Source: a virus. Taken from it: a stretch of DNA of 41,638 nt. The notes under the pieces were generated by a model. The model was not told where the DNA came from and made no database searches. It was given only the letters and a program-made list of their open reading frames with translations. How positions within the stretch are numbered: position 1 is the stretch's first letter; each line of letters starts with the position of its first letter. The stretch is taken from UHGV virus genome UHGV-0109010; one strand, 5' to 3'. The translations under genes were made by a program, and so were the position numbers. Below, piece after piece: positions 1 through 41,638 of the stretch.

Positions 1-633
1 TTATATTAATTCATATAATTTGGCGTAGTCGATAAGCTCTACAATTGAATGCAAACCTAGCTTGCCATAAATATTAGATTTATGTGCACTAACTGTTTTA
101 TTGCTAAGTAATAACTTATCGGCAATTTCTTTATTAGATAATCCGCTAACCAGATAACGTAATATGGTTACTTCACGATTAGATAGCACAGTGACCGTTG
201 AACTATTCGTACTACATTTATTGCTTTTTATATAGTTGAGCGTTTCGCTGGGAAAAAAAGTGTATCCGGAGAGAATCATCTGAACGGCATGAAAAATATC
301 ATTCTGATCATTGCATTTACTGACAAAACCGTTAGCACCAGCTTGTATCGCTCTGCCAGCATAAAAGCATTCTGATTTCGATGATAAAAATAATACTTTC
401 ACTGTACTCTGAATTTGTTTGATCCTTTTTAGGAAGGTAAAACCGTCTGTACCGGGCAAGTCTATATCCATAATGATTAAATCAACAGGACGGGTTCGGA
501 GATAATCGATGGTTATGCGGTAATCATCCGTTTTCAGGACAATCTGCAATTCACTGTTTTTTTGCAACAGAACTTCAATAGACATTCTGATGATAGGATG
601 AGTATCCATAATGATCACCGACGTTGGTTTCAT
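1..633 (-). CDS. fimZ: LuxR/FixJ-family response regulator FimZ (start at internal Met of the 219-aa ORF; ATG 631-633 on minus strand)
   Basis: ORF 1..660 translation matches my recollection of E. coli FimZ (MKPTSVIIMDTHPIIRMSIEVLL...); receiver domain plus C-terminal LuxR HTH; sits next to argU as in E. coli. Confidence 0.85.
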   Translation of the reverse strand: MKPTSVIIMDTHPIIRMSIEVLLQKNSELQIVLKTDDYRITIDYLRTRPVDLIIMDIDLPGTDGFTFLKRIKQIQSTVKVLFLSSKSECFYAGRAIQAGANGFVSKCNDQNDIFHAVQMILSGYTFFPSETLNYIKSNKCSTNSSTVTVLSNREVTILRYLVSGLSNKEIADKLLLSNKTVSAHKSNIYGKLGLHSIVELIDYAKLYELI

Positions 634-815
634 AGTTACCAGTCTCATTGGATCGGACAATTTTCCGTTAGGGCGGTAAATTGTACTTGATACATGAAAA
701 TACGGGTTTTCCTGATTCAGACGCGCAGCGGTGTGCGTTTGTTTGCCGCTATAACGAAATAAATCAGAAAATCAGACGCGGTCGTTCACTTGTTCAGCAA
801 CCAGATCAAAAGCCA

Positions 816-843
816 TTGACTCAGCAAGGGTTGACCGTATAAT
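816..843 (+). promoter_or_regulatory. sigma70-type promoter for argU (-35 TTGACT 816-821, 16-nt spacer, -10 TATAAT 838-843)
   Basis: Consensus hexamers read directly; positioned about 30 nt upstream of tRNA 5' end. Confidence 0.6.
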
Positions 844-874
844 TCACGCGATTACACCGCATTGCGGTATCAAC

Positions 875-951
875 GCGCCCTTAGCTCAGTTGGATAGAGC
901 AACGACCTTCTAAGTCGTGGGCCGCAGGTTCGAATCCTGCAGGGCGCGCCA
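875..951 (+). tRNA. argU: tRNA-Arg (anticodon UCU), 77 nt including CCA
   Basis: GCGCCCTTAGCTCAGTTGGATAGAGC...CCTTCTAAGTCGTGG...GGTTCGAATCCTGCAGGGCGCGCCA: D-loop, anticodon loop with TCT, T-arm GTTCGAATC, acceptor pairing GCGCCC/GGGCGCG. Confidence 0.93.
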
Positions 952-966
952 TTACAATTCAATCAG

Positions 967-2130
967 TTACGCCTTCTTTATATCCTCCATAATTCCAGAG
1001 TGGGACATATTTGGGACATTATCACCAAAAATGTCGTCTATTTTCCTCGCATGCTCTGTCAAATGATTAGGCGCAAGGTGAGCATACCTACGAACCATTT
1101 CTATGGACTCCCATCCGCCCATTTCCTGAAGCACTGATAATGGGACGCCTGACTGAATCAGCCAGCTTGCCCAGGTGTGTCTGAGGTCATGGAAACGGAA
1201 ATCTTCAATTCCTGCACGACGACAAGCTGATAGCCATGATGTCTTGCTGTCGATGCGCATCTTCCTGACCGCAGGCGTTGATGTTCCATCTGCTCGCTTA
1301 GCCGCCTTGGTATGTACAAACACCCATTTGTGATGCTTGCCTATTTGATCACGCAACACTTTACAGGCGGTATCGTTCAGCGCCACACCAATGGCGCGGT
1401 TTGATTTGCTCTCTTCTGGATTCACCCAGGCAACTCGTCGCTGCATGTCGATTTGTTGCCATTCCAGATTTATGATGTTCGACTTTCTCAGACCAGTTGC
1501 CAGCGCAAACTTGACGACAGATTTCAGTGGTTCGGGGCACTCATCAATAAGGCGTTTTGCTTCCTCCTTTTCCAGCCATCTGACTCGCTTGTTTCTGACC
1601 GCTGGTATCTTGATGACAGGCGCTTTTTCCAGCCACTTCCAGTCGCGTTCTGCAGCACGGAGAATGGCCTTTATCATGGCAAGATGCTTTGCCTTTGTCT
1701 GAGTTGATACTGGCTTTGGTTCATAAACAGGCAGTTCTTTACCTTTCCTGATGGCGGCCTGAACTTTCTGTTTCCATATTTCTTTCGTCTTTCTGTTATG
1801 CATTCTGCTTACAGCAGAGTAAATCTTTGCCTCCGAGATATCTTTAAGCCTTATACCCTCAAAATGTTCAAGCCAGAACTCAATCCGGCTTTTATCTGAA
1901 TCGAGAGATTTTTTATCAGCTTTTTCCTCAAGCCATCTTAGGCAGGCCTCTTCAAAAGTGACATCAGGTAAATCCCCTAGCTTTTCTACTCGCCAGAGTT
2001 CTGCTTTTCGCTTGTCGTGCAACTCCTGAGCTTGCCGCTTGTCCTTTGTGCCAAGAGATTCCTTAATTCGTTTCCCGCCCGGGAGCGAATACGAGGCATA
2101 CCATATTTCATTTCTGCGGAAGAGTGACAT
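967..2130 (-). CDS. intD: Tyrosine site-specific integrase (DLP12 IntD-like, 387 aa)
   Basis: ORF translation has lambda-family N-terminal arm-binding region and C-terminal catalytic motifs ([15 protein letters not shown]); adjacent to argU as in E. coli K-12 DLP12. Confidence 0.9.
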
Positions 2131-2357
2131 TTTCTTTCCTCTGTTATGCCATCACCCGCGCTCACCTGGACAGTATGCAGCGGAGACTGAAGCGCCGCAA
2201 TGCAGGCTTGCCGTGTTGTGAGGTAAGGAGATTTTGGCTTGGTTGGATCTTTACGTGTTGCCTGTAGGCGGCCTGTTCGTATCCAGTTGGTGGCGGTTGG
2301 TCTGGATATCTTAAGAAACTGACAGGCCTCATCGAGTGTGAGGCTGTATGATTCCAT
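1986..2357 (-). CDS. xisD: Excisionase / AlpA-like HTH DNA-binding protein (start at MESYSL..., SD GAGGT upstream)
   Basis: HTH segment [26 protein letters not shown] typical of phage excisionases; position just upstream of int; ORF unusually extends 145 nt into int. Confidence 0.6.
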
Positions 2358-2607
2358 GGTTACCTCTGCTTTTTGAACGCATGTCACGTAACTTCTTAAT
2401 GTGTTCTGCCGTTTCGATCTCTTCTGCTATCCGATCTGCATCAGCTTTATTCACAGGTTCAAAGTCATGATTAAAGCGGAACATGCTGGCGATACATGTT
2501 CTGCCTTTTCGGATGTAGTGAACTTTGTTGTGGGTAGAACGCAGGATTTTGCAGGGAGTGCCGTGGTGGTCGACGTACCAGGTGTTAGGAAAAATGATTC
2601 TGAACAT
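2329..2607 (-). CDS. Hypothetical early-left protein (92 aa)
   Basis: ORF in early-left operon orientation; no family recognised. Confidence 0.4.
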   Translation of the reverse strand: MFRIIFPNTWYVDHHGTPCKILRSTHNKVHYIRKGRTCIASMFRFNHDFEPVNKADADRIAEEIETAEHIKKLRDMRSKSRGNHGIIQPHTR

Positions 2608-2654
2608 TTTTACACCTCAGTTGGACGATGTTGAAATTTGCTGCTTTGAGGCCA

Positions 2655-2873
2655 TCACAGTCCCCATTGTTTGTTCTTAAGTTCGATCTCCTCCTGGCAA
2701 CTTGCACAAGTCCGACAACCCTGAACAGCCAGGCGTCTTCGCTCAGCTATCGGATCGCCACACTCACAACAATGAGTTGCGGATACAGTCTGGTAGTTCT
2801 GACGACGCATTTTTATTGCTGTATTGCGCTGTAATTCTTCGATTTCTGATGCTGAATCAATGATGTCTGCCAT
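2655..2873 (-). CDS. TraR/DksA-family C4 zinc-finger protein (phage Orf73-like RNAP secondary-channel binder)
   Basis: 72 aa with CxxC...CxxC (CCECGDPI...CRTCASC) zinc finger typical of TraR/DksA family. Confidence 0.7.
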   Translation of the reverse strand: MADIIDSASEIEELQRNTAIKMRRQNYQTVSATHCCECGDPIAERRRLAVQGCRTCASCQEEIELKNKQWGL

Positions 2874-2971
2874 CTTTCATTAATCCCTGAACTGTTGGTT
2901 AATACGCTTGAGGGTGAATGCGAACAATAAAAAAGGAGCCTGTAGCTCCCTGATAATTTTGCTTTTCATGT

Positions 2972-3154
2972 TCATCGTTCCTTAAAGACGCCGTTTAACA
3001 TGCCGATCGCCAGGCTTAAATGAGTTGGTGTGAATCCCATCAGCGTTACCGTTTCGCGGTGCTTCTTCAGTACGCTACGGCAAATGTCATCGACGTTTTT
3101 ATCCGGAAACTGCTGTCTGGCTTTTTTTGATTTCAGAATTAGCCTGACGGGCAA
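2972..3154 (-). CDS. Small hypothetical protein (lambda orf61-position homolog)
   Basis: 60-aa ORF in conserved position relative to exo; recollection of lambda orf61 only approximate. Confidence 0.4.
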   Translation of the reverse strand: MPVRLILKSKKARQQFPDKNVDDICRSVLKKHRETVTLMGFTPTHLSLAIGMLNGVFKER

Positions 3155-3264
3155 TGCTGCGAAGGGCGTTTTCTTGCTGAGGTGTCATTAAACAAGCCCC
3201 ATGTCGGCAAGCATAAGCACACAGAATATGAAGCCCGCTGCCAGAAAAATGCATTCAGTGGTTG

Positions 3265-3456
3265 TCATACCTGGTCTCTCTCATCTGCTTCTGCTTTCGC
3301 CACCATCATTTCCAGCTTTTGTGAAAGGGATGTGGCTAACGTATGAAATTCTTCGTCTGTTTCTACTGGTATTGGCACAAACCTGACTCCAATTTGAGCA
3401 AGGCTATGTGCCATCTCAATACTCGTTCTTAACTCAACAGGAGATGCTTTGTGCAT
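3265..3456 (-). CDS. Small hypothetical protein (lambda orf63-position homolog)
   Basis: 63-aa ORF; position and 28-nt overlap with next ORF mirror lambda orf63/orf60a arrangement. Confidence 0.45.
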   Translation of the reverse strand: MHKASPVELRTSIEMAHSLAQIGVRFVPIPVETDEEFHTLATSLSQKLEMMVAKAEADERDQV

Positions 3457-3617
3457 ACCGCCTCCCGTTTATTATTTATCTTCTCAGCCAGCCGCTGTGC
3501 TTTCAGTGGATTTCTGATAACAGAAAGGCCGGGAAATACCCAGCCTCGCTTTGTAACGGAGTAGACGAAAGTGATCGCGCCTACCCGGATATTATCGTGA
3601 GGATGCGTCATCGCCAT
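3429..3617 (-). CDS. Small hypothetical protein (lambda orf60a-position homolog), overlaps exo stop
   Basis: 62-aa ORF starting 10 nt inside exo 3' end, as in lambda. Confidence 0.45.
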
Positions 3618-4288
3618 TGCTCCCCAAATACAAAACCAATTTCAGCCAGTGCCTCGTCCATTTTTTCGATGAACTCCGGCACCATCTCGTCAAAACTCGC
3701 CATGTACTTTTCATCCCGCTCAACCACGACATAATGCAGTCCTTCACGCTTCATACGCGGGTCATAGTTGGCAAAGTACCAGGCATCTTTTCGTGTCACC
3801 CACATGCTGTACTGCACCTGGGCCATGTAAGCCGACTTTATGGCCTCGAAACCACCGAGCCGGAACTTCATGAAATCCCGGGAGGTAAACGGGCATTTCA
3901 GCTCAAGGCCATTGCCGTCACTGCATAAACCATCGGGAGAGCAGGCGGTGCGCATACTTTCGTCGCGATAGATGATCGGGGATTCAGTAACATTCACGCC
4001 GGAAGTGAATTCAAACAGAGTTCTGGCGTCGTTCTCGTACTGTTTTCCCCATGCCAGCGCCTTAGCATTAACTTCCGGAGCCACACCGGTGCAAACCTCA
4101 GCCAGCAGGGTGTGGAAGTAGGACATTTTCATGTCAGGCCACTTCTTTCCTGAGCGGGGCTTGGCTATCACGTTGTGAACTTCTGAAGCGGTGATGACGC
4201 CGAGCCGTAATTTGTGCCATGCATCATCCCCCTGTTCGACAGCTCTCACGTCGATCCCGGTACGCTGCAGGATAATGTCCGGTGTCAT
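3608..4288 (-). CDS. exo: Lambda Red exonuclease (Exo, Red-alpha), 226 aa
   Basis: Translation [43 protein letters not shown]... is essentially lambda Exo as I recall it. Confidence 0.95.
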
Positions 4289-5070
4289 GCTGCCACCTTC
4301 TGCTCAGTGGCTTTCTGTTTCAGGAAACCAAGAGCTTTCACTGCTTCGGCCTGTGTCAGTTCTGACGATGCGCGAATGTCGCGGCGAAATATCTGGGAAC
4401 AGAGCGGCAATAAGTCGTCATTCCATGTTTTATCCAGGGCGATCAGCAGAGTGTTAATCTCCTGCATGGTTTCATCGTTAACCGGAGTGATGTCGCGTTC
4501 CGGCTGACGTTCTGCAGTGTATGCGGTATTTTCGACAATGCGCTCGGCTTCATCCTTGTCATAGATACCAGCAAATCCGAAGGCGAGACGGGCACACTGA
4601 ATCATGGCTTTATGCCGTAACATCCGTTTGGGATGCGACTGCCACGGCCCCGTGATTTCTCTGCCTTCGCGGGTTTTGAATGGTTCGCGGCGGCATTCAT
4701 CCATCCACTCGGTAACGCAGATCGGATGATTGCGGTCCTTGCGGTAAATCCGGCATGTGCAGGATTCATTGTCCTGCTCAAAGTCCATGCCATCAAACTG
4801 CTGGTTTTCATTGATGATACGGGGCCAGCCATCAACGCCCACCACCGGAACGATGCCGTTCTGCTTGTCAGGGAAGGCGTAAATTTCTTTCGTCCACGGA
4901 TTAAGGCCGTACTGGTTGGCGACGATCAGCAATGCGATGAACTGCGCATCGCTGGCATCACCTTTAAATGCCGTCTGGCGAAGAGTGGTGATCAGTTCCT
5001 GTGGGTCGACAGAATCCATGCCGACGCGTTCAGCCAGCTTCCCAGCCAGCGTTGCGAGTGCTGTACTCAT
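4285..5070 (-). CDS. bet: Lambda Red single-strand annealing protein (Bet, Red-beta), 261 aa
   Basis: Translation [40 protein letters not shown]... matches lambda Bet. Confidence 0.95.
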
Positions 5071-5075
5071 CCGTT

Positions 5076-5372
5076 TTATACCTCTGAATCAATATCAACC
5101 TGGTGGTGAGCAATGGTTTCAACCATGTACCGGATGTGTTCTGCCATGCGCTCCTGAAACTCAACATCGTCATCAAACGCACGGGTAATGGCTTTTTTGC
5201 TGGCCCCGTGGCGTTGTAAATGATCGATGCAGAGTGATTCAAACAGGTGCTGGGGCAGACCTTTTTCCATGTCGTCTGCCAGTTCTGCCTCTTTCTCTTC
5301 ACGGGCGAGCTGCTGGTAGTGACGCGCCCAGCTCTGAGCCTCAAGACGATCCTGAATGTAATAAGCGTTCAT
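5076..5372 (-). CDS. gam: Gam, RecBCD inhibitor (98-aa short form)
   Basis: Translation [44 protein letters not shown]... matches lambda GamS. Confidence 0.93.
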
Positions 5373-5448
5373 GGCTGAACTCCTGAAAATGGCTGTGAAA
5401 ATATCGCCCGCGAAATGCCAGGCTGATTAGGAAAACAGGAAAGGGGGG

Positions 5449-5655
5449 TTAGTGATTCAGGCCGTTACCGCGTCCGTCGAGAAAAACTTCCACGAGCAAA
5501 TCACTGGTATAAGTGCGCTCGATGCCGCGATGCAGATAAAGCCGTCCGCGTAAATTAGCTGATGCAGTCCAGGTACCATCTTTGTGTTTGACCAGCATTC
5601 CTGGCATGACCGCGCCGCGATTAACGGTCTGTGTTCCGTAATGTTGATGAACCAT
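5449..5655 (-). CDS. kil: Kil-family host cell-division inhibitor (68 aa)
   Basis: Motifs HxHxGT, TxSAN and VFLDGRG resemble Rac KilR as recalled; SD GGAG 9 nt upstream; first gene downstream of pL. Confidence 0.55.
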   Translation of the reverse strand: MVHQHYGTQTVNRGAVMPGMLVKHKDGTWTASANLRGRLYLHRGIERTYTSDLLVEVFLDGRGNGLNH

Positions 5656-5931
5656 AAAAACTCCGCCCGTAAGCTGGGCTGCTGAACATATAGAGACTTC
5701 TGCGCATATTCAGGCGGTGGATGGCCGCCGGTTGTCATAACTAAGCCGCCTCGTTGAAGCGACTGAGGTATGAAATGTTGAGTTAATTTCAGCTGGTCAC
5801 ACCGACGTTCACGCGTCCGTTTCACCCCTCGCACTCCCCGAAGCCTGCTGAAATTCAAACTGCGGATCTAAGCGGTCATCGCAACGGTGAATCAGGTAGT
5901 TGCCGTATCGTTGTGTTGTTGCGATGAACTT

Positions 5932-5960
5932 ATTTAAAACTATAGTTGTTTTATCGTCAA
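5932..5960 (-). promoter_or_regulatory. pL-like early leftward promoter (minus strand: -35 TTGACG, 17-nt spacer, -10 TTAAAT)
   Basis: Hexamers read on minus strand; architecture and sequence closely mirror pR (TTGACT-17-TAATCT). Confidence 0.55.
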
Positions 5961-5990
5961 CAACAAAAGTTGTTTTATTGGTTGTTTTAG
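5944..5990. promoter_or_regulatory. OL operator cluster: overlapping GTTGTT/AACAAC inverted repeats
   Basis: Palindromes GTTGTT-N8-AACAAC and AACAAC-AAAA-GTTGTT share half-site with OR (ATGGTTGTT...AACAACCAT). Confidence 0.55.
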
Positions 5991-6099
5991 ATATAACTGG
6001 TTGTATTTAGGATGGATTTATTTTGTGACTTGAATCGCATAGCGATAACTGAAGCGAGGTTATGGTGGTTTTTTTAACGGTGTGTGTGATGAGGGGAGG

Positions 6100-6135
6100 G
6101 CAAAAGAAAACCCGGCACGGTGACCGGGATTCTTA
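6100..6135 (-). terminator. Rho-independent terminator downstream of cI (minus strand)
   Basis: Minus strand reads CCCGG-TCACCGTG-CCGGG followed by TTTTCTTTT. Confidence 0.55.
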
Positions 6136-6249
6136 CGCCGTTAGGTAAAGATATTATTGCGGTGGCTTAATATTACTACCTAGAGCAAAGATAGGAATTA
6201 GTTCTTTACTGAATGAGCACAATGCCCAGTTGATAATTTTTAATTGGTA

Positions 6250-6939
6250 CTACCCATGCTTCCTATATGTCTGCGGCATGCTCCCAATAACCTTACCGAA
6301 GATGAACACCCGGTTCATCTCGTCTTTCTCGATCGGGTCCCACGGTGAGTAGCTTTTGTTATCAGAGATGACCAGCAGCTTATCCTTCATCATTTGCAGG
6401 CGCTTTACATGGGCTGTGTCGTCGTACAGAAACGCATAGATACCATCACCGTCGAAAGATTTAACTGTGATATCAACGAACAGCAGATCACCTGGTTCGA
6501 TCGTTCCTGACATGCTGTCACCACGCACGTTAATGATGCGGATATTTTCCGCCTTCCTACCATCGAACATGTGACGAGCATCGTCAAACGAGTACTCAAC
6601 CGAGCGTAGAACTTCTACAAACTCACGGTTGATGACTCCCGGCCCAGCACTGACTTCTATATCAAGAACGTCAATCTTGAAGTATTTGGAATGGCTGACA
6701 GTTGATTGTATTGGTTGCACTGTACTGTCTGACATATTTCCAACGCCAGAAGATAACCATTCTGCGCGCACACCCAAAGCGTTCGCGATCTCCACGATTT
6801 TAGTTGTTTGATTAGCTTTCCCTGTTTCGATTTTCTGAATAGCAGCCTGGCTAACCCCGACCAAATCCCCAAGCGCCTTTTGTGTAAGGCCTCGCGCTAA
6901 TCTGGCTTCTTTAAGTCTTTCTGAGAGTGTTGTTTTCAT
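6250..6939 (-). CDS. cI: CI-type prophage repressor, XRE HTH + S24 LexA-like autopeptidase (229 aa from MKTTLSERL...)
   Basis: N-terminal HTH (LTQKALGDLVGVSQAAIQKIE), C-terminal S24 motifs (GDSM...KRL); divergent from cro across operator region. Confidence 0.85.
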   Translation of the reverse strand: MKTTLSERLKEARLARGLTQKALGDLVGVSQAAIQKIETGKANQTTKIVEIANALGVRAEWLSSGVGNMSDSTVQPIQSTVSHSKYFKIDVLDIEVSAGPGVINREFVEVLRSVEYSFDDARHMFDGRKAENIRIINVRGDSMSGTIEPGDLLFVDITVKSFDGDGIYAFLYDDTAHVKRLQMMKDKLLVISDNKSYSPWDPIEKDEMNRVFIFGKVIGSMPQTYRKHG

Positions 6940-6980
6940 AGTCCAAATGTACAACCAAGGTTTTATTCCATCAAACGAAA

Positions 6981-7016
6981 ATGGTTGTTGACTAAAAACA
7001 ACCATAGTTTTAATCT
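6981..7016 (+). promoter_or_regulatory. OR operator palindrome ATGGTTGTT-N7-AACAACCAT overlapping pR (-35 TTGACT 6988-6993, -10 TAATCT 7011-7016)
   Basis: Perfect 9-bp inverted repeat overlapping a near-consensus promoter 28 nt upstream of cro ATG. Confidence 0.7.
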
Positions 7017-7043
7017 TGATTCAAATTAACCACGGAGGTTGTT

Positions 7044-7274
7044 ATGAACCCAGCTATCAAAACAGCGATCAATATCGTTGGTTCACAAAAGAAACTGGGC
7101 GCTGCTTGCGAAGTTTCACAGCAGGCCGTCTATAAGTGGCTTCACAACAAAGCAAAGGTATCCCCTGAACATGTCGGCAGCATTGTTACGGCTACTGGTG
7201 GAGTAGTGAAGGCATACCAGATTCGCCCGGATCTTCCGAAGTTGTTTCCACACACCGAAAAGAACGCAGCTTAA
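7044..7274 (+). CDS. cro: Cro-like HTH regulator (YdaS-like family)
   Basis: 76 aa, SD GGAGG, HTH segment (SQQAVYKWLHNKAKVS); first gene from pR divergent to cI. Confidence 0.75.
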   Translation: MNPAIKTAINIVGSQKKLGAACEVSQQAVYKWLHNKAKVSPEHVGSIVTATGGVVKAYQIRPDLPKLFPHTEKNAA

Positions 7275-7343
7275 ATTTCCATTTCACGCTCTTTAACAAT
7301 AAGCAATCAACTTAACAGTCAATTCAAACTAAAGGAGTCAATT

Positions 7344-7883
7344 ATGCAACCACTTCCATACCAACAGACTAGCGGATTTAGCCCGACTGCGGTGATAAAT
7401 CGTTCTCAAACAAAACAGGTGCCAGGCCACGAAAAAATCCGTGATGCCGTCCGCGCCTGGTCGGCTGTAGATAATCAGGATGTCGTTGCCACACTCATTG
7501 TGAATGAGTATCGGGAGCAGGGCGGCGGCACCATCGATTTCCCTGATGATGTCAGCCGTGCACGCCAGAAGCTGTTCCGCTTCCTCGATAACAAATTCGA
7601 TTCTGAAAAATACCGAAATAACGTGCGTGAACTGACCCCGGCAATTCTGGCGGTACTACCGCTGGAATATCGCGGTTACCTGGTTGAGCAGGATAGCTTC
7701 ATGGCCAGGTTGGCTGAAATGGAAAAGGAACTCAGTGAGGCAAAACAGGCTGTCATTCTCAACGCACCACGCCACCAGAAACTGAAGGAAATTAGTGAAG
7801 GTATTGTATCGATGTTTCGTGTGGACCCAGATCTGGCTGGTCCATTGATGGCGATGGTTACTACCATGCTGGGGGCGATATGA
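7344..7883 (+). CDS. YdaT-family protein in the CII position (putative lysis-lysogeny regulator)
   Basis: 179 aa, SD AAGGAG; position between cro and O; resemblance to Rac YdaT recalled, not verified. Confidence 0.45.
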   Translation: MQPLPYQQTSGFSPTAVINRSQTKQVPGHEKIRDAVRAWSAVDNQDVVATLIVNEYREQGGGTIDFPDDVSRARQKLFRFLDNKFDSEKYRNNVRELTPAILAVLPLEYRGYLVEQDSFMARLAEMEKELSEAKQAVILNAPRHQKLKEISEGIVSMFRVDPDLAGPLMAMVTTMLGAI

Positions 7884-7969
7884 CAGGTTCAGAAATGGCG
7901 AAAGCCGGTCTGCTGGAACAGAACCGACTTTCAGGTGCAAATCGTAACACACTCATTGCGGGAGGAATT

Positions 7970-8899
7970 ATGGCAAACACTGCTGAGATATTCAATTTTC
8001 CAGTGCCGGATGCGGCACAAAAGGAGCCGCGCGTGGCAGATCTCGATGATGGTTATACGCGCATTGCAAATGAGTTGCTGGAAGCTGTGATGCTGGCCGG
8101 ATTAACACAGCACCAGCTTCTGGTCTTCCTGGCTGTCATGCGCAAAACATATGGCTTTAATAAAAAACTGGATTGGGTGAGCAACGAGCAACTGTCCGGA
8201 TTGACCGGGATATTACCGCACAAGTGTTCTGCTGCAAAAAGTGTTCTGGTAAAGCGTGGGATTTTGATTCAGAGCGGGCGGAATATCGGTATTAATAATG
8301 TGGTCAGTGAATGGTCAACATTACCCGAATCAGGTAAGAAAAATAAAGTTTACCTGAAAGAGGTAAATTTACCTGAATCAGGTAAGAAAAGTTTACCCAA
8401 ATCAGGTAAAGGCGTTTACCCGAATCAGGTAAACACAAAAGACAAACTAACAAAAGACAATATAAAACCTTTTTCGTCCGAGAATTCTGGCGAATCCTCT
8501 GACCAACCAGAAAACGATCTTCCTGTGGTGAAACCAGATGCTGCAATTCAGAGCGGCAGCAAGTGGGGGACAGCAGAAGACCTGACCGCCGCAGAGTGGA
8601 TGTTTGACATGGTGAAGACCATCGCACCATCAGCCAGAAAACCGAATTTTGCAGGGTGGGCTAACGATATCCGCCTGATGCGTGAACGTGACGGACGTAA
8701 CCACCGCGACATGTGCGTGCTTTTCCGCTGGGCATGCCAGGACAACTTCTGGTCCGGTAACGTGCTAAGTCCGGCCAAACTCCGCGACAAGTGGACCCAA
8801 CTCGAAATCAACCGTAACAAGCAACAGGCAGGCATGATAGCCAGCAAACCAAAACTCGACCTGACAAACACTGACTGGATTTACGGGGTGGATTTATGA
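7970..8899 (+). CDS. O: Replication initiator O (lambda O-like; alternative in-frame start at 7880)
   Basis: N-terminus MANTAEIFNFPV...VADLDDGYTRIANELLEA...TQHQLLVFLAVMRKTYGFNK parallels lambda O; iterons inside gene; GGAGG SD before 7970. Confidence 0.85.
   Translation: MANTAEIFNFPVPDAAQKEPRVADLDDGYTRIANELLEAVMLAGLTQHQLLVFLAVMRKTYGFNKKLDWVSNEQLSGLTGILPHKCSAAKSVLVKRGILIQSGRNIGINNVVSEWSTLPESGKKNKVYLKEVNLPESGKKSLPKSGKGVYPNQVNTKDKLTKDNIKPFSSENSGESSDQPENDLPVVKPDAAIQSGSKWGTAEDLTAAEWMFDMVKTIAPSARKPNFAGWANDIRLMRERDGRNHRDMCVLFRWACQDNFWSGNVLSPAKLRDKWTQLEINRNKQQAGMIASKPKLDLTNTDWIYGVDL
8321..8476. repeat. Origin of replication: five ~18-bp iterons (TTACCYGAATCAGGTAAR) followed by AT-rich region
   Basis: Direct repeats at 8321, 8350, 8368, 8393, 8415 each with internal dyad TTACC...GGTAA, then A-rich tract; same layout as lambda ori within O. 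Confidence 0.8.
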
Positions 8900-9597
8900 A
8901 AAACATCGCCGCACAGATGGTTAACTTTGACCGTGAGCAGATGCGTCGGATCGCCAACAACATGCCGGAACAGTACGACGAAAAGCCGCAGGTACAGCAG
9001 GTAGCGCAGATCATCAACGGTGTGTTCAGCCAGTTACTGGCAACTTTCCCGGCGAGCCTGGCTAACCGTGACCAGAATGAACTGAACGAAATCCGCCGCC
9101 AGTGGGTGCTGGCTTTTCGGGAAAACGGGATCACCACAATGGAACAGGTTAACGCTGGAATGCGCGTAGCCCGTCGGCAGAATCGACCATTCCTGCCATC
9201 ACCCGGGCAGTTTGTCGCCTGGTGCCGGGAAGAAGCATCCGTTACCGCCGGGCTGCCAAACGCCAGCGAGCTGGTTGATATGGTTTACGAGTATTGCCGG
9301 AAGCGCGGGCTGTATCCGGATGCAGAGTCTTATCCGTGGAAATCAAACGCGCACTACTGGCTGGTTACCAACCTGTATCAGAACATGCGGGCCAATGCGT
9401 TGACTGACGCGGAATTACGGCGCAAGGCTGCCGATGAACTGTCCTGTATGACCGCACGAATTAACCGTGGTGAGGCTATACCTGAACCAGTAAAACAACT
9501 TCCTGTCATGGGCGGTAGACCTCTAAATCGTGCACAGGCTCTGGCGAAGATCGCAGAAATCAAAGCTAAGTTTGGGCTGAAAGGAGCAAGGGTATGA
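8896..9597 (+). CDS. P: Replication protein P (DnaB helicase loader), 233 aa
   Basis: Translation MKNIAAQMVNFDREQMRRIANNMPEQYDEKPQVQQVAQIINGVF... matches lambda P. Confidence 0.93.
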   Translation: MKNIAAQMVNFDREQMRRIANNMPEQYDEKPQVQQVAQIINGVFSQLLATFPASLANRDQNELNEIRRQWVLAFRENGITTMEQVNAGMRVARRQNRPFLPSPGQFVAWCREEASVTAGLPNASELVDMVYEYCRKRGLYPDAESYPWKSNAHYWLVTNLYQNMRANALTDAELRRKAADELSCMTARINRGEAIPEPVKQLPVMGGRPLNRAQALAKIAEIKAKFGLKGARV

Positions 9598-9896
9598 CGG
9601 GCAAAGAGGCAATTATTCATTACCTGGGGACTCATAAGAAATTCTGTGCGCAGGACGTTGCCGCGGTAACAGGCGCAACGGTAACCAGCATAAATCAGGC
9701 TGCGGCTAAAATGGCACGGGCAGGTCTTCTGGCTATCGAAGGTAAGGTCTGGCGAACGGTGTATTACCGGTTTGCTACCAGAGAAGAACGGGAAGGAAAG
9801 GTGAGCACGAATCTGATTTTTAAGGAGTGTCGCCAGAGTGCCGCGATGAAACGGGTATTGAGGGTATATAAAAGAACATCAATGGGTACACAATGA
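9594..9896 (+). CDS. ren: Ren (Rex-exclusion) protein
   Basis: Translation MTGKEAIIHYLGTH...TSINQAAAKMARAG...VWRTVYYRFATREEREGK matches lambda Ren. Confidence 0.88.
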   Translation: MTGKEAIIHYLGTHKKFCAQDVAAVTGATVTSINQAAAKMARAGLLAIEGKVWRTVYYRFATREEREGKVSTNLIFKECRQSAAMKRVLRVYKRTSMGTQ

Positions 9897-9963
9897 TGAA
9901 ACAGGTGAGTTGAGTTCAAACTGTAGTACAATTCTCTCCAGTTTGAACAGGAAAGAATATTCT

Positions 9964-10296
9964 ATGAACCCTTATATTTATCTTGGTGGTGCAATACTTG
10001 CAGAGGTCATTGGTACAACCTTAATGAAGTTTTCAGAAGGTTTTACACGGTTATGGCCATCTGTTGGTACAATTATTTGTTATTGTGCATCATTCTGGTT
10101 ATTAGCTCAGACGCTGGCTTATATTCCTACAGGGATTGCTTATGCTATCTGGTCAGGAGTCGGTATTGTCCTGATTAGCTTACTGTCATGGGGACTTTTC
10201 GGCCAACGGCTGGACCTGCCAGCCATTATAGGCATGATGTTGATTTGTGCCGGTGTGTTGGTTATTAATTTATTGTCACGAAGCACACCACATTAA
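9964..10296 (+). CDS. emrE: SMR-family multidrug efflux transporter EmrE (110 aa from MNPYIYL...)
   Basis: Translation MNPYIYLGGAILAEVIGTTLMKFSEGFTRLWPSVGTIICYCASFWLLAQTLAYIPTGIAYAIWSGVGIV matches E. coli EmrE. Confidence 0.92.
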   Translation: MNPYIYLGGAILAEVIGTTLMKFSEGFTRLWPSVGTIICYCASFWLLAQTLAYIPTGIAYAIWSGVGIVLISLLSWGLFGQRLDLPAIIGMMLICAGVLVINLLSRSTPH

Positions 10297-10327
10297 AAAT
10301 AATTTGTTTCTAAACGACTAAAATATG

Positions 10328-10362
10328 GAGGCTCTTATATTTATATGAGCCTCGTTTTATGC
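10328..10362 (+). terminator. Rho-independent terminator after emrE
   Basis: GAGGCTC-loop-GAGCCTC stem followed by GTTTTATGCTTTTT. Confidence 0.55.
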
Positions 10363-10552
10363 TTTTTGTTAATGTCTTTATTTTTTTATGTATTCTTTTG
10401 TGCTTTCAAGATTATGGCGTAAGAAAATTGCAATACGATTATTGTTGTATATTCAAGATAATGTGACCTTAATTGTCTTTTTAAATAAAAATTAAACAAA
10501 AATTATATCCCACCACTAAGGTTTATAAAAGCATACGTTAGCAGGTGTCACC

Positions 10553-12079
10553 ATGAAAAAAGCCATAGCATATATGCGATTTTCATCACCAGGTCAGATG
10601 TCTGGCGACTCATTAAACCGACAGAGAAGACTTATTGCTGAATGGTTAAAGGTAAATAGTGATTATTATCTTGATACCATAACATATGAAGATTTAGGAT
10701 TAAGTGCATTCAAAGGAAAGCATGCACAATCAGGAGCTTTTTCGGAATTTTTAGATGCTATAGAGCATGGTTATATATTGCCAGGAACTACATTGTTAGT
10801 TGAAAGTCTGGACAGACTTTCAAGAGAAAAAGTCGGTGAAGCGATTGAACGTCTGAAATTGATTTTGAATCACGGTATTGATGTTATAACTCTTTGCGAC
10901 AATACAGTCTATAATATTGACTCTTTGAATGAGCCATATTCATTAATAAAAGCCATACTTATAGCACAAAGGGCAAATGAAGAAAGCGAGATAAAGTCAA
11001 GTCGGGTTAAATTATCATGGAAGAAAAAACGGCAGGATGCACTGGAATCAGGTACGATTATGACGGCGTCTTGTCCGAGATGGCTCTCCTTAGATGACAA
11101 AAGAACGGCTTTTGTTCCAGACCCCGACAGGGTGAAAACTATTGAGCTAATTTTTAAACTCAGGATGGAAAGGCGCTCATTGAATGCAATAGCCAAGTAT
11201 TTAAATGATCATGCTGTAAAGAATTTCTCAGGAAAAGAAAGTGCATGGGGACCTTCTGTAATTGAAAAATTATTAGCGAATAAAGCTCTGATAGGTATAT
11301 GCGTACCTTCATATCGTGCAAGAGGTAAAGGAATAAGTGAAATCGCTGGCTATTATCCCAGAGTCATATCAGATGATTTGTTTTACGCTGTACAGGAAAT
11401 TCGGTTGGCACCTTTTGGTATTAGCAATAGTAGCAAAAATCCTATGTTGATAAATCTACTTCGAACAGTTATGAAGTGCGAGGCTTGTGGTAATACCATG
11501 ATTGTTCATGCGGTATCTGGAAGTTTGCATGGCTATTATGTTTGTCCGATGAGAAGACTGCATCGATGTGACAGGCCATCAATAAAGAGAGATTTGGTTG
11601 ATTATAATATCATTAATGAGTTGCTTTTTAATTGTAGTAAAATCCAACCAGTTGAAAACAAGAAAGATGCTAATGAAACTTTAGAGTTGAAAATTATTGA
11701 GCTCCAGATGAAAATTAATAATTTAATTGCTGCATTATCTGTTGCGCCTGAAGTTACCGCTATAGCAGAAAAAATCAGAGTATTAGATAAGGAATTACGA
11801 AGGGCTTCTGTATCATTAAAAACTTTGAAGAGTAAAGCGGTGAGTTCACTTGGTGATTTTCATGCTATTGACTTAACCAGTAAAAATGGGCGAGAGCTAT
11901 GTCGTACACTTGCCTATAAAACATTCGAAAAAATCATAATCAATACAGATAATAAAACCTGTGATATCTATTTTATGAATGGCATTGTTTTTAAACACTA
12001 TCCTTTAATGAAAACAATATCCGCCCAGCAGGCGATAAGTACTCTCAAATATATGGTTGATGGTGAGGTTTATTTTTGA
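10553..12079 (+). CDS. ybcK: Large serine recombinase (resolvase domain + recombinase domain + zinc ribbon; YbcK-like, 508 aa)
   Basis: N-terminal resolvase-type motif (AIAYMRFSSPGQ...SLNRQ), Cys cluster CEACGN...CPMRRLHRC, C-terminal coiled coil; AT-rich codon usage; same position as ybcK in DLP12. Confidence 0.8.
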   Translation: MKKAIAYMRFSSPGQMSGDSLNRQRRLIAEWLKVNSDYYLDTITYEDLGLSAFKGKHAQSGAFSEFLDAIEHGYILPGTTLLVESLDRLSREKVGEAIERLKLILNHGIDVITLCDNTVYNIDSLNEPYSLIKAILIAQRANEESEIKSSRVKLSWKKKRQDALESGTIMTASCPRWLSLDDKRTAFVPDPDRVKTIELIFKLRMERRSLNAIAKYLNDHAVKNFSGKESAWGPSVIEKLLANKALIGICVPSYRARGKGISEIAGYYPRVISDDLFYAVQEIRLAPFGISNSSKNPMLINLLRTVMKCEACGNTMIVHAVSGSLHGYYVCPMRRLHRCDRPSIKRDLVDYNIINELLFNCSKIQPVENKKDANETLELKIIELQMKINNLIAALSVAPEVTAIAEKIRVLDKELRRASVSLKTLKSKAVSSLGDFHAIDLTSKNGRELCRTLAYKTFEKIIINTDNKTCDIYFMNGIVFKHYPLMKTISAQQAISTLKYMVDGEVYF

Positions 12080-12190
12080 GTAATAATCACTTTTTCAACC
12101 GTGCTATAGTAAGAAAGTTAGGTAAGTACAATAAAATTATCTATCCTGAACGAAGCGTCCTGAGCTATGGTTTTACTATAGAGACTGCCA

Positions 12191-12514
12191 ATGGATGCTG
12201 GCGTTCTCGTTCTAGCAGTTCAACAATACCCAATCACAAAACAATTCACTGATAACGAACTTTGCACACTCGCCTGGTTATGGCGAGCAGGGAATGTGAT
12301 GTTAATTACCTACCAGAACGTTACTCCTCTTCTTCAGGTTGCGGAGCATCGTGAAGCTGGTCGCTTCACTTCTATCGAGCAAGAATATCCCCAGATACTC
12401 AATAAGGCACAGGCAATCCTTGCCAGAGAAACGGCACATGTAAAATTCCGGCCGTGGCAGGATGATAAGTGGAGTCGAGTTTTGCCGCATTTACGTTCGG
12501 ATCGATTACAGTAG
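12191..12514 (+). CDS. Hypothetical protein (107 aa), unknown function
   Basis: ORF only; weak RBS; no recognisable family; may be a gene remnant. Confidence 0.3.
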   Translation: MDAGVLVLAVQQYPITKQFTDNELCTLAWLWRAGNVMLITYQNVTPLLQVAEHREAGRFTSIEQEYPQILNKAQAILARETAHVKFRPWQDDKWSRVLPHLRSDRLQ

Positions 12515-12975
12515 ATTCCAATTAACAATGAGAAACACATAGCCACCCCGTGGTATTGAAACCATATAATGTTGGATTTGAAAACAGATCTTTTTCCATG
12601 TATTAATAACTACATCCCCGCGAGTGATTCAAAAAGGAGGGCCCAATTTTGTCCGAGTTTTTGTATTCCCCCGCATGCCGCTGCGGAGCACTACATCTGA
12701 GTGTCTGACTAGGGGATAAAATTAGACTGGATAGTGAGAAGAAAGTGGCGTGCTAGGCTGTGCCGAGTGCTACCAGTACACCCTGGGGGTGTGCAGCTTT
12801 CGCCGAGACTGTAGTGGGTATCGGTTAATGCACGAAAAACCGAGAGGTCAGACAACCAATTTGCCGTAGGATTGTTTCCGGTGCGATACCGGTGTACTAA
12901 CTGAAAGCAATGCGAAAAAGCATAAACTCGGTCCTTCAGTCGCCCTACACACTATTTACTAAGAAGGGCTAAAGC
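12515..12975. ncRNA. Candidate structured non-coding region (GC-rich island with multiple short hairpins inside AT-rich cargo)
   Basis: No ORF of 60 aa or more; local GC visibly higher than flanks; hairpins such as ACACCC-TGG-GGGTGT and CCGG-TGCGATA-CCGG; no tRNA T-loop. Confidence 0.3.
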
Positions 12976-13332
12976 ATGGATACAATTATCACATGGATGG
13001 GAGATCGTCTGTTGGGGTGGATAACAAACAAATCCGATCTGCGGCAGAGGGCAATCACTGGATTAACTCCTGCGATTTATTCAACAATTTTATATACTGA
13101 AAAATTAAAACGTGGTGAGCCTAATAACCCAAACGAAGAAGAAAAACTTTATAGACTTTGGTATGAAGCGTCTTCCCAAGTCGTAGACTTTGATCGAGAG
13201 CTGGCTAAAAGATGTTTAGATAAATCAGAATATTGGCTTCATTCTGAATTATATAGCCCTGAGAAAGTTGGAGAGCTAAACATTTCTTTGGTTGGTATGA
13301 AGGCAACGCTTGAAGGAATAAAGCACAATTAA
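12976..13332 (+). CDS. Hypothetical protein (118 aa), unknown function
   Basis: ORF with purine-rich RBS (AAGAAGGG); AT-rich codon usage; no recognisable family. Confidence 0.45.
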   Translation: MDTIITWMGDRLLGWITNKSDLRQRAITGLTPAIYSTILYTEKLKRGEPNNPNEEEKLYRLWYEASSQVVDFDRELAKRCLDKSEYWLHSELYSPEKVGELNISLVGMKATLEGIKHN

Positions 13333-13519
13333 AACCTTTGATTTGCGATAATCAACTCGCCATAATCATGTCATCGGAGCCTGAACAACTCCGGTGACTT
13401 CTGCGCTAAACGGGGACGTTTATGCGCACACACAATCCAAACTCTCTTCTCCCTCCACAGATGCAGAAATGCACCTGCGATATATTGTATCCAGCGTTTG
13501 ACCTCTGCGGAGGTGAAGC

Positions 13520-13975
13520 GTGAATCTCCCACAAGATGGCATCAAATTACATCGCGGTAACTTCACCGCTATCGGTCGGCAGATCCAGCCTTATCTGGAG
13601 GAGGGCAAATGCTTTCGCATGGTGCTTAAACCGTGGCGTGAGAAACGCAGTCTTTCCCAGAATGCACTCAGCCACATGTGGTACAGCGAAATCAGTGAAT
13701 ACCTCATCAGCAGGGGTAAAACGTTCGCTACTCCAGCTTGGGTAAAAGATGCTCTCAAACACACATATCTCGGTTATGAAACCAAAGACCTGGTTGATGT
13801 CGTAACCGGTGATATCACCACTATCCAGTCGTTACGCCATACCTCCGATCTTGATACCGGAGAGATGTATGTCTTCCTGTGTAAGGTTGAAGCCTGGGCG
13901 GTGAATATTGGCTGCCACCTGACTATTCCGCAGAGCTGCGAGTTCCAGCTGCTCCGCGACAAGCAGGAGGCGTAA
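13520..13975 (+). CDS. ybcN: NinB/Orf-family recombination protein (YbcN-like), GTG start
   Basis: 151 aa; RSLSQN motif parallels lambda NinB RSLDQN; GGAGG SD; first gene of nin operon. Confidence 0.75.
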
Positions 13976-14145
13976 TGGCTACACCGCTTATTCGTGTCAT
14001 GAACGGACACATCTACAGAGTACCAGATCGTCGTAAGCGTAAACCGGAGCTGAAGCCTTCCGAAATACCAACACTGCTCGGATATACCGCCAGCCTGGTT
14101 GATAAAAAATGGTTGCGACTGGCAGCAAGGAGGAATCATGGCTGA
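13975..14145 (+). CDS. ninE: NinE (56 aa)
   Basis: Manual translation [56 protein letters not shown] matches lambda NinE as recalled; below the 60-aa ORF-track cutoff. Confidence 0.75.
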   Translation: MATPLIRVMNGHIYRVPDRRKRKPELKPSEIPTLLGYTASLVDKKWLRLAARRNHG

Positions 14146-14428
14146 TTTGAGAAAAGCAGCGCGTAGTCGGGAATGCCAGGTAAGAATCCCTGGCGTATGT
14201 AATGGCAACCCTGAAACGTCTGTACTGGCACATATCCGGCTGACTGGATTGTGCGGCACCGGTACCAAACCGCCAGACCTGATTGCCACCATTGCATGTT
14301 CTGCCTGCCACGACGAAATCGACCGCCGCACACATTTTGTCGATGCTGCATATGCAAAAGAATGCGCGCTGGAAGGTATGGCGAGAACACAGGTTATCTG
14401 GCTGAAAGAGGGGGTTATTAAGGCGTGA
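14138..14428 (+). CDS. ybcO: YbcO-like nin-region protein (DUF1364, putative nuclease), 96 aa from [10 protein letters not shown]
   Basis: Cys-rich translation matches DLP12 YbcO as recalled; SD AGGAGG. Confidence 0.75.
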
Positions 14429-14787
14429 ATACCTACAGCATCACATTACCCTGGCCTCCGAGCAATAATCGCTATTACCGCCATAATCGCGGGCGCACGC
14501 ACGTCAGCGCAGAGGGGCAGGCATACCGCGATAACGTCGCCCGAATCATTAAAAACGCAATGCTGGATATCGGCCTGGCTATGCCTGTGAAAATCCGCAT
14601 TGAGTGCCACATGCCGGATCGCCGTCGCCGTGACCTGGATAATCTGCAAAAAGCCGCTTTTGACGCACTCACTAAAGCAGGTTTCTGGCTGGATGATGCT
14701 CAGGTCGTTGATTACCGCGTTGTGAAGATGCCTGTTACCAAAGGTGGGAGGCTGGAACTGACCATCACCGAAATGGGGAATGAATGA
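14425..14787 (+). CDS. rusA: Holliday-junction resolvase RusA (120 aa)
   Basis: Translation [42 protein letters not shown]... matches E. coli RusA. Confidence 0.92.
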
Positions 14788-14924
14788 TGTTTGAGTTTTA
14801 TATGGCAGAACGTCTTCGCCACCGCTGGGGGCGTCTGCGCTTATATCGTTTCCCCGGTTCTGTTTTGACCGATTACCGAATACTGAAGAATTACGCCAAA
14901 ACCCTGACAGGAGCAGGAGTATGA
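14784..14924 (+). CDS. ylcG: YlcG-like small protein (46 aa)
   Basis: Manual translation [46 protein letters not shown]; overlaps rusA stop (ATGA). Confidence 0.6.
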
Positions 14925-15009
14925 AGTCAGAGATAACAATCAACTAATACTGTTTCGTTGATTTTTGCTTGTAATTGGCGTTCTGGTCTGATTTTTGTGG
15001 AGTAAGTTG

Positions 15010-15387
15010 ATGCGTGATATTCAGATGGTTCTTGAGCGTTGGGGAGCGTGGGCGGCTAATAATCATGAAGATGTGACCTGGTCGTCCATTGCCGCCGGTT
15101 TTAAGGGATTAATTACTTCAAAAGTAAAATCTCGCCCACAATGTTGTGACGATGACGCGATGATCATTTGCGGGTGCATGGCCCGTCTGAAAAAGAACAA
15201 CAGCGATTTGCATGATTTATTGGTGGACTATTATGTCGGCGGCATGACTTTTATGGCGCTTGCACGTAAGCATGGGCGATCTGATTGTTGGGTTGGCAGG
15301 ATGCTTCAGAAAGCTGAGGGCGTAGTGGAGGGTATGCTGATGGTGTTGGATCTCCGATTGGAGATGGATGCTGATTGTTCGAAATAA
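15010..15387 (+). CDS. quuD: Late-gene antiterminator Q (phage 82 / QuuD type)
   Basis: Translation [34 protein letters not shown]...[18 protein letters not shown] matches DLP12 QuuD. Confidence 0.88.
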
Positions 15388-15485
15388 TTAAAGGAAAAGT
15401 TGCTGTCTGATTGTCATTAGTCTAACATTTTAAATGTTGGAATCGCAACGTAGTTATTATCATATAACAGCTTGTTTCCTGATTT

Positions 15486-15515
15486 AGCCAGCCTCCCCAA
15501 AGGCTGGTTTTTTTC
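15486..15515 (+). terminator. Rho-independent terminator, probable tR' ending the short pR' transcript
   Basis: CCAGCCT-CCCCAA-AGGCTGG followed by TTTTTTT, about 100 nt downstream of Q stop. Confidence 0.65.
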
Positions 15516-15542
15516 TAATAAGTATTATTTCGGGTAGGGATT

Positions 15543-16067
15543 TTATTGTTTAACCCATAATAATTCATTGACATTGAATCCCAACTTTTGAGCGGTTCGC
15601 ACATAGTCTGCTTTTACTTTATCTGGAATAGTTGGGGTCCTTGCCAGAATCCATAGGTATTCTCTGTTCGGACCACTGACAAGAGCATACTTATACTCAT
15701 CATCCAGTTTGATTACATTATAGCCACCATAGAAGGGGCCAAAAAACGAAACCTTCAATGCTGCAGTTTTAGTATCTCCAGTAAAGTATGCTTTACCTTC
15801 GCTCTCGCTCCATTTATTTTTCGTTGGATCGTATCCACGGTTAAGTACACGAATCCCTCCGTCGTTCCGTTTTCCATAAGTAGCGCTGACCTGTTCCAGA
15901 CCACGTTCGAACCGGTTCTCGAGGCGAGCTATTTCATACCATTTTCCGAGGTAGCGGTTGGCGTCAAAATTTGTAATCGGCTGCACACCTTTAGGTGGTG
16001 TCGGGGCCTTACATGCTATAAGAGTGAAAGAGAGTGCAATGCCAGTCAACACAGGCCATAACTTCAT
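15543..16067 (-). CDS. Outer-membrane lipocalin lipoprotein (Blc-like), lipobox LIAC
   Basis: Signal peptide with lipobox; motifs NFDxxRYLGxWYEIAR and KVSFFGPFYGGYNVI parallel E. coli Blc but the sequence is diverged. Confidence 0.8.
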   Translation of the reverse strand: MKLWPVLTGIALSFTLIACKAPTPPKGVQPITNFDANRYLGKWYEIARLENRFERGLEQVSATYGKRNDGGIRVLNRGYDPTKNKWSESEGKAYFTGDTKTAALKVSFFGPFYGGYNVIKLDDEYKYALVSGPNREYLWILARTPTIPDKVKADYVRTAQKLGFNVNELLWVKQ

Positions 16068-16259
16068 AATAAATCCTGTACTTTTGATAGTTGAGAGTAA
16101 GTATGAAAGATAGATGATTACGACCGATCACTTAAAGAACTTTCATACTATATTAGGAATAGTCCATAACAGAAAAATTGTCAGTGATGACGCCAGAAAG
16201 GCAATTTATTCCGTGCACTACACAGTTTATGTGTTAATGAATTAGTCAAGGGGGAGAAT

Positions 16260-17219
16260 ATGATAAAAAAACCTGTGATTGGAATCAGCGGTTGTTTGGC
16301 CGGTTCTGCTGTTCGTTTTGATGGTGGTCACAAAAGAGCTGACTTTTTAATGGACAAATTAGTGGAATGGGTAACATTCAGACCAGTATGTCCGGAAATG
16401 GCTATAGGGCTGCCAGTTCCGCGTCCTGCTCTACGTCTTGTGCGCTCGACGCAAGGAAATATACGGATGTGTTTCAGCCACGACCAGAATGAGGATGTGA
16501 CAGAGAGAATGACAGAGTTTAGTCGTTCTTATATGGACAAATTAAAGGATGTATCGGGGTTTGTGGTTTGTGCTAAATCTCCCAGCTGTGGCATGGAGCG
16601 CGTGCGTGTCTATGATGAAAATGGTAATCGAGGTCGTAAAGATGGAGTGGGACTATTTACGAGCACTTTGATGGAAAAGTTTTCCTGGCTACCGGTTGAA
16701 GAGGATGGGCGATTACATGATCCAGTGCTTCGTGAGAATTTTGTTGAAAGAGTTTTTGCTTTGCATGAGCTCAATCACCTTTACAAGGAGAAATTATCAA
16801 GAAGAGAGTTATTAGCTTTTCATAGTCGTTATAAGCTTCAGTTGTTGGCGCATAGTCAGGCAGGCTATAAAGATATGGGACCATTTGTGGCTGCAATACA
16901 CGAGTGGGCGGACCTTGAATCATACTTTGAGGTGTATCGTGATAAGCTGATGGCGATTCTCAGAAAACCTGCATCACGTAAAAATCACACGAATGTGCTG
17001 ATGCATATACAGGGGTATTTTAGTAACTACTTAAGTACACGCCAGCGTAAAGAGTTGAGCGAGGTTATACTTAACTATCGTTCTGGCACATTACCTCTTC
17101 TTGCGCCGTTGACTCTGCTGAAGCATTATCTGGGTGAGTATCCTAATGATTACTTGCTTACACAGAATTACTTCGATCCCTATCCGGACGAACTGGCTCT
17201 AAGACTGATGGTAAATTAA
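16260..17219 (+). CDS. DUF523 (TudS-like Fe-S desulfidase) / DUF1722 fusion protein, YbgA/RudS-like
   Basis: N-terminal GISGCLAG...RPVCPEM...CAKSPSCG Cys pattern typical of DUF523; longer C-terminal helical domain; family assignment from memory. Confidence 0.6.
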   Translation: MIKKPVIGISGCLAGSAVRFDGGHKRADFLMDKLVEWVTFRPVCPEMAIGLPVPRPALRLVRSTQGNIRMCFSHDQNEDVTERMTEFSRSYMDKLKDVSGFVVCAKSPSCGMERVRVYDENGNRGRKDGVGLFTSTLMEKFSWLPVEEDGRLHDPVLRENFVERVFALHELNHLYKEKLSRRELLAFHSRYKLQLLAHSQAGYKDMGPFVAAIHEWADLESYFEVYRDKLMAILRKPASRKNHTNVLMHIQGYFSNYLSTRQRKELSEVILNYRSGTLPLLAPLTLLKHYLGEYPNDYLLTQNYFDPYPDELALRLMVN

Positions 17220-17561
17220 TTGTATGCGATATCATCCAAAAGGATGAGTTCCTGCATGCAGGATATTTACAATCGTAAAAACTACACTATGATACCCAGA
17301 GTGTCAGTTTGTATAAAAACTCTGTTTACGCTGAAGAAACAATTGAGATGCAACTTAAAGTTAGTAAACATGCCAGTCAAAATATATAATATTATGATTC
17401 CACGCAGCTATATATAATATAACAGATTGGTTTAATAATTTGTCTTTGTGAGTTAAATACATAATTTTATACTTGTGATGCAATGAAATTTTCCTTATTG
17501 TTGAACTGGCGAATATTGATTTTCCACCTATACTTACCTGGTGTAACCCCAATGATATCAG

Positions 17562-18302
17562 GTGGATAATATGCTATACATATGTTCTATCATTTTGGTG
17601 TTGAACTCGTTTGATGTCCGAATTGGTAAAGAAGATATTTTGTTTAAAAAAGGAAGTGCTGTTCTCATTGATTACAATTTAAAAGATTTTTTTTCATCAA
17701 ATATAGATCATGTAATGATCGTAGATGTTGAAGAAAAAACAGTTAATGATTTCTTTAAAAGCAACACACTCTCACCTTTTTCTGTAAGAAGGTTTTATCC
17801 GGCATACTTGATGGTGGAATGTGAAGATTTTTCATTGTTAAAGAACTTGATTGCATGCTTGAATTGTGATGGCAGAACTGTGGATTTTGTTAGAAATCAA
17901 ATATCACTTGCATGTCTTGCTATCTTATCTTCAGAGAAAATAGTGCAAAGTTTTTTATTTGGATGTCTTAATAGTTTAGGAAGTAAAGTTAAGGCTATTA
18001 TTCACACGGATATATCTGCAGCATGGAGACTTTGTGATATATCTTCAAGACTGTATCTGAGTGAAAGTCTGTTAAAAAGAAAATTAAAGCACGAAGGCTT
18101 ATCATTTAGTAAGTTAATTCTTGAAGAGCGAATGGTGATGGCGGAAAGGTTATTAAGCTACAATTTATATTCTGTTGGAAAAGTTGCTGAGATATGCAGT
18201 TATGAAAACACGTCATATTTTGTAAGTGTTTTCAGAAGGTATTTTGGTGTTCCTCCCCATCAATATTCATCAAGATTTTTTTTAGAAAAAGACATGATGT
18301 AA
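17562..18302 (+). CDS. AraC/XylS-family transcriptional regulator, AppY/EnvY-like (alternative ATG start at 17571)
   Basis: C-terminal double-HTH AraC signature (KVAEICSYENTSYFVSVFRRYFGVPPHQY); N-terminus resembles AppY; AT-rich gene and upstream region. Confidence 0.8.
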   Translation: MDNMLYICSIILVLNSFDVRIGKEDILFKKGSAVLIDYNLKDFFSSNIDHVMIVDVEEKTVNDFFKSNTLSPFSVRRFYPAYLMVECEDFSLLKNLIACLNCDGRTVDFVRNQISLACLAILSSEKIVQSFLFGCLNSLGSKVKAIIHTDISAAWRLCDISSRLYLSESLLKRKLKHEGLSFSKLILEERMVMAERLLSYNLYSVGKVAEICSYENTSYFVSVFRRYFGVPPHQYSSRFFLEKDMM

Positions 18303-18489
18303 CGTGATGCGTTTTAATGATTTTGTAATTTTCGTATTTGATAATTGTATGATGCTTTCAGCTACGCCAGAATAATCGCGGCGTTTTTCTTTTTGAATAG
18401 ATGTTCAAGCCTTACGCTAATGTAACTTCTATACCTTTCCTCTTCGTTCCGAACCGTGTACACCATCCGTTATTTGCGGAGGTGAGGCT

Positions 18490-18705
18490 ATGAAATCCAT
18501 GGATAAGTTAACAACGGGCATTGCCTACGGCACCTCCGCAGGCAGTGCTGGCTACTGGTTTTTACAGCTGCTCGATAAAGTCACGCCCTCACAGTGGGCA
18601 GCAATAGGTGTGCTGGGTAGCTTGGTATTTGGCCTGCTGACGTACCTGACAAACCTTTATTTCAAGATTAAAGAAGATAAGCGCAAGGCTGCGAGAGGTG
18701 AATAA
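18490..18705 (+). CDS. essD: Pinholin, phage 21 S-type with dual start (MKSM)
   Basis: Translation [71 protein letters not shown] matches S21 pinholin. Confidence 0.9.
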
Positions 18706-19202
18706 TGCCTCCATCATTACGAAAAGCCGTTGCTGCTGCTATTGGTGGCGGAGCAATTGCTATAGCATCAGTGTTAATCACTGGCCCAAGTGGTAACGAT
18801 GGTCTGGAAGGTGTCAGCTACATACCATACAAAGATATCGTTGGCGTATGGACTGTATGTCACGGGCATACAGGAAAAGACATCATTCCCGGTAAAACGT
18901 ATACCGAAGCAGAATGCAAAGCCCTCCTGAATAAAGACCTTGCCACGGTAGCCAGACAAATTAACCCGTACATCAAAGTCGATATACCGGAAACAACGCG
19001 CGGCGCTCTTTACTCGTTCGTCTATAACGTGGGCGCAGGCAATTTCAGAACATCTACTCTTCTTCGCAAAATAAACCAGGGCGATATCAAGGGCGCATGT
19101 GACCAGCTACGTCGCTGGGCATACGCTGGCGGTAAGCAATGGAAAGGCCTGATGACTCGTCGTGAGATTGAGCGTGAGGTCTGTTTGTGGGGGCAACAAT
19201 GA
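18705..19202 (+). CDS. rrrD: SAR (signal-arrest-release) endolysin, lysozyme
   Basis: N-terminal Gly/Ala-rich SAR helix ([20 protein letters not shown]) followed by lysozyme domain; start overlaps holin stop. Confidence 0.9.
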
Positions 19203-19666
19203 GCAGGGTAACCGCGATTATCTCCGCTCTGGTTATCTGCATCATCGTCTGCCTGTCATGGGCTGTTAATCATTACCGTGATAATGCAATCGCCTACAAA
19301 GAACAGCGTGATAACAAGGCCAGTGAACTGGAGAAGGCGAACGCCACCATTACTGACATGCAGCAGCGCCAGCGTGATGCTGATGCACTCGATGATAAAT
19401 ACACGAAGGAGTTAGCTGATGCGAAAGCTGAAAATGATGCTCTTCGGCGCAAGCTTGATAATGGTGGTCGGGTGCTCGTCAAAGGAAAATGCCCTGTGCC
19501 ATCCTCAGCCGAAACCTCCAGCGCCTCCGGCATGGGCAATGATGCCACCGTCGAACTCTCTCCAGTTGCTGGACGAAACGTTCTCGGTATCCGGGACGGA
19601 ATTATCCGCGACCAAACAGCACTGAGAACGCTTCAGGAATACATCAGGACGCAATGCCTTCGATGA
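19199..19666 (+). CDS. rzpD: Rz inner-membrane spanin
   Basis: N-terminal TM helix, coiled-coil body; ATGA overlap with endolysin stop; contains embedded Rz1. Confidence 0.85.
19419..19625 (+). CDS. rzoD: Rz1 outer-membrane lipoprotein spanin, embedded in +1 frame of Rz
   Basis: Lipobox VVGC, Pro-rich segment [11 protein letters not shown], fully nested within Rz. Confidence 0.85.
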
Positions 19667-20032
19667 TAGCGATAATTTTACTCATCATCCTTCACATCTG
19701 GCTCTGTAGACAGGGTGGTGATCACTTCTGGAGTGAATCCAGATTAAACATCTCATTGCTGATGCTTGAAGTTGAGCATCTGGCGCGCGGTAAGGGGCTG
19801 CGTTGAGATAAGAGCCAGTTCATTACAAAGCCTATCTACGGGTGGGCTTGATAATGAAACCGGAATTTATTCTGGGCAACCAGTTACGGCAGTACCGCGA
19901 AACAACCCAAGCCAGTAAGTGGGGAAATAACACTGGCAGCCACTGAAAGATGAACCTCCTGCCTGATGGCAAAAAAGATTCTTTGTGGTGGCGGACTGAT
20001 GGAAAGACATCCGCTGAATCGATGATAAACAA

Positions 20033-20218
20033 GTGGAAGAGGTTGCGATGGTTTCCGTGAACAAAGATCCGAAGGAAGGCGTTGAATACATCACTGGTGC
20101 TGATGGTGTGAAAAGACCAATGGCTTATTACAAAGCGGCTGAAGAGAGGGCAAGAATAGAAAATCCCCCTAAATGCGGATCATTTTTCGACATGCTGGAC
20201 CTTCAATGGAAGTTGTGA
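20033..20218 (+). CDS. Small hypothetical protein downstream of lysis cassette
   Basis: ORF only; followed by a terminator; start uncertain (internal ATG at 20048). Confidence 0.3.
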   Translation: MEEVAMVSVNKDPKEGVEYITGADGVKRPMAYYKAAEERARIENPPKCGSFFDMLDLQWKL

Positions 20219-20227
20219 ACAACTAAC

Positions 20228-20253
20228 AGGTCGCTCAGGCGGCCTTTTTTATT
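20228..20253 (+). terminator. Rho-independent terminator
   Basis: AGGTCGC-TCAG-GCGGCCT stem (one G-U pair) followed by TTTTTTATT. Confidence 0.6.
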
Positions 20254-20416
20254 GCCATCACAAAAGCCATTCCCTACAGAGTGGCTTTGGTAATGGCTTA
20301 TACCCTACACGGGATAACTTAACTGATATCCCTTTTAACGGATAAACGGAGCCAACAATGGCAGAGAATGTCGGCATTATGGCAGTTAAATTTGGATAAA
20401 TCGGAGATTAGTACAT

Positions 20417-20767
20417 ATGCCGCCACGAATCCCGAAAGCCTGCCGTGCTCGAGGTTGCCGTAATACCACCACTGACCCGTCAGGCTATTGCGAAAGCCAC
20501 AAAAGCGAAGGCTGGAAGCAATACAAACCTGGACAATCCCGTCATCAGCGCGGCTACGGTTCGAAGTGGGACAGTATCCGCGCGCGTGTCCTGAAGCGTG
20601 ACAAAGGCCTGTGTCAGTTATGTCTGCGTTCTGGTGTGGTGCGTGAGGCGAAAACTGTTGACCACATCATCCCTAAAGCGCATGGCGGCACTGATGCTGA
20701 CAGTAATCTGCAGAGTCTGTGCTGGCCGTGTCATAAGGCGAAGACGGCCCGTGAACGGTTAAAGTGA
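20417..20767 (+). CDS. HNH endonuclease (terminase-associated)
   Basis: Cys pairs CRARGC...C and CQLCLR...CWPCH with HIIP...HGG HNH motif; immediately upstream of terminase genes. Confidence 0.85.
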   Translation: MPPRIPKACRARGCRNTTTDPSGYCESHKSEGWKQYKPGQSRHQRGYGSKWDSIRARVLKRDKGLCQLCLRSGVVREAKTVDHIIPKAHGGTDADSNLQSLCWPCHKAKTARERLK

Positions 20768-20783
20768 TAATAATTCTCAACTG

Positions 20784-20853
20784 TCTGAGGGGAGGGGCGG
20801 GTCAAATCCCTGTGACCTGACGTCTTCCGGACTGCCCGCCCCATCGTTTTTTT
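20784..20853. other. Putative cos / packaging-recognition region: 8-bp inverted repeat GGGGCGGG...CCCGCCCC followed by T-run
   Basis: Inverted repeat and T-run read directly; lies between HNH and terS where HK97-like phages place cos; cleavage site itself not identifiable. Confidence 0.35.
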
Positions 20854-20892
20854 ATACCCGCGAAAAATGAAATTTAACCAGGAGTGCCGCAT

Positions 20893-21378
20893 ATGGCTGG
20901 AACGGCGGGGCGTTCCGGGCGTCGCCCCAAGCCAACGGCGCGCAAGGCGCTGGCCGGAAACCCCGGCAAGCGAGCCCTGAATAAAGATGAACCTGTTTTT
21001 ACGCCCATCAAAGGTGTTGAGCCACCGGAGTGGTTCGCTGAAGAAGATCTCCCTCTCGCCACGATCATGTGGCAACTGACAACCAAAGAACTCTGCGGTC
21101 AGGGCCTGCTGTGCGTGACTGACCTGGCGGTACTTGAGCGGTGGTGTGTGGCCTATGAATTCTGGCGACGTGCCGTGAAAAATATTGCCAGACAGGGCAA
21201 CACCATCACCGGTGCAATGGGCGGCATGGTCAAAAATCCGGAGCTGACCGCCAAAAAAGAACAGGAGTCCGAGATGAGCAGCACGGGGGCAATGCTCGGA
21301 CTCGACCCCAGCAGCCGCCAGCGTCTGATTGGCCTGGCGGGGAAGAAGAAAGCCACTAACCCGTTTCTGACAATCTGA
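20893..21378 (+). CDS. Terminase small subunit, P27 family
   Basis: N-terminus [27 protein letters not shown] typical of P27-family TerS; directly precedes TerL. Confidence 0.85.
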
Positions 21379-21391
21379 AAATCATCGAATC

Positions 21392-23125
21392 ATGAGCCGG
21401 AAATCTTACCCCAACGTAAATGCAGCCAATCAGTATGCCCGTGATGTCGTGCGCGGAAAGATTGTGGCCTGCCAGTTTGTGATTCAGGCCTGCCAGCGCC
21501 ATCTTGATGACCTGATGGCGGAAAAAAGTAAGTCGTTTCGTTACCGCTTCGACAAGGACCTGGCTGAACGGGCCGCCAAATTTATTCAGCTGTTGCCGCA
21601 TACCAAGGGTGAGTGGGCATTCAAACGGATGCCCATCACGCTGGAGCCGTGGCAGCTCTTTGTGATCTGCTGTGCGTTTGGCTGGGTCAATAAAGGTACC
21701 CGGCTGCGCCGCTTCCGGGAGGTGTATACCGAAATCCCCCGTAAGAACGGCAAATCGGCAATCTCTGCCGGTGTCGCCCTGTATTGTTTTGCCTGTGATA
21801 ACGAGTTTGGCGCGGAAGTGTATTCCGGTGCCACGACAGAGAAACAGGCGTGGGAAGTCTTTCGCCCGGCGCGACTGATGTGTAAACGCACACCCATGCT
21901 GACGGAAGCGTTCGGGATTGAGGTTAACGCCTCAAACATGAACCGTCCGGAGGATGGCGCGCGGTTTGAACCGCTGATCGGTAACCCCGGTGATGGTTCA
22001 TCACCCCACTGTGCGGTGGTGGATGAATATCACGAGCACGCCACCGATGCGCTTTATACCACGATGCTTACCGGGATGGGGGCGCGACGTCAGCCACTGA
22101 TGTGGGCCATCACCACCGCCGGGTACAACATTGAGGGGCCGTGCTACGACAAGCGGCGGGAAGTTATCGAGATGCTCAACGGTTCGGTACCCAACGATGA
22201 ACTGTTCGGGATCATCTATACCGTTGACGAAGGCGATGACTGGACCGACCCGCAGGTGCTGGAAAAAGCCAACCCGAATATTGGCGTGTCGGTTTATCGC
22301 GAATTTTTGTTAAGTCAGCAGCAGCGTGCGAAAAATAACGCCCGTCTGGCAAACGTCTTTAAAACAAAACACCTCAATATCTGGGTGTCGGCGCGTTCGG
22401 CGTATTTCAACCTGGTGAGCTGGCAGAGCTGCGAGGATAAATCACTGACCCTTGAGCAGTTCGAGGGGCAGCCGTGCATTCTGGCCTTTGACCTGGCGCG
22501 TAAGCTGGATATGAACAGCATGGCGCGACTTTATACCCGCGAGATTGACGGTAAAACGCATTACTACAGTGTGGCCCCGCGTTTCTGGGTACCGTATGAC
22601 ACGGTGTACAGCGTCGAGAAAAATGAAGATCGCCGGACAGCCGAACGCTTTCAGAAATGGGTGGAAATGGGCGTTCTGACTGTTACCGCTGGTGCGGAGG
22701 TGGATTATCGCTACATCCTCGAGGAGGCCAAAGCGGCGAACAAAATCAGCCCGGTCAGTGAGTCACCCATCGACCCCTTCGGGGCGACCGGGCTGTCGCA
22801 TGACCTTGCTGATGAAGACCTGAACCCCATCACCATCATTCAGAACTACACCAACATGTCCGATCCGATGAAAGAGCTGGAAGCGGCGATTGAATCGGGG
22901 CGCTTTCATCATGACGGCAATCCCATCATGACCTGGTGTATCGGCAACGTGGTCGGCAAAACCATTCCGGGTAACGATGATGTGGTGAAGCCTGTCAAGG
23001 AGCAGGCGGAAAACAAAATCGATGGTGCGGTTGCACTGATTATGGCGATCGGTCGGGCAATGCTCAAAGAACCCGACGATTTCCTCTCATCTCTTGATCC
23101 GGACGATGTTCTCTTAATTCTATGA
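21392..23125 (+). CDS. Terminase large subunit (ATPase + nuclease), 577 aa
   Basis: Walker A-like region and overall size/order; follows TerS, precedes portal. Confidence 0.9.
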
Positions 23126-23283
23126 AATCACTAATTGCTGATGTTATCGGGTTGGCTGGTTTTGGCCTGCTTACGTGCGGGTTTTACCTGCAGTTTGGTA
23201 TGGCTCCGGCTCTGATGCTGTCCGGCGGTTTACTGCTGGTGGGCGCACTGGCTATGGCCAGAAGGGGGACGCGTGCTGCTTGA
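23122..23283 (+). CDS. Small predicted membrane protein (53 aa) between terminase and portal
   Basis: Manual translation [53 protein letters not shown], two hydrophobic segments; ATGA overlap with TerL stop. Confidence 0.45.
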
Positions 23284-24499
23284 TGCTCTGTTCAGAAGTA
23301 AATCACTGGAGAATCCTTCCACCCCGATAACCGGGGATGCCGTTGATACTGATGGGCTGTTCCGGGCAGACGTTTATGTCAGTCCTGAAACTGCGATGAA
23401 ACTGGCTGCGGTGTATTCCTGTATCTATGTCCTGTCTTCCAGCCTTGCCCAGATGCCGTTGCATGTTATGCGCAGGCACAATGGGAAGGTTGAGCCCGCA
23501 CGCGATCATCCGGCGTTTTATCTGGTTCATGATGAGCCCAATACCTGGCAAACCAGTTACAAATGGCGCGAACTGAAGCAACGTCACATCCTTGGCTGGG
23601 GGAATGGGTATACCTGGGTGAAACGTAATCGTCGCGGTGAAGTCATATCCCTGGATTGCTGTATGCCGTGGGAAACGACGCTGATGAATACTGGTGGCCG
23701 ATACACCTACGGTTTGTACAACGAATATGGGGCGTTTGCGATCAGCCTCGACGATATGATCCACATCCGTGCGCTGGGTAATAATCAGAAGATGGGGCTG
23801 AGTCCGATTATGCAACATGCCGAAACAATAGGCATGGGGATGAGCGGTCAGAAATACACAGAAAGCTTCTTCAGCGGTAATGCCCGTCCGGCGGGGATAG
23901 TATCCGTTAAAAGCGGACTCAATAAGGACAGCTGGGGCTGGCTTAAAGATCAGTGGCAGAAGGCATCGCAGGCGTTACGCAGCCAGGAAAACAAAACCAT
24001 GCTGCTGCCAGCCGATCTGGATTACAAGGCACTGACTGTGTCGCCAGTTGACGCTCAGATCATTGACATGATGAAACTGAACCGTTCAATGATTGCCGGT
24101 ATTTTCAATATTCCTGCGCACATGATTAATGACCTCGAAAAAGCCACCTTCTCCAATATTTCTGCGCAGGCGATTCAGTTTGTCCGCTACACGATGATGC
24201 CGTGGGTGACGAACTGGGAGCAGGAGCTTAACCGTCGCTTGTTTACCCGCGCTGAGTTAGCCGCCGGGTATTACGTCAGGTTCAATCTGACGGGGCTTTT
24301 ACGCGGAACTCCGCAGGAGCGCGCGCAATTCTATCACTTCGCTATTACCGATGGATGGATGAGCCGTAATGAGGCCCGCGCATTCGAGGATATGAATCCG
24401 GTTGAAGGGCTGGATGAGATGCTGGTAAGCGTGAATGCTGCTAACCCGGCAGGAGATTTTAAGCCCCCAAAAAAAGATGAGGGAAAAACCAATGAATGA
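23273..24499 (+). CDS. Portal protein, HK97 family (GTG start)
   Basis: 408 aa in canonical position after terminase; family assigned from size and position. Confidence 0.85.
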   Translation: MLLDALFRSKSLENPSTPITGDAVDTDGLFRADVYVSPETAMKLAAVYSCIYVLSSSLAQMPLHVMRRHNGKVEPARDHPAFYLVHDEPNTWQTSYKWRELKQRHILGWGNGYTWVKRNRRGEVISLDCCMPWETTLMNTGGRYTYGLYNEYGAFAISLDDMIHIRALGNNQKMGLSPIMQHAETIGMGMSGQKYTESFFSGNARPAGIVSVKSGLNKDSWGWLKDQWQKASQALRSQENKTMLLPADLDYKALTVSPVDAQIIDMMKLNRSMIAGIFNIPAHMINDLEKATFSNISAQAIQFVRYTMMPWVTNWEQELNRRLFTRAELAAGYYVRFNLTGLLRGTPQERAQFYHFAITDGWMSRNEARAFEDMNPVEGLDEMLVSVNAANPAGDFKPPKKDEGKTNE

Positions 24500-25094
24500 C
24501 CGTGAAATCCGTTGTTACAGCGGTGAGGTGCGTGCTGAGCGGCATGACGATAACCCTGCGCACATTATCGGTTATGGATCGGTGTTTGACTGTCGTTCTG
24601 AGCTGATATTTGGTTCATTCCGCGAAATCATCCGGCCCGGCGCTTTTGACGATGTGCTTGGTGATGATGTACGCGCACTGTTTAACCACGATCCTAATTT
24701 TATTCTTGGGCGTAGTGCAGCAGGCACGCTGAATCTTTCAGTTGATGAGCGCGGATTGCGCTATGACATCCAGGCTCCGGAGACACAGACCATTCGTGAT
24801 CTGGTGCTGGCCCCGATGCAACGTGGAGATATTAACCAGTCATCTTTTGCTTTCCGTGTCGCCCGTGACGGCGAGGAGTGGTATCAGGATGAGGACGGGG
24901 TTGTTATTCGCGAGATAACCCGCTTTTCCCGTCTGCTGGATGTCAGTCCTGTGACATATCCTGCCTATCAGGAGGCTGACTCGGCTGTTCGCTCCATGAA
25001 AGCATGGCAGGAGGCGCGCAACAGCGGCGCGCTACAGAAAGCCATTAATCAACGTATGGCGCGTGAGCGCGTCCTGACCCTTCTTAACGCGTAA
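24492..25094 (+). CDS. Prohead protease, HK97 family (start at MNDREIR)
   Basis: About 200 aa between portal and capsid; family assigned from size and position. Confidence 0.8.
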   Translation: MNDREIRCYSGEVRAERHDDNPAHIIGYGSVFDCRSELIFGSFREIIRPGAFDDVLGDDVRALFNHDPNFILGRSAAGTLNLSVDERGLRYDIQAPETQTIRDLVLAPMQRGDINQSSFAFRVARDGEEWYQDEDGVVIREITRFSRLLDVSPVTYPAYQEADSAVRSMKAWQEARNSGALQKAINQRMARERVLTLLNA

Positions 25095-25104
25095 AGGAAA
25101 CATC

Positions 25105-26334
25105 ATGAAACTGCATGAACTGAAACAGAAACGTAATACTATCGCAACTGACATGCGTGCCCTGAATGAAAAAATTGGTGATAACGCATGGACGGAAGAG
25201 CAGCGCACTGAGTGGAACAAAGCAAAATCCGAACTGGAAGCGCTTGATGAACGAATTGCACGCGAAGAAGAACTGCGTCGTCAGGATCAGGCGTACATTG
25301 AAAGCAATGAGGAAGAGCAGCGTCAGAATCTTGATCCGGAAAACAATCCGCAACAGGATGAGAAACGAGCTCAGGTTTTTGATAAGTGGATGCGTCACGG
25401 TGCCAGTGAGCTGACATCAGAAGAACGAAAGGCGTTGCGTGAACTTCGTGCCCAGGGCGTAGCTCAGGATGAAAAGGGCGGATATACCGTACCAGAAACA
25501 TTCCTGGCGAAAGTTGTTGAGAAGATGAAGTCCTACGGTGGCATCGCCAGTGTGGCGCAGATTCTTACCACTTCTGACGGTCGCACTATGGAGTGGGCAA
25601 CAGCTGATGGTACTTCCGAAGTTGGTGTTCTGCTGGGCGAAAATGAAGAAGCCGGTGAAGAAGACACCGATTTCGGTATGGGAAGTCTTGGGGCGCTCAA
25701 AATGACATCGAAAATCATTCGTGTGTCTAATGAGTTGCTGCAGGACAGCGCGATCGATATGGAAGCTTATCTTGCCCGTCGTATTGCTGAACGTATTGGT
25801 CGTGGTGAAGCCCGTTATCTGATTCAGGGAACTGGTGCTGGTACGCCTAAACAACCCAAAGGGCTGGTCGCATCTGTGACCGGCACAACACAGACTGCCG
25901 CGGCAAATACGGTGAAGTGGCAGGAAATTCTGGCTCTGAAACACAGCATTGATCCTGCATATCGTCGCGGGCCGAAATTCCGCCTGGCGTTTAACGATAA
26001 TACGCTGAAACTGATCAGTGAGATGGAAGACGGTCAGGGACGCCCTTTATGGTTGCCGGATATTGTTGGTGTGGCACCTGCTTCAGTGTTGAATGTACCG
26101 TATGTCATTGATCAGGAAATTGATGATATCGGGGCGGGTAAAAAATTCATGTTCTGTGGTGACTTTGATCGCTTCATTATCCGTCGTGTGCGATACATGA
26201 TTCTTAAACGTCTGGTTGAGCGTTACGCGGAATATGATCAGACCGGTTTTCTGGCCTTCCATCGTTTTGACTGTATCCTGGAAGACACCTCTGCCATTAA
26301 AGCGCTGGTGGGGAAAGGTAGCGTTGGTGGTTGA
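25105..26334 (+). CDS. Major capsid protein, HK97 fold with N-terminal coiled-coil delta domain
   Basis: 409 aa; N-terminal coiled-coil about 100 aa then capsid-fold body; canonical position. Confidence 0.9.
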   Translation: MKLHELKQKRNTIATDMRALNEKIGDNAWTEEQRTEWNKAKSELEALDERIAREEELRRQDQAYIESNEEEQRQNLDPENNPQQDEKRAQVFDKWMRHGASELTSEERKALRELRAQGVAQDEKGGYTVPETFLAKVVEKMKSYGGIASVAQILTTSDGRTMEWATADGTSEVGVLLGENEEAGEEDTDFGMGSLGALKMTSKIIRVSNELLQDSAIDMEAYLARRIAERIGRGEARYLIQGTGAGTPKQPKGLVASVTGTTQTAAANTVKWQEILALKHSIDPAYRRGPKFRLAFNDNTLKLISEMEDGQGRPLWLPDIVGVAPASVLNVPYVIDQEIDDIGAGKKFMFCGDFDRFIIRRVRYMILKRLVERYAEYDQTGFLAFHRFDCILEDTSAIKALVGKGSVGG

Positions 26335-26358
26335 TTAGTCTTTTTACGTAATACAGCA

Positions 26359-26402
26359 CGCCGCGTAATGCGGTTTTTTTGTGCCCGCGTTCTGGCGGGC
26401 AC
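26359..26402 (+). terminator. Two hairpins after the capsid gene (weak terminator CCGC-GTAAT-GCGG + T7, then 8-bp stem GTGCCCGC/GCGGGCAC)
   Basis: Read directly; likely partial terminator / mRNA stabiliser after the highly expressed capsid gene. Confidence 0.45.
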
Positions 26403-26412
26403 AGGAGGTTTT

Positions 26413-26736
26413 ATGCTGTTAAAAATGGAAGAGATTAAGCTTCAGCTCCGTCTGGATGATGATTTCTCTGATGAAGATGAGTTGCTTGAACTGCTTGGTA
26501 AGGCCGCTCAGAGTCGTACGGAAAACTTCCTTAACCGTAAGTTGTATGCAACCGCAGATGACAGGCCTGCGGATGATCCTGATGGGCTTGTGATATCTGA
26601 TGATGTGAAGCTGGCGCTTCTGCTACTTGTCAGCCATTTCTACGAAAACCGCTCAACGGTTACAGACGTTGAGAAAATGGAGTTGCCAATGAGTTTTAAC
26701 TGGTTGGTTGTTCCTTATCGCCTTATACCACTATGA
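26413..26736 (+). CDS. Head-tail connector protein (gp6-like)
   Basis: About 107 aa acidic protein after capsid; SD AGGAGG. Confidence 0.7.
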   Translation: MLLKMEEIKLQLRLDDDFSDEDELLELLGKAAQSRTENFLNRKLYATADDRPADDPDGLVISDDVKLALLLLVSHFYENRSTVTDVEKMELPMSFNWLVVPYRLIPL

Positions 26737-27143
26737 AAATTCGTCAGGCGCAGACCAGCGCAACCTACATTCTGCCGGACCCCGGCGAACTGAATAAACG
26801 CGTCCTGATCCGCCAGCGGGTGGATATGCCCGCGGATAACTTTGGCGTGGAGCCTCAATACCCGGTTGCGTTCCGGGCATGGGCGAAGGTTATCCAGACC
26901 AGTGCCACCACCTGGCAGGAAACCGCGCAGACCGGAGACGCCATCACCCATTACATCACCATTCGTTACCGCCGGGGGATCACCGCTGATTATGAGGTGG
27001 TCTGCGGTGACAGTGTGTACCGGGTGAAACGTCAGCGCGATCTGAACGGAGCGCGGCGCTTTCTGCTGCTGGAGTGTACGGAGCTGGGCGAATGTAGGCA
27101 GAGTCACGGAGGCAACAATGACGACTTCCTTTTTGCACGTTGA
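26733..27143 (+). CDS. Head closure / head-tail adaptor protein
   Basis: Size and position in head-completion block. Confidence 0.65.
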   Translation: MKIRQAQTSATYILPDPGELNKRVLIRQRVDMPADNFGVEPQYPVAFRAWAKVIQTSATTWQETAQTGDAITHYITIRYRRGITADYEVVCGDSVYRVKRQRDLNGARRFLLLECTELGECRQSHGGNNDDFLFAR

Positions 27144-27624
27144 TTTTCAGCAGCCCGCGGAGATGCGCTTTAACCGCGCCCATGTCCGGCGGGCGTTTGT
27201 CACGATTGGTCAGCGTCATATGCGTGATGCCCGTCGGCTGGTGATGCGCCGTGCGCGGTCGGCACCGGGTGAAAACCCCGGTTATCAGACCGGACGCCTG
27301 GCTCGCTCAATTGGTTACATGGTACCCAGAGCCAGTAAACATCGCCCTGGTTTTATGGCACGTATAGCCCCTAACCAGCGTAATGGAGAGGGAAACCGCC
27401 GTATCACCGGTGATTTTTATCCGGCTTTTTTGTTCTATGGCGTGAGGCGAGGGGCAAAGCGTCGTCGCGGCCATCATCGTGGTGCATCCGGTGGCAGCGG
27501 CTGGCGACTGGCTCCACGTAATAACTTCATGGTGGAAACTCTTGAAAAGAACCGCAGCTGGACACGCTATTTTCTGGCGCGGGAATTGCGTAAATCACTG
27601 AAGCCGGAGCGACGACACAGATGA
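27118..27624 (+). CDS. HK97 gp10-family head-tail joining protein
   Basis: Basic 168-aa protein in head-tail joining block. Confidence 0.6.
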   Translation: MTTSFLHVDFQQPAEMRFNRAHVRRAFVTIGQRHMRDARRLVMRRARSAPGENPGYQTGRLARSIGYMVPRASKHRPGFMARIAPNQRNGEGNRRITGDFYPAFLFYGVRRGAKRRRGHHRGASGGSGWRLAPRNNFMVETLEKNRSWTRYFLARELRKSLKPERRHR

Positions 27625-28181
27625 AACTGACGCCCGTTATTGCTGCACTGCGTGCCCGCTGTCCGTATTTTGAAAACCGGGTGGCAGGCGCGGCACAGTT
27701 CAAAAATCTGCCGGAGGTCGGAAAGCTGAGACTCCCGGCGGCGTATGTGGTACCGGGTGATGACTCTCCGGGAGAAAACAAAAGCCAGACCGACTACTGG
27801 CAGGAGCTGAAAGAGGGCTTCTCCGTGGTTGTCATACTGAGTAACGGGCGTGATGAGCGCGGTCAGTTTGCCTCGTATGATGTGGTGGACGATGTCCGGC
27901 AGATGCTCTTTAAGGCTCTGCTGGGCTGGAACCCGGAAGCGTGTGGTAACCCGATTACCTATGACGGCGGCACGCTGCTGGATCTGAATCGTCATGAGCT
28001 GATTTATCAGTTCGATTTTTCGGTCATCAGCGAGCTGACTGAAGACGATACCCGCCAGCAGGATGATCTGAACAGTCTGGATGAACTGCAAACGCTGGCG
28101 ATTGATGTTGATTATCTCGAGCCCGGTAACGGGCCTGACGGCGATATCGAACATCACACCGAAATAACCCTTCCTTCCTGA
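27621..28181 (+). CDS. Tail completion / tail terminator-like protein (Mu-like module)
   Basis: 186 aa immediately upstream of sheath gene block. Confidence 0.55.
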   Translation: MKLTPVIAALRARCPYFENRVAGAAQFKNLPEVGKLRLPAAYVVPGDDSPGENKSQTDYWQELKEGFSVVVILSNGRDERGQFASYDVVDDVRQMLFKALLGWNPEACGNPITYDGGTLLDLNRHELIYQFDFSVISELTEDDTRQQDDLNSLDELQTLAIDVDYLEPGNGPDGDIEHHTEITLPS

Positions 28182-28189
28182 GGATCCTC

Positions 28190-28360
28190 ATGTTTGTCAA
28201 ACCTGTTAAAGGGCGGTCAGTGCCTGACCCTGCCCGCGGCGACCTTTTGCCCGCCGAAGGGCGAAATGTTGACGAGAACAACTACTGGCTGCGCCGTGAA
28301 GCAGCGGGTGATATCCGGCGCGTGAATAAAAAGGTGAATACCGATGACGATAAGCTTTAA
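28190..28360 (+). CDS. Small conserved phage protein preceding tail sheath (56 aa)
   Basis: Manual translation MFVKPVKGRSVPDPARGDLLPAEGRNVDENNYWLRREAAGDIRRVNKKVNTDDDKL; short gene in the position seen before Mu-like sheath genes. Confidence 0.45.
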   Translation: MFVKPVKGRSVPDPARGDLLPAEGRNVDENNYWLRREAAGDIRRVNKKVNTDDDKL

Positions 28361-29840
28361 CACCATTCCGTCGAATACGCTGGTTCCGTTGTTTTATGCG
28401 GAAATGGATAACCAGGCGGCGAATACTGCACAGGACAGCGGAGCATCGCTGCTGATTGGTCATGCCAATAACGGTGCAGAGATTGTTGCCAACAGTCTGG
28501 TACTGATGCCGTCGGCAGACTATGCACGCCAGATTTGTGGTGCGGGAAGTCAGCTGGCGCGTATGGTCGAGGCTTATCGCCAGACCGACCCGTTTGGCGA
28601 GCTGTATGTGATTGCCGTTCCTGAATCCACAGGCGCGGCGGCAACAGTTACGCTGACGGTGACCGGGGCAGCAACCGAAACCGGCACGGTGAATGTTTAT
28701 GTGGGACGTACCCGCGTGCAGGCACCGGTGACCAACGGCGATAACGTCGCGACGATTGCCAGCAGTATCAAAGATGCCATCAATGCCGTTCCGGCCCTGC
28801 CGTTTACGGCCTCATCTTCGGCTGGTGTGGTTACATTGACCGCTCGCCATAAGGGGCTTTGCGGGAATGAAATTCCTGTCAGCCTCAATTACTACGGCTT
28901 CGGTGGGGGCGAAGTGCTGCCAGCGGGCGTACAGATTGCCGTGGCGACGGGGACCGCCGGAACGGGCGCTCCGGTTCTCACCGGCGCGGTGGCTGCAATG
29001 GCGGATGAGCCGTTTGATTATATCGGTCTGCCGTTCAACGACACGGCCTCTGTTAACACGCTGGTGACCGAGATGAACGATACCAGCGGTCGCTGGAGCT
29101 ATGCGCGTCAGCTGTATGGTCATGTGTATACGGCAAAGGCCGGCACACTGTCAGAACTGGTGAACGCAGGTGACCAGTTTAACCAGCAGCACATCACCCT
29201 GGCGGGGTACGAAAAAGAGACCCAGACGCCTGCCGACGAGCTGGCAGCCAGCCGTACCGCCCGCGCAGCGGTGTTTATCCGCAACGATCCGGCACGTCCC
29301 ACGCAGACCGGTGAGATGGTGGGTATGCTGCCTGCGCCGAAGGGGAAACGGTTCACGATGACCGAACAACAGACCCTGCTGTCTCATGGCGTGGCAACGG
29401 CGTATGTCGAAAGCGGGGTACTGCGCATTCAGCGTGATGTCACCACGTACAGGAAAAACGCTTACGGGGTTGCGGATAACAGCTACCTCGACAGTGAGAC
29501 ACTGCATACCAGCGCGTATGTACTGCGCAAACTGAAATCCGTCATTACCAGTAAGTACGGGCGTCACAAGCTTGCCAGTGACGGTACCCGCTTTGGTCCC
29601 GGTCAGGCGATTGTCACCCCGGCGGTGATCAAAGGGGAACTGCTGGCAACCTACCGTCAGCTTGAGCGTGCGGGGATCGTGGAAAACTACGAACTGTTTA
29701 AGCAGTACCTGGTTGTGGAGCGTGATGCCAGCGATCCGAACCGCCTGAACACGCTGTTCCCGCCTGACTATGTTAACCAGTTGCGTGTCTTTGCCGTGGT
29801 TAACCAGTTCCGTCTTCAGTATTCAGAGGAGTCTGCATAA
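28344..29840 (+). CDS. Tail sheath protein (Mu gpL-like), 498 aa
   Basis: Size, composition and position followed by tube, chaperone and tape measure genes. Confidence 0.85.
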   Translation: MTISFNTIPSNTLVPLFYAEMDNQAANTAQDSGASLLIGHANNGAEIVANSLVLMPSADYARQICGAGSQLARMVEAYRQTDPFGELYVIAVPESTGAAATVTLTVTGAATETGTVNVYVGRTRVQAPVTNGDNVATIASSIKDAINAVPALPFTASSSAGVVTLTARHKGLCGNEIPVSLNYYGFGGGEVLPAGVQIAVATGTAGTGAPVLTGAVAAMADEPFDYIGLPFNDTASVNTLVTEMNDTSGRWSYARQLYGHVYTAKAGTLSELVNAGDQFNQQHITLAGYEKETQTPADELAASRTARAAVFIRNDPARPTQTGEMVGMLPAPKGKRFTMTEQQTLLSHGVATAYVESGVLRIQRDVTTYRKNAYGVADNSYLDSETLHTSAYVLRKLKSVITSKYGRHKLASDGTRFGPGQAIVTPAVIKGELLATYRQLERAGIVENYELFKQYLVVERDASDPNRLNTLFPPDYVNQLRVFAVVNQFRLQYSEESA

Positions 29841-30196
29841 TGGCCCGTATCGGGGGAACCTGTTATTTCAAAATTGACGGTCAGCAGCTATCGCTGACCG
29901 GCGGCATTGAGGTGCCCATGAACAGGACGGTCAATGATGACATCATCGGCCTGGACGGTTCAGTGGACCGCAAGGAAACTCACCGTGCGCCTTATGTCAA
30001 AGGGACCTTCAAGGTGCCGAAGAATTTTCCGGTGAACAAAATCACCTCGTCTGATGAGATGACAATCACTGCCGAGCTGGCGAACGGTCAGGTCTATGTA
30101 CTGTCGTCTGCCTGGCTGCACGGCGAAGCGAACCATAATGCCGAAGAAGGCACGGTTGATCTTGAGTTCCACGGTGAAGAAGGGGATTACCAGTAA
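29840..30196 (+). CDS. Tail tube protein (Mu gpM-like)
   Basis: 118 aa immediately after sheath. Confidence 0.8.
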   Translation: MARIGGTCYFKIDGQQLSLTGGIEVPMNRTVNDDIIGLDGSVDRKETHRAPYVKGTFKVPKNFPVNKITSSDEMTITAELANGQVYVLSSAWLHGEANHNAEEGTVDLEFHGEEGDYQ

Positions 30197-30465
30197 TGAA
30201 AGAGCTTGAGTTAAAGAAACCGATTACCGCTCATGGCGAGACACTCTCCGTACTGGAGTTTGATGAGCCCACCGGGAAAGATGTCCGCGAGCTGGGATAT
30301 CCCTACCAGATGAATCAGGATGAGTCCGTCAGACTTCTGGCGCATGTGGTATCGAAATACATCGTGCGGCTGGCGAAAGTGCCGCAAAGCTCTGTCGACC
30401 AGATGTCTCCGGCAGACCTGAATGCAGCGGCGTGGCTTGTGGCCGGTTTTTTCCTCCAGGCCTGA
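30196..30465 (+). CDS. Tail assembly chaperone (G-like), upstream frame
   Basis: 89-aa acidic protein between tube and tape measure; contains slippery site near 3' end. Confidence 0.75.
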   Translation: MKELELKKPITAHGETLSVLEFDEPTGKDVRELGYPYQMNQDESVRLLAHVVSKYIVRLAKVPQSSVDQMSPADLNAAAWLVAGFFLQA

Positions 30466-30614
30466 CGGCTGAATACCTCACTGATCGCTTCTTTGACTGC
30501 GCCAGTTACTGGCGCATTAATCCTTTCGAATTGCTGAATATGCCGATCAGTGAAATTCCCTTACTGGTCAGTCAGGCAAACAGGATAGAGCAGGAGAAAC
30601 GCACACATGGCTGA
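30432..30614 (+). CDS. Tail assembly chaperone -1 frameshift extension (GT-like), expressed as fusion with 30196..30453
   Basis: ORF in -1 frame overlapping 3' end of the chaperone gene and ending at the tape-measure start. Confidence 0.65.
   Translation: MACGRFFPPGLTAEYLTDRFFDCASYWRINPFELLNMPISEIPLLVSQANRIEQEKRTHG
30447..30453 (+). promoter_or_regulatory. Programmed -1 ribosomal frameshift slippery heptamer T TTT TTC
   Basis: 0-frame codons GGT TTT TTC; -1 frame continues as the 30432..30614 ORF. Confidence 0.65.
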
Positions 30615-32442
30615 ATTTGAGCTTAAGGCGTTGATCACCGGTGTCGACAGGCTTTCTCCGGCGCTGTCGAAAATGCAAAAGAAAATCCGGGGATTTAAAC
30701 GCCAGGCGGAAGAAGCGTCACAGGGTGGGCTGGCGCTTGGTGGCGGACTGGCAGCGGGTCTGACGCTTTCCCTGAAATCTTATGCCGATCAGGAAAACGC
30801 CGCCACCGGGCTGAAAGTCGCCATGATGGATGCGAACGGCGAGGTTGGAAAAAGCTTTCAGGACATCAATAAATTGGCTATTGGCCTGGGTAACCAGCTA
30901 CCCGGTACAACGGCTGATTTCCAGAACATGATGCAGATGCTGGTGCGTCAGGGGATCCCAGCAGAAAACATTCTGGGTGGTGTGGGTAAAGCGACAGCTT
31001 ATCTTGCGGTACAACTGAAAAAAACACCGGAATCGGCAGCCGAGTTTGCTGCAAAGATGCAGGATGCTACCGGAACGGCGTCAGAAGACATGATGGGGCT
31101 GTTCGACACTATCCAGAAAGCGTTTTATCTGGGCGTTGACGATACCAACATGTTGTCCTTCTTCACTAAAACCAGTTCTGTTCTGAAGATGGTGAATAAG
31201 GACGGTCTTCAGGCTGCACAGAGCCTTGCCCCTATCAGCGTCATGATGGATCAGATGGGGATGAACGGGGAGTCGGCAGGTAATGCCCTGCGAAAAGTTA
31301 TTCAGTCCGGATTAAGCGTTAAGAAAATCAGGGACGTCAATAAAGTCATGGCCCGCCAGAAACTCGGAGTGCAGCTCGATTTTACTGACGGCAAAGGGAG
31401 TTTTGGCGGTCTTGATAACATGTTCAGGCAACTGGCAAAGCTGCGAAAACTGACCGACGTTAAGCGAACAGGTGTACTTAAGGCAATATTTGGTGATGAT
31501 GCCGAAACCCTTCAGGTGGTCAATGCACTAATCGATAAAGGAAAGGATGGCTACGATCAGATCCAGCAGAAGATGAATAAACAGGCCAGCCTGAATAAAC
31601 GTGTTCAGGCCCAGCTTGGTACGCTGTCCAACCTGTGGGAGGCAATGACGGGGACCGCAACTAACGGCCTTGCGGCTATTGGCGGCGCATTTTCTGGTGA
31701 CGCCAAAAATATCACGCAATGGCTGGGGGAGTTGGGGGAGAAATTCACGAAGTTTGCGGATGAAAATCCCCGGGTTATTCGCGGCGTCGTCGGGCTTGCT
31801 GCCGGTCTTGCGATTCTGAAACTGGGATTGATGGGCGTTGGCGGTGCCATCAGTATTGTCAGCAGGATCATGTCGATGACGCCGATTGGCATGATTGCGA
31901 CGGCGATAGCCCTGGCTGCGGGATTAATTATCACTAACTGGGATGTTGTCGGACCTTATTTTAAGAAACTCTGGGAAACCATTAGTCCTTATTTTGAGGC
32001 TGGCTGGGAACTTCTGAAGAAGGTTTTTGCCTGGTCGCCGCTGGGGATGGTGATCAATAACTGGGGACCGGTTGTTAAGTGGTTTCAGGATATGTGGGAT
32101 AAGCTGAAGCCGATTATTGAATGGTTTACCGACAGTTCCGGTGACACGGTCGATGCCATTAACTCTGCGCAGTGGGGCGCGGGTGCTTATGATGCTTATG
32201 GGACGGGAATACCGGCGCGGGGATACAAACCTTATCCGGCGGTAGATCTGGCTCAGTCAAACAACGCCTCCGGTGCCACAGGCCCAAATCCCTTCATGAT
32301 TAACAAAGCTTCTGCGCCAAAAGTTGATGGTGAGATCAAGGTCTCTTTTGTGAATTCGCCTCCGGGTATGCGGGTTATGGAAACGCGATCCAGCGGTTTT
32401 GATGTCAGCCATGATGTTGGCTATACGCGCTTTGGCAGGTAA
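30607..32442 (+). CDS. Tail tape measure protein (611 aa)
   Basis: Long Ala/Gly-rich protein with TM segments after chaperone genes. Confidence 0.9.
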   Translation: MAEFELKALITGVDRLSPALSKMQKKIRGFKRQAEEASQGGLALGGGLAAGLTLSLKSYADQENAATGLKVAMMDANGEVGKSFQDINKLAIGLGNQLPGTTADFQNMMQMLVRQGIPAENILGGVGKATAYLAVQLKKTPESAAEFAAKMQDATGTASEDMMGLFDTIQKAFYLGVDDTNMLSFFTKTSSVLKMVNKDGLQAAQSLAPISVMMDQMGMNGESAGNALRKVIQSGLSVKKIRDVNKVMARQKLGVQLDFTDGKGSFGGLDNMFRQLAKLRKLTDVKRTGVLKAIFGDDAETLQVVNALIDKGKDGYDQIQQKMNKQASLNKRVQAQLGTLSNLWEAMTGTATNGLAAIGGAFSGDAKNITQWLGELGEKFTKFADENPRVIRGVVGLAAGLAILKLGLMGVGGAISIVSRIMSMTPIGMIATAIALAAGLIITNWDVVGPYFKKLWETISPYFEAGWELLKKVFAWSPLGMVINNWGPVVKWFQDMWDKLKPIIEWFTDSSGDTVDAINSAQWGAGAYDAYGTGIPARGYKPYPAVDLAQSNNASGATGPNPFMINKASAPKVDGEIKVSFVNSPPGMRVMETRSSGFDVSHDVGYTRFGR

Positions 32443-32502
32443 TGAAAAATTAATCTGTTAATGAGTCCCACTCCGGTGGGATTTTTTATGTACGGAGTTT
32501 AT

Positions 32503-33831
32503 ATGACGTGGAAAGACAGACTTCAGGACGCGTCATTTCGAGGTGTGCCGTTTAAGGTTGAAGAAGAAAGTGCGGGAACCGGCCGTCGTGTGGAAACACA
32601 CGAATATCCGAACCGCGACAAACCCTATACCGAAGATCTGGGAAAAGTCACTTTCCGCCCGTCCATCACAGCTTATGTGGTGGGAGATGACTGCTTTGAC
32701 CAGCGCGATCGCCTGATTGAAGCGCTGAATAAACCCGGTCCCGGCACGCTTGTCCATCCGACTTACGGTGAGCTGAAAGTCTGTGTTGACGGGGAAGTTC
32801 GGGTCAGCACATCGAAAAGTGAAGGACGTATTGTCCGCTTTGACCTGAAGTTTGTCGAAGCGGGAGAACTCTCTTACCCCACATCAGGTGCGGCGACGGC
32901 GCAGACGCTGATGTCATCCTGTTCTGCACTGGATGACTGCATCAGTGACAGTTTCAGTGGTTTCAGTATCGATGGCGTGGCAGATTTTGTGCAGAACGAC
33001 GTCGTCGGTAATGCCGGCACAATGCTTGGGTATATTTCTGATGCGATGAAAGTGGTGGATTCTGCCGTATCGGATGCCGCCAGGCTGTTGCAGGGGGATA
33101 TCTCGGTACTTCTGCCGCCGCCATCGTCAGGCAAAAATTTCGTTGAGCTGGTGCAGAAAATGTGGCGTACCGGGAAACGCCTTTATGGTAACGCCAGCGA
33201 CCTGGTCACCATGATCAAAACGCTTTCCGGTGTCAGCCTCGGCAGCGATCTGCAACCGCGCGGCGTCTGGAAAACGGACAGTAAAACCACCGCCACGGCG
33301 ACGCAGCAGCGTAACGTGGTTGCCAGCACCCTTCGTACGACCGCAATCAGCGAAGCGGCGTATGCCGTCACCCGATTGCCTGCGCCAACAACTTCCGCGG
33401 TGATGCAGAATGCCGCAGTGGGGCAGGCAACAACACCCGCGCAGAGCACTGGCTGGCCTTCCGTCACGCATCCGGCACTGAACAATGCACCGGCGGTGAA
33501 AAACACGGTTGACCTGCCGACGTGGGAAGAACTGACTGACATTCGCGACACACTGAATACGGCAATTGATAAGGAGTTGTCCCGTACAACCAGCGATGCG
33601 CTGTTTCTGGCGCTGCGCCGGGTGAAAGCAGATCTGAATGCGGATATCAACACGCGCCTTGAACAGTCTGCACGGATCATTCAGCGCACACCGGATGAAG
33701 TTTTACCCGCGCTGGTGCTGGCGGCGACCTGGTTTGATAACGCGGCGCGTGACGCGGACATTATCCGGCGTAATGCCATTACGCATCCCGGCTTTGTGCC
33801 GGTGATCCCTCTGAAGGTGCCAGTGCAATGA
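32503..33831 (+). CDS. DNA circularisation protein N-like (Mu gpN-like) tail/baseplate protein
   Basis: Follows tape measure; SD GGAG; Mu-like order N-P-V-W-J. Confidence 0.7.
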   Translation: MTWKDRLQDASFRGVPFKVEEESAGTGRRVETHEYPNRDKPYTEDLGKVTFRPSITAYVVGDDCFDQRDRLIEALNKPGPGTLVHPTYGELKVCVDGEVRVSTSKSEGRIVRFDLKFVEAGELSYPTSGAATAQTLMSSCSALDDCISDSFSGFSIDGVADFVQNDVVGNAGTMLGYISDAMKVVDSAVSDAARLLQGDISVLLPPPSSGKNFVELVQKMWRTGKRLYGNASDLVTMIKTLSGVSLGSDLQPRGVWKTDSKTTATATQQRNVVASTLRTTAISEAAYAVTRLPAPTTSAVMQNAAVGQATTPAQSTGWPSVTHPALNNAPAVKNTVDLPTWEELTDIRDTLNTAIDKELSRTTSDALFLALRRVKADLNADINTRLEQSARIIQRTPDEVLPALVLAATWFDNAARDADIIRRNAITHPGFVPVIPLKVPVQ

Positions 33832-34907
33832 ACGACAATGTCACGCTACGGGTAAATGGCCGGGAGTGGAATGGCTGGACATCGGTGCGCATCGGTGCCG
33901 GTATTGAACGGCTGGCGCGGGATTTCAGTGTGGAGATCACCCGCCAGTGGCCGGGAGATGAGGGTATCACCACGCTTCAGCCGCGCATTAAAAACGGTTC
34001 AAAAGTGGAAGTGCTGATTGGTGATGAGCTGGTGATCACCGGCTGGGTGGAGGCGACGCCCGTTCGTTACGATTCCCGTTCGGTCAGCACCGGTATTGCC
34101 GGACGTAGTCTGACGGCTGACCTGATTGACTGTGCAGCCGAACCGACACAGTTTAACGGACGCTCGCTGGTGCAGATTGCGCAGGCGCTTGCTGCGCCTT
34201 TCGGCATTGAGGTGGTGAACAGCGGTGCGCCGTCGGGTGTTATTCCTGATGTTCAGCCTGATCACGGTGAAACGGTGATTGAGGTAATCAACAAAATACT
34301 CGGTCAGCAGCAGGCACTGGCTTACGACGACCCGCACGGCAGGCTGGTGATTGGCGGTATTGGCTCAACGCGGGCACATACTGCGCTGGTACTCGGGGAA
34401 AACATCCTTTCCTGCGATACGGAGAAGAGTATCCGGGAGCGGTTTTCTGTTTACCAGGTGGCGGGGCAGCGTGCCGGAAACGACGATGATTTCGGTGAGG
34501 CCACCACCACCGCGCTGCGGGCCCGCACAGAGGACGCATTTATTGCCCGTTACCGTCCGATGTATATCAGGCAGACAGGGCAGGCTACGGGGGCAGGCTG
34601 TATTGCGCGTGCTGACTTTGAAGCCCGGCAACGGGCGGCGCGGACGGATGAAACCACCTATGTGGTGCAGGGCTGGCGACAGGGTAACGGTACGCTGTGG
34701 CAGCCCAACCAGCGGGTGATTGTCTTTGATCCGGTCTGTGGTTTCGACAATACCGAACTGCTTGTTTCGGAAGTCACGTTTACTCAGGACCAGAACGGCA
34801 CCCTGACGGAAATCCGTGTCGGCCCACCTGATGCTTATCTGCCTGAACCCGAAGCCCCCGGCGCGCGGAAAAAGAAAAAAGCCAGAGTACAGGAGGACCC
34901 GTTCTGA
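33828..34907 (+). CDS. Baseplate hub protein (Mu gpP-like)
   Basis: 359 aa, position in Mu-like baseplate block. Confidence 0.75.
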   Translation: MNDNVTLRVNGREWNGWTSVRIGAGIERLARDFSVEITRQWPGDEGITTLQPRIKNGSKVEVLIGDELVITGWVEATPVRYDSRSVSTGIAGRSLTADLIDCAAEPTQFNGRSLVQIAQALAAPFGIEVVNSGAPSGVIPDVQPDHGETVIEVINKILGQQQALAYDDPHGRLVIGGIGSTRAHTALVLGENILSCDTEKSIRERFSVYQVAGQRAGNDDDFGEATTTALRARTEDAFIARYRPMYIRQTGQATGAGCIARADFEARQRAARTDETTYVVQGWRQGNGTLWQPNQRVIVFDPVCGFDNTELLVSEVTFTQDQNGTLTEIRVGPPDAYLPEPEAPGARKKKKARVQEDPF

Positions 34908-35455
34908 TGAGGACGATTGAAGCCATGCAGCGACAACTCCTCGGCCTGATTGGGCGGGCAGTGGTGAAAAGCATCAGTGCCGCCACGAAATGTCAGACCG
35001 TGGATGTGTCCCTGATTGCCGGTGAACCCAAAGCCGGGGTTGAACATCTTGAACCCTACGGTTTTACCGCAAGGGCAAACAGCGGTGCGGAAGCGGTGGT
35101 GTTGTTTCCGGATGGCGACCGTTCTCATGCGGTGGTTGTTACGGTGTCGGACCGGCGCTACCGCCTGAAAGGGCTGCAGACGGGTGAGGTGGCTGTCTAT
35201 GACGATCAGGGGCAGTCTGTGACGCTGACCCGGGAGGGGATCGTGGTGGACGGTGCAGGTAAAACGATCACGTTTCGCAATGCGCCCAGAGCACGTTTTG
35301 AAATGGACCTGGAAGTGACCGGACAGGTGAAAGACCTGTGCGACTCCGGCGGTACCACCATGTCAGCGATGCGGCTTGCCTATAACGGGCATCGTCACAG
35401 AGAGAACGGTCAGGGCAGTAACACCGACAAACCTGATAAAGCGATGGAGGCATGA
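34907..35455 (+). CDS. Baseplate spike / assembly protein V (Mu gp45-like)
   Basis: 182 aa, position. Confidence 0.7.
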   Translation: MRTIEAMQRQLLGLIGRAVVKSISAATKCQTVDVSLIAGEPKAGVEHLEPYGFTARANSGAEAVVLFPDGDRSHAVVVTVSDRRYRLKGLQTGEVAVYDDQGQSVTLTREGIVVDGAGKTITFRNAPRARFEMDLEVTGQVKDLCDSGGTTMSAMRLAYNGHRHRENGQGSNTDKPDKAMEA

Positions 35456-35880
35456 TGGAACTGTGGCTGACGGTGAACGGTAAACGCACCTGCGCCAGCG
35501 CACAGCTGGATCCGCTGACCCGCGCCGTGGTGATTTCCCTGTTTACCTGGCGGCGGGCGGAGCCTGATGACAACGCCGATGTCCCGATGGGATGGTGGGG
35601 GGATACCTGGCCTGCGGTACAGAATGACCGTTACGGCTCCCGACTGTGGCTGCTTCAGCGCAGCAAACTGACCAATCAGCTGGTGCAGACGGTAAGGGGG
35701 TATATCCGCGAATGCCTGCAATGGATGATTGATGACGGCGTGGTGTCCCGTATTGATCTGGATATCCGCCGCACCGGGATTAATGAACTGGGTAACAGTA
35801 TCACTCTCTGGCGTCGTGACGGACCGGTAATGATTTCTTTTGATGATCTGTGGAGTGCGATAACGCATGGCGGACAGTGA
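35452..35880 (+). CDS. Baseplate protein W-like (Mu gp46-like)
   Basis: 142 aa, position. Confidence 0.7.
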   Translation: MMELWLTVNGKRTCASAQLDPLTRAVVISLFTWRRAEPDDNADVPMGWWGDTWPAVQNDRYGSRLWLLQRSKLTNQLVQTVRGYIRECLQWMIDDGVVSRIDLDIRRTGINELGNSITLWRRDGPVMISFDDLWSAITHGGQ

Positions 35881-36925
35881 ATTTCAGCGCCCGACGCTGG
35901 CAGAAAATATCAGTATGCTCCGTAACGATTTATTCGCCAGGCTGGACGTCAGCGACACGCTCCGGCGCATGGATGAAGACGTGCGGGCAAAGGTGTATGC
36001 GGCGGCGCTGCATACGGTTTACGGTTACATCGATTATCTGGCAATGAACATGCTGCCTGACCTGTGCGATGAGTCCTGGCTGGCGCGACATGCTGCGATG
36101 AAACGGTGTCCGCGCAAGGGGGCCACGGCTGCCAGCGGGTATATGCGCTGGGAAGGTGTCAGCGATGGCCTGAAGGTGACCGCCGGGAGTGTTATTCAGC
36201 GCGATGACCTGGTGCAGTACACGACAACTGACGATGCAACCAGCTCCGGTGGTGTCCTGCGCGTGCCGATCACTTGCTCAACTACAGGCGCGGTCGGTAA
36301 CGCTGACGACGGTACGGCATTAATCCTGGTCACGCCGGTGAATGGTCTGCCGTCTTCCGGTGTTGCAGATACCCTGACTGGCGGATTTGATACTGAAGAG
36401 CTGGAAACGTGGCGCGCCCGCGTCATTGAGCGGTATTACTGGACGCCTCAGGGCGGGGCTGACGGGGACTATGTCGTCTGGGCTAAAGAAGTGTCAGGCA
36501 TTACCCGTGCATGGACATACCGCCACTGGATGGGAACGGGGACTGTCGGTGTGATGATTGCCAGCAGTGACCTGATTAATCCCATTCCGGAAGAATCAAC
36601 GGAAACGGCGGCAAGACAACACATTGAGCCACTGGCCCCGGTGGCAGGCTCTGATTTGTATGTATTCAGGCCGGTGGCGCATAAAGTGGATTTTCATATC
36701 CGCGTGACGCCGGACACACCGGAAATACGGGCTGCCATCACCGCGGAGTTGCGTTCGTTCCTGCTGCGTGATGGTTATCCGCAGGGAGAACTGAAGGTAT
36801 CGCGTATCAGTGAGGCGATTTCCGGTGCGAACGGGGAATACAGCCATCAGTTGCTTGCACCGGCAGACAATATCTCCATTGCAAAAAATGAACTGGCGGT
36901 TCTGGGGACGATTTCATGGACGTGA
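35867..36925 (+). CDS. Baseplate J-like protein (Mu gp47-like)
   Basis: 352 aa, position. Confidence 0.75.
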
Positions 36926-37500
36926 CAAACGATGATTACATCCGCCTGTTATCGGCACTGTTGCCGCCCGGTCCTGCATGGTCAGCCAGCGATCCGGCGA
37001 TTGCCGGTGCGGCACCTTCATTAACCCGCGTTCATCAGCGTGCGGATGCCCTGATGCGGGAGCTGGATCCGCGCACCACCACTGAACTGATAAACCGCTG
37101 GGAGCGTCTGTGCGGTCTGCCGGATGAATGTATTCCCGCAGGGACACAGACCCTTCGCCAGCGTCAGCAACGGCTGGATGCGAAGGTTAATCTGGCGGGC
37201 GGCATCAATGAGGATTTTTACCTTGCACAGCTTGCTGCCCTGGGCAGACCAGACGCCACTATCACGCGATACGATAAAAGCACGTTCACCTGCTCATCGG
37301 CCTGTACTGACGCAGTGAATGCGCCGGAATGGCGGTATTACTGGCAGGTCAACATGCCAGCCGCCACCAACACCACCTGGATGACATGTGGCGATCCCTG
37401 TGATTCCGCACTGCGTATCTGGGGCGACACCGTTGTCGAGTGCGTGCTTAACAAACTCTGCCCTTCGCATACCTACGTAATTTTTAAATATCCGGAGTAA
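36916..37500 (+). CDS. Tail protein (Mu gp48-like)
   Basis: 194 aa between baseplate J and tail fibre. Confidence 0.65.
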
Positions 37501-37503
37501 TCC

Positions 37504-38208
37504 ATGCATCGTATAGACACGAAAACCGCGCAGAAGGATAAGTTCGGCGCGGGTAAGAACGGTTTTACCCGTGGTAACCCCCAGACCGGCACACCTGCCA
37601 CCGATCTGGATGATGACTACTTTGACATGTTGCAGGAAGAACTTTGTAGCGTGGTGGAGGCCTCCGGTGCCAGCCTGGAGAAAGGGCGGCATGACCAGAT
37701 GCTTACCGCACTTCGTGCGCTGCTGTTAAGCCGCAAGAATCCGTTTGGCGATATCAAATCGGATGGCACTGTGCAAACGGCTCTCGAAAACCTTAGTTTA
37801 GGAGAAGGCTCAGCATTGCCTGTTGGCGTACCTGTTCCGTGGCCTTCAGTCACACCGCCAACAGGCTGGCTGAAATGCAACGGTGCAGCTTTTTCTGCCG
37901 AAGAGTATCCGGAACTGGCAAAAGTTTATCCGACAAATAAATTGCCAGATTTACGCGGCGAATTCATTCGTGGGTGGGATGATGGAAGAGGAATTGATTC
38001 AGGACGGACTCTCCTGTCTGCTCAGGACGGGAGCATTGAGGCACACGGCCATGATTACAATGGGGCCATCTATACTTCTAGCGGTCCTTCCTGGGCTAAT
38101 ACGACGGATGCGGGACACCGGGCATATTCGGGATTTACATCATCATATGGCGGGAGCGAAACCCGTCCACGAAATATTGCATTTAACTATATCGTGAGGG
38201 CTGCATAA
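37504..38208 (+). CDS. Tail fibre protein (receptor-binding)
   Basis: 234 aa Gly/Ser-rich C-terminal region; followed by tail fibre assembly gene. Confidence 0.7.
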
Positions 38209-38807
38209 TGGATAACGCCGTATTAAATAGCGAGCTTATTGCCACGAAGGCGGGGAATATTACTGTTTATAACTATGATGGTGAGACGCGGGAATATATT
38301 TCTGCATCAACTGAATATCTTGCAGTGGGTGTCGGTATTCCAGCATATTCCTGTTTAGACGCTCCTGGTACATCTAAGGCTGGTTATACAATTTGCCGTT
38401 CTGTGGATTTAAAATCATGGGAATATGTGTCAGACCATCGCGGTGAAATCGTCTATAACACCGAAACGGGAGAATCGAAAGAAATCACAGCTCCGGGTGA
38501 TTATCCTGAAAATACAACCACTATCGCCCCGTTAACGCCATACGATAAATGGGATGGTGAAAAATGGGTGACGGATATCAATGCTCAGCACGTAGCGGAA
38601 GTGGAAGCGGCAGAGCAACAGAAATCTGTGCAGCTTCTGTTCGCAAAGGAAAAGATCATTCTTTGGCAGACTGAATTACAGCTGGGAATTATCAGCGACG
38701 AAGATAAAGAAAAACTAATATCTTGGGTGAACTATATCAAAGCTGTTCAGGCAGTAGATACCCAGAAAGCTCACAATATCATCTGGCCTAAAAAACCATT
38801 CATATAA
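38208..38807 (+). CDS. Tail fibre assembly chaperone (Tfa)
   Basis: 199 aa, position after tail fibre; family assigned from order and size. Confidence 0.75.
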   Translation: MDNAVLNSELIATKAGNITVYNYDGETREYISASTEYLAVGVGIPAYSCLDAPGTSKAGYTICRSVDLKSWEYVSDHRGEIVYNTETGESKEITAPGDYPENTTTIAPLTPYDKWDGEKWVTDINAQHVAEVEAAEQQKSVQLLFAKEKIILWQTELQLGIISDEDKEKLISWVNYIKAVQAVDTQKAHNIIWPKKPFI

Positions 38808-38811
38808 ATAA

Positions 38812-38836
38812 ACGCCCCTTATGGGGCGTATTTTGC
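38812..38836. terminator. Bidirectional rho-independent terminator (ACGCCCC-TTAT-GGGGCGT) shared by tfa and the convergent acyltransferase gene
   Basis: Perfect 7-bp stem flanked by A/T runs on both sides; overlaps the acyltransferase stop codon. Confidence 0.7.
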
Positions 38837-39988
38837 TGCTTGCACGTTATTCTTTGGAAGAATTTTATTTGATAAATAATTGGAAAATTTTATCGCGTTA
38901 TCATCAATTAGCAATTTAAAAATTAAAGCTGCAAGTATTGAAGATAATAAAGTGATTGGGAAAGTAATAAGTAAAGACTTTCCGTATGAAACTCCTGCAT
39001 CACCAAGCTTAATTACGATCAAAGAAGATATTGAAGCTATTAATGGAAAATGCACCAGATAAAGAGAGTATGATACATCTCCAAGAAATTTACAGGTTTT
39101 TGTTTTGAATAAATTTGAGATAACTATTGATTTATCAATTGCTATAATAAGAAACATTGAACCAAAGGCTTGAGAAACAATTCTCAAATCAAAGTAAGTT
39201 ATGTCACTGTTATTTATCCAGATACTATGTTCAGTTATAAAATATGGGTATGAACCTAGGTAACATCCTAGTAAAATAAACATAAAGATAATTGTGGTAT
39301 TAATTTTCTTTATATTAACTGAAACATCTGCACAAATCACCCCTAATATAAATCCTATTAGATGACTTGAGCTAAATACCACAATACCTAAAGTATAAAA
39401 AGCAAACCTAATTCTGGTAGTGCAAACTAGTGGGACCAGAACGAGTACAAGAATTGAGCCAACCAATTCGGTGTGAATGGTCCATAATACTGGGTTTAAT
39501 GTTTGAACTCCGTAAAAATATGTACCAATACCCCCTTCCCATACCGCATTCAGTAATGTCATTGTAGTTGGCATCGCTGGGATTACTTGTGATAAAGAGT
39601 ACACTGCAGTTTCTGATGAATGAAATCCAATCGTTGTCATCAGAATAAAGGAAAATATAGTAGATGCAATGGTAGGTATTGCAAGACGTGGGTATCTCTT
39701 GATAATGGATTTAGAGTACCATTCTAGCCCCTTCCCTTTGAAAAAGGGAATCGATAGAACCATTCCACTCAAAACGAAGAAAAGCATTACGGCAAAGTGA
39801 CCATTATATAATATATTAAATGGAGTTTCACTTATGTATTTCTCTCCATAATGATCTATCTGATTTTGAACAAAAACAGATGGTAGAAAGAATTGCATGA
39901 AATGGCTTATTAAAACTATCAAGCAAGCTATACCACGAATACCATCCAGTGCGTGATCTCGGGAAGGCGTCGTTAATTGTTGAACCAT
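38819..39988 (-). CDS. Acyltransferase family 3 integral membrane protein (O-antigen/LPS O-acetyltransferase-like), start at MVQQL with SD GAGGA
   Basis: Multi-TM protein with N-terminal LDGIRGIACLIVLISHF motif typical of acyltransferase-3 (Oac-like); very AT-rich; convergent at prophage right end. Confidence 0.8.
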   Translation of the reverse strand: MVQQLTTPSRDHALDGIRGIACLIVLISHFMQFFLPSVFVQNQIDHYGEKYISETPFNILYNGHFAVMLFFVLSGMVLSIPFFKGKGLEWYSKSIIKRYPRLAIPTIASTIFSFILMTTIGFHSSETAVYSLSQVIPAMPTTMTLLNAVWEGGIGTYFYGVQTLNPVLWTIHTELVGSILVLVLVPLVCTTRIRFAFYTLGIVVFSSSHLIGFILGVICADVSVNIKKINTTIIFMFILLGCYLGSYPYFITEHSIWINNSDITYFDLRIVSQAFGSMFLIIAIDKSIVISNLFKTKTCKFLGDVSYSLYLVHFPLIASISSLIVIKLGDAGVSYGKSLLITFPITLLSSILAALIFKLLIDDNAIKFSNYLSNKILPKNNVQAAKYAP

Positions 39989-40230
39989 CAATTCCTCACA
40001 CATTGTAATAAAGTATTAAAATAAAATAGTAAAAGCAGAATATACAAATACGAAAAGCGGAATTATACTTTACAAGAGTGCTTGATGCTATTGTTTTGTC
40101 GAGATTTATAATCTGATCTTCTGTAGATGTTGTCCTGGCATTGTCCAATCATGATCTATGGGCTGGCTGGCGAACTTTCGATAGTGCGAGTATTGAATGA
40201 TTTCCAGCCGTTACCGATTTTACGTGTTAA

Positions 40231-40479
40231 TTAGTGAACAAACCACTCGTCAGCAGATTCCCAGGTATCTTTCAGAGTCTCCTGAACAAAAGTTTTTGCA
40301 GAATCCTTATCTGCGGTGCGTGTAACAGAAAGGCCATCGTTGCTGGTGGCTTTTACGATCACCTCTACATCGTCATAACGTTTACTGATGCGTCGGGTTA
40401 ATTCTTCCTTTAACGCATCCACAGCACCGGTTGGCATTTTAGTCATTTTTTCTTTGGCTATGCAGATTTCAATACGCAT
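40231..40479 (-). CDS. DinI-family DNA-damage-inducible protein (82 aa)
   Basis: [11 protein letters not shown]...[11 protein letters not shown] matches DinI family N- and C-terminal motifs; two LexA boxes upstream. Confidence 0.85.
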
Positions 40480-40492
40480 AAAAGTCCCTCTA

Positions 40493-40540
40493 TACTGTGT
40501 TTGTATACAGTATTATTTTTAACTGTATGGATAAACAGTG
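40493..40540 (-). promoter_or_regulatory. Two LexA (SOS) boxes CTGT-N8-ACAG (40493-40512 and 40522-40539) overlapping a TTGACA-17-TAAAAA promoter for the dinI-like gene
   Basis: TACTGTGTTTGTATACAGTA and ACTGTATGGATAAACAGT fit the E. coli LexA consensus; -35 TTGACA on minus strand at 40539-40544. Confidence 0.8.
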
Positions 40541-41638
40541 TCAAGAGGTCTTATTTCTGCTCCTTTGGAGCTCTTCAAAACGATTATGTAAAGATTTCGG
40601 ATACAGTTCGGTATATACCTGCCATAGCACGTTTAATGAACGATGCCCTGTAACCTGGGCGACTTCCTCAATACTAAAACCAGCCTCAAATAAGCGACTT
40701 GCCCCTTCTCTACGCAAATCATGGTATCGCAGATCTTTAATACCTAATTTGCTTCTTACCCTCTGGAATCCCGCAGTAACAGAAGTGCTGTTATATGGAA
40801 AAATGAATTCTGATTTTTTGGGTTGTCGTTGGACGATATCCCAGGCTTCCCCAAGCAAGGCTACTTTCATATGGTTGCCTTCCTTTTTACGTGGATCTTT
40901 CCTGTCTCTTACGAGTATGGATTTTTGTTCCTGATCGAGATCCTCCCATCGTAATCGGCATACTTCACCGATTCGCATACATGACCACACAGAAAATTTG
41001 AGGATATCAACGAACGGAATTTTTGAGCATTTATGTGTAGATCGTTGTTGAAGACCTTCAATGAGCATGTCCAGTTCATCAGATGCCGGTCTACGATTAC
41101 GACGATTTGATTTACCAATTAAACCAAGTTTAAGTAGATATGGACGAGCGGCTTTTGCTGGGTTTGATGTGTAATTAATTCCATATACAGGTTTGGCAGC
41201 ATCCAGAACACTACCAAGATAACTAACATCGTGGCTAACTGTAGCTGGACCTGCACCAGCGTTGTTTCTTAGCCTGCAATGTTCAATTACGTCATTTTCT
41301 GTCAGTTCAGATAGTTTGATCGCGGAGATGTCACTATCCATAAGCAGTTCCAGCACATATCTTTTAGTACGGCCTGCTTTACCTCCGGCATTTGGGTCAT
41401 TTAAATATTTGTGTAGTAAGTCACGGACTGTAAGTCCGTCAACTGCATTTGATGATGGAATGCCATATAGATCTAATTCCATCACTTTCTGTGTGCCCCA
41501 TGTTTTGGCATGAGCATGTTTAGGGAATGTTTTGCTTTCCCTGTAAGTGATAACACCTTTTTCTTTGATAATCACATTACAGCGATAGCGTGGTGTGCCA
41601 TCGGATTTTAGTCGTTTCTCTATGTTATAGTACGCCAT
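40541..41638 (-). CDS. Second tyrosine-family site-specific integrase (365 aa; start codon at the very last bases of the window)
   Basis: C-terminal catalytic region with RxxG and HDLRR motifs and a Tyr-containing tail; upstream context not visible. Confidence 0.7.
   Translation of the reverse strand: MAYYNIEKRLKSDGTPRYRCNVIIKEKGVITYRESKTFPKHAHAKTWGTQKVMELDLYGIPSSNAVDGLTVRDLLHKYLNDPNAGGKAGRTKRYVLELLMDSDISAIKLSELTENDVIEHCRLRNNAGAGPATVSHDVSYLGSVLDAAKPVYGINYTSNPAKAARPYLLKLGLIGKSNRRNRRPASDELDMLIEGLQQRSTHKCSKIPFVDILKFSVWSCMRIGEVCRLRWEDLDQEQKSILVRDRKDPRKKEGNHMKVALLGEAWDIVQRQPKKSEFIFPYNSTSVTAGFQRVRSKLGIKDLRYHDLRREGASRLFEAGFSIEEVAQVTGHRSLNVLWQVYTELYPKSLHNRFEELQRSRNKTS

Follow-up and report, generated by a model that had tools for sequence, protein, structure and literature searches.

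The two halves of the locus

The stretch of DNA analysed here (UHGV virus genome UHGV-0109010, 41,638 nucleotides; hereafter the window) is, judged from its sequence, a composite of two prophages. The left half of a lambda-like, DLP12-family prophage at argU (arm A, 952 to ~19720) carries attL, int, xis, Red, immunity, O/P, nin, Q, and lysis genes. Arm B (~20298 to 41638) comes from an SfV-like myovirus prophage otherwise located at dusA, of which it is the right half; it carries an HNH-cos-terminase unit, head genes of the HK97 family, contractile-tail genes of the Mu type, an acyltransferase gene, dinI, and a dusA-type integrase gene.

The left end of the window coincides exactly with the stop codon of the host gene fimZ (1 to 633, minus strand; 100% identical to K-12 fimZ, RefSeq annotation of L001/L003). 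It is followed by the plus-strand tRNA-Arg(TCT) gene argU (875 to 953; ARAGORN 875 to 951), with the 47-bp att core of the argU prophage at its 3′ end (attL, 907 to 953). In AP022098, this core repeats as attR between envY and ompT, 47 kb away and beyond ompT. No second copy of the argU core lies within the window and attR is therefore absent, so that of the two sites that would bracket a complete, excisable argU prophage, attL alone was found. The minus-strand tyrosine integrase gene adjoining attL encodes IntD (967 to 2130; 100% amino acid identity to DLP12 IntD and 73% to SfV Int). An intact open reading frame (ORF) next to it (1986 to 2357, minus strand, with its ATG at 2357) is the excisionase candidate, its product matching the annotated Xis of SfV at 79% over 116 residues; a shorter 56-residue ORF at this place has no PHROG match, and the PGAP annotation records only a 66-bp HTH fragment here. 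By homology, then, a putative cognate pair of integrase and excisionase adjoins attL.

Arm A: early genes, cargo, and lysis

The exo, bet, gam, and kil genes (3608 to 5655, minus strand) encode proteins with 99% identity to lambda Exo, Bet, and Gam, and a Kil that matches phrog_294 (E=2e-37). Next come, by their PHROGs (phrog_4/6201, phrog_35, and phrog_163), a CI-like S24 repressor (minus strand), a Cro-like protein (plus strand), and a CII-like/YdaT protein (plus strand), which make up the immunity region (6250 to 7883). The O-like, P, and ren genes (7880 to 9896, plus strand) are 66%, 98%, and 91% identical to their lambda counterparts at the protein level, Ren matching phrog_142. Inside the O-like gene are three 22-nt iterons (8321 to 8437; repeat family D1). 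The divergent CI/Cro pair, the gene in the CII position, and O/P with iterons together reproduce the lambdoid early layout. An N-type antiterminator gene, expected between pL and the Red genes, was not recognised: no ORF in 5457 to 6250 has any PHROG match. A missing N gene as a sign of a defect was considered and dropped, because positions 5400 to 7300 are 99.5 to 99.8% identical to the isolated, plaque-forming phages Turner and PhiR34_1.

The DLP12-type cargo and nin region (9964 to 15387, plus strand; RefSeq annotation) comprises emrE, ylcJ (frameshifted), the ybcK serine recombinase gene, ybcN, ninE, ybcO, rusA, ylcG, and the Q antiterminator gene. The products of ybcN, ninE, ybcO, rusA, and ylcG are 96 to 100% identical to those of DLP12, while Q (15010 to 15387), upstream of essD/rrrD/Rz at 18490 to 19666, is 88% identical to DLP12 QuuD. 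Low-GC cargo (15543 to 18302; GC 0.33 to 0.44, RefSeq annotation) fills the space from Q to the lysis genes and encodes a lipocalin (minus strand), YbgA, and an AraC-type HTH protein. The plus-strand lysis cassette (essD, rrrD, Rz/Rz1, and orf50; 18490 to 19806) is 98 to 99% identical to DLP12 in EssD and RrrD, and A-type sequence stops at 19720, within the lysis/orf50 span. These identities bear out the first-pass annotation, which had called exo, bet, gam, P, and ren essentially lambda-like (98 to 99% for the first four, 91% for Ren) and int, nin, and Q similar to DLP12 (100%, 96 to 100%, and 88%).

Arm B: virion module, cargo, and a second integrase

The packaging module of arm B (20417 to 23125, plus strand; 94 to 99% identity to SfV) encodes an HNH endonuclease (PF01844), a P27-family TerS (PF05119), and TerL (PF03354). 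Alignment of the SfV genome ends, which abut between 20825 and 20826, places cos in this module. The head and neck genes follow (23273 to 28360, plus strand; 97 to 100% to SfV): portal (PF04860), S78 prohead protease (PF04586), major capsid protein (PF05065), connector, head closure, neck, tail terminator, and DUF2635. The order of portal, S78 protease, and predicted HK97-fold capsid, with no separate scaffold gene, is of the HK97 type; the head Pfam assignments are precomputed hits on identical proteins. The earlier designation of the head as HK97-type thus holds at the family level, whereas HK97 itself is distant (TerL 26%, portal 27%, and no tblastn hit for the capsid).

The contractile tail genes (28344 to 38807, plus strand; Pfam) encode sheath, tube, chaperone, tape measure, baseplate proteins of the Mu N/P/gp45/gp46/gp47/gp48 type, tail fibre, and tail-fibre assembly protein (Tfa). 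Apart from the fibre and Tfa, they are 98 to 100% identical to SfV. The counterparts of Mu gp38, L (sheath), N (gp43), P (gp44), gp45, gp46, gp47, and gp48 occur in this order, collinear with Mu gp38-gp48 at 30 to 45% identity and with the Pfam families Phage_Mu_Gp45, GP46, Baseplate_J, and Phage_Mu_Gp48 in the baseplate; the tube protein gives no tblastn hit to Mu. The proposal that the virion module is of a different lineage (94 to 100% to SfV) with a Mu-like baseplate order is in agreement with these data. A myovirus particle is likewise expected from the genes, since electron microscopy shows contractile tails in SfV, SfII, and SfIV, which have the same virion module (PMC3851460).

Downstream, a minus-strand cargo cassette (38819 to 40479) encodes an O-antigen-type acyltransferase (38819 to 40003; phrog_3333 O-acetyltransferase, Pfam Acyl_transf_3) and a DinI-like protein (40231 to 40479; Pfam DinI). 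The acyltransferase-dinI cassette is also found on unrelated tail modules. The element had been bounded at 952 and 40230; the left end is a true attL, but 40230 is not an att site and arm B continues to 41638. There the window ends exactly at the ATG of a second tyrosine integrase gene (40541 to 41638, minus strand), whose product is of the dusA-associated type and only 22 to 23% identical to the SfV and DLP12 integrases. In AP022098, and in each contig that shows the flank, this same integrase gene lies directly against dusA. In elements with dusA-specific integrases, the integrase gene directly adjoins the 5′ end of dusA, 21-bp consensus attL/attR repeats lie in dusA, and the element supplies a replacement 5′ end (Farrugia et al. 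2015, PMC4482086). Because attL at argU and the att site on the dusA side are non-cognate, neither integrase could excise the unit.

Two parents and a third-parent patch at the junction

Positions 1 to 19720 match the argU prophage of AP022098 without a mismatch, and so do positions 20298 to 41638 with the SfV-like prophage at dusA in the same genome, where the two parents are separate, 0.98 Mb apart and in direct orientation. Five complete genomes carry both arms at 99.8 to 99.9% identity, 0.92 to 0.98 Mb apart and on the same strand. No internal stop was found in any listed ORF of the window. Comparison with lambda, DLP12, SfV, and phiP27 yields the gene content that had been described. What is not supported is the reading of this content as a single element at the DLP12 site that is gene-complete and possibly inducible: attR is absent, a non-cognate integrase stands at the far end, and the arms are base for base those of two separate complete prophages. 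That the window represents one complete and inducible phage is improbable. The contrast drawn with the defective K-12 DLP12 is also less striking, as the intact ST131-type argU prophage is already gene-complete, with lambda-type virion genes.

Between the arms, a SNP map delimits a patch of ~0.65 kb (19717 to 20367, plus strand) of the type found in a P22-like prophage (parent C). It differs from prophage C of MS14385 by four mismatches, and a 416-bp segment of it (19830 to 20245) is absent from the native prophages of both arms. A small ORF in the patch (56/61 amino acids, 20033/20048 to 20218) lies in a P22-like context in 10 of 10 and 8 of 10 of the places shown. The switches between parents fall inside identities of 133 bp and 70 bp, the latter being the C-to-B switch (20298 to 20367), and the join as a whole sits in a ~1.2-kb Rz-to-HNH stretch common to co-resident lambdoid prophages. 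The value of the patch as a specific P22-like marker is weakened by the natural HNH/P27 prophages L027 and L028, in which the first 190 bp of the patch precede HNH.

The junction was found in one short-read SPAdes contig (ERZ1303798 NODE_6; 348 kb, 21x coverage), which runs through it unbroken at mid-contig. It was found at coverage of at least 80% in none of 5,426 complete E. coli genomes, nor with exact 100-mer and gapped probes in IMG/VR, JGI metagenomes, or GTDB representatives; the combination of arms A and B is likewise absent from 50,697 phage records and IMG/VR. Two other short-read or metagenome contigs show hybrid joins in the same stretch, L038 with an A-to-B switch at ~19494 to 19602 and L053 with a C-to-B switch at 20298 to 20367; L054, the sibling of L053, is normal.

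Origin of the join

The join may be an assembly chimera. We give roughly even odds, with if anything a slight lean in favour, to the reading that the assembler joined the argU and dusA prophages at the contig level. The path through the assembly graph would have taken wrong turns at the 133-bp and 70-bp repeats common to three prophages of one polylysogenic ST131-type strain, thereby linking the argU and dusA loci in silico. The zero-mismatch arms and their separation in the five complete genomes are consistent with this, as are the native surroundings of each arm: arm A continues to lambda-type virion genes, then appY-ompT, and then the 47-bp attR that the window lacks, while the native prophage of arm B has a left half with a separate set of repressor, replication, Q, and lysis genes. 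The restriction of the junction to a single SPAdes contig, the other hybrid joins in L038 and L053, and the presence of dusA at each visible right flank of the integrase point the same way. Moreover, map positions, direct orientation, and location on one replichore imply that a fimZ-A-B-dusA join would close a 0.94-Mb arc that lacks oriC. However, the assembler did not break at the junction, and the 70-bp exact repeat is shorter than both k=77 and 150-bp reads, so that a C-to-B mis-join requires short reads, a small k, or coverage gaps. In addition, the C-to-B interval recurs in L053, an unrelated assembly, as a recombination hot spot would, and arm A encodes lambda Red (99%), a type of recombinase that generates short-homology mosaic phages (PMC3945230).

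These latter points lend weight to a private in vivo recombinant, an origin that we regard as a serious contender at somewhat below even chances. More specifically, and a little more tentatively, the window could be a physical, very recent recombinant of three parents (argU lambdoid, P22-like, and SfV-like) formed in one polylysogenic ST131-type cell. Phage recombinases would have exchanged DNA at the 70- to 133-bp linker identities of the lysis/packaging boundary, leaving either one prophage nested in another or a viable hybrid phage with two integrases. Such a hybrid would exchange the siphovirus particle of lambda for the myovirus particle of SfV with no change of immunity or attachment site, and the window would be a snapshot of modular exchange with three parents identifiable at 100% identity. 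If such a molecule exists, Q-dependent late transcription starting in arm A would presumably pass the lysis genes and run on into the virion genes of arm B.

The nested form is unlikely. It would arise from one recombination event, via the Rz/orf50 homology, between the argU prophage already in place and a circular SfV-like phage genome that had the patch before HNH, giving argU-A.left-[patch-B.right-int-attP-B.left-lysis]-A.right-attR, of which the window would be the first 41 kb. Homologous recombination could then release the nested phage, and Int/Xis of arm A the whole unit. One crossover within the 761 bp that A and B share, their sole common stretch, gives exactly this left junction and a topologically viable product. 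The long unbroken contig, the natural HNH/P27 prophages with a piece of the patch before HNH, and the Red-type recombinases of arm A fit as well. Nevertheless, several dozen contigs yielded neither a B-type prophage carrying the whole patch nor an integrase followed by anything but dusA, and either junction occurs in 0/5,426 complete genomes.

A true single hybrid phage at argU, gene-complete and inducible, with attR just beyond the window and the dusA-type integrase as a passenger, appears improbable. The intact ORFs, the Xis candidate, cos, and the near identity of the immunity region to plaque-forming phages (see above) would suit it, and the argU-to-integrase distance of 40.7 kb falls within the range of SfV-type genomes (37 to 43.5 kb). 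Lysis genes of the essD/rrrD type adjoining HNH/P27 packaging genes also occur naturally in L024. Against this, there is no A/B homology to close the circle at the right end, the combination has no counterpart in the phage records or IMG/VR, and the 100% identity of both arms to two co-resident prophages implies a very recent event instead of an established lineage.

The same low probability applies to a join that arose when the chromosome itself was rearranged, whether by a tandem duplication of ~0.95 Mb between the prophages, with the join as its novel joint, or by translocation in several steps. With A and B in direct orientation on one replichore, the joint is the expected duplication junction, and slight indications suggest that the right flank is probably dusA; but the joint is absent from complete genomes, and a duplication would give two copies of both arms, which should break a short-read contig, yet NODE_6 runs through. 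Megabase duplications are also unstable. Other routes were excluded: an inversion by the direct orientation on the same replichore in 5/5 complete genomes carrying both arms; a clean, double-crossover module swap because the 761-bp stretch is the sole A/B homology and offers no second crossover site; and a simple A x B crossover or mis-join at one shared repeat because the 416-bp segment occurs in neither parent and the SNPs on either side of it are those of a third prophage, which is P22-like.

Implications

If the join is an artefact, short-read prophage calls in polylysogens may fuse halves of different prophages at the conserved Rz-to-terminase boundary and pass as novel mosaics; a fast safeguard is to look for matching att sites and for one cognate integrase only. 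If it is real, it is a well-resolved case of the already demonstrated exchange of virion modules via short conserved boundary sequences, one that would alter particle type and host range and carry an O-antigen acetyltransferase, with immunity unchanged. In neither case is a new kind of system revealed.

Comparison with known systems

The early region has the gene order of lambda, but O is only 66% identical, the immunity genes differ (CI/Cro unrelated to those of lambda and a YdaT-type CII), no N homologue is recognised, and Q and the lysis genes are of the DLP12 type. Isolated lambdoid phages include Turner, IdasGreatGrand, and PhiR34_1 (PV340559); the last has 59% of positions 952 to 25000 in common with the window at 97.7% identity, integrase included. 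The attachment site and 47-bp core are those of K-12 DLP12 and of the intact argU prophage in ECONIH1, AP022098, and MS14385. Although emrE, ybcK, the nin genes, essD, and rrrD are 96 to 100% identical to DLP12, the K-12 element has IS insertions and lacks the Red, immunity, and replication genes that the window carries. The ST131-type argU prophage continues into lambda-type Nu1/A/portal/E/V/H/J and then appY-ompT-attR, whereas the window continues into SfV-type genes with no attR.

The Stx2e phage phiP27 (NC_003356) has the same HNH-cos-P27 TerS-TerL order and the same tail and baseplate order. Its virion proteins are 24 to 82% identical where matched (HNH 81%, TerL 77%, sheath 82%, tube 81%), but similarity is low in the head (portal 28%, capsid 26%) and the early region, integrase, and stx2e cargo differ.

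The closest relative of the virion module is SfV (NC_003444): positions 20826 to 37807 are collinear with SfV 1 to 16974 at 97.7% nucleotide identity (~17 kb). The tail fibre, in contrast, is 73% identical over 59% of the protein and tfa has no hit; in place of the gtrABV serotype-conversion cassette the window, which has no gtr genes, carries the acyltransferase-dinI cassette, and SfV Int is of the thrW type, the right-end integrase of the dusA type (22% to SfV Int). The early half as a whole is not SfV-like: among the repressor/Cro, replication, Q, and lysis genes, no SfV match was found beyond partial ones to cI (41%) and RusA (37%). The HNH-cos-TerS layout, HK97-family head, and Mu-type contractile tail of the window are those of SfV and its relatives SfI, SfII, SfIV, SKA5, and vB_EcoM-689R6; the organisation of this family is lambdoid, and electron microscopy shows myovirus particles (PMC3851460). 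Mosaicism of the lambda/HK97/Mu kind seen in SfV has been described since 2002 (Allison et al. 2002 J Bacteriol 184:1974, as cited in PMC3851460).

Two prophages in one window

The window joins the left half of a DLP12-family lambda-like prophage at argU (arm A) to the right half of an SfV-like myovirus prophage otherwise found at dusA (arm B). In a search of 5,426 complete E. coli genomes, an argU prophage matched window 1-20346 at 99.9% identity and a different prophage matched 19199-41638 at 99.8%. Both arms occur at these identities in five genomes (AP022098, CP103468, CM169490, LR890334, and LR130555), and in all five the matches share a strand and are separated by 0.92-0.98 Mb. At base level, there are zero mismatches between window 1-19720 and parent A or between 20298-41638 and parent B, and the only homology between A and B is one 761-bp stretch. 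Past its lysis genes, parent A in AP022098 carries lambda-type nohD, terminase, portal, capsid, and tail genes, then appY and ompT, and it terminates between ompT and envY, where 47 bp of the argU 3′ end are repeated. Parent B in this genome has a repressor, replication genes, Q, and a lysis cassette of its own, and its integrase abuts dusA, the arrangement described for dusA-specific integrases (PMC4482086).

The window opens with the stop codon of fimZ, a host gene on the minus strand (1-633), which is followed by argU, encoding tRNA-Arg(TCT) (875-951). Arm A then runs through the IntD integrase, a Xis candidate, Red exo/bet/gam, kil, a CI/Cro/CII-like immunity region, O, P, and ren, and onward through emrE, ybcK, the nin genes, Q, low-GC cargo, and the essD/rrrD/Rz lysis genes. 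Beyond these lie HNH, P27-type TerS, TerL, portal, S78 protease, capsid, and neck proteins, then sheath, tube, tape measure, Mu-type baseplate, fibre, and tfa. An acyltransferase, dinI, and a second integrase (40541-41638), all on the minus strand, occupy the right end, where the window stops at the integrase start codon. Both ends (1 and 41638) thus coincide exactly with gene ends, and the window was therefore cut at gene boundaries. This suggests that it came from an annotated or provirus-called region in which the next gene rightward was treated as host.

The first-pass annotation had read 952-40230 as a single bounded prophage. However, the argU att core occurs only once in the window, and hence 40230 is not a prophage end. 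The dinI and integrase genes beyond it belong to the SfV-like genome, because phage SKA5 matches to the window's last base; in every contig with a visible right flank, the integrase is followed by dusA-pspG-qor-dnaB. The window combines one element's attL with another's integrase end, two sites that are non-cognate. With no attR and with arms identical to two distinct prophages, neither the proposed boundaries nor the single-element reading was confirmed.

A P22-like patch at the junction

The arms are separated by a 0.65-kb patch, which includes 416 bp (19830-20245) absent from both A and B and encodes a 56/61-aa ORF. It differs by 4 mismatches from a P22-like prophage (parent C) at sbcB in the ST131-type genome MS14385, which holds A and B as well. 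The A-to-C switch falls within ≤133 bp of identity (19588-19720) and the C-to-B switch within 70 bp (20298-20367). The usual neighbours downstream of the patch ORF in public assemblies are DUF2560 and a P22-type terminase. Mosaic joins are known to be frequent at the Rz-to-terminase boundary, where the single 761-bp homology between A and B lies. Since the first 190 bp of the patch are also found upstream of HNH in natural HNH/P27 prophages, and since an essD/rrrD-type lysis cassette adjoins HNH/TerS in a natural locus (L024), this class of join is ordinary.

The exact junction was absent at at least 80% coverage from all complete genomes, and absent from 50,697 phage records and from IMG/VR, JGI metagenomes, and GTDB representatives. 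It was found only in ENA ERZ1303798 NODE_6, a 347,886-bp SPAdes contig with 21x coverage that matches window 17448-29699 at 100.000% identity and from which the window probably derives. Within the same 1.2 kb, two further contigs of short-read or metagenome origin show hybrid joins that differ from this one. One (L038) switches from A to B at ~19494-19602 without the patch. The other (L053; GCA_030475925.1, JASZKX010000007.1) joins a P22-like left arm to an SfV-like packaging/virion arm, with its C-to-B switch in the same 70 bp as the window; its sibling assembly (L054; GCA_030475965.1) is normal and keeps the P22-type terminase. In MS14385, the P22-like and SfV-like prophages are inverted relative to each other on opposite replichores, so that a real inversion would be viable for the L053-type join, unlike that in the window.

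Origin of the join

Because A and B lie on one replichore as direct repeats, a physical fimZ-argU-A.left-B.right-int-dusA join would correspond to the joint of a ~0.95-Mb duplication or an oriC-less circle, and the same map positions mean that it would not be a deletion or inversion. This map logic, the absence of the junction from long-read genomes, and the varied hybrid joins in short-read polylysogen assemblies make a contig-level chimera the single most likely reading, with about an even chance of being correct. Against it, NODE_6 runs unbroken through the junction, usual k-mers and reads exceed the 70-bp repeat in length, and the C-to-B switch interval recurs independently. Moreover, arm A encodes lambda Red, a recombinase type shown to make such mosaics (PMC3945230). 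Taken together, the alternatives in which the join is real are a serious possibility, if somewhat short of even. Among them, it is unlikely that a circular SfV-like genome became nested within the argU prophage through one homologous crossover. It is improbable that the element is a genuine hybrid phage with two integrases whose attR lies outside the window, and equally improbable that the join marks a duplication or translocation.

Gene completeness and lytic functions

The essential genes are intact: none of the listed ORFs contains an internal stop, and PGAP-flagged defects are limited to accessory genes. The Xis candidate (ATG at 2357) shares 79% identity with SfV Xis, and cos maps to 20825/20826. 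No N homologue was found, and the interval from kil to the repressor gene (5656-6250) has no recognizable N-type antiterminator. The kil-cI-cro region is, however, 99.5-99.8% identical to those of Turner and PhiR34_1, two phages that form plaques and have the same arrangement. Early antitermination in this phage group may therefore use a different mechanism or an unrecognized small protein or RNA. Lytic gene expression would be plausible if the join is physical. Of the earlier proposal that the element appears gene-complete and may be inducible, the intactness of the essential genes stands, while excision as a unit, given the non-cognate ends, is not supported by the sequence in hand.

RefSeq annotation of identical sequence marks a 72-bp piece of a capsid gene (40163-40234) lying between acyltransferase and dinI, a frameshifted ZapA-like gene (2972-3188), and a frameshifted ylcJ (10345-10495), all of which are accessory remnants. 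The tfa-acyltransferase(-dinI) cassette (38208-40479) also ends unrelated tail modules elsewhere on the chromosome, whose baseplates are P2-like or of other myovirus types (loci L041, L042, L043, and L045), and the tail-fibre-assembly protein there is identical. Its behaviour is that of a mobile cassette for host range and O-antigen modification.

Relation to known phages

Every window protein was compared with those of lambda, K-12 DLP12, SfV, phiP27, Mu, and HK97. Lambda-like early genes had been proposed, and amino acid identity to lambda is 99% for Exo/Bet/Gam, 98% for P, and 91% for the Ren-like protein, but only 66% for O. Within the O-like gene, three 22-nt iterons (8321-8437) form direct repeats with 47-48 bp spacing at the expected place of lambda-type origin iterons, whereas the lambda origin has four 18-bp iterons. 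The DLP12 likeness of int, nin, and Q is borne out by identities of 100% for Int, 96-100% for ybcN/ninE/ybcO/rusA/ylcG, and 88% for Q, with 98-99% for essD/rrrD. Two low-GC cargo islands (GC 0.33-0.44) interrupt this arm. One (9964-12079) holds emrE and the serine recombinase gene ybcK, which separate ren from the nin genes as they do in DLP12. The other (15543-18302) lies between Q and the lysis genes and encodes lipocalin, YbgA, and an AraC-type regulator; nmpC takes this place in K-12 DLP12.

The proteins for packaging, head, and tail share 94-100% identity with those of SfV (DNA match 97.7% over 17 kb) and, where a match was found, 24-82% with those of phiP27. The tail and baseplate proteins are 30-45% identical to, and collinear with, Mu gp38-gp48, while likeness to HK97 itself is at the family level only (TerL 26%, portal 27%; Pfam PF04860, PF04586, PF05065). 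A different, myovirus-type lineage for these modules agrees with these values, and the first-pass description of the modules is correct on protein comparison. SfV and its relatives are myoviruses by electron microscopy (PMC3851460), and the same source, citing Allison et al. 2002, describes for them a mosaic of lambda organization, HK97-family head, and Mu-type tail. Both arms and this type of mosaic are already known.

Follow-up and report, generated by a model that had tools for sequence, protein, structure and literature searches.

In lambda, the timing of early gene expression follows the textbook logic of N-dependent antitermination, to which the put RNAs of phage HK022 form the one well-studied exception. 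HK022 and HK639 are lambdoid phages without N in which put is a cis-acting RNA located just downstream of pL, and put-mediated read-through is factor-independent, depending on the zinc-binding domain of the beta-prime subunit of RNA polymerase (PMC9378689). The literature that we searched on N-less lambdoid phages yielded only a remark on phage LLS, which has no N and 'may' use put (PMC12315714).

The early-left region examined here belongs to the viral genome UHGV-0109010 (41,638 nt; the whole stretch analysed is referred to as the window), which is N-less like HK022 and HK639. Its gene order is that of lambda (cI, OL/pL, kil, gam, bet, exo, orf60a/63/61, xis, int), but nutL, N, tL1, ral, sieB, ea10 and cIII are missing, and its kil product differs from the 47-aa lambda protein, which belongs to another family. 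Here the pL operon opens with kil, whose frame is kept in Klebsiella phage KO-TP1. The region contains the following features, from cI leftward and then on the rightward side:

6250-6939, minus strand: cI repressor gene, 229 aa, with its ATG at 6939 (phrog_4, E=9e-73)
6011-6249, minus strand: cI stop to OL, an empty cargo slot with only the cI terminator inside
5932-5960, minus strand: pL promoter, assigned from its sequence, with -35 TTGACG (5960-5955), a 17-bp spacer and -10 TTAAAT (5937-5932)
5776-5925, minus strand: clade-specific 5' part of the leader (part X), about 150 nt, seen in 16 E. coli phage records
5735-5773, minus strand: P1, a long irregular hairpin, UCAUA-C-CU-C-AGUCGCUUC[AAC]GAGGCGGCU-U-AG-U-UAUGA
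5713-5729, minus strand: P2, hairpin GGCGG-CCAUCCA-CCGCC, preceded by the invariant linker ACAACC (5734-5730)
5694-5705, minus strand: single-stranded box GCGCAGAAGUCU, conserved in alignments
5665-5679, minus strand: P4, a small hairpin of the MFE fold, GCCC-AGCUUAC-GGGC, followed by the kil Shine-Dalgarno sequence GGAG (5664-5661)
5449-5655, minus strand: kil, 68 aa, FtsZ-inhibitor family (phrog_294, E=2e-37)
5457-5858, minus strand: ORF of 133 aa with a TTG start, overlapping kil and judged spurious
2925-2951, minus strand: canonical intrinsic terminator on the pL path, stem 2951-2933 followed by UUUUUUAUUG
7287-7299, plus strand: consensus boxA, CGCUCUUUAACAA, in the nutR position, 13 nt past the cro stop

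Direct reading of pL (TTGACGATAAAACAACTATAGTTTTAAAT, minus strand) and pR (TTGACTAAAAACAACCATAGTTTTAATC, plus strand, 6986 onward) bore out an earlier, sequence-only reading of this DNA, which had described the two promoters as divergent and of one architecture: pR at 6986-7014 is near-identical to pL. Both are missing from a simple consensus promoter scan because their -10 hexamers are weak. Operator half-sites (AACAAC/GTTGTT) surround pL, with OL at about 5940-6010. Transcription probably starts near 5925, as judged from promoter spacing and from the homology between phages of different immunity, which begins exactly there; the untranslated stretch from pL to kil thus amounts to about 270 bases (folded as a leader of 276 nt).

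The slot between cI and OL, which in lambda carries rexAB on the cI transcript, spans 240 bp here, has no ORF longer than 28 aa and contains nothing but the cI terminator (stem 6128-6111 with a U-run reaching about 6101, -13.5 kcal/mol), so that the proposed lack of a rexAB equivalent is confirmed. In sister phages, whose repressor is annotated as cI in PhiR47_2 and PhiR34_1, this slot is occupied by two-gene toxin-antitoxin or defence-like pairs (GevT/GevA, an ASCH gene with a hypothetical gene, a HipA-like pair, or two hypothetical genes), whereas that of the window is empty.

We likewise found no N-like ORF between pL and kil, as had been claimed. On the pL strand of 5925-5656, the only ORFs of at least 20 aa are the 133-aa TTG ORF and one of 28 aa, and none of the pL- or pR-operon ORFs tested matched an N family in PHROGs; the sole antiterminator-type match among them was a Q-like protein (14995-15387, phrog_79). 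The stretch 5656-5925 contains no boxA within 2 mismatches and no terminator-like site of the tL1 type, and no boxB-type short G-C stem with a GNRA-like pentaloop could be read in the pL leader. The boxA after cro alone matches the 12-mer consensus exactly in this window, and 7300-7343 behind it holds no boxB hairpin. It is specific to this cro type and missing from the sister immunity type; all six of its matches are 100% identical and therefore have no comparative power.

The leader is a composite of the clade-specific 150-nt 5' part and a pan-lambdoid structured module. Its description as structured holds for parts, namely P1 and the 3' 131 nt (folding z=-2.5), and fails for the whole 276 nt, which fold no better than shuffled sequence (z=-0.25); it is conservation, not folding energy, that lifts the finding above chance. 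A search of Rfam returned only a tRNA at gathering thresholds and, for 5300-7500, only chance-level matches at E up to 10, and no second copy of any leader part was found on the pR side. Part X begins with a small 5'-terminal hairpin motif, UCGNAACNAANCANCGA, and contains further predicted hairpins (AUCGCAAC/GUUGCGAU and GAAUUUCAGCAGG/CCAGCUGAAAUU). Its matches are confined to the 16 E. coli records, at 95-100% identity, too little variation for a test of structure or covariation. It has no further copy in the window and is conserved in at least three immunity types from about +1, and its first 20 nt are common to HK639, KO-TP1 and ENT1.

Behind part X, the leader consists of P1, the ACAACC linker, P2, a variable linker, the GCGCAGAAGUCU box, P4 and the Shine-Dalgarno sequence, in this order, and P1 and P2 together form a leader module present in more than 100 viral contigs. 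A covariance model of the module (R1) found a single copy in the window (5711-5774; 90.6 bits, E=4e-22), with P1 showing a CAUA/UAUG closure and a UUY...GAG apical stem, followed by ACAACC and P2; no Rfam family reaches even E=10 here. P1 folds at -16.3 kcal/mol (z=-4.8) and was independently predicted by RNAalifold. Across 29 distinct sequences, 97.5% of its cells are paired, as compared with 30-50% in slid controls, and both partners differ in 7 pairs, which is strong covariation. G-U pairs assign P1 to the pL-sense strand.

P2, the hairpin that the sequence-only reading had pointed out, indeed lies on the pL strand at 5729-5713. By folding it is unremarkable (-8.9 kcal/mol, z=-1.9, with 13/200 shuffles folding as well), but it is almost invariant: the exact 26-mer occurs in at least 120 IMG/VR contigs, and relaxed scans added only six contigs with a single uncompensated change. 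In the variant of Salmonella phage S9-5 the stem is preserved through a G-U pair. This conservation is independent of reading frame, and the P2 sequence had no match in the literature searched. The linker that follows varies in length and sequence, and RNAalifold found no conserved pairing (P3) within it; the GCGCAGAAGUCU box is conserved at the nucleotide level, because its frame differs between phages. At the place of P4, a G-C stem of 3-4 bp is kept in four sequence types, which lends this hairpin weak support. A leader peptide, MTTGGHPPP, read from an AUG within P1, was considered and rejected. Some linker variants retain its frame to a common stop and S9-5 carries an in-frame 3-nt indel, but frameshifts occur in CobraSix and in several linker variants, the frame of the box differs from phage to phage, most of the rare P2 variants are non-synonymous, and a suitably placed Shine-Dalgarno sequence is lacking.

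A covariance model of put (R2), built from HK022 putL and putR and HK639 putL (own members, 72-100 bits), detected new put RNAs in three contigs, L016, L019 and L009 (91-95 bits; L016, 94.5; L019, 91.2). In the window it found nothing in the leader; the best match (13.9 bits, E=0.22) falls inside gene O. Local alignment of the 5' part of the leader with put-bearing leaders also stayed at chance level, so that the suggestion of an HK022 put-like cis RNA is unsupported as homology. HK639 nevertheless resembles the window in the first 20 nt of the leader, in the P1-P2 module and in a YdaT-type cII. The difference lies in the slot between pL and P1-P2, where HK639 and the metagenomic phage contigs L016 and L019 carry put and the window carries 150 unrelated nucleotides; part X matches the put slot of L016 and L019 in position only.

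Comparison with other phages places the module relative to the known antiterminators. In lambda (14.2 bits, E=0.013) and HK022 (20.2 bits), the P1 homologue is the stem-loop directly upstream of cIII, and P1 is all that these two phages retain of the module. In lambda, a hairpin resembling a terminator closes ea10 ahead of this stem-loop, and a Shine-Dalgarno sequence and cIII follow at once; in the window, P1 is present with no cIII-like ORF behind it, and P2, the conserved boxes and kil, of which lambda lacks P2 and the boxes at this place, come next. Phage phi80 has the complete P1-P2-box-P4 module, with one base different in P2 and kil downstream, but there the module sits after nutL, N and the annotated intrinsic terminator tL1A, which directly precedes it, instead of after 150 nt of unrelated leader. 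In HK639 it sits after putL, two ORFs and a terminator. The module thus coexists with both known antiterminators, N in phi80 and put in HK639. Most phages have it beyond their first terminator, and nearly all copies outside E. coli have a hairpin and U-run, judged by eye, just upstream; in the window and its clade, 150 nt of terminator-free leader precede it, with no intrinsic terminator directly before. The first gene after the module varies, with 26 different N-termini. The module is therefore not itself the antiterminator: being present next to N in phi80 and put in HK639, past the first terminator, the P2 hairpin cannot be the replacement of N.

What polymerase meets beyond the leader bears on the suggestion that antitermination is not needed leftward. 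No canonical terminator occurs from pL to exo, nor from pR to Q; along the pL path, a weak terminator-like site comes first, at 5423-5406, and the first canonical terminator lies at 2951-2933 (-10.2 kcal/mol, z=-3.1), between the orf61-like gene and a DksA-like gene, xis and int. The suggestion thus agrees with the anatomy as far as kil, gam, bet and exo are concerned and does not fully hold for the left operon as a whole.

We favour, with a probability of roughly 55%, a reading in which this is the early-left region of a lambdoid prophage clade that has neither the N/nutL/tL1 cassette nor put, is read directly from pL and uses the module as an mRNA-level element. In other phages, the module sits immediately after tL1 and marks where the delayed-early left genes begin; here the cassette is missing and pL is joined almost directly to the module, so that polymerase should read kil, gam, bet and exo without an antiterminator. 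If no antiterminator is required, these four genes would be immediate-early. The module itself would most likely serve as a processing or translation leader. P1 may be a processing or stability hairpin, because its lambda homologue lies at the cIII leader, where expression is RNase III-dependent, and P2 with the conserved boxes may be a sequence-specific site for a host factor, setting the translation context of the first gene. The link between the cIII leader and RNase III was reportedly made by Altuvia et al. in 1987 and 1991. RNase III is documented to stimulate cIII expression (PMC9032294, PMC5371410). Several observations stand against direct reading from pL: an untranslated leader of 270 nt is the kind of RNA that Rho naturally targets, and our terminator scans cover the intrinsic type only; the terminator at 2951-2933 would sever xis and int from pL unless polymerase were let through; a mere processing or stability role leaves the extreme constancy of P2 unexplained; and the perfect boxA after cro hints that a Nus-factor-based modification may still operate rightward.

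We consider unlikely an account in which the leader is a Rho-dependent attenuator or insulator that silences the toxic kil against stray transcription, such as pRM read-through past the cI terminator, and is overridden by high-rate transcription from pL on induction. The untranslated leader has more C than G over its first 80 nt and its last 130 nt (C/G 1.2-1.7) and is followed by kil as the first gene. For the Rac prophage, silencing of kilR by Rho and NusG is said to have been described by Cardinale et al. in 2008. That kilR is silenced by Rho and NusG is on record (PMC5793797). The middle of the leader is G-rich, however, the P1 and P2 hairpins lie in its C-rich part, and neither P2 invariance nor P1 covariation is explained by such a role. 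The same Rac gene offers a second analogy, KilS, an annotated and northern-verified small RNA from a kil 5'UTR (PMC8175672), and both leaders have non-coding RNA features ahead of a prophage kil. That the leader of the window gives rise to such a regulatory RNA is hardly credible: KilS ends at its own terminator, whereas this leader has no intrinsic terminator to release a short RNA. Homology to KilS was rejected, as R1 found no sense-strand match in the Rac kilR region (best, 9.4 bits on the opposite strand).

That the leader holds a new cis-acting RNA directed at the transcription complex is a doubtful proposition even when its two versions are taken jointly. In one version, the first 150 nt (5925-5776) would be an antiterminator non-homologous to put that does its job, modifying RNA polymerase to pass the 2951-2933 terminator and any Rho-dependent sites. 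Its position argues for it, put filling the same slot in L016 and L019 in leaders of similar length (144 vs 150 nt), as do its conservation from +1 in at least three immunity types, the real terminator downstream and the HK639 record, which annotates put on the left only and so sets a precedent for a left-only element. We still regard it as distinctly unlikely, in view of the lack of sequence or model similarity to put, a fold no better than shuffled (z=-0.25 for the whole leader), variation too small to show any covariation and a conservation (95-100%) no higher than that of neighbouring genes; L037, moreover, seems to have the module without put, N or part X in the 420 nt upstream that are shown. 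In the other version, P2 and ACAACC would be a candidate site for RNA polymerase or for a host elongation or processing factor. The idea becomes very improbable when the P1-P2 module is cast in the role of put, as an RNA of two hairpins that attaches to the elongating polymerase and keeps it from pausing or terminating. Two adjacent stem-loops over about 64 nt do have the size and layout of put, the invariance of P2 and the linker is as expected of a specific binding surface, and the module lies 150 nt downstream of pL in an N-less phage. Yet the module occurs alongside N in phi80 and alongside put in HK639, L016 and L019, lies in most phages past the first terminator, which it cannot then serve to pass, is reduced to P1 in HK022 and lambda and shows no model similarity to put, and in some variants P2 precedes a U-run and is annotated as a terminator.

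A cryptic N, either the TTG ORF at 5457-5858 or a shorter peptide from it, is the least credible of the alternatives and is largely refuted. The ORF exists as described, with a TTG start and overlapping kil out of frame, and the arginine-rich stretch at its N-terminus (GVKRTRERRCDQ), which recalls lambda N (QTRRRERRAEKQ), has 3/5 common polymorphisms at third codon positions. That count is not significant, however (about p=0.2), and the arginine codons stem from a CG-rich palindromic hairpin (ACGCGUGAACGU). The ORF has no Pfam match and a best PHROG match of only E=0.11, its TTG has no Shine-Dalgarno sequence, its C-terminal two thirds are kil read out of frame, and no boxB-like hairpin occurs on either side. 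Among relatives, three carry an insertion of 5 nt and another a deletion of 2 nt, each of which shifts and disrupts the frame, and in other genera the frame is not kept across P1-P2; with neither family match nor intact frame, the 133-aa ORF was rejected as N.

The clade, with neither N nor put and including sequenced phage isolates, provides a natural test of a lambdoid early programme without any processive antitermination, or else of a third, unrecognised mechanism. The P1-P2 module is a candidate new RNA family, structured, partly invariant and absent from Rfam, and it ties the older observations on the lambda cIII leader and RNase III to a much wider set of phages. If P2 is a site acting on the transcription complex, that site would be common to hundreds of enterobacterial prophages whatever their type of antiterminator; if the 150-nt part is one, it would allow polymerase through the terminator that precedes xis and int. 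This lambda-like E. coli clade is both functional and very common: the region matches 2225/5426 complete E. coli genomes (~40%), and close relatives have entries of their own as phage genomes, among them PhiR34_1 (with MG1655 as the stated host), Turner and 4A7. ORF calls over the leader differ among the GenBank phage records, several being labelled 'Kil' at unequal lengths, and these calls look like artefacts.

The hairpin singled out by the sequence-only reading (GGCGG-CCAUCCA-CCGCC) is present on the pL strand at 5729-5713 and, judged by comparison among phages, is real but part of a conserved leader module, not an antiterminator. The window is a lambdoid prophage inserted beside a tRNA gene (875-948), laid out as follows:

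967-2130, minus strand: int
minus strand, along with int: excisionase, DksA-like, orf61/63/60a-like genes, exo, bet, gam and kil
6250-6939, minus strand: cI
7044-7274, plus strand: cro
7344-7883, plus strand: YdaT-type cII
plus strand, 3' of cII: O, P, ren, several morons, then ninB, ninE and rusA
14995-15387, plus strand: Q-like gene, with its own terminator at 15486-15509

The sequenced phages Turner (99.8%) and PhiR34_1 (99.5%) are nearly identical to it over 5400-7300, and the 594-bp region under study has a match in 2225 of 5426 complete E. coli genomes; in 1428 of these the match spans 80% or more of the region. The morons within and after the nin region (9910-12079 and 15543-18302) include an SMR/QacE-like efflux gene, a large serine recombinase, a lipocalin-like gene on the opposite strand and a 246-aa ORF (17562-18302). 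The orf61-like gene (phrog_303; 2972-3254, minus strand) is spread over two overlapping ORFs, 3099-3254 covering profile positions 1-46 and 2972-3154 positions 42-93, which suggests a frameshift.

Reading both promoter sequences bore out the proposed likeness of pL and pR: the layouts are near-identical, TTGAC(G/T)-(A)TAAAACAAC-(T/C)ATAGTTTTAA within AACAAC/GTTGTT operators, with -10 hexamers so weak that a simple promoter scan lists neither. We place the pL start near 5925, because the spacing fits and homology among clade members of different immunity begins exactly there; this start gives a leader of about 270 nt to the kil ATG at 5655. The first ~20 nt of the transcript (UCGNAACNAANCANCGA; 5906-5925, minus strand) form a small hairpin, its loop CA-rich, at the very 5' end. 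Phages of differing immunity and antiterminator type share them (L195 at about 2275-2295, L005, L006 and L003); HK639, KO-TP1 and ENT1 are among the phages with these first 20 nt. On the plus strand, a promoter-like site (TTGCGA-16-TATAGT, 5919-5946) points from the leader start into OL, antisense toward the cI 3' end. An 11-mer in the leader DNA, TGAATCAGGTA (5888-5898), equals the core of the O-protein iterons of the origin (8327-8431), a single match that is about what chance predicts (E about 2).

The description of the leader as structured held for P1, a hairpin at 5773-5735 on the minus strand (z=-4.8), and for the 3' 131 nt (z=-2.5), the only regions that stand out by fold; the fold of the full leader is no more stable than that of its shuffled versions (z=-0.25), and the hairpin at 5729-5713, here called P2, is thermodynamically ordinary (z=-1.9). 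By BLAST, a stretch of ~80 nt (5684-5775) is conserved in Klebsiella and Enterobacter phages otherwise unrelated in the region. An exact 26-mer across P2 occurs in at least 120 IMG/VR contigs, and a 21-mer in 16 species-representative genomes, mostly Enterobacter, with Citrobacter and Scandinavium. In pL sense, the module reads:

P1: a CAUA/UAUG-closed hairpin whose middle stem varies and whose apical stem, UUY...GAG, is conserved
ACAACC: linker between P1 and P2
P2: the hairpin, then a linker variable in length and sequence
GCGCAGAAGUCU(UGUAUUAACCGUUC): a box 3' of the variable linker
3' end: small hairpin P4, Shine-Dalgarno and ATG of the first gene

That first gene varies, with 26 different N-termini. 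P1 is well supported as a helix by comparative evidence: among 29 distinct sequences, pairing holds in 97.5% of cells and drops to 30-50% when the partner is slid, seven pairs are changed on both sides, the covariation score exceeds all 500 shuffles, and RNAalifold finds the helix independently. Its functional strand is the pL transcript, because the G-U pairs it often uses would turn into C-A on the opposite strand. P2, by contrast, is nearly invariant: two relaxed scans turned up no more than six contigs with a change, each single and uncompensated. A leader peptide (MTTGGHPPP...) is unlikely, since CobraSix has the frame shifted with respect to P1's AUG, and the box 3' of P2 is read in differing frames among phages; this frame-independent conservation argues that the constraint acts on the RNA sequence itself. 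Rfam holds no family for the P1-P2 element, and a text search of the literature found no paper on the P2 sequence. The linker after P2 is a U-run in L026, L082, L110 and L195 (3524-3552), which would make the invariant P2 an intrinsic terminator there, and is UGAAUAUGCG in the window instead.

A P1-P2 covariance model finds a single copy in the window (90.6 bits), with none downstream of pR, and also picks up the P1 half in lambda and HK022. In lambda, this half is CAUACCAAUAACGCUUCACUCGAGGCGUUUUUCGUUAUG, directly 5' of the cIII Shine-Dalgarno and 3' of a terminator-like hairpin ending ea10; in HK022, it follows a terminator and precedes a short ORF (MMHFQLAGSG...) where lambda has cIII. These matches at that position make P1 the homologue of the lambda cIII-upstream stem-loop. 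We take the RNase III site upstream of cIII to be this same hairpin, which presumably belongs to the tL2 termination cluster described by Luk and Szybalski. Passages in PMC9032294 and PMC5371410, citing Altuvia et al. (1987 and 1991), describe cIII expression as stimulated by RNase III.

In phi80 the full module is flanked immediately on its 5' side by N and tL1A, annotated as an intrinsic terminator, and on its 3' side by tL1B, annotated as Rho-dependent, and kil. HK225 has it upstream of kil, and in HK639 it comes after an annotated putL-like RNA, two ORFs and a terminator, with P2 and its U-run themselves annotated as a terminator. Almost every copy outside E. coli begins 0-12 nt after a hairpin with a U-run (judged by eye), which makes the module a marker of where the delayed-early left genes begin. 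Since it is found alongside either of the known early antiterminators, it does not stand in for them. In the K-12 Rac prophage (L201 5443-5506, plus strand), the model gives a weak hit (9.4 bits, E=0.17; ...GUUAUUUACAACCGGAGGCGCACUCCCACC) upstream of sieB, on the strand opposite the annotated sRNA KilS; it may be due to chance.

The absence of an N-like ORF between pL and kil was confirmed: the leader holds no conserved ORF, and among the tested pL and pR operon ORFs no N-family match was found, the only antiterminator being the Q-like protein. A 133-aa TTG ORF does overlap kil out of frame; it has no Pfam match, its best PHROG match is at E=0.11 and indels in relatives disrupt its frame, and we rejected it as a gene. 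Kil itself matches phrog_294 (E=2e-37), its frame is kept in a Klebsiella phage, and the conserved kil is the 68-aa frame. GenBank records of sister phages carry leader ORFs of differing length (L001 3049-3435, L127 3589-3879, L002 3057-3290), two of the three labelled 'Kil' and all extending across P1-P2, which look like artefacts.

Whether antitermination is needed depends on the terminators, for which our scan covered sites of the intrinsic (Rho-independent) type. On the pL path it listed:

5423-5406: weak site between kil and gam
3547-3525: hairpin that is strong but has a poor U tract, lying within an ORF
2951-2933: canonical terminator, -10.2 kcal/mol with UUUUUU behind the stem, separating the orf61-like gene from DksA-like/xis/int

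Since these are the only intrinsic sites found on the pL path, and none convincing precedes Q on the pR path, transcription should get to kil, gam, bet and exo, and to the genes for replication and the nin region, with no antiterminator at work. The suggestion that leftward antitermination is not needed thus fits kil, gam, bet and exo but may not extend to xis and int, which pL would express only if polymerase read through 2933, the alternative being another promoter. At the nutR position, 13 nt after the cro stop, lies a perfect consensus boxA (CGCUCUUUAACAA = CGCTCTTTAACAA; 7287-7299, plus strand), the only exact match in the window, with no boxB hairpin between it and the cII-like start. 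It may be a nutR relic or a Nus-factor site of its own; it accompanies this cro type only, the sister type (phage 4A7) lacks it, and it cannot be the clade's general solution.

The other proposal, a put-like cis RNA, fails as homology. A model built from HK022 putL and putR and HK639 putL recovers its own members at 72-100 bits and adds three new put RNAs, each on a different contig, at 91-95 bits:

L016 6154-6230, plus strand
L019 8488-8564, minus strand
L009 3999-4075, minus strand

It has no match in the leader, the best hit in the window (13.9 bits, E=0.22) lying inside gene O, and local alignment of the 5' 150 nt (5925-5776) with put-bearing leaders or putL stays at chance level (p about 0.25-0.46). 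A functional analogy stays alive because in the metagenomic phage contigs L016 and L019 put sits directly between pL and the P1-P2 module, abutting it with no gene or terminator between, in the slot held here by the 150 nt and at similar total length; the HK639 record, which annotates put on the left only, would be a precedent for a left-only element. Only the E. coli clade has these 150 nt, which at 95-100% identity are no more conserved than neighbouring genes and too little varied for a structure test. That they are a functional put analogue, or that P2 is a factor-binding site, seems to us, both readings together, improbable. The facts of the sequence-only reading were right, and the simplest account is a clade without the N/nut/tL1 cassette, its early-left genes read straight from pL; the P1-P2 module would then act in processing or stabilising the RNA, or in translating the first gene. 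We infer this last role from position and the lambda cIII precedent; it does not explain the invariance of P2.

The stretch from OL to the cI stop holds the cI terminator alone (6128-6111), in agreement with the reported lack of a rexAB equivalent. In sister phages the same slot carries a two-gene cargo (GevT/GevA, ASCH with a hypothetical gene, a HipA-like pair, or two hypothetical genes):

6011-6249 in the window: slot empty
L001 3736-5164, L003 3731-5147, L127 4304-5877 and L128 4740-6094: slot filled

These cargos make 6011-6249 the rexAB-type slot, which this member leaves empty; the interval from cI to OL is a hotspot for cargo genes.

Follow-up and report, generated by a model that had tools for sequence, protein, structure and literature searches.

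The window, a 41,638-nt E. coli prophage (UHGV virus genome UHGV-0109010), contains at 9964..12190 on the + strand an AT-rich cassette composed of emrE, a ylcJ remnant, and ybcK, recognized by Pfam and by the RefSeq annotation of an identical locus and ranging in GC content from 0.27 to 0.42. This cassette is the context of the element described here and lies outside its RNA unit. The first-pass annotation had counted emrE within 10297-13519, but Pfam and the RefSeq annotation place it at 9964-10296 (+). ybcK (10553-12079, +) is intact and encodes 508 aa with the Pfam domains Resolvase (PF00239), Recombinase (PF07508), and Zn_ribbon_recom (PF13408), all above threshold, which agrees with its earlier description as a large serine recombinase. 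The ORF listing also bears out two small ORFs beyond ybcK, ORF107 (12191-12514, +, 107 aa) and ORF118 (12976-13332, +, 118 aa). Further downstream, RefSeq annotation provides a ylcH-like 33-aa ORF at 13422..13523 (+), which overlaps the start of ybcN (13520-13975, +). On its right the slot is bounded by this conserved flank, which is matched in 2,949 of 5,426 E. coli genomes. The interval from ybcK to ybcN is variable, as had been proposed: ybcL-ybcM-ylcH occupy the corresponding slot in K-12 DLP12, where ybcL and ybcM had been expected, a protein with a BstA C-terminal domain occupies it in strain 1410D004, and emrE-ybcK is entirely missing from strain N10.

The interval had been viewed as one block of low-GC cargo of about 3.2 kb. 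Low GC holds for the ylcJ remnant (0.27), ybcK (0.36), and ORF118 (0.38), but not for ORF107 (0.47) or for the RNA core between the two small ORFs (0.51, the value of the phage backbone). Homology to phage IdasGreatGrand starts only at ~12185-12200 of the window, and two isolated phages, IdasGreatGrand and Turner, carry the DNA of ~12190-13519 as well. Judged by these matches, the region is a mosaic rather than a single block: the AT-rich cassette ends at ~12185-12200, inside a phage gene, and ~12190-13519 is evidently native lambdoid phage DNA, common to free-living phages.

The interrupted gene is the one of which ORF107 is a part. ORF107 had been assigned to no known family, but its residues 15-85 match P22_AR_C (PF10548, E 1e-15, Pfam), and its PHROG matches are confined to the C-terminal parts of Ant families. 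It is 85% identical to residues 100-202 of an intact 202-aa gene of phage IdasGreatGrand (L005:4307-4915) that contains both Bro-N and P22_AR_C. Pfam finds no N-terminal Bro-N, ANT, or KilA-N DNA-binding domain in ORF107, and the cut at ~12190 accounts for the loss of the Bro-N domain that the intact homologue has. ORF107 thus shares the P22AR_C domain of Bro-N/P22AR_C antirepressor-like proteins and lacks their Bro-N domain, and from its alignment to the intact gene it is evidently the leftover 3' half of such a phage gene, truncated by the AT-rich cassette.

The 461 nt between ORF107 and ORF118 contain no ORF longer than 48 aa. Within them, a core of 331 nt (12614..12944, +) stands out by its conservation, covariation, and non-coding character. 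Among 5,426 E. coli genomes, 159 carry this element, with the annotated features there given as "none"; it is also found in Klebsiella phages and in prophages of Enterobacter and Obesumbacterium. IMG/VR and metagenomes contribute 65 and 23 loci, respectively (about 90 viral or metagenome contigs); no copy was found on plasmids. The core is sharply bounded, with 79-100% identity between unrelated flanks, and between E. coli and Klebsiella phages it is ~80% identical while the flanks are unalignable. Within it, variable stems are interspersed with invariant blocks of 18-48 nt. Upstream lie bro-like, MazG-like, or other genes; downstream lie ORF118, a 178-aa membrane protein, phrog_27260, phrog_23640, or directly DUF1367, and ybcK is absent at most of these loci. 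The family is shallow, with members at least about 79% identical and falling into about 6 recombining lineages, so that compensatory events are few and phylogenetically correlated. Much of the conservation within E. coli may reflect recent common descent. Five degenerate one-, two-, or three-block DNA patterns searched in IMG/VR, and one in JGI metagenomes, returned the same tight family and no distant relatives. A single pattern searched in GTDB species genomes gave three matches only (L073-L075), which nhmmer scored as chance, as it did a further match, L056.

The element does not behave as a protein gene. All six frames contain stops, and variable columns are spread 48/41/47 over the codon positions with no codon periodicity, and a protein-coding element was rejected on these grounds. 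The 5' domain does contain an invariant AAGGAGG followed by a TTG-started mini-ORF of 19 codons. Its changes are ~4 synonymous versus ~10 non-synonymous, and 3 of 30 variants have a premature stop; we judge this mini-ORF to be free of protein constraint and rejected it as a gene. Neither do known RNA families account for the element: Rfam 15 gave no match at E<=1 across 5 kb and none at E<=10 for 431 nt alone, its unmatched families including GOLLD, ROOL, HEARO, C4, sar, IsrK, DicF, IpeX, introns, ribozymes, and riboswitches. TRF found no tandem repeats in 12000-13600 at a score of at least 30, and no direct repeats were found inside the element. A description of this RNA was not found in the literature, genome-wide ncRNA surveys included, and the more than 10,000 unnamed candidates of a catalogue of viral structured RNAs (PMC10690425) could hold fragments of it.

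Comparative analysis yields a model of 15 helices, arranged as a 5' domain (12614-12717, +) and a 3' domain (12725-12941, +) that are joined by a kissing loop of 6 bp. One strand of the kissing loop, CACUAC (12689..12694, +), lies in the loop of the hairpin at 12679-12703 and pairs with GUAGUG (12811..12816, +) in the loop of the hairpin at 12802-12825. The RNAalifold consensus has 82 pairs, of which 12 are compensated. The curated structure was derived from the same sequences on which it was scored; its 85 nested pairs are 95.9% paired versus 34-49% in slid controls, with 16 compensated pairs versus 1-7 and a covariation score of 0.216 versus at most 0.068, a score reached by 0 of 500 shuffles. 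Two held-out sequences have 83 (L100) and 89 (L102) of 91 canonical pairs, and 31-45 when slid. For the kissing loop 180 of 180 cells are paired, while slid controls reach 8-56% and show no compensations; column pair 77/202 alternates between AU and GC, and 79/200 between UA, AU, and CG. The stem of the hairpin at 12802-12825 has 4 compensated pairs, and pair 196/205 appears as 5 pair types. In the branched sub-domain of helices 7-10 (12741..12801, +), three compensated pairs each are found in helix 7 (12741-12746 with 12796-12801) and helix 9 (12751-12758 with 12762-12769). Helix 14, a variable hairpin at 12872..12897 (+) that reads CCGGU-GCGAU-ACCGG in the window, is compensated at pairs 260/283, 263/281, 265/279, and 269/275 across four sequence variants. 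Pairs in the 5' domain are mostly invariant. Scoring column pairs singly gave hundreds of spurious pairs because the lineages are few, and it was replaced by tests of whole helices and slid registers.

The stretch had earlier been described as GC-rich, hairpin-dense, and poor in ORFs. The scarcity of ORFs stands, but hairpin density is not borne out by folding energy: the MFE z-score of the 461 nt is -0.41, that of the core -1.26, and that of a Klebsiella homologue -0.10, so that a single sequence folds no better than its shuffled version, and the case for a structure is purely comparative. That this ORF-free stretch might be an RNA, as had been guessed, is strongly supported by conservation, covariation, and the placement of promoter and terminator. 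Invariant G-U pairs, which are strand-specific, show the + strand to be the RNA. We consider it very probable, on these alignments, that 12614-12944 is a real structured RNA.

A putative sigma-70 promoter lies directly upstream at 12578..12607 (+), with a -35 TTGAAA at 12578-12583 and a -10 TATTAA/ATTAAT at 12601-12607. Across at least 6 upstream sequence types or lineages, whose 17-nt spacers are unrelated, promoter-like hexamers are fixed at -35..-30 and -12..-7. A strict consensus scan that demands an A as the second base of the -10 misses this promoter, as the hexamers TTTAAT, TTAAAT, and ATTAAT fail the rule. The RNA would be transcribed from this promoter with a predicted start at or near A12614. 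At the other end, other lineages have CCGCCnnnnGGCGG and a T run where the window has the spacer 12945..12975 (+), which, as read from sequence, contains a Shine-Dalgarno-like GAAGGG and no intrinsic terminator in the window lineage. Of 52 distinct contexts, 18 (17 labelled, and L012 by eye) have an intrinsic terminator behind the core, and a tool detected the one in L059. In most non-E. coli lineages the RNA is predicted to end at such a terminator, ~10-20 nt beyond the core. Promoter and terminator are on the RNA's own strand, and in related phages the unit sits between unrelated neighbours, as expected of a moron. The order promoter-gene-terminator would be the classical moron layout, and expression from a repressed prophage is conceivable. 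Since the window lineage lacks a terminator, the transcript here would run on into ORF118, and the RNA could in this lineage simply be a long 5' leader. The RNA is probably an independent transcription unit.

The combination of a defined fold, a putative promoter, and unrelated neighbours favours reading 12614-12944 as a stand-alone, compactly folded non-coding RNA gene of some enterobacterial lambdoid phages, to which we give a probability of roughly 55%. The odds that such an RNA acts in trans are about even. If it does, the shape of the fold might be what matters, either for self-assembly or for the binding of a protein or small ligand, a step that is less well supported. Antisense pairing, or the control of one particular downstream gene, is less likely: complementarity between the RNA and the remaining phage sequence is no better than chance (7 observed 11-mers versus 6.4 expected), which speaks against a simple antisense function inside the phage, and an antisense target there was rejected. 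More tentatively, the RNA may found a new class of tertiary-structured phage RNA, whether ligand- or protein-binding, self-assembling, or a ribozyme, that is expressed from its own promoter and affects lysogen physiology or conflict between phages; we regard this as possible rather than probable.

The element could instead be a cis-regulatory leader, akin to a riboswitch or attenuator, that senses a signal and gates the transcription or translation of a downstream cargo gene, in most lineages through the terminator and in the E. coli lineage through a Shine-Dalgarno hairpin. Every context has a same-strand gene within ~40-110 nt downstream, and a single conserved domain with differing 3' ends, either terminator or Shine-Dalgarno, recalls riboswitch families. 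Read by eye, the closing helix has a 3' strand, CAGUCGCC, that can also pair with the GGCGG arm of the terminator, but this alternative amounts to 5 GC-rich base pairs that could easily arise by chance, and the terminators are lineage-specific and generic-looking. The AAGGAGG and its mini-ORF would suit a leader as well, although the substitutions and premature stops described above speak against translation under selection. The genes that would be gated are mutually unrelated, from ORF118, the membrane protein, and the two phrogs to the core gene DUF1367, and 331 nt would be large for a riboswitch aptamer. We therefore consider a leader unlikely. More doubtful still is a reading with no RNA function at all, in which the element is a conserved DNA-level site for protein binding or recombination, or neutral DNA that spread recently, and covariation is a by-product of a few recombining lineages. 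The shallow diversity, the many spurious column pairs under single-pair scoring, and the insignificant MFE would all fit this. However, the compensations form uninterrupted antiparallel runs, exactly in register, and are abolished by sliding one column; moreover, the alternation of invariant blocks with variable stems, the strand-specific G-U pairs, the contrast between a conserved core and unalignable flanks in E. coli and Klebsiella phages, and a promoter and terminator placed on one strand all argue for an RNA.

The first-pass annotation had treated the two ORFs and the RNA as one module with a possible role in defence or anti-defence, and a two-part RNA-protein or toxin/antitoxin-like system of the RNA and ORF118, acting in phage defence or counter-defence, would be one form of this idea. 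The RNA immediately precedes ORF118 in prophages of E. coli, Enterobacter bugandensis, and Obesumbacterium proteus and in L025/L039, across several RNA lineages, the order promoter-RNA-protein recalls type III toxin-antitoxin loci, and a BstA-like protein fills the corresponding slot of another strain. However, in about half of the E. coli contexts frameshifts shorten ORF118 to 66, 37, or 28 aa beside a full-length RNA, a homologue of ORF118 with 51% identity adjoins an integrase with no RNA, and the RNA occurs without ORF118 in at least 18 contexts. ORF118 (phrog_12412) has no match in Pfam, NCBIfam, PADLOC, or PDB sequence searches; it is slightly acidic, and its AF2 model predicts a four-helix bundle with generic helical-bundle matches only and no nuclease or RNA-binding signature among them. 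PADLOC-DB 2.0 gave no match for ybcK, ORF107, ORF118, or four alternative downstream proteins, and there are no tandem repeats. With ORF107 a remnant, ORF118 often frameshifted and also found apart from the RNA, and the RNA followed by at least 5 unrelated downstream genes, a common module is not shown; neither small ORF points to a defence system, a defence or anti-defence role is not supported, and we regard the two-part reading as improbable.

Few bacterial RNAs longer than 300 nt have conserved tertiary contacts, and those large RNAs that are understood are ribozymes, ribonucleoprotein scaffolds, or self-assembling cages. Orphan large RNAs such as GOLLD, ROOL, and OLE come mostly from organisms that are hard to manipulate. 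The 331-nt RNA is found in lambdoid phages of E. coli and Klebsiella, including isolated ones (IdasGreatGrand and Turner, cultivable E. coli phages) in which genetics is easy, and therefore deletion, complementation, structure probing, and partner pull-downs should be straightforward. If the RNA does found a new class, a large structured RNA would sit in these easily handled phages. In roughly 3% of complete E. coli genomes, what looks like an ordinary hypothetical gap between genes would be a conserved gene missed by annotation pipelines.

Several known systems can be compared with this arrangement. Retrons and DRT systems would require a reverse transcriptase, and none is present in the RefSeq annotation of the identical locus or, by Pfam, among emrE, ybcK, ORF107, ORF118, ybcN, and a 58-aa ORF, the subset scanned from the ORFs of at least 40 aa listed across 8500-15500. 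A TnpB/IscB omega-RNA or IS110 bridge RNA would have an adjacent TnpB, IscB, or IS110 recombinase gene travelling with it, but the only nearby recombinase is ybcK, a large serine recombinase, which is absent from most RNA loci, and there is no HEARO match. Repeat-based systems (ToxI, CRISPR-like) were rejected since no repeats were found. Type III toxin-antitoxin loci (ToxIN) share the order of promoter, RNA, (terminator), and small protein gene in a mobile element, but the 331-nt RNA is not a tandem-repeat array and its downstream protein is variable and not a ToxN/AbiQ-like endoribonuclease. Riboswitch and attenuator leaders share the order of a folded domain, then a terminator or Shine-Dalgarno, then a gene, whereas the genes downstream of the 331-nt RNA have no common function and the RNA matches no known aptamer family. 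IpeX of DLP12, DicF of Qin, lambda OOP, P22 sar, P1/P7 c4, P4 CI, and IsrK of Gifsy are likewise genes for non-coding RNAs in temperate phages and have promoters of their own (predicted here), and some adjoin antirepressor genes, as the 331-nt RNA in E. coli follows a bro/ant-like gene. These regulatory RNAs are, however, 50-200 nt long and act as antisense RNAs via simple hairpins, in contrast to 15 helices with a kissing loop, chance-level complementarity to the phage, and no Rfam match to C4, sar, IsrK, DicF, or IpeX.

GOLLD and ROOL, large "ornate" RNAs of phages and prophages, are roughly 600-800 nt long. The 331-nt RNA is much smaller, does not match their Rfam models, is restricted to lambdoid phages of Enterobacterales, and, because the sole tRNA found by a tRNA/tmRNA search is argU at 875-951, is not adjacent to a tRNA as they are. 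GOLLD and ROOL RNAs are reported to form homo-oligomeric complexes (PMC12286853). Like them, the 331-nt RNA is phage-borne, apparently stand-alone, and multi-domain, with predicted long-range tertiary contacts and no dedicated adjacent protein.

The prophage in the window is a DLP12-type lambdoid element located at the tRNA-Arg gene argU (875-951). Its O, P, and ren genes are followed by emrE (9964-10296), a ylcJ remnant, ybcK (10553-12079), ORF107 (12191-12514), a 461-nt gap in which no ORF exceeds 48 aa, ORF118 (12976-13332), a ylcH-like ORF of 33 aa (13422-13523) that overlaps the start of ybcN, and ybcN itself (13520-13975). The first-pass annotation correctly identified ybcK as a large serine recombinase, which is intact here, and correctly stated that the K-12 slot after ybcK differs, with ybcL-ybcM-ylcH in that position. 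The low GC content that it ascribed to some 3.2 kb holds for the ylcJ remnant (0.27), ybcK (0.36), and ORF118 (0.38), but not for ORF107 (0.47) or for a 331-nt element within the gap, here called the RNA core (0.51); the phage backbone has values of 0.50-0.52. A promoter-like site, TTGATT-17-CATAAT, lies at 13338-13366, just 3' of ORF118.

ORF107 had been assigned to no recognised family, but it matches Pfam P22_AR_C (E 1e-15), and its matches to Ant PHROGs are confined to the C-terminal parts of those proteins. Its homolog in the isolated phage IdasGreatGrand is a 202-aa protein with Bro-N and P22AR_C domains, of which ORF107 represents residues 100-202 at 85% identity, its start codon being a fortuitous ATG. 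DNA homology to this phage begins at approximately 12185-12200, inside the Bro-N/P22AR_C gene, and runs unbroken into the RNA core, from which we infer that the AT-rich emrE-ylcJ-ybcK cassette has its right edge at 12185-12200, with the 5' half of the Bro-N/P22AR_C gene removed. The region is thus a mosaic rather than the single cargo block of about 3.2 kb first described, and the DNA from about 12190 to 13519 is phage DNA lying outside the cassette. Strain N10 has the RNA core and a truncated ORF118 while lacking emrE-ybcK, and in strain 1410D004 the gene after emrE-ybcK-ORF107 encodes a BstA-C-terminal-domain protein and takes the place of the RNA core and ORF118 (L004 3634-4563, 309 aa, annotated as "BstA C-terminal domain-containing", without a Pfam match, before ylcH-ybcN). 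Of the complete E. coli genomes searched (5,426), just 95 show the whole 1,440-nt arrangement, while 2,949 have the ylcH/ybcN flank, which forms a conserved right-hand boundary of the slot. In the ren-to-RNA interval, N10 (L003 3333-3827) and IdasGreatGrand (L005 2416-2910) carry a 164-aa VasI/TagO-like gene of a type VI secretion-associated family (PF11319, E about 3e-6). A further variable slot lies downstream of a Q-like antiterminator at approximately 15500-18300 (placed from the annotation of an identical locus, L001 9464-12223), with lipocalin-family, YbgA-family, and HTH genes here and a porin (ompC/porin) gene in N10 and 1410D004.

Alignment with divergent copies gives the RNA core sharp bounds, 12614-12944, from ATCCCCGCGAG to CAGTCGCC. 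It occurs in 159 of the 5,426 E. coli genomes and is annotated in none of them; it is also present in phages IdasGreatGrand and Turner (99.7% identity), in two Klebsiella phages (79%), and in prophages of Enterobacter bugandensis and Obesumbacterium proteus, which were reached through ORF118 homologs. Five different patterns searched against IMG/VR returned one and the same set of roughly 65 contigs, and a three-block pattern searched against JGI metagenomes added 23 loci, each of them a true member scoring above 349 bits in nhmmer. The RNA core was not found in a plasmid search, and GTDB species representatives gave chance matches only. The family is therefore real but narrow, comprising 30 distinct sequences in about six recombining lineages, all from Enterobacterales lambdoid phages and at least about 79% identical. 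Natural partial copies exist in L019, where the whole 5' domain is missing and replaced, and in L064, which has a foreign 3' end after about column 305 (column 1 being 12614), and these could be used as natural deletion variants.

The gap had been described as hairpin-dense and as possibly transcribed. The MFE z-scores are unremarkable and do not bear out that density, but a conserved, covarying structure was found. RNAalifold predicted 82 pairs, 12 of them compensatory, and after the poorly modelled columns 250-290 were exchanged for a hairpin backed by four sequence variants, the curated structure contained 85 pairs in 15 helices. Scored on the same sequences from which it was derived, this structure has 95.9% of cells paired (34-49% in slid controls), 16 pairs changed on both sides (1-7), and a covariation score of 0.216 (at most 0.068), a value reached by none of 500 shuffles; scoring of single column pairs is uninformative at the present alignment depth. 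Two hold-out sequences kept 83 and 89 of 91 pairs, versus 31-45 when slid. The best-supported helices pair columns 128-133 with 183-188, 138-145 with 149-156, 189-197 with 204-212 (where pair 196/205 takes five pair types), and 259-269 with 275-284. Support in the 5' domain comes largely from invariant pairs. Because invariant G-U pairs such as 133/183 and 189/212 would become A-C mismatches on the opposite strand, the + strand is the RNA.

A helix-level search additionally found a contact between the loop of hairpin 5 (CACUAC, columns 76-81, 12689-12694) and the loop of hairpin 11 (GUAGUG, columns 198-203, 12811-12816). All 180 of 180 cells are paired, versus 8-56% and zero compensation in slid controls, with pair 77/202 alternating between AU and GC and pair 79/200 among UA, AU, and CG. 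Through this predicted contact, the 5' domain (12614-12717) and the 3' domain (12725-12941) are held together. Columns 26-30 may also pair over a long range with columns 318-322 (12639-12643 with 12930-12934; GGGCC/GGUCC). This second pairing has 5 bp and one compensated pair, and is weakly supported because it clashes with part of helix 12.

A protein-coding RNA core was considered and rejected, as stops interrupt all six frames in every lineage and the 136 variable columns are spread evenly over codon positions (48/41/47). Within the 5' domain, an invariant AAAGGAGG at 12633-12640 precedes a 19-codon mini-ORF that runs from TTG (12649) to a stop codon (12706-12708); it is probably without coding constraint, since non-synonymous changes predominate and a premature stop occurs in 3 of 30 variants. 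Ribosomes may bind at its AAAGGAGG site.

Upstream of the RNA core, at least six unrelated sequences share an identical promoter-like layout when anchored on its first nucleotide, A1: a -35 hexamer (TTGAAA, TTGAAT, TTGTAT, or TTGATA) at -35 to -30, a non-conserved 17-nt spacer, and a -10 hexamer (TTTAAT, TTAAAT, or ATTAAT) at -12 to -7. The putative hexamers of the window lie at 12578-12583 and 12601-12607. A strict consensus promoter scan did not report them because it demands A at -10 position 2. An inverted repeat over the -35 hexamer is seen in the window (12560-12583, imperfect), L025, L031, and L039 (AACCATA-N5-TATGGTT), and might serve as an operator or mark where the upstream transcript ends. 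Directly 3' of the core, a GC-rich hairpin with a run of 6-8 T is present in 18 of 52 distinct contexts (17 labelled "terminator" and L012 read by eye); a terminator tool detected the one in L059. In the window lineage and in those of L025, L039, L100, and L102 this terminator is absent, and about 35 nt of spacer lead into ORF118.

We consider it somewhat probable (roughly 0.55) that this is a stand-alone, moron-type structured RNA gene. It would be driven by its own putative promoter, would end at a terminator in many lineages, would be joined to the ORF118 transcript in the window lineage, and would most likely act in trans through its fold. A riboswitch-like leader of downstream cargo is an unlikely alternative. 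The gene next downstream of the core may be ORF118, one for a 178-aa membrane protein, phrog_27260, or phrog_23640; in other cases DUF1367 follows directly. Upstream genes vary as well (bro-like, dATP/dGTP pyrophosphohydrolase, and others), and no protein co-travels with the RNA.

A two-part system of the RNA and ORF118, possibly related to defence, seems quite improbable. ORF118 belongs to phrog_12412 (E 5e-71), a PHROG without assigned function; it has 21 homolog clusters, in Enterobacterales only, and an AF2 model of four helices (pLDDT 80). At a G run (13010-13025), which reads TTGGGGTGG in the window and TTGGGGGGG in other prophages, it is frameshifted to 66, 37, or 28 aa in about half of E. 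coli contexts with the RNA intact (L003 4465-4665, L022, L028, L035, and L084); the 66-aa form has its own PHROG, phrog_8527. A homolog 51% identical occurs without the RNA at the opposite prophage end (L099 300-656), flanked by a DNA polymerase III theta-like gene and by DUF1233/integrase. The frameshifts beside an intact RNA and the RNA-free homolog beside an integrase argue that the two are often adjacent yet separable. The defence or anti-defence role first proposed was linked to the locus solely by its variable-slot position, and PADLOC gave zero matches among the RNA-neighbour proteins; overall, the early observation was confirmed in part and its interpretation partly supported. We likewise think it very doubtful that the RNA has no function.

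Rfam 15 gave no match to the RNA at E<=10, and a literature search found no published description, although a bulk catalogue may list it without a name. Neither tandem nor other meaningful repeats were found in the region around the RNA, and its complementarity to the remaining prophage is at chance level. The small antisense or immunity RNAs that temperate phages carry, retron RNAs, type III antitoxins, and transposon guide RNAs each have a defining feature that this RNA does not share. Closest in kind are the large orphan phage RNAs GOLLD and ROOL, of which it is not a member and from which it differs in size; the main yield is an unclassified, apparently tertiary-structured RNA family in tractable, well-studied phages.

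Follow-up and report, generated by a model that had tools for sequence, protein, structure and literature searches.

Genetic context of the element

The window analysed here, a 41,638-nt stretch of virus genome UHGV-0109010, is a DLP12-type lambdoid prophage of Escherichia coli integrated at tRNA-Arg(TCT). The gene order around the region of interest is O, P, emrE, ybcK (a large serine recombinase, 10553-12079), a 107-aa remnant of a P22-type antirepressor (12191-12514), an intergenic gap, a 118-aa ORF (12976-13332, + strand), and then ybcN/ninB, ninE, ybcO, rusA and Q. The 107-aa ORF contains only the C-terminal domain of the antirepressor, of which a full-length 249-aa version is present at the same place in another homologous locus, L092. 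The ybcK region (10200-12150) is markedly AT-rich (GC 0.31-0.41) compared with the rest of the prophage, suggesting separately acquired cargo.

A sequence-only reading had proposed a structured RNA in the interval 12515-12975, either as a leader of the 118-aa ORF or as an independent ncRNA, and our analyses support this interpretation, with the second option being better supported. No ORF of 60 aa or more lies inside 12547-12975 on either strand, the longest being 43 aa (+) and 48 aa (-). The GC content in 300-nt windows is 0.44-0.50 over the region, as compared with 0.32-0.40 for ybcK upstream and 0.36-0.40 for the 118-aa ORF downstream. The functional element is, however, narrower than that interval, with a predicted promoter at 12578-12607 and the RNA at 12614 to about 12944 (+ strand, about 331 nt), whereas bases 12515-12577 are not conserved outside the E. 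coli clade.

Distribution and conservation

Homologues of the element share 70-100% identity and always lie between the replication genes and ninB/DUF1367. The core (about 12598-12944) is present in 159 of 5,426 complete E. coli genomes, one copy each, and RefSeq annotates nothing there in any of the 159. It was also found in Escherichia phages Turner and IdasGreatGrand, and Klebsiella phages Kp4856-1 and Kp4862-1 at 78% identity; in about 70 IMG/VR contigs and 28 metagenome contigs; and, through searches with neighbouring proteins, in prophages of Obesumbacterium proteus, Enterobacter bugandensis and Citrobacter braakii. Identity to the window ranges from 100% down to about 71%, in roughly five clades, and further pattern scans of viral contigs returned the same set, with nothing below about 70% identity. 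Pattern scans of one genome per GTDB species gave only one chance hit, in Stenotrophomonas, and the element is absent from these reference genomes at that sensitivity. It is therefore an uncommon accessory feature of Enterobacterales prophages.

Decayed copies also exist, as expected of a dispensable accessory gene. For example, in L092 (5552-6808) and L069, a 1,255-bp IS3-family element, encoding a transposase with an rve domain, is inserted in the predicted -10 box (equivalent to window 12602-12605) with a 4-bp overlap of the flanks; L054 lacks everything 5' of about window position 12712; and L044 diverges after about 12915.

Predicted fold of the RNA

Thermodynamic stability alone does not distinguish the element, since the MFE of the window sequence (-105 kcal/mol) is no better than that of shuffled sequences (-100.5 +/- 5.7, z = -0.79; z = -0.75 for the minus strand), and the case rests instead on comparison between sequences. 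RNAalifold on 25 sequences gave 84 pairs, 17 of them with compensatory change, and a scan for stacked covarying columns added two long-range helices, a 6-bp loop-loop kissing interaction and a pseudoknot of 7-9 bp. On 29 distinct sequences, the resulting 99-pair model had 97.1% of cells forming a standard pair, 26 pairs with change on both sides and a covariation score of 0.235, as compared with 32-44%, 3-8 pairs and about 0.05, respectively, when partners were slid by 1-3 columns; none of 500 column shuffles reached the observed values, and similar figures were obtained on 25 sequences. The sequences fall into about five clades, however, so that the number of independent substitution events is well below the cell counts. 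The model contains 290 G-U cells against 4 A-C cells, and the fold therefore works on the + strand (97.1% paired) and worse on the - strand (87.2%).

The 5' domain (12614-12717) is closed by P1 (12614-12619 with 12712-12717), which encloses the P2 and P3 hairpins; a covariance model of this domain scores 128 bits here and finds no second copy in the window. P2 (12620-12674) is a three-part hairpin of almost invariant sequence, carrying the Shine-Dalgarno-like AAAGGAGGG in and next to a GGA/GAG internal loop. Its apical 41 nt also match a site on Alteromonas mediterranea plasmid pAMDE1 (98825-98867; a 41-43 nt match, AAAAAGGAGGGCC..AUUUUGACCAAGUUUUUG, 86% identity, 29.5 bits with the 5'-domain model), in a 1.4-kb unannotated, partly GC-rich gap next to a tyrosine recombinase. 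The rest of the RNA is not similar, and this match could be a shared module or chance. P3 occupies 12679-12703. The 3' domain (12725-12941) is closed by P4 (12725-12730 with 12936-12941) and holds P5 (12741-12801), P6 (12776-12794), P7 (12802-12825), P8 (12839-12844 with 12927-12932), P9/P10 (12862-12909) and P11 (12910-12923), with P5, P6, P7 and P10 each having two to six pairs with compensatory changes.

The two domains are tied together by the two long-range helices. The kissing interaction pairs the P3 loop (12689-12694, CACUAC) with the P7 loop (12811-12816, GUAGUG); 98.9% of its cells are paired, and it occurs in four covarying combinations, CACUAC/GUAGUG, CGCAAC/GUUGCG, CACCAC/GUGGUG and CAUCAC/GUGAUG. 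The pseudoknot pairs 12704-12710 (UCUGACU) with 12846-12852 (GGUCAGA); 99.5% of its cells are paired, and C-G changes to U-A in four sequences of one clade.

Of the three hairpins named in the sequence-only reading, two are conserved helices with compensatory changes, ACACCC-TGG-GGGTGT (P6, 12776-12794) and CCGG-TGCGATA-CCGG (P10, 12878-12892), but the third, GCCGCTGCGGAGC, is not a local hairpin in the conserved fold, as those bases pair with 12696-12703 instead (P3). In addition, CCGAGUUUUUG in P2 (12653-12663) is 91% complementary to CAUAAACUCGG (12921-12931), which may represent an alternative conformer, although the same CUCGG pairs with 12839-12844 in P8, the helix with covariation support.

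Absence of coding potential and of known RNA families

Variable columns are spread evenly over the three codon phases (64, 57 and 51 of about 110 each), clades differ by 1- and 2-nt indels, no frame is open in all clades, and six-frame translations hit nothing in Pfam or PHROGs. The possibilities of a decayed pseudogene, a DNA-level site or chance hairpins, to which the neighbouring antirepressor remnant and the non-significant MFE might point, are contradicted by these results together with the strand-specific G-U pairing and the compensatory changes far above controls, and the conserved predicted promoter and terminator also argue against them; we consider such explanations highly improbable.

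A 19-codon sORF (12649-12708, + strand; MSEFLYSPACRCGALHLSV) has a UUG start 8 nt after AAGGAGG, raising the possibility of a small-protein mRNA or a dual-function RNA. The frame stays open for at least 12 codons in every clade, the first ten codons are nearly invariant, and a similar SD-UUG-ACC-AAG-UUU-UUG hairpin occurs on the Alteromonas plasmid. However, the invariance includes the wobble positions, and the few changes are mostly at first codon positions. One E. coli clade (L097) has an early stop, at codon 13, and the L073/L083 clade has a -1 frameshift, whereas codons 11-16 change non-synonymously while preserving the RNA pairs of P3 and the kissing loop. The start codon is partly paired, and part of the Shine-Dalgarno sequence is paired, in helix P2c, and about 230 nt of conserved, covarying structure lie outside the sORF. 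A peptide product is thus unlikely, but not excluded.

A search of Rfam 15 at gathering thresholds gave only tRNA-Arg at 875-948 in the whole window, and at E <= 10 with permissive filters the segment 12000-13500 gave only two chance snoRNA hits, both outside the element. Seven divergent homologues gave nothing over the element, and ARAGORN found only the tRNA-Arg, consistent with the failure of the sequence-only reading to match tRNA, tmRNA, RNase P or 6S motifs. Literature searches by sequence fragment, protein accession and topic found no description of the element.

Predicted promoter and terminators

A sigma-70-type promoter is predicted about 7 nt upstream of the RNA, with -35 TTGAAA (12578-12583), an 18-nt spacer and -10 ATTAAT (12602-12607) with TG at 12599-12600, from which a start site at about A12614 is inferred. 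In all 21 distinct non-E. coli contexts examined, a -35 hexamer (TTGAAA, TTGAAT, TTGTAT, TTGATA or TTGTAA), a 17-18 nt spacer of variable sequence and a -10 hexamer (TTTAAT, TTAAAT, TTGAAT or TATATA) end 5-6 nt before the first base of P1, although a simple consensus scan did not list the site in the window. A short direct repeat (TGGTATTGAAACCATAT / TGGATTTGAAAACAGAT, within 12551-12589) overlaps the -35 box in the window, and in other clades (upstream regions of L062, L158 and L160) a 7-bp inverted repeat (AACCATA-N5-TATGGTT) does the same; these could be an operator or the 3' hairpin of the upstream gene.

In 12 of the 21 non-E. coli contexts, P4 is followed within about 25 nt by a GC hairpin and a run of at least five, usually six to eight, T, so that the transcript is predicted to end at an intrinsic terminator, 10-20 nt after P4. 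No such terminator was detected in the loci carrying the 118-aa ORF (the E. coli clade included, although not in that tally), the 177-aa type, the 95-aa type or the most divergent clade, L083, in which a weak hairpin plus T-run (CCGCCTATTGACGG-T8), seen by eye, fell below the energy cut-off. Homology between RNA clades stops a few bases after P4, at about 12944, which marks the module boundary. The linker at 12945-12975 is homologous only among loci that carry the 118-aa ORF, and belongs to the ORF cassette rather than to the RNA family. In the window, the same predicted transcript would therefore continue into the 118-aa ORF.

Variable flanking genes

The gene upstream of the RNA may be a dATP/dGTP pyrophosphohydrolase, an unnamed 160-270 aa protein, a VasI-like secreted protein, the antirepressor remnant or a large membrane protein. 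The position just downstream behaves as a variable accessory-gene slot, of which the RNA marks the upstream edge, and holds the 118-aa protein, a 178-aa membrane protein, a 176-aa protein with an RHNLLH (HEPN-like Rx4H) motif, a 177-aa protein starting MKNIIIDSNAW (PIN-like by eye), 95-aa plus 162-aa proteins, or, in L053, no accessory ORF, with DUF1367 directly after the terminator. None of these proteins matches Pfam, NCBIfam or PADLOC. The 118-aa protein belongs to PHROG 12412; its AlphaFold2 model is a four-helix bundle (pLDDT 80) with no significant PDB match, and no conserved HEPN Rx4-6H motif was seen by eye. In E. coli sub-clades L100, L097 and L018, this ORF is cut to 60-66 aa, while the RNA upstream stays 96-97% identical and full length.

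All homologues of the 118-aa protein at 69% identity or more, and of the 176-aa protein at 64% or more, that we looked up have the RNA upstream, whereas homologues at 51% identity sit in prophages without it. The RNA and accessory gene thus travel together over short evolutionary distances but do not need each other, and an obligate partnership of the RNA with a swappable effector is not supported.

These arrangements bear on the main alternative, a cis-acting leader (a sensor, attenuator or processive-antitermination element) setting how much transcription reaches the accessory gene. The next ORF is always on the same strand and follows either directly (the 118-aa, 177-aa and 95-aa types), where the RNA is physically a 5' leader, or 25-40 nt after the terminator with no room for a separate promoter, so that some cis coupling of expression is likely. 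However, the downstream genes are unrelated to each other (at least five families, or none), the terminator and spacer sequences are not conserved, and no conserved alternative pairing between them and the RNA body was seen by inspection. A leader function is therefore possible but only tentatively entertained.

Possible function

The data may be best explained by an autonomous gene for a non-coding RNA of about 330 nt, carried as an accessory module by lambda-like prophages of Enterobacterales, which also supplies the promoter, and in this window the 5' leader, for whatever ORF sits in the adjacent slot. We hold this reading with moderate confidence; the start site, the 3' end and expression in the lysogen are inferred without transcript data. 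The two-domain, doubly clamped fold and the near-invariant junctions and P2 hairpin point to recognition of the three-dimensional shape, by a protein partner or by other copies of the RNA. So does the lack of detectable complementarity elsewhere: no other similar or complementary stretch was found in the 5,426 E. coli genomes at E <= 1, and complementary 12-mers in the prophage are near chance level (four against about 1.6 expected by our own estimate), of which the one inspected (in ybcN) is not conserved in Klebsiella, although short seeds cannot be excluded. Our guess, for which there is no direct support, is that the RNA acts by binding a protein or by self-assembly, rather than by antisense pairing or by regulating the next gene in cis. 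More speculatively, it may be the founding member of a new class of large, pseudoknotted phage RNA working through its three-dimensional fold, as a self-assembling RNA with an intermolecular kissing loop, a ribozyme, or a decoy or sponge for a host or rival-phage factor, and would then represent a conserved RNA component of the prophage's accessory arsenal.

The element is new at the level of RNA family, with no relative in Rfam 15 or in the searchable literature, although prophage-borne structured RNAs of unknown function have precedents. New RNAs with complex folds are rare, and few would be expected to remain unnoticed in E. coli and Klebsiella. Its presence in clinical and commensal strains and in cultured temperate phages (Turner, IdasGreatGrand and Kp4856-1) makes it a tractable enterobacterial model for asking what large structured phage RNAs do.

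Comparison with known systems

The order of promoter, structured RNA, intrinsic terminator and protein gene in several clades resembles what appears to be the layout of type III toxin-antitoxin loci (toxIN), and some downstream ORFs look toxin-like by eye (the RHNLLH motif, the PIN-like N-terminus, a membrane protein). However, no tandem repeat array was found in the RNA at a minimum score of 30, and no direct-repeat family lies inside it apart from one 8-mer pair. The protein partner is variable and dispensable, and the downstream proteins have no ToxN/AbiQ or any other Pfam or PADLOC match, making an RNA antitoxin very unlikely. Like the hok-type type I toxin mRNAs, the element is a folded RNA of several hundred nt with long-range pairing and a short ORF, but the 19-aa peptide is not hydrophobic and is not conserved beyond residue 10, and no antisense RNA gene is evident.

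With riboswitch or attenuator leaders and cis-acting antitermination RNAs (HK022 put and Bacillus EAR), which may serve as precedents for a leader function, the element shares a promoter-proximal folded RNA upstream of an ORF on the same strand and, as for put, a lambdoid phage context; it differs in its unrelated downstream genes, in having no conserved expression platform that we could see by inspection, and in being far larger than put, which is probably about 70 nt. The prophage-encoded regulatory sRNAs of E. coli and Salmonella (DicF, IpeX, IsrK, svsR and Pas sRNAs) are RNAs expressed from a lambdoid prophage accessory region, as is inferred for the element, which shares with them a predicted terminator-type 3' end in most relatives. 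Those are mostly 50-170 nt with simple hairpins, and several act by base pairing; svsR (PLoS Pathog 2026) is a different, 77-nt RNA at the 3' end of cI, whereas the present RNA is about 330 nt and predicted to be pseudoknotted.

ROOL and GOLLD, large ornate RNAs of phages and prophages, are also carried by prophages and have multi-helix folds with pseudoknots and covarying loop-loop pairs, with no known protein partner or function. In ROOL, a kissing loop first read as tertiary from covariation turned out to be intermolecular (PMC12286853), and the same ambiguity applies to 12689-12694 with 12811-12816. The element has no sequence or structure match to these families in the Rfam search, is about 330 nt rather than the more than 800 nt quoted for many GOLLD members (PMC12286853), and sits in the nin region rather than near tRNA islands.

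Follow-up and report, generated by a model that had tools for sequence, protein, structure and literature searches.

A probably composite prophage cassette of lipocalin, tRNA 4-thiouridine desulfidase and AraC-type regulator genes where the late-gene switch meets the lysis cassette

Between its late-gene switch and its lysis genes, an E. coli prophage carries three accessory genes encoding a lipocalin, a tRNA 4-thiouridine desulfidase (RudS) and an AraC-type regulator. We read this block, with a probability of about 0.8, as a composite moron (accessory, lysogenic-conversion) cassette in the lambdoid slot that runs from Q/pR'/tR' to lysis, built from two parts of different origin, in which RudS would have a role under UVA and expression would come from Q read-through. 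The analyzed window, 41,638 nucleotides of virus genome UHGV-0109010, is a single continuous prophage from the integrase through the tail genes, of the argU site and with a contractile-tail structural module. The combination is an ordinary composite moron cassette, mostly known already, and it leaves the current understanding of phage late regions unchanged. Three points are new: the blc-rudS pair looks, from sequence comparison, as if taken from a chromosomal locus of enterobacteria; other prophages have relatives of the AraC gene by themselves at the same Q-holin junction; and the T8 tract of the AraC gene is T7, and hence frameshifted, in 232 of the 534 genomes with this allele. The features discussed below are as follows.

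15010 to 15387, plus strand: late antiterminator Q, QuuD type (Pfam Phage_antitermQ PF06530, E = 1e-50)
15359 to 15428, plus strand: region expected to hold the late promoter pR' (two weak sigma-70-like candidates)
15370 to 18478, no strand: segment exchangeable relative to K-12 DLP12, which has nmpC::IS5 there (blastn, window against NC_000913 DLP12)
15486 to 15517, plus strand: tR'-like intrinsic terminator (9-bp G+C-rich stem, 6-nt loop, T7 run)
15543 to 16067, minus strand: blc-like lipocalin of 174 aa, an outer-membrane lipoprotein encoded antisense to the late operon (Lipocalin_2, E = 7e-44)
16068 to 16259, no strand: divergent blc/rudS intergenic region, presumed promoters of both genes (34% GC)
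16260 to 17219, plus strand: rudS, tRNA 4-thiouridine desulfidase, 319 aa (PF04463 and PF08349)
17571 to 18302, plus strand: AraC/XylS-family regulator, 243 aa from ATG, or 246 aa from GTG at 17562 (HTH_18, HTH_AraC)
17687 to 17694, plus strand: T8 homopolymer in the AraC gene, at about codons 39-41, where frameshifts are frequent (allele count in complete genomes)
18490 to 19666, plus strand: lysis cassette with S21-type holin (18490-18705), endolysin (18705-19202) and Rz/Rz1 spanins (about 19199-19666) (Pfam and annotation of an identical prophage)

The borders of the cassette were sharply defined by comparison with K-12 DLP12, in which homology to the window ends at 15369 and restarts at 18479. 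These breaks coincide with the cassette borders, so that the limits of 15388-18489 given in a first-pass annotation of this DNA were accurate and the block sits in the exact place of nmpC. All three open reading frames lie where that annotation had put them, with domain assignments far above chance in both Pfam and NCBIfam and each protein also matching PHROG, and its order and orientation (Q, terminator, cassette, holin, the slot of nmpC in DLP12) were borne out. As expected of a moron, the DNA deviates in base composition from its surroundings (GC of 0.31-0.44, compared with 0.47-0.49 for Q, holin and the window) and is present or absent between conserved flanks, K-12 DLP12 having nmpC between the same Q and holin. 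The description of the block as AT-rich holds strongly for the regulator gene (0.314) and the intergenic DNA (0.32-0.40), but only mildly for blc (0.438) and rudS (0.434; whole window, 0.486). The position, between Q/tR' and the lysis genes, is identical to that of stx in Stx phages and of nmpC in DLP12, where any co-oriented gene has to be transcribed by Q-modified polymerase; unlike in those slots, one of the three cassette genes is antisense. No toxin, porin or tRNA gene was found in the cassette.

The flanks were likewise those proposed at first pass, with Q upstream and the S21-type holin (Phage_holin_2_1, E = 2e-35) and lysozyme (Phage_lysozyme, E = 9e-46) downstream. The Q gene, annotated with 378 bp in the identical prophage, has an alternative upstream start (TTG at 14995) and a distant match to Q21 structures (E = 2e-7). 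For pR', we found one candidate by consensus scan (TGGAGA-18-AATAAT, 15359-15388, 9/12), in a region that is still alignable with K-12 DLP12 and has conserved -35-like bases, and read a second from the sequence (TTGCTG-17-TAACAT, 15400-15428). The hairpin at 15486-15517, between Q and the lipocalin gene, is the sole terminator-like site within 14900-18800; an 87-nt stretch around it folds with -24 kcal/mol (z = -3.8), and it is conserved in phage 1H12 and in the Qin-site prophage of E. coli HS. The layout is therefore that of a Q-dependent late operon, with Q, a promoter-proximal intrinsic terminator, and rudS and araC co-oriented with the holin gene, the position of pR' being a candidate one.

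Next, we compared the rudS product with characterized enzymes. The proposed fusion of DUF523 and DUF1722 was confirmed as the RudS architecture, with PF04463 (2-thiouracil desulfurase, formerly DUF523) at residues 7-149 (E = 3e-40) and PF08349 (DUF1722) at residues 192-309 (E = 2e-40). The link of DUF523 to thiouracil/thiouridine desulfidases, made at first pass, was also right: the protein is 93% identical to RudS_vir of Escherichia phage 1H12 (gp66, H3V29_gp66), which reduced s4U in tRNA when overexpressed in E. coli (Jamontas et al., NAR 2024, PMC11417400). The two proteins share their length of 319 aa, the TudS and DUF1722 domains and Cys12, Cys44 and Cys110 (positions as given for RudS_vir in Table 1 of PMC11417400), and differ by 21 substitutions, mostly conservative. 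Their genes have the same neighbors (Q, antisense blc, the AraC gene and holin), but stand on different prophage backbones. The three conserved cysteines of RudS hold a [4Fe-4S] cluster (PMC11417400), and Cys12 and Cys44 align with Cys10 and Cys43 of TudS. Residues E46, R55, S107 and S109, in the motifs CPE, PRP and SPSC read from the sequence, were matched by numbering offset rather than alignment to E51, R60, S111 and S113 of RudS_KT, in which mutating the catalytic Glu, Arg and two Ser residues abolished activity (PMC11417400). In the published assays RudS_vir, although well produced, desulfidated tRNA less than the other RudS proteins did and gave the shortest lag on 4-thiouracil (PMC11417400), so that tRNA s4U may or may not be its preferred substrate in vivo.

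The lipocalin assignment was equally robust, the protein scoring 316 bits against the NCBIfam Blc subfamily (NF007786, cut-off 267 bits), in addition to its Lipocalin_2 match, and belonging to phrog_2809. Read by eye, its N-terminus (MKLWPVLTGIALSFTLIAC19-K) is a lipoprotein signal with lipobox L-I-A-C19 and a Lys at +2, which is no inner-membrane retention residue. The protein shares 60% identity with K-12 Blc, which makes it, by sequence, a paralogue of chromosomal Blc and not the orthologue of the ampC-adjacent gene. The Lipocalin_2 fold and the lipoprotein signal are common to it, to chromosomal Blc (b4149 of E. coli) and to the blc moron that temperate lambda phages of the gut carry, and the 1H12 copy is 97% identical. 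Its closest relatives, at about 80% identity, are the rudS-adjacent lipocalins of Enterobacter, Leclercia and Citrobacter sedlakii.

The relatives of the cassette genes point to two sources for the cassette. The first part, the divergent blc-rudS pair, would have been taken from an enterobacterial chromosome: at 41 of 62 chromosomal rudS loci in other Enterobacterales, a lipocalin of about 80% identity lies divergently upstream. In C. sedlakii the lipocalin gene directly adjoins rudS with no regulator, and in Enterobacter an MlrA-like MerR gene and a transthyretin-like gene separate the two. The Enterobacter arrangement (blc, mlrA-like, transthyretin-like, rudS) has the same divergent orientation as the phage version, and a MerR-type gene also accompanies RudS_ST in the Salmonella SPI-2 locus (orf242/orf319; PMC11417400); across these chromosomal loci RudS is 70-77% identical. 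Relative to them, the phage version has lost both the MerR-type regulator and the gene for the transthyretin-like protein, carries downstream an AraC gene of no relation and differs in spacer DNA, the blc/rudS spacer being conserved across phage versions but not alignable with its C. sedlakii chromosomal counterpart. The second part would be the very AT-rich AraC/XylS gene, of the prophage-borne AppY/PatE/Psr group. This gene was absent from all the chromosomal blc-rudS loci examined (62 rudS loci), and in other prophages the AraC gene stands alone between Q and holin, with relatives of its protein (64% and 56% identity) flanked by Q genes of other families and a holin gene of the same type. 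The cassette illustrates how a two-gene chromosomal stress unit may be captured into the Q-holin slot, joined to a resident AraC-type regulator gene and then spread over unrelated lambdoid backbones.

The same chromosomal relatives of blc and rudS in other Enterobacterales would also suit a different explanation, named at first pass as the refuting case, in which the block is host chromosome lying between two prophage fragments. We rejected it, and regard it as already refuted, because the block occupies the same place between Q and holin in complete isolated phages (1H12, the Lambda_ev series and IdasGreatGrand), several different prophage backbones carry it, and the window runs uninterrupted through one prophage.

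To the suggested check of whether the three-gene set recurs elsewhere, the answer was that it is common and hence not unusual: 1156 of 5426 complete E. coli genomes (21%) carry the block, as do 12 deposited phage genomes and at least 4 prophage backbones, always from Q to holin. The earlier view that the combination is unusual for a late region did not survive this count, nor the finding of Mathieu et al. (Nat Commun 2020, PMC6969025) that blc is a frequent moron, carried by over 50% of gut lambda phages. The order Q, blc (minus strand), rudS, araC, holin recurs in argU-site prophages, in the Qin-site prophage of E. coli HS and in 1H12-like Jouyviruses, and was seen in all 80 inspected IMG/VR contigs, of which essentially all had full-length blc and rudS. 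In BL21(DE3), the copy at the Qin site is a remnant truncated by IS3. The dN/dS ratios of the three genes (0.06-0.26, with dS up to 0.37; lipocalin 0.06-0.12, rudS 0.11-0.21) were similar to those of Q and holin, indicating that their function is maintained under purifying selection.

These data bear on two readings that we consider very improbable. One holds that the block is functionless passenger DNA in decay, and could invoke the IS1, IS2, IS3 and IS5 insertions in the block in several genomes, the truncated BL21(DE3) copy and the frequent frameshifts in the regulator gene. It is already contradicted for blc and rudS by the low dN/dS at appreciable dS, the full-length IMG/VR copies, the presence of the block in viable phages and a fifth of complete genomes, and the in vivo enzymatic activity of the 93%-identical RudS. 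The other, just as improbable, would make the block an anti-phage defence or superinfection-exclusion module, for which the position, a known accessory-gene hot spot, would be fitting, as would the fact that tRNA is often contested between phages and hosts. None of the three proteins (0/3) matches any PADLOC defence model, and each has a better-supported assignment.

The regulator had been described as an AppY/EnvY-like AraC regulator, of which the family stands, with a C-terminal double helix-turn-helix (HTH_18, E = 3.5e-13; HTH_AraC, E = 2.6e-10), while the closeness to AppY and EnvY does not: identities are 31% and 29%, respectively, and the best NCBIfam match, the YdeO equivalog, reaches 123 bits against a cut-off of 348, so that orthology to AppY, EnvY or YdeO does not apply. 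By its similarities, it belongs to the AppY/YdeO/GadX-Rns/ToxT group as a broad clade only. It is closer to other prophage regulators, among them a group of 247-aa proteins encoded beside paoABCD (52% identity) that is probably PatE. A structure model built from 8 sequences (pLDDT 82.9) gave full-length Foldseek matches to CsvR, Rns and ToxT (E of 3e-10 to 6e-7), albeit with a global TM of only about 0.4; its C-terminal DNA-binding domain superposes on GadX (TM 0.81-0.86), and phmmer alignment to ToxT covers residues 22-233. The predicted fold may thus be Rns/ToxT-like, with a beta-rich N-terminal regulatory domain of that type as a candidate. Like AppY (DLP12), PatE, and PsrA and PsrB of EHEC O157, the regulator has about 245 aa, a C-terminal double HTH and a very AT-rich gene on a lambdoid prophage, with full-length similarity (31% to AppY, 52% to the probable PatE group). 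Unlike those genes, which lie at a prophage end, it sits at the Q-holin junction and is often frameshifted at the T8 tract.

Allele counts at this tract differed from those at a control. Among the 534 complete genomes with this allele, 242 had T8 and the 232 noted above had T7, whereas a control T8 tract at 18276-18283 was T8 in 379 and T7 in 6. PGAP flagged the AraC gene as 'frameshifted' in a T7 genome, and T8, T7, T6 and T9 alleles at the AraC-gene tract occurred on several SNP backgrounds. In some carriers the gene is deleted or interrupted. Given these frameshifts, deletions and interruptions, the regulator is dispensable, and in many carriers it may play no part; the common frameshift allele also offers a natural on/off comparison for seeking its targets.

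We infer promoter use, Q read-through, regulator targets and host or phage benefit, the targets by analogy with relatives at 31-52% identity, which suggest that the regulator's most likely action is in trans, at stress promoters of the host. A quite unlikely alternative is one local regulon, in which the AraC protein replaces an ancestral MerR/MlrA-like regulator at the blc-rudS promoters, possibly with a fatty-acid-like ligand as in Rns/ToxT. It would account for the regulator found between blc and rudS in Enterobacter and missing in the phage version, and for the full-length resemblance of model and sequence to CsvR, Rns and ToxT, the solved Rns and ToxT entries containing bound fatty acids; Blc-type lipocalins, moreover, bind lipids. 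Yet at the Q-holin junction other prophages have relatives of the regulator but neither blc nor rudS, C. sedlakii has the pair without a regulator, about 43% of allele carriers combine a frameshifted regulator with intact blc and rudS, and the characterized relatives AppY, PatE and PsrA/B act on host regulons.

Returning to the cassette as a moron read through by Q, its geometry suggests when the genes would be expressed. In a lysogen, pR' transcripts would end at tR', and the genes would rely on their own promoters, probably weak or silenced. Promoter-like matches in the region, among them a weak site in the blc/rudS spacer (16091-16118, plus strand), were no commoner than in shuffled sequence. 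To get to the holin gene after induction, Q-modified RNA polymerase would have to read past tR' and across the whole 3 kb; rudS and the regulator gene would then be part of the late transcript, and blc would be copied in antisense. No terminator was predicted after rudS or araC (14900-18800), so that independent transcription units are at most putative. Blc would use its own promoter on the strand opposite late transcription, which would make it a lysogen-expressed envelope protein. RudS, with its [4Fe-4S] cluster on Cys12, Cys44 and Cys110 and Glu46, Arg55, Ser107 and Ser109 as putative catalytic residues, would exchange the sulfur of 4-thiouridine at tRNA position 8 for oxygen, and the loss of s4U would lower near-UV (UVA) cross-linking of tRNA and the resulting growth delay.

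This layout raises the possibility, which we hold to be doubtful, that rudS is mainly a lytic auxiliary gene whose late-expressed product strips s4U and so prevents UVA tRNA cross-links, the stringent response and curtailed late protein synthesis, sunlight/UVA often accompanying prophage-inducing UV. The sense orientation of rudS in the late operon between tR' and holin, the absence of a predicted terminator between rudS and holin, its intactness in isolated, viable phages and the lessened UVA growth delay that the RudS paper describes for E. coli overexpressing RudS (PMC11417400) all fit. Against it, chromosomal copies of rudS work for the host, in loci tied to light or stress; demodifying a stable tRNA pool may take longer than the 20-30 minutes of late development; and the neighboring blc, being antisense, is clearly no late gene. 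Unlikely, too, is a fuller version in which the cassette is a portable near-UV/light-stress module, its Q-boosted s4U eraser de-thiolating host tRNA late so that lytic growth escapes UVA arrest, and its AraC gene switched heritably but reversibly by T8 slippage.

Roughly one in five complete E. coli genomes almost certainly has rudS on a prophage, contrary to a statement in the RudS paper that E. coli is without TudS/RudS homologues (PMC11417400). Levels of s4U in tRNA and UVA responses may accordingly vary between strains with prophage content, and the strain chosen could influence experiments that depend on s4U, among them UVA growth delay, s4U cross-linking and tRNA sequencing. In K-12 the cassette slot is occupied by nmpC, and BL21(DE3) retains only the truncated remnant.

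The three-gene block at 15388-18489 is an ordinary, common moron cassette: rudS has a tested, near-identical counterpart, blc is a known moron and the regulator belongs to a known prophage class. The finding of the first-pass annotation was real and correctly read, and what we add is the composite origin of the block, how widespread rudS is in E. coli and a frameshift-prone tract, none of which a specialist would find surprising. The prophage in the window is lambdoid and integrated at the argU tRNA; its early and lysis genes are of the DLP12 type (DLP12 being the K-12 prophage), and genes were identified from the ORF list and profile searches against Pfam, NCBIfam and PHROG.

Features of the prophage from argU to the lysis genes
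875-948, argU tRNA (Rfam)
967-2130, integrase
15010-15387, + strand, Q antiterminator (Phage_antitermQ, E=1e-50)
15543-16067, - strand, lipocalin, blc (Lipocalin_2, E=7e-44; NCBIfam Blc subfamily, 316 bits against a cut-off of 267; phrog_2809)
16260-17219, + strand, rudS, 319-aa fusion of PF04463 and PF08349 (DUF1722), each near E=1e-40; phrog_3275
17571-18302, + strand, AraC/XylS protein, 243 aa (HTH_18, HTH_AraC; phrog_1450)
From 18490, + strand, S21-type holin, then endolysin and spanins

These assignments bear out both the three-gene layout proposed between Q and the holin and the lipocalin, DUF523/DUF1722 and AraC-family domains read from the sequence, PF04463 being the former DUF523 under its current name, 2-thiouracil desulfurase. 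GC content comes to 0.44 in blc, 0.43 in rudS and 0.31 in the regulator gene, and the spacers have 0.32-0.40; Q (0.47), the holin (0.49) and the entire window (0.486) are higher.

In a blastn comparison with K-12 DLP12, homology stops at 15369, 18 bases 5' of the Q stop, and restarts at 18479, 11 bases 5' of the holin start. Because homology breaks around the cassette in this way and the equivalent interval in K-12 holds nmpC::IS5, the cassette is alternative cargo of an exchangeable slot, the same one in which Stx phages carry stx. The sole intrinsic-terminator-like site in 14900-18800 lies directly 3' of Q at 15486-15517 and consists of a 9-bp G+C-rich hairpin and, after it, a run of seven T; the 87 nt around it fold at -24 kcal/mol (z=-3.8 vs shuffles). 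The Q-terminator stretch is kept among phage versions of the cassette, and its conservation with K-12 is only partial. Candidates for pR' are two weak sigma-70-like sites, one found by scanning (15359-15388) and one by eye (15400-15428). The window Q is distantly related to Q21 (E=2e-7), and the Q21 structure paper offered no promoter sequence usable for mapping a Q-binding element or site. At gathering thresholds, Rfam returned the argU tRNA only, and on the Q-terminator region it gave sub-threshold, chance-level matches only, with no known sRNA family for a pR'-tR' transcript. The expected short pR'-tR' transcript (15434-15520, + strand) would combine a 5' stem-loop with the terminator fold (z=-3.8), and its sequence is conserved among cassette-bearing phages. 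By analogy with StxS of Stx phages, it could be a small RNA expressed in the lysogen.

In the lysogen, polymerase from pR' would halt at the terminator, blc would be transcribed on the opposite strand from the divergent spacer, and rudS and araC would rely on promoters of their own, for which we found weak consensus matches only. After induction, Q-modified polymerase would have to traverse the entire block before the holin: the stretch homologous to other prophages restarts only 11 bases before that gene, and a lysis promoter shared with them could lie no further upstream. rudS and araC would then form part of the late transcript and blc would be transcribed antisense. PADLOC returned no defence-system match for any cassette protein.

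Of 5426 complete E. coli genomes, 1156 have a match to the 3.1-kb block, almost always as a single copy, and in 992 of the 1156 the match covers at least 80% of the block. The block is also present in 12 deposited phage genomes, including Escherichia phage 1H12, the Lambda_ev series and the isolated phage IdasGreatGrand. The gene order Q, blc(-), rudS, araC, holin was found in 80/80 IMG/VR contigs retrieved with the RudS protein, in an argU-site lambda-like prophage of strain ST648, in the Qin-site prophage of E. coli HS and in 1H12-like prophages, whose early region is different. The three-gene set therefore recurs in multiple backbones, and the earlier statement that the combination is unusual for a late region is not supported by the genome, phage and contig counts. 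Its presence in phage genomes and several backbones likewise excludes the scenario of host DNA caught between two prophage fragments. In BL21(DE3), the cassette copy (5873-7212 of comparison locus L009) is truncated by IS3, leaving rudS as a 49-codon stub. Several genomes have the cassette interrupted by IS1, IS2, IS3 or IS5, and in K-12 an IS5 sits inside nmpC in the same slot; the AT-rich Q-holin slot looks like an IS target. Two short contigs (L062 and L067; JARKOR01) of a 'Candidatus Nanosynbacter' (Saccharibacteria) MAG carry the cassette as well, their Q, blc, rudS, araC and holin products being 94-100% identical to its proteins; these copies are almost certainly a binning contaminant.

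RudS proteins are TudS-DUF1722 fusions that strip the sulfur of 4-thiouridine (s4U) from tRNA, and RudS_vir (gp66 of phage 1H12) was among those tested (Jamontas et al., NAR 2024; PMC11417400). The window protein equals gp66 in length, shares 93% identity with it and retains the cluster ligands named for RudS_vir, Cys12, Cys44 and Cys110. It also has Glu46, Arg55, Ser107 and Ser109, placed by numbering offset to RudS_KT, in which mutation of the counterparts abolished activity (PMC11417400), and its N-terminal motifs can be aligned with the sequence of the TudS crystal structure. By sequence, the middle gene is thus assigned as RudS; the reading as a DUF523/DUF1722 fusion held, with both domains found and a tested protein 93% identical. 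All RudS variants lowered tRNA s4U in E. coli; RudS_vir, though well expressed, gave a smaller decrease than the others and the shortest lag on 4-thiouracil, and overexpression of RudS_KT reduced the UVA-induced growth delay (PMC11417400). The chemistry is established for the 93% identical protein, and a benefit to host, phage or both is what we infer. The same study describes E. coli as being without TudS/RudS homologues (PMC11417400), which is true for K-12 and untrue for ~21% of complete genomes, where rudS is prophage-borne.

The lipocalin carries a lipoprotein signal with the lipobox LIAC and Lys at +2, and its score exceeds the Blc-subfamily cut-off. It is 97% identical to the 1H12 copy, whereas the chromosomal Blc of K-12 shares just 60% identity with it. 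A blc moron was reported in more than half of the gut lambda phages studied by Mathieu et al. (Nat Commun 2020; PMC6969025). A joint light-stress function of blc and rudS would be an idea based solely on synteny, since a literature search on lipocalin, YbgA and prophage gave no match and one tying lipocalins to LitR light regulons gave nothing usable.

The regulator shares 31% identity with AppY and 29% with EnvY over nearly its full length, and its top curated model, YdeO, scores 123 bits against a cut-off of 348. 'AppY-like' consequently stands as a statement of clade and fails as one of orthology, given 31% identity to AppY and a YdeO score far under the cut-off. Relatives in a large protein collection form a narrow family, found essentially in E. 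coli, with groups at 81-88%, 64%, 56% and 49-53% identity to the regulator. One 52% relative adjoins paoABCD, which presumably also borders the island OI-8. PatE, an EHEC prophage regulator, is assigned to OI-8 in a review, and on the basis of this placement and the paoABCD position the 52% group (P0017/P0018) is probably PatE. A structure model of the regulator based on eight sequences (pLDDT 82.9) has full-length matches to CsvR, Rns and ToxT (E 3e-10 to 6e-7; global TM ~0.4), its DNA-binding domain matches GadX well, and phmmer ranks the relatives in the same order as the structure search. Because the full-length TM is ~0.4, the modelled resemblance to Rns and ToxT is at the level of architecture only; the low value likely comes from a differing relative orientation of the domains.

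A scan of one genome per species in other Enterobacterales yielded 62 chromosomal rudS loci (66-77% protein identity), 41 of them with a divergent upstream lipocalin ~80% identical to the phage protein. The lipocalin directly adjoins rudS in Citrobacter sedlakii, and the spacer there equals the phage one in size; the two spacers could not be aligned, and no ancestral operator was traced between them. In Enterobacter cloacae, the two genes are separated by an MlrA-like MerR regulator gene and a transthyretin-like gene, and in Salmonella the orf319 gene is controlled by a MerR-family regulator (PMC11417400). Citrobacter braakii ATCC 51113 has two rudS copies in one genome (L010 2234-5960; L011 5001-5960), one being the last gene of an operon that also contains a cyclopropane-fatty-acid-synthase-like gene, DUF2878 and DUF3833. 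The second copy lies between a GGDEF-EAL gene and an AI-2E-family transporter gene, past which comes a GGDEF gene.

No relative of the AraC gene was found in the chromosomal rudS loci examined. Relatives at 64% and 56% identity (L074 4045-5735; L075 4056-6134) lie directly 3' of two other, unrelated Q families (PF03589 and PF06323), with neither blc nor rudS at these loci. In L075, the AraC relative is followed by an S21-type holin, the type found in the window, such a holin being visible only where the contig reaches it. An AraC gene at the Q-holin junction is a recurrent arrangement of its own. From these gene arrangements, the simplest history would have the AraC gene resident first, upstream of an S21-type holin, with a chromosomal blc-rudS pair, minus its MerR regulator, later inserted between tR' and the AraC gene.

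Between the window, 1H12 and HS versions (dS up to 0.37), blc shows a dN/dS of 0.06-0.12, rudS 0.11-0.21 and araC 0.26, similar to the values for Q (0.05-0.12) and the holin (0.07-0.12), and blc and rudS are full length in essentially all IMG/VR contigs. Early in the regulator gene lies a T8 tract (17687-17694). Among the 534 complete genomes that carry this allele, exact probe matches give T8 in 242 and T7, which shifts the frame, in 232. In one T7 genome PGAP labels the regulator gene 'frameshifted', with blc and rudS intact, and a 195-aa N-terminally truncated regulator ORF is common in the protein collection. Homopolymer sequencing error was rejected as the source of T7, since a control tract of equal length close to the gene's 3' end (18276-18283) is T8 in 379 and T7 in just 6 of 585 genomes. 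Among 59 IMG/VR cassettes, the early tract is T7 in 7, T6 in 2 and T9 in 1, and the control tract is constant in length. The T7 allele is therefore real and not noise. A UPGMA tree of the 59 cassettes places ~eight tract-length changes on at least five SNP backgrounds. In complete genomes the T7 copies look largely clonal: those listed are alike in genome size (about 4.7-4.9 Mb for all but two), and roughly half have the cassette at a similar map position. The variation could reflect phase variation or repeated, selected loss.

Further accessory DNA lies at 9910-12079, between the replication genes and the nin region, where a block of 33-40% GC carries, as in DLP12, emrE for a small multidrug efflux pump and ybcK for a large serine recombinase. 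The right arm (20346-38800) is unlike the lambda-like arm of argU-site prophages that are otherwise identical; database matches end at 20346, and no listed genome matches the window backbone, with its tail-sheath structural module, past that point.

Features of the right arm
20417-20767, HNH endonuclease
28344-29840, tail sheath

This arm also encodes TerL, portal, an HK97-type capsid protein and a tail-collar fibre protein, and is a structural module for a contractile tail, linked here to early and lysis genes of lambdoid type. The low-GC end of the window (31-41%) has genes at 38819-40003 (- strand) and 40541-41638 (- strand), encoding an Acyl_transf_3 family acyltransferase, possibly an O-antigen-modifying moron, and the window's second tyrosine integrase; the latter points to a neighbouring or nested element.

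Follow-up and report, generated by a model that had tools for sequence, protein, structure and literature searches.

Surface-modifying loci of described phages

The Shigella phage SfII is reported to possess oacD and gtrII, with a serotype-converting role (PMC8973906). Since the 15.5–26.0 kb stretch of SfII that we examined contains a single acyltransferase-3 (AT3) gene, SfII_25, this gene is presumably oacD. In this phage, the AT3 gene and gtrII are located between the tail fibre assembly gene tfa and the integrase gene int (locus SfII_25 plus gtrA-gtrB-gtrII), convergent to tfa and behind a terminator, and phage SfV holds gtrV, gtrB and gtrA in the corresponding arrangement. Phage Sf6 shows the order tailspike, terminator, convergent oac and int, and its Oac protein is the archetypal phage AT3-only O-antigen O-acetyltransferase. 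In the E. coli phage phiV10, an AT3-only oac gene with a G+C content of 31% is convergent to a tail fibre gene across a gap of 12 bp and is annotated as acetylating the O-antigen (O157) and providing superinfection immunity. An AT3 gene also lies between tailspike and int in Pantoea phage PA-1, and CPS-53 of E. coli K-12 contains the gtr-type genes yfdG-yfdH-yfdI at argW.

The window analysed here, i.e., the whole stretch of 41,638 nucleotides, contains an AT3 gene within the following set of features:

37504..38208, plus strand: tail fibre gene (collar domain)
38208..38807, plus strand: tail fibre assembly gene tfa (Caudo_TAP, E 3e-32)
38615..40160, no strand assigned: low-G+C (33.8%) replacement segment (blastn against loci L003 and L187)
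38812..38829, both strands: two-way intrinsic-terminator-like hairpin between tfa and the acyltransferase gene (scan and folding)
complement(38819..39988), minus strand: predicted AT3-only membrane acyltransferase of 389 aa (PF01757, PHROG 3333, RefSeq)
39989..40223, minus strand: upstream region, presumed promoter region (identity limits in relatives)
40231..40479, minus strand: dinI-like gene, upstream on the acyltransferase strand (PF06183, E 1e-19)
40495..40538, no strand assigned: two LexA boxes (CTGT-N8-ACAG; perfect matches in a pattern search)
40541..41638, minus strand: tyrosine integrase gene at the prophage end (PF00589)

The tail module is 97.7–97.8% identical to those of the Shigella serotype-converting phages SfV, SfI, SfII and SfIV, which have gtrABC in the corresponding position. 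With SfV, the locus shares the backbone (97.8%) and the order tfa, terminator, convergent cargo and int, but the SfV cargo is a three-gene glucosylation system (gtrA-gtrB-gtrV) without an acyltransferase. With SfII, it shares the tail and baseplate genes (about 97.7% identity) and an AT3 gene convergent to tfa and placed before int with a terminator in between, whereas the prophage studied here has neither gtr genes nor an IS element, contains dinI, and has an integrase targeting dusA instead of the SfII site. As to the remaining systems, Sf6 differs in being a podovirus of the P22 type that uses a tailspike, phiV10 is an epsilon15-type phage with oac away from the integrase gene, and the AT3 gene of PA-1 is on the tail-gene strand. 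The K-12 yfdGHI genes represent glucosylation via bactoprenol-glucose as opposed to direct acyl transfer; their position is occupied in strain 52F4 by the acyltransferase gene, which is flanked at this argW site by intS and tfa.

The original prediction had likened the position of the gene to those of the oac and gtr genes of Sf6 and SfV, and this analogy proved stronger than could have been told from the sequence alone: the slot is the same in SfV and SfII, and the layouts of Sf6 and phiV10 are alike. The location beside receptor-binding genes and near int fits that of phage O-antigen O-acetyltransferases. The gene had been placed at the right end of the prophage; it is indeed near that end, but dinI and int lie between it and the dusA attachment side, and in the annotation of locus L001 int is followed by dusA, pspG and qorA. 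In the tail regions of other prophages, the genes for homologues with 81% and 69% identity likewise converge with a Caudo_TAP gene, and in seven of nine inspected IMG/VR loci containing relatives with 26–36% identity, a tail fibre, tailspike or tfa gene adjoins the AT3 gene (or a second, tandem AT3 gene, as in locus L104). Chromosomal homologues from Pseudomonas and from a metagenome contig, which are about 40% identical, had uninformative neighbourhoods.

The acyltransferase gene

The longest open reading frame detected by ORF scanning covers positions 38819..40003 on the minus strand and codes for 394 aa, yet we favour the ATG at 39988 as the start codon, which is preceded by GAGGA 5 nt upstream and yields a protein of 389 aa, matching the RefSeq annotation and the length of 389-aa homologues. 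Of the gene span proposed before (38808–40003), the reading frame was therefore retained, but bases 38808–38818 are intergenic and the likelier start lies further inside. The gene is as AT-rich as predicted, with a G+C content of 33.3% (26% at third codon positions) compared to 48.6% for the whole window and 0.56–0.60 for the tail genes in 400-bp windows. Because comparison with the 81%-identical homologue gives a dN/dS ratio of 0.11 at a dS of about 1, the frame is not a chance ORF and is under purifying selection.

The gene and tfa converge, as had been proposed together with a shared bidirectional terminator, and are 11 bp apart. The terminator corresponds to a hairpin, ACGCCCCTTATGGGGCGT, at positions 38812–38829, which has 7 bp including six G-C pairs, is flanked by a U-rich run on either strand and covers the stop codon and the last three codons of the acyltransferase gene. 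Its folding energies of -14.9 and -15.4 kcal/mol (z scores -3.2 and -3.1) were not reached by any of 200 shuffled sequences.

Family, motifs and predicted structure

Assignment to the acyltransferase-3 family was confirmed by a match to the Pfam family Acyl_transf_3 (PF01757; E 6e-27, 95 bits vs. a gathering cut-off of 31), which spans residues 17–361 and profile positions 2–323 of 326, and by a match to PHROG 3333, 'O-acetyltransferase' (E 1.8e-26). The hallmark motifs of the family are intact. In an alignment of 70 homologues, R18-X10-H29 (389-aa numbering) and the RXXR motif R98-Y-P-R101 are invariant, as is the FFVLSG motif (residues 70–75) except for L73, which at least 90% of the sequences share. 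The R/K-X10-H motif of AT3 proteins belongs to the first transmembrane helix, the FFxISG-type motif to helix 2 and RXXR to the cytoplasmic end of helix 3. OafA and Oac cannot do without the residues of these three motifs (PMC7448272), which line the proposed acetyl-CoA pore (PMC9833829).

The AF2 model of the protein is all-helical (pLDDT 92.6, pTM 0.91) and predicts a multi-helix AT3 fold with roughly ten transmembrane helices. While searching the PDB by sequence yielded no matching solved structure and the BFVD search for viral folds gave a single unnamed match, the only meaningful PDB fold matches were chains of HGSNAT, a human acetyl-CoA transmembrane acetyltransferase (8vli_B and 8vlu_B, probability 0.95–0.96, TM 0.43–0.45), with further HGSNAT chains matching at lower probability. 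This agrees with the unification of the TmAT superfamily (PMC12423673). A literature search by protein accession found no paper or experiment on the protein, and PADLOC gave no match to a known anti-phage defence component.

Within its 389 aa, the protein contains a single Pfam domain and is predicted to have neither an 11th helix nor a linker or SGNH domain. Its length and the presence of PF01757 alone thus place it outside the fused AT3-SGNH class (OafA/OafB/OatA), and its predicted architecture is AT3-only and stand-alone. This bears on the idea that the enzyme is an OatA-like peptidoglycan O-acetyltransferase, which might be suggested by distant homologues annotated as 'peptidoglycan/LPS O-acetylase OafA/YrhL', a label we take to be a generic orthologous-group name. 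OatA-type enzymes are AT3-SGNH fusions (PMC7448272), but no SGNH partner gene adjoins the acyltransferase gene, and Gram-negative bacteria O-acetylate their peptidoglycan via the MBOAT/SGNH pair PatA/PatB (PMC12148441, PMC7448272). Nod factors and antibiotics are further substrates of AT3 proteins (PMC9558356), as represented by NodX and macrolide acyltransferases, but no biosynthetic cluster for a secreted small molecule is present nearby. We therefore regard activity on either peptidoglycan or secreted small molecules as highly improbable.

Relation to characterised acyltransferases

As judged by sequence comparison, characterised enzymes are no closer than 22–29% identity, and the protein belongs to an AT3 clade without a characterised member. 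The closest relative among GenBank phages is the acyltransferase of PA-1, which aligns along its entire length at 29% identity (E 2e-29). Sf6 Oac is also AT3-only and its R-X10-H, FFxxSG and RXXR motifs align with those of our protein, but it has 333 instead of 389 aa and shows only 22% identity over 206 aligned positions (BLASTP, E 0.002). Oac of phiV10 gave a weak local match (E 0.016) and the SfII AT3 protein no detectable pairwise similarity (E 1.1). No orthology to any of the three was detected, and all of them were absent from the matches of a tblastn search against 50,697 phage records. Among species-representative genomes, a scan with the single protein recovered no relatives, and a profile scan only ones with 22–37% identity from diverse phyla.

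The expected relation to Oac or OafA thus holds at the level of the AT3 family but not as orthology, with identities of at most 22%, and we infer the substrate from context only. The alternative outcome envisaged at the outset, that the closest homologues are peptidoglycan or other non-LPS enzymes, did not materialise, as no close homologue is so characterised. Two enzymes acting on other glycans were considered and rejected as orthologues: the periplasmic glucan succinyltransferase OpgC/MdoC (NF003014, 16.4 bits vs. a cut-off of 338; BLASTP E 0.017) and the ECA O-acetyltransferase WecH of E. coli (BLASTP E 0.27).

Distribution and exchange of the cassette

The acyltransferase gene is a rare cassette: among 5,426 complete E. 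coli genomes, only 11 have it, whereas 728 genomes encode the same integrase; about 99% of the prophages with this integrase lack the gene, as do Pin-type siblings. Where segment 38615..40160 sits in our prophage, the sibling prophages have the gene for the Pin invertase together with an inverted tfa' and another version of the fibre tip, and the similarity to Pin-type siblings detected by blastn ends at 38614. According to these alignments, the cassette replaces the Pin-invertible fibre segment of the siblings, and the last ~190 nt of tfa (38615–38807) move with it. The locus of the 81% homologue aligns from 38647 on, and in other genomes, matches to a widespread segment comprising fibre tip and tfa end at about 38577–38621.

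The N-terminal part of the tail fibre gene is common to SfV and SfII up to 37807, and its tip is shared with other acyltransferase-bearing prophages from 37729 on (blastn). A strict co-inheritance of fibre tip and acyltransferase gene was considered, but is weakened because many prophages that lack the gene have the tip, along with the initial two-thirds of tfa, at 92–97% identity; the linkage of tfa to the acyltransferase gene is limited to the last ~190 nt.

The gene was found in four chromosomal contexts, one of them a remnant reduced to tfa, the AT3 gene and intS, and its nucleotide sequence is at least 99.8% identical across them. It shows the features of a moron or lysogenic-conversion cassette, as originally suspected: a foreign base composition (33% vs. 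about 58% G+C in the tail genes), the opposite orientation, its own terminator and its absence from sibling prophages.

Upstream region and expression

The 235-bp upstream region (39989..40223) travels with the acyltransferase gene in every case, and an identity of at least 99.4% to loci L002, L183 and L186 stops at 40223. A promoter scan of the minus strand revealed no consensus sigma-70 promoter between 40004 and 40230, although a perfect TATAAT is present at 40067–40062, paired with a poor -35 element. The upstream regions of the homologues could not be aligned, so no common promoter was detected. No terminator was predicted between dinI and the acyltransferase gene (40004–40230), the spacer folding weakly and without a U-run. 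Further upstream, the LexA-box matches at 40495–40510 and 40523–40538 overlap a promoter-like site of dinI on the minus strand, with a TTGACA at 40544.

DNA of 33% G+C is of the kind usually silenced by H-NS. Together with the missing consensus promoter, this weakens the case for expression in the lysogen, and the gene might be a silent or decaying passenger, acquired as AT-rich DNA and either unexpressed or without effect in these hosts, as its rarity could also suggest. However, the reading frame is intact with every catalytic motif in place, the dN/dS ratio indicates selection over a considerable divergence, the same allele persists in four contexts including the tfa-AT3-int remnant, and the TATAAT is accompanied by a good Shine-Dalgarno sequence. 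We consider a mere passenger improbable. Given its position in the slot of the O-antigen-modifying genes of related Shigella phages, the intact AT3 gene probably serves to decorate a surface sugar, changing the serotype or blocking phages.

Host O-antigen clusters and the likely acceptor

The hosts of the gene carry four types of O-antigen clusters, namely O1, O10, O154 and one unnamed type, and between two of these clusters the Wzx proteins are 42% and the Wzy proteins 28% identical. Within one set of six near-identical dusA-prophage genomes, both ST648 and the O1 cluster are represented, though not necessarily in one and the same strain. A lysogen with the O1 cluster is strain WP4-S18-ESBL-09. 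All four clusters encode dTDP-L-rhamnose synthesis, which has a base rate of 42%; with only four O-types, the probability of such an association is 0.42^4 or about 0.03, a figure that ignores phylogeny. WecB (ManNAc) was considered as another common host feature, but fails in the O10 host.

The occurrence of an at least 99.8% identical gene together with four different O-antigen clusters argues against specificity for a single serogroup, which we rejected, and makes a target other than the O-antigen possible. Such an enzyme would modify the LPS outer core, ECA, a K capsule, colanic acid or periplasmic glucans by the same receptor-masking logic, and AT3-only enzymes with such substrates are known, i.e., WecH for ECA, OpgC for periplasmic glucans and IcaC for PNAG (PMC9558356). 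As described above, our protein is not orthologous to OpgC or WecH, all characterised genes at this slot in related phages modify the O-antigen, and the rhamnose pathway is common to all host O-clusters. Mu- and e14-type tail fibres, to which class the neighbouring fibre belongs, usually bind the LPS core or outer-membrane proteins and not the O-antigen. This lends some weight to another glycan as the acceptor, and it also makes masking of the phage's own receptor less certain. Overall, we regard modification of a different envelope glycan as a minor possibility.

Our preferred reading, which we hold with reasonable but far from complete confidence, is that the protein is a functional stand-alone AT3 inner-membrane enzyme forming a lysogenic-conversion cassette in the tail-fibre/integrase slot of an SfV-family dusA prophage, with the O-antigen as the likeliest acceptor. 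Because the characterised enzymes are so distant, O-antigen acetylation is something that we infer, albeit with good support. According to the established AT3 model, the bundle of about ten helices would form a pore admitting cytoplasmic acetyl-CoA, with Arg18 and R98xxR101 possibly holding the CoA phosphates and His29 placed next to the thioester. On the periplasmic side, a sugar of an envelope glycan would then receive the acyl group on one of its hydroxyls, the glycan most likely being undecaprenyl-linked or nascent LPS O-antigen. The outcome would be an altered surface epitope and a masked receptor, by which the same phage and other glycan-binding phages may be excluded, and the serotype could shift.

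More tentatively, the 3' end of tfa and the acyltransferase gene may constitute a mobile unit that moved between unrelated tail-fibre loci by recombination within tfa, displacing the Pin host-range switch and founding an uncharacterised AT3 clade, with a rhamnose-containing motif common to several O-antigens (O1, O10, O154 and the unnamed one) as the acceptor. If so, one phage gene would convert several serogroups, might be boosted by SOS-dependent read-through from dinI, and would persist in the host after decay of the prophage.

Biological implications

As a genomic observation, the locus is an ordinary case, since both the type of gene and its location are as expected. Set beside SfV and SfII, it illustrates that unrelated cargo for surface modification is exchanged in a single prophage slot on a near-identical tail module, the cargo being gtr genes, two different AT3 genes and the Pin host-range switch. 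If the enzyme indeed acylates the O-antigen or another surface glycan, this would provide the first function for its AT3 clade and would imply that clinical E. coli lineages are altered in their antigenicity and in their susceptibility to phages, with consequences for O-antigen-based typing, glycoconjugate vaccines and phage therapy.

Gene boundaries and junction with the tail-fibre-assembly gene

The acyltransferase gene and the tail-fibre-assembly gene (tfa) are transcribed towards each other, their stop codons being 11 bp apart.

Features between tfa and the integrase
38208..38807, plus strand: tail-fibre-assembly gene tfa (Caudo_TAP)
38808-38818: intergenic bases between tfa and the acyltransferase gene
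38812-38829, both strands: shared hairpin ACGCCCCTTATGGGGCGT, six G-C pairs, then U-rich tracts on either side
38819..40003, minus strand: longest open reading frame of the acyltransferase, 394 aa, uninterrupted
40231..40479, minus strand: dinI, between the acyltransferase gene and the prophage end
40495-40510 and 40523-40538: LexA boxes (CTGT-N8-ACAG), both perfect, upstream of dinI and overlapping a promoter-like site
40541..41638, minus strand: integrase at the prophage end, abutted by dusA in an identical genome

The original prediction had assigned the gene to 38808-40003, which covers the complete reading frame but includes the intergenic bases. The start is likelier at the ATG at 39988, yielding a protein of 389 aa, because GAGGA is present 5 nt upstream and because the identical locus as annotated by RefSeq and the closest homologues all show 389 aa. 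The hairpin has a folding energy of approximately -15 kcal/mol and a z-score between about -3.1 and -3.2; none of 200 shuffles folded equally well, which agrees with the bidirectional terminator proposed to be shared with tfa. The assumed AT-richness of the gene was likewise evident from a G+C content of 33.3% (GC3, 26%), compared to 48.6% for the window overall and 0.56-0.60 in 400-bp windows of the tail genes. The gene had also been placed at the right end of the prophage; it is indeed located near the integrase and dusA, but dinI and the integrase intervene before the prophage end. The integrase start codon coincides exactly with the window end (41638), and dusA begins 89 bp beyond it in the identical genome. 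RefSeq additionally lists a pseudogene fragment of 72 bp, labelled 'capsid protein', at 40163-40234; this label looks spurious because 40161-40230 represents the spacer following pin in sibling prophages.

Protein family, predicted fold and relatives

The Acyl_transf_3 profile (PF01757) covers almost the whole protein (E 6e-27; 95 bits, cut-off 31), as expected for the proposed acyltransferase-3 (AT3), and PHROG 3333 ('O-acetyltransferase') was also matched. In an alignment with 69 homologues, R18 and H29 of an R-X10-H motif (helix 1), F70, F71, S74 and G75 of the sequence FFVLSG (helix 2), and R98 and R101 of an RXXR motif were invariant, as were W169, T170, E174, S306, Y310, H313 and D362, while L73 was conserved in at least 90% of the sequences. 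The R-X10-H, FFxxSG-type and RXXR motifs are common to characterised AT3 carbohydrate acetyltransferases, and both OafA and Oac depend on the equivalent residues (PMC7448272). Modelling of AT3 proteins places the motif residues along a pore able to admit acetyl-CoA, with the histidine beside the thioester (PMC9833829). Lacking an SGNH domain and the length to accommodate one, the protein represents an AT3-only enzyme like Oac rather than an OafA/OatA-type fusion. The AlphaFold2 model is all-helical and confident (pLDDT 92.6, pTM 0.91). A sequence search of solved structures gave no match, and the only high-probability matches in a fold search were chains of human HGSNAT, an acetyl-CoA-dependent transmembrane acetyltransferase (8vli_B and 8vlu_B, probability 0.95-0.96, TM 0.43-0.45; lower scores for its remaining chains). 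This similarity of the predicted model fits the TmAT superfamily as proposed in PMC12423673.

Beyond the E. coli cluster, homologues were found at 81%, 69% and 57% identity, after which the values fall to about 40%. The 81% and 69% homologues are also convergent to a Caudo_TAP gene and end other contractile-tail prophage modules, while those at about 40% are chromosomal with uninformative neighbourhoods. No close relative was found among GenBank phages, the best being the acyltransferase of Pantoea phage PA-1 (full-length match, 29% identity), which is encoded between tailspike and integrase. We examined nine viral IMG/VR contigs among those encoding relatives of 26-36% identity; in seven, a gene for a tail fibre, a tailspike or tfa directly adjoins the acyltransferase or, in contig L104, a second AT3 gene in tandem with it. 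The two tandem AT3 genes of L104 (1704-4113) differ from each other and are convergent to a gene for a 787-aa tail fibre, a holin flanking them on the opposite side.

Comparison with serotype-converting phages

The window is 97.7-97.8% identical to SfV, SfI and SfII over 30600-37808 (tape measure, DNA circularisation protein, baseplate and N-terminal part of the fibre) and 97.7% identical to SfIV over 32515-37807. All four are Shigella serotype-converting phages. The likeness to SfV and SfII stops at 37807, within the fibre gene. In SfV, the short tail fibre is followed by tfa, a terminator, gtrV-gtrB-gtrA in convergent orientation, int and xis. SfII has tfa and a terminator, then a convergent gene whose 349-aa product (PF01757) is annotated as 'acyltransferase family protein', and beyond it an IS element, gtrII-gtrB-gtrA and int. 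Considering these gene orders and the near-identical tail backbone, the acyltransferase gene sits in the slot that is used for known cargo of O-antigen modification. The same geometry is seen in Sf6 (tailspike, terminator, convergent oac, int) and phiV10 (tail fibre, 12-bp gap, convergent oac), whose oac gene is annotated for O-antigen acetylation for superinfection immunity. The predicted correspondence to the position in Sf6 and SfV was thus confirmed, the gene lying between tfa and int, convergent and behind a terminator-like hairpin. SfII is reported to carry gtrII and oacD, the latter coding for a 6-O-acetylase of GlcNAc (PMC8973906), and we infer that its AT3 gene, SfII_25, is oacD.

Similarity to Oac is only distant, with weak matches to the Sf6 enzyme (22% identity, E 0.002) and phiV10 Oac (E 0.016), and the SfII AT3 protein is unrelated in sequence (E 1.1). 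Because all known enzymes are distant, the acyltransferase belongs to an AT3 clade without a characterised member. Comparisons with OpgC (16 bits, cut-off 338) and WecH (E 0.27) gave no closer relationship. A role in peptidoglycan or small-molecule modification appears highly improbable.

Cassette boundaries and distribution

Two sibling prophages without the acyltransferase gene were compared, L003 sharing the tail genes and L187 (E. coli YZ22PE68) sharing the dinI-int-dusA arm at 99.7% identity. The window differs from both across 38615-40160. In this interval, L003 (5114-6427) contains the remainder of tfa together with a second tfa in inverted orientation, an alternative fibre tip and the remnant of a Pin-type invertase, and L187 contains one inverted tfa and a recombinase. 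We therefore conclude that the acyltransferase cassette has displaced an invertible host-range switch, the loss of the Pin-invertible segment locking the prophage into one fibre type. In L187 the arm is attached to a lambda-like tail (Lom, Stf), and 728 of 5,426 complete E. coli genomes encode the integrase; unrelated phage backbones therefore have this right arm in common. The acyltransferase gene itself is present in 11 of the 5,426 genomes, and copies of at least 99.4% identity occur in four contexts.

Contexts of the acyltransferase gene
Context 1: dusA prophage, six genomes
Context 2: different Mu-like-tail prophage beside yciI/tonB/ompW, with truncated integrase
Context 3: prophage with a different (DUF2612-type) baseplate, strains C1 and TL20
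Context 4: remnant at argW (tRNA-Arg) in strain 52F4 (L183 8568-11977), with only the fibre 3' end, tfa, acyltransferase and intS

The 52F4 remnant suggests that the acyltransferase is kept while the phage decays; the same argW position is held in K-12 CPS-53 by the gtr-type genes yfdG, yfdH and yfdI. The fibre tip and first two-thirds of tfa are common in prophages without the acyltransferase (92-97% identity), linkage to it being restricted to the final ~190 nt of tfa. On the other side, the shared block ends at 40223 in the three copies without dinI, indicating that the gene is always accompanied by about 235 bp of DNA upstream of it.

Upstream region and expression

Scanning the minus strand of 40004-40230 for promoters revealed no consensus sigma-70 site. 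The sequence at 40067-40062 is a perfect TATAAT, paired with a weak -35 region, and the gene has a good ribosome-binding site. Since no terminator was predicted between dinI and the acyltransferase gene, the LexA boxes at dinI make SOS-induced read-through possible in the window context, while copies without dinI must depend on their own upstream region. Perfect LexA boxes also occur upstream of the 69% and 57% homologues (L006 7777-8000, beside a divergent S24-peptidase gene; L007 1-40), and a UmuD-like gene upstream of a 26% relative (L106 2062-2481), echoing the dinI/LexA neighbourhood. These features may simply represent SOS-regulated cargo typical of prophage ends. Comparison with the 81% homologue yielded a dN/dS of 0.11 (dN 0.11, dS 1.02), indicating purifying selection; despite the lack of a consensus promoter, we regard a silent passenger as unlikely.

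Host O-antigen clusters and proposed function

The galF-gnd clusters were read in five carrier genomes.

O-antigen clusters of carrier strains
WP4-S18-ESBL-09: O1-family cluster
2018-10-1CC: O154-family cluster
TL20: O10-family cluster
C1 and 52F4: one common unnamed cluster (vs. O1: Wzx 42%, Wzy 28% identical)

With four different clusters in its hosts, the acyltransferase gene is not tied to one serogroup. The rfbBDAC genes (dTDP-L-rhamnose pathway) are present in all four, which has a chance of about 0.03 if O-types are independent, given the occurrence of rfbD in 42% of complete genomes. This association is suggestive only and may reflect either a rhamnose-containing acceptor or the host range of the carrier phages; Shigella Oac-type enzymes acetylate rhamnose or GlcNAc (PMC9558356). 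We also observed wecB in three of the four clusters. The main rival explanation, a different envelope glycan as acceptor instead of the O-antigen, is conceivable but rather doubtful. The proposed serotype-converting moron is supported as far as sequence analysis reaches, and we consider it fairly probable that the gene codes for an AT3-only O-acyltransferase of lysogenic conversion. Using cytoplasmic acetyl-CoA as acyl donor, the enzyme would modify a glycan of the cell surface, with the O-antigen as the most probable acceptor, and thereby alter both the epitope and the phage receptor of the lysogen.

Follow-up and report, generated by a model that had tools for sequence, protein, structure and literature searches.

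The stretch of DNA analysed here (the window; 41,638 nucleotides of UHGV virus genome UHGV-0109010) carries two tyrosine integrases, one beside the tRNA gene argU near its left end and one at its right end, next to a dinI-like gene, and the question is why both lie in one stretch and where the element ends. An earlier note, made from the sequence alone, offered two answers: an argU phage with two integrases, whose argU-type attR lies just outside, or a second integrative element abutting the prophage. The note is borne out in its gene calls and LexA boxes, in finding no argU attR, and in placing the boundary outside the window, whereas neither of its two answers stands as given. Very probably, positions 40161-41638 form the lysogeny-end module of a phage that targets dusA, of the mEp460/SKA5/Phi1720a-02 type, with its boundary at dusA, and lie in an argU/dusA mosaic (Table 1).

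Table 1. Features of the window, from left to right.
Feature	Position	Strand	Remarks
fimZ, argU, intD-type integrase; early, Q and lysis region of argU lambdoid prophage	1-19720	+	100% to reference argU prophage
tRNA-Arg argU	875-951		
intD-type integrase	967-2130	-	
Junction patch, third source	19721-20297	+	577 bp; 99.4% to a P22-like prophage in MS14385, a related strain
Insert in junction patch	19830-20245		416 bp; absent from both parent prophages
HNH endonuclease, P27-type terminase, HK97-type head and Mu-like contractile tail genes of dusA-type prophage	20298-38818	+	
Variable cargo slot: Acyl_transf_3 acyltransferase and upstream region	38819-40160	-	AT-rich, 30-33% GC
Conserved tail of dinI module	40161-40230	.	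Homology edge
DinI-like gene	40231-40479	-	82 aa; Pfam DinI PF06183
Integrase-dinI spacer with SOS-type promoter	40480-40540	-	61 bp; LexA boxes, -35, -10, RBS
RBS GAGGGA	40490-40485	-	
Predicted LexA box 1, TACTGTGTTTGTATACAGTA	40493-40512		17/20 to consensus; over start region
-10 AAAAAT/TAAAAA	near 40515-40521	-	
Predicted LexA box 2, AACTGTATGGATAAACAGTG	40521-40540		15/20 to consensus; in -35/-10 spacer
-35 TTGACA	40544-40539	-	Overlaps integrase TGA stop
Tyrosine integrase, DusA-associated integrase family	40541-41638	-	365 aa; ORF, PF00589 and motifs

The integrase at the right end

The earlier note had the second tyrosine integrase start at the very end of the window, and its ATG is indeed the last codon there (the reverse complement of the final three bases). 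A Pfam profile search identifies PF00589 (E=1.1e-20), and the catalytic R-H-R-H and Tyr residues are assigned, by motif rather than by structural alignment, as R222 (MR222IGE), H306 and R309 (H306DLR309), H332 (GH332RS), and Y342 (WQVY342). The nearest sequence matches in the PDB are XerA and a XerC-like protein, with E values of ~1e-5. Rci shufflon recombinases are given as the nearest characterised relatives of the DusA-associated family, and in the mEp460 record, the depositor's annotation is INT_Rci (cd00796).

DusA-associated integrases (DAIs) have been described as a family in which the integrase gene adjoins the 5′ end of dusA (PMC4482086; Farrugia et al. 2015, NAR 43:4547); the inserted element supplies dusA with a new 5′ end, its insertion results in imperfect direct repeats, and Escherichia is already among the well-represented genera (PMC4482086). 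The window integrase resembles these proteins as a tyrosine recombinase with the RHRH/Y residues, in the position of its gene beside the dusA 5′ end, in its prophage cargo, and in the surrogate dusA 5′ end and imperfect direct repeats, and no difference of substance was found. The protein WP_000332264.1, a neighbour of dusA, is 100% identical to it. Among 52 homologous integrase loci in GTDB species representatives of other species (44-99% identity; Escherichia to Vibrio, Shewanella, and one Hyphomicrobiales genome), a full-length, divergently oriented dusA stands immediately upstream in 34, and about 17 are without an adjoining dusA, short contigs accounting for some of these. This linkage agrees with PMC4482086, and the integrase is assigned to the DAI family. 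The assignment covers the recombinase fold and catalytic residues, adjacency to dusA (from identical copies), linkage to dusA in other genera, and integration at the dusA 5′ end, the last judged by comparing the ends of the reference prophage with the empty K-12 site.

dusA as the expected right boundary

Positions 39900-41638 are matched over their whole length in six complete genomes (five at 100.0%, one at 99.9%), and in the two whose wider context was read, NZ_AP022098.1 and ETEC H10407, 88 bp separate the integrase ATG from the start of dusA, which is divergent. The integrase-dinI module occurs in 706 genomes, and a contiguous dinI-int-dusA arrangement in 731 complete E. coli genomes. In public assemblies, the exact acyltransferase gene is fully flanked at six places, all six of which read tail, acyltransferase, dinI, int, dusA, pspG, qorA, dnaB, and in shorter contigs with this gene nothing other than dusA follows int. 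An IMG/VR contig continues for 239 nt beyond the window end, directly into dusA. Because dusA is the next gene wherever the recovered sequence continues beyond the integrase, the right boundary is expected at the dusA attachment site, in keeping with the earlier idea of a boundary outside the window. The window itself stops at the integrase ATG, and dusA with its attachment site is placed beyond it by inference from identical copies; the arrangement in the source could differ past 41638, because the hybrid join described below was found in none of the collections searched.

The ends of the reference dusA prophage suggest how this boundary arises. A 105-nt fragment of the host dusA 5′ end lies at the far prophage end and a diverged, phage-borne 5′ end lies beside the integrase gene; comparison with the empty K-12 site shows that the two share the core ATGCTCGA, and one attL/attR pair encloses everything, including the integrase and dinI. 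The phage-type dusA 5′ end carries the sequence ATGCACGATAATCATGAAACACAA. The DAI would recombine an attP carrying the surrogate dusA 5′ end with a site ~100 bp inside the host dusA, so that the integrase gene would come to lie at the tail-gene end of the prophage, divergent from the reconstituted dusA. The native right boundary would then be the dusA attachment site ~190 bp beyond the window, a distance made up of the 88-bp spacer and the ~105-nt phage-borne dusA 5′ end, up to the ATGCTCGA crossover. Integration 100 bp into dusA has been shown experimentally for the Stx2 phage Phi1720a-02 (PMC6328086).

The same module is found in free phages. mEp460 (JQ182728), SKA5 (OR670062), and Phi1720a-02 (KF030445) are 96.9-97.8% identical in nucleotide sequence over 40161-41638 (Phi1720a-02 over 40227-41638), and in deposited phage genomes generally, where the module is 96.5-97.8% identical, the order runs from tail through cargo, dinI, int, and the dusA′ fragment to the early genes. 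mEp460 and SKA5 share with the window both this gene order and the two-box LexA promoter, and phages of the mEp460/SKA5/Phi1720a-02 type share the tail-end integrase beside an attP with a dusA 5′ fragment. They differ from it in the cargo between tail fibre and dinI, which is an acyltransferase in the window and an invertase in SKA5 and is lacking in mEp460. In place of the Mu-like contractile tail, mEp460 has lambda-like side tail fibres, and the window module, unlike the phage copies, is joined to the left half of an argU prophage. The integrase-dinI pair is thus the known, already-described end module of E. coli dusA-inserting phages.

On the argU side, the claim that no copy of the argU 3′ end occurs in 40004-40540 extends to the whole window: an exact-word search of both strands found no repeat of argU or its 3′ flank longer than 10 nt anywhere else in it. 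The direct repeat at 40004-40230 on which the earlier note had let its interpretation hinge is likewise absent, and no argU-type attR of the kind that marks the DLP12-like right boundary was found within the window. The argU attR of the reference strains was located between envY and ompT, ~47 kb from argU, as a repeat at least 47 nt long.

The dinI-like gene and its promoter

The claimed dinI-like gene is present; its product matches PF06183 over profile positions 1-63 of 63 (E=1.1e-19; 70.9 bits, gathering cutoff 24.2) and is 46% identical to K-12 DinI. The C-terminal helix is conserved between the two proteins as ETWESAD(D/E)WFV, the K-12 DinI sequence being ETWESADDWFV, and this negatively charged helix of DinI has been implicated in RecA binding (Voloshin et al. 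2001, as cited in PMC3121763). Against the chromosomal DinI equivalog model NCBIfam NF007893, the protein scores 73 bits, below the cutoff of 111; it is a prophage DinI-like paralogue, not an orthologue of chromosomal DinI. E. coli DinI (b1061) is alike in length (81 vs 82 aa), in this degree of identity, in its acidic C-terminal helix, and in its LexA-boxed promoter, but its gene has one LexA box, whereas the window gene has two, is phage-borne, and scores below the equivalog level.

By its sequence, the dinI-like gene has its own sigma-70 promoter in the spacer directly downstream of the integrase gene. The two LexA boxes that the earlier note saw overlapping this promoter fit the consensus TACTG(TA)5CAGTA better than any other site in the 41.6-kb window, the next best reaching 14/20, and CTGT-N8-ACAG occurs three times in the window against 0.5 expected, two of the three lying 28 bp apart at these boxes. 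Both predicted boxes thus have the CTGT-N8-ACAG palindrome over core promoter elements by which promoters of the LexA regulon are recognised. Phages mEp460 and SKA5 agree with the window base for base in the two boxes, in the -35 hexamer, and across the remaining spacer, and Rosenbergiella int-dinI loci have a single LexA box at the equivalent place. By analogy, LexA would bind these boxes and repress the gene in the lysogen, and DNA damage would derepress it as part of the SOS response, as the rules for LexA boxes and the Gifsy dinI operons suggest; the 82-aa product may, like DinI, bind RecA filaments through its acidic C-terminal helix and modulate RecA co-protease activity. The gene is probably best regarded as a common SOS-controlled accessory gene.

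The dinI homologues of the Gifsy prophages are LexA-controlled and have been shown experimentally to be SOS-induced (PMC3121763; Lemire et al. 2011). Those operons have the order dinI-antirepressor-irsA, carry one LexA box, and follow the replication genes, whereas the window gene has two boxes, lies at the integrase end, and is followed by neither a small antirepressor ORF nor irsA. All three frames from 40230 to 40004 are broken by stops, with no Gifsy-type small antirepressor gene 3′ of the dinI-like gene, and the only ORFs there are of 50 aa (TTG start, in AT-rich cargo DNA) and 29 aa. A further difference is that the dusA prophage has a CI-like S24-peptidase repressor, and direct induction through RecA is therefore expected. 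No terminator was found on the minus strand between the dinI-like gene and the acyltransferase gene, and SOS read-through into the latter is possible, though unsupported. Tum of phage 186 is grouped with the Gifsy operons among the closest known systems.

A window composed of two prophages

Comparison with complete genomes divides the window into two long, mismatch-free halves. Positions 20298-41638 (21.3 kb) match the dusA prophage of NZ_AP022098.1 with zero mismatches, and positions 1-19720 (19.7 kb) match, also with zero mismatches, the argU prophage of the same reference strains, in whose complete genomes the two parent prophages lie ~977 kb (~1 Mb) apart in direct orientation. The window is a mosaic of an argU prophage on the left, a 577-bp P22-like patch, and a dusA-type prophage on the right, and this composition is very probably the reason why it holds two integrases. 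The join occupies a slot of variable content that follows the lysis cassette and precedes the HNH/terminase genes, with YbgA/HTH genes at ~17 kb on its left and the P27 terminase gene at ~21 kb on its right, and the identity shared at its two joints is ~130 bp and ~70 bp. An exact-protein look-up of a 61-aa ORF of the patch returned P22-like contexts only. A 50-aa ORF at the joint is a linker ubiquitous in lambdoid prophages (9,333 blocks of the collection index), and so is uninformative. An inversion between the two prophages was considered and rejected, both parents being directly oriented in the reference genomes.

The join itself was not recovered elsewhere. Megablast searches of 5,426 complete E. 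coli genomes, with 16500-24500 and 18900-20900 as queries, returned no match covering at least 80%, and the exact 171-nt joint between patch and dusA prophage is absent from IMG/VR and the JGI metagenomes. A close natural parallel is the KplE1/CPS-53-like argW prophage of E. coli LSC52 (NZ_CM137002.1), in which DLP12-like early, Q, and lysis genes are followed by HNH, P27 terminase, HK97 head, and Mu-like tail genes, then an acyltransferase gene and a tail-end integrase; it differs from the window in its single integrase (IntS), the lack of dinI, other cargo at the lysis/HNH slot, and an identity of ~97%, not 100%.

Alternative explanations

It is very improbable that the integrase-dinI pair is a small integrative element in its own right, lying against the prophage. 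Homology with many phages does break at ~40161, and the dinI-plus-box segment (40161-40547) occurs with other integrases in ~240 phage records, including Stx phages (251 phage records match the segment in all, 10 over the whole module), which suggests that the dinI-plus-box and integrase parts are separately mobile modules on an evolutionary timescale. In mEp460, SKA5, PhiR40_1, and others, however, the pair sits between the tail genes and attP with the early genes; no att-like repeat was found between the pair and the tail genes, and in the window, as in dusA prophages, the pair is 100% continuous with 21.3 kb of packaging, head, tail, and acyltransferase genes. A single argU-integrated phage with two integrases and an argU-type attR just past the window is improbable as well, if less extremely so: the window ends at the integrase ATG and a tail-end integrase is normal in such phages, but every recovered copy of the module that continues past the integrase runs into dusA or, in phages, into an attP with the dusA′ fragment, and lambda-like tail genes, appY, and ompT come before the attR of the parent argU prophage.

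For the argU/dusA mosaic, the question is then how the join arose. A genuine recombination event has close to an even chance: the join would be that of a tandem duplication of ~0.94-0.98 Mb between the two directly oriented prophages, over the arc from 4.26 Mb to 0.56 Mb in K-12 coordinates, or a circular dusA-type phage would have inserted into the argU prophage by RecA or Red homologous recombination in the lysis region, in which case attP (dusA′) and the early genes of that phage, with Panacea, PrtN, and exonuclease genes, would follow the window in place of dusA. The Exo/Bet/Gam functions of the left prophage could drive recombination at short homologies, natural prophages pair this early/lysis region with the HNH-P27-HK97-Mu-like module (as in the LSC52 argW prophage, ~97% over the junction), and the ORF at the joint is an ordinary lambdoid linker; yet the join is present in no other genome, the third-party patch calls for two events or an unsampled parental allele, and megabase duplications are unstable. 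In its specific form, this reading is more tentative, somewhat short of an even chance: recombination through the ~130-bp and ~70-bp identities, in a clone carrying argU, dusA, and P22-like prophages, would have produced a locked-in element whose two integrases differ in specificity, the second att site of each being absent from the window. The fused element would be the joint of a ~1-Mb chromosomal duplication or a phage genome captured in another prophage. Doubtful, though to be taken seriously, is a chimera of assembly or scaffolding, in which a contig crosses between separate argU, dusA, and P22-like prophages, all three of which strain MS14385 carries, by way of short stretches that they have in common in the lysis-to-packaging region, the integrase-dinI pair truly lying at dusA, ~1 Mb from argU. 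The 100.000% identity of the halves to two prophages ~977 kb apart in the same genomes, the match of the patch to a third resident-type prophage, and the lack of the join in any complete genome or other collection searched favour such an artefact, as does the direct orientation of the parents, between which a simple reciprocal exchange would break the chromosome up into two circles instead of giving a viable inversion. The shared identity is short, however, so that two consecutive wrong turns would be needed, and the join falls exactly in the slot where natural lambdoid mosaics switch modules.

Implications for annotation

For annotation, the second integrase marks the end of a dusA-type phage and poses no problem of a missing argU attR, which resolves the apparent anomaly. 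Should the fusion be real, it would be a concrete case of resident prophages serving as recombination substrates across ~1 Mb, though of modest added value, since such events are known in E. coli and Salmonella. The mosaic origin of the window is not visible from the sequence alone and was seen by comparison with reference genomes.

For boundary calling, the integrase of such phages is to be expected at the tail end, beside a variable cargo slot, and windows can fuse parts of two prophages. The slot sits between the tail-fibre assembly gene and dinI, and in ETEC H10407 and phage SKA5 it holds a DNA invertase and an alternative fibre cassette, not an acyltransferase. Other dusA prophages, like Stx and further lambdoid phages, are homologous to the window from ~40161 onwards, and a 72-bp remnant, annotated in RefSeq as ‘capsid protein’, lies at 40163-40234 (+).

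Integrase family and integration target

The right end of the window carries, as an earlier note had read it, a dinI-like gene and a second tyrosine integrase that starts at the window end; both open reading frames and their Pfam matches agree (table). Read on the minus strand, the window's last three bases are the integrase ATG, and the RHRH/Y residues can be recognized by motif as R222, H306, R309, H332, and Y342. The protein is a member of the DusA-associated integrase (DAI) family described by Farrugia et al. in 2015 (PMC4482086).

Features of the right end, the mosaic segments, and related sites
Feature	Position	Strand	Length	Match or source
Acyltransferase ORF	38819-40003	-	394 aa	Acyl_transf_3 (Pfam)
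Variable cargo slot	38819-40160
dinI-like ORF	40231-40479	-	82 aa	Pfam DinI, E=1.1e-19
dinI with LexA boxes	40161-40547
'Capsid protein' pseudogene fragment	40163-40234	+	72 bp	RefSeq annotation in identical genome
int-dinI spacer	between integrase and dinI-like ORFs		61 bp
Integrase ORF	40541-41638	-	365 aa	Pfam Phage_integrase, E=1.1e-20
Left segment	1-19720			argU prophage of NZ_AP022098.1, no mismatch
Patch	19721-20297		577 bp	P22-like prophage of related strain MS14385, 99.4% identity
Insert in patch	19830-20245		416 bp
ORF in patch insert	20033-20218		61 aa
Right segment	20298-41638			dusA prophage of NZ_AP022098.1, no mismatch
Exo, Bet, Gam genes	3608-5372	-		Red-type (lambda)
S24-peptidase repressor ORF	6250-7005	-		argU prophage
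CTGT-N8-ACAG match in repressor ORF	6414-6429

In a megablast search of 5,426 complete E. coli genomes with 39900-41638 as the query, six genomes matched at full length (five at 100.0% and one at 99.9%), and at least 80% of the query was matched in 706 genomes, with homology starting at ~40161. The 'capsid protein' fragment, which overlaps the dinI stop, lies just within the conserved side of this break. In WP4-S18-ESBL-09 (NZ_AP022098.1, 100% identical), 88 bp separate the integrase ATG from the start of a divergent dusA, an arrangement also found in ETEC H10407, whose int-dinI module is 99.9% identical. The ~37.5-kb prophage of NZ_AP022098.1 bears a 105-nt dusA 5' fragment at its far end. 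When both prophage ends were compared with the empty K-12 site, the host dusA 5' fragment was found to end at ...CACCAATGCTCGA, followed by phage DNA; beside int, the phage contributes a diverged version of the first ~105 dusA nucleotides, which meets host dusA at ...CTCCTATGCTCGACTGGACGG. A dinI-int-dusA query reached at least 80% coverage in 731 genomes; the module is therefore at dusA in essentially every complete genome having it. Assemblies with an identical acyltransferase all read tail, acyltransferase, dinI, int, dusA, pspG, qorA, dnaB where the flank suffices, and an IMG/VR provirus extends 239 nt past the window end, into dusA. Sequence and comparison show the family and target of the integrase and place the native boundary ~190 bp past the window.

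Among GTDB species representatives, full-length dusA lies immediately upstream of the integrase homologue in 34 of 52 loci (44-99% identity), which range over Escherichia, Kosakonia, Morganella, Xenorhabdus, Proteus, Serratia, Vibrio, Shewanella, Idiomarina, Aeromonas, and one Hyphomicrobiales genome. For about 17 of the 52 homologues (mostly Xenorhabdus and Serratia; 58-65% identity), the 2.5 kb upstream contain no dusA, which suggests sub-lineages with other targets; such targets have been noted for some family members (PMC4482086).

The int-dinI module in phages

The earlier note had also considered that the int-dinI pair might be a second integrative element abutting the prophage. This option was rejected: the pair is a well-known module, contiguous with phage genes in deposited phage genomes from the tail side to the attP side. 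The 1,478-bp module (40161-41638) occurs at 96.5-97.8% identity in SKA5, Lys8385Vzw, mEp460, PhiR40_1/47_1/55_1, mEp460_4F5, and phiSTEC1575-Stx2k, among others, and Phi1720a-02 matches at 96.9% identity over 96% of the query. SKA5 and mEp460 share the order tail fibres, optional cargo, dinI, int; in SKA5, int is followed by a small dusA 5' fragment ORF (attP) and then by early-left genes. For Phi1720a-02, experiments have demonstrated integration 100 bp into dusA at a short conserved core, with a phage-encoded 5' end restoring the gene (PMC6328086).

Of 251 matching phage records, most, among them many from Stx-converting phages, have dinI and its boxes apart from this int, and the homology then ends just beyond the -35 hexamer; dinI with its promoter therefore forms one evolutionary module and int another, and the two co-travel in dusA-type phages. 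Among loci of the DAI family, only two, both from Rosenbergiella, have dinI after int, each with one LexA box at the corresponding position.

The dinI promoter and its predicted role

The window has three CTGT-N8-ACAG palindromes where 0.5 are expected, and the int-dinI spacer holds two of them, 28 bp apart. These two score 17/20 and 15/20 against TACTG(TA)5CAGTA, the top two scores window-wide, which bears out the two LexA boxes first noticed at this promoter. On the coding strand, the spacer reads TTGACA (-35, overlapping the integrase TGA stop), box 2, AAAAAT/TAAAAA (-10), box 1, GAGGGA, and ATG, which by its sequence is a classic LexA-repressed promoter layout; comparison supports both this architecture and its conservation. 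In K-12, chromosomal dinI is preceded by a single box, just 5' of the RBS, whereas the present gene has two. The third match (CTGTGTCGTCGTACAG) is probably due to chance, because its centre is GC-rich.

The dinI-like product shares 46% identity with DinI and has retained the acidic helix at the C terminus. From established knowledge, LexA would repress the gene in the lysogen, RecA-stimulated LexA cleavage would derepress it, and the product would bind RecA filaments as DinI does. Gifsy prophages carry dinI homologues that are induced LexA-dependently and precede an antirepressor, and induction was not measurably affected when dinI itself was deleted (PMC3121763). In contrast to the Gifsy arrangement, no antirepressor ORF was found downstream of the dinI-like gene; given this, and the S24-type repressor of the dusA prophage, the gene is best regarded as an SOS modulator that stands alone and whose benefit is uncertain.

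A hybrid of two prophages

No word of argU or its 3' flank longer than 10 nt recurs elsewhere in the window, so that the lack of an argU 3' end copy, first remarked for 40004-40540, extends to the whole. In NZ_AP022098.1, the argU attR takes the form of a direct repeat, at least 47 nt long (argU positions 907-953), at ~3,647,560-3,647,606, between envY and ompT and ~47 kb from argU, which places appY and ompT inside the argU element. In the six genomes matching 39900-41638, the left part of the window is an argU-resident lambdoid prophage ~1 Mb away, and base-by-base comparison resolved the window into three segments. The cause of the two integrases is a two-prophage hybrid; the earlier suggestion of two integrases and a boundary outside the window is right, and a single argU phage, one of its alternatives, is unlikely. 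If the hybrid is real and host DNA flanks it, neither integrase has a second att site within the window.

The patch between the halves is unlike both parents, with its insert replacing 30 bp in each. Identity shared by the window, the argU prophage, and the P22-like sequence spans at most ~130 bp at the left joint, and 70 bp are shared at the right. The join falls between Rz/a 50-aa ORF and an HNH endonuclease, a slot with differing cargo across natural prophages. The Exo, Bet, and Gam encoded in the argU half could promote recombination on such short homologies.

Neither the 5,426 complete E. coli genomes nor any context of the patch ORF shows the exact join, and IMG/VR and JGI metagenomes lack the joint between patch and dusA prophage. 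The two parents are in direct orientation in the reference genomes, which rules out an inversion and makes the joint, running from the argU side into the dusA side, one such as a duplication or an excised circle would give; one reciprocal exchange alone would divide the chromosome into two. Three origins are left: the joint of a tandem duplication, the circular genome of a dusA-type phage that recombined into the argU prophage, or an assembly chimera.

A tail-end integrase is the normal layout for phages of the type of the natural LSC52 argW prophage (NZ_CM137002.1 1,028,821-1,075,407), which, like the window, combines DLP12-like early/lysis genes with a module of HNH, P27 terminase, HK97 head, and Mu-like tail, and which ends in acyltransferase, intS, and tRNA-Arg, with torI (excisionase) at the opposite end.

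The cargo slot lies between the tail-fibre assembly gene and dinI, with no terminator-like site on the minus strand between acyltransferase and dinI. In H10407 and SKA5 the slot holds a DNA invertase, whereas the window carries the acyltransferase, which has no NCBIfam match and may, by analogy with serotype-converting phages, be an O-antigen or surface-polysaccharide acetylase. The gene is AT-rich (30-33% GC, against 49% for the window), and this version is present in only 6 of the 5,426 complete genomes.
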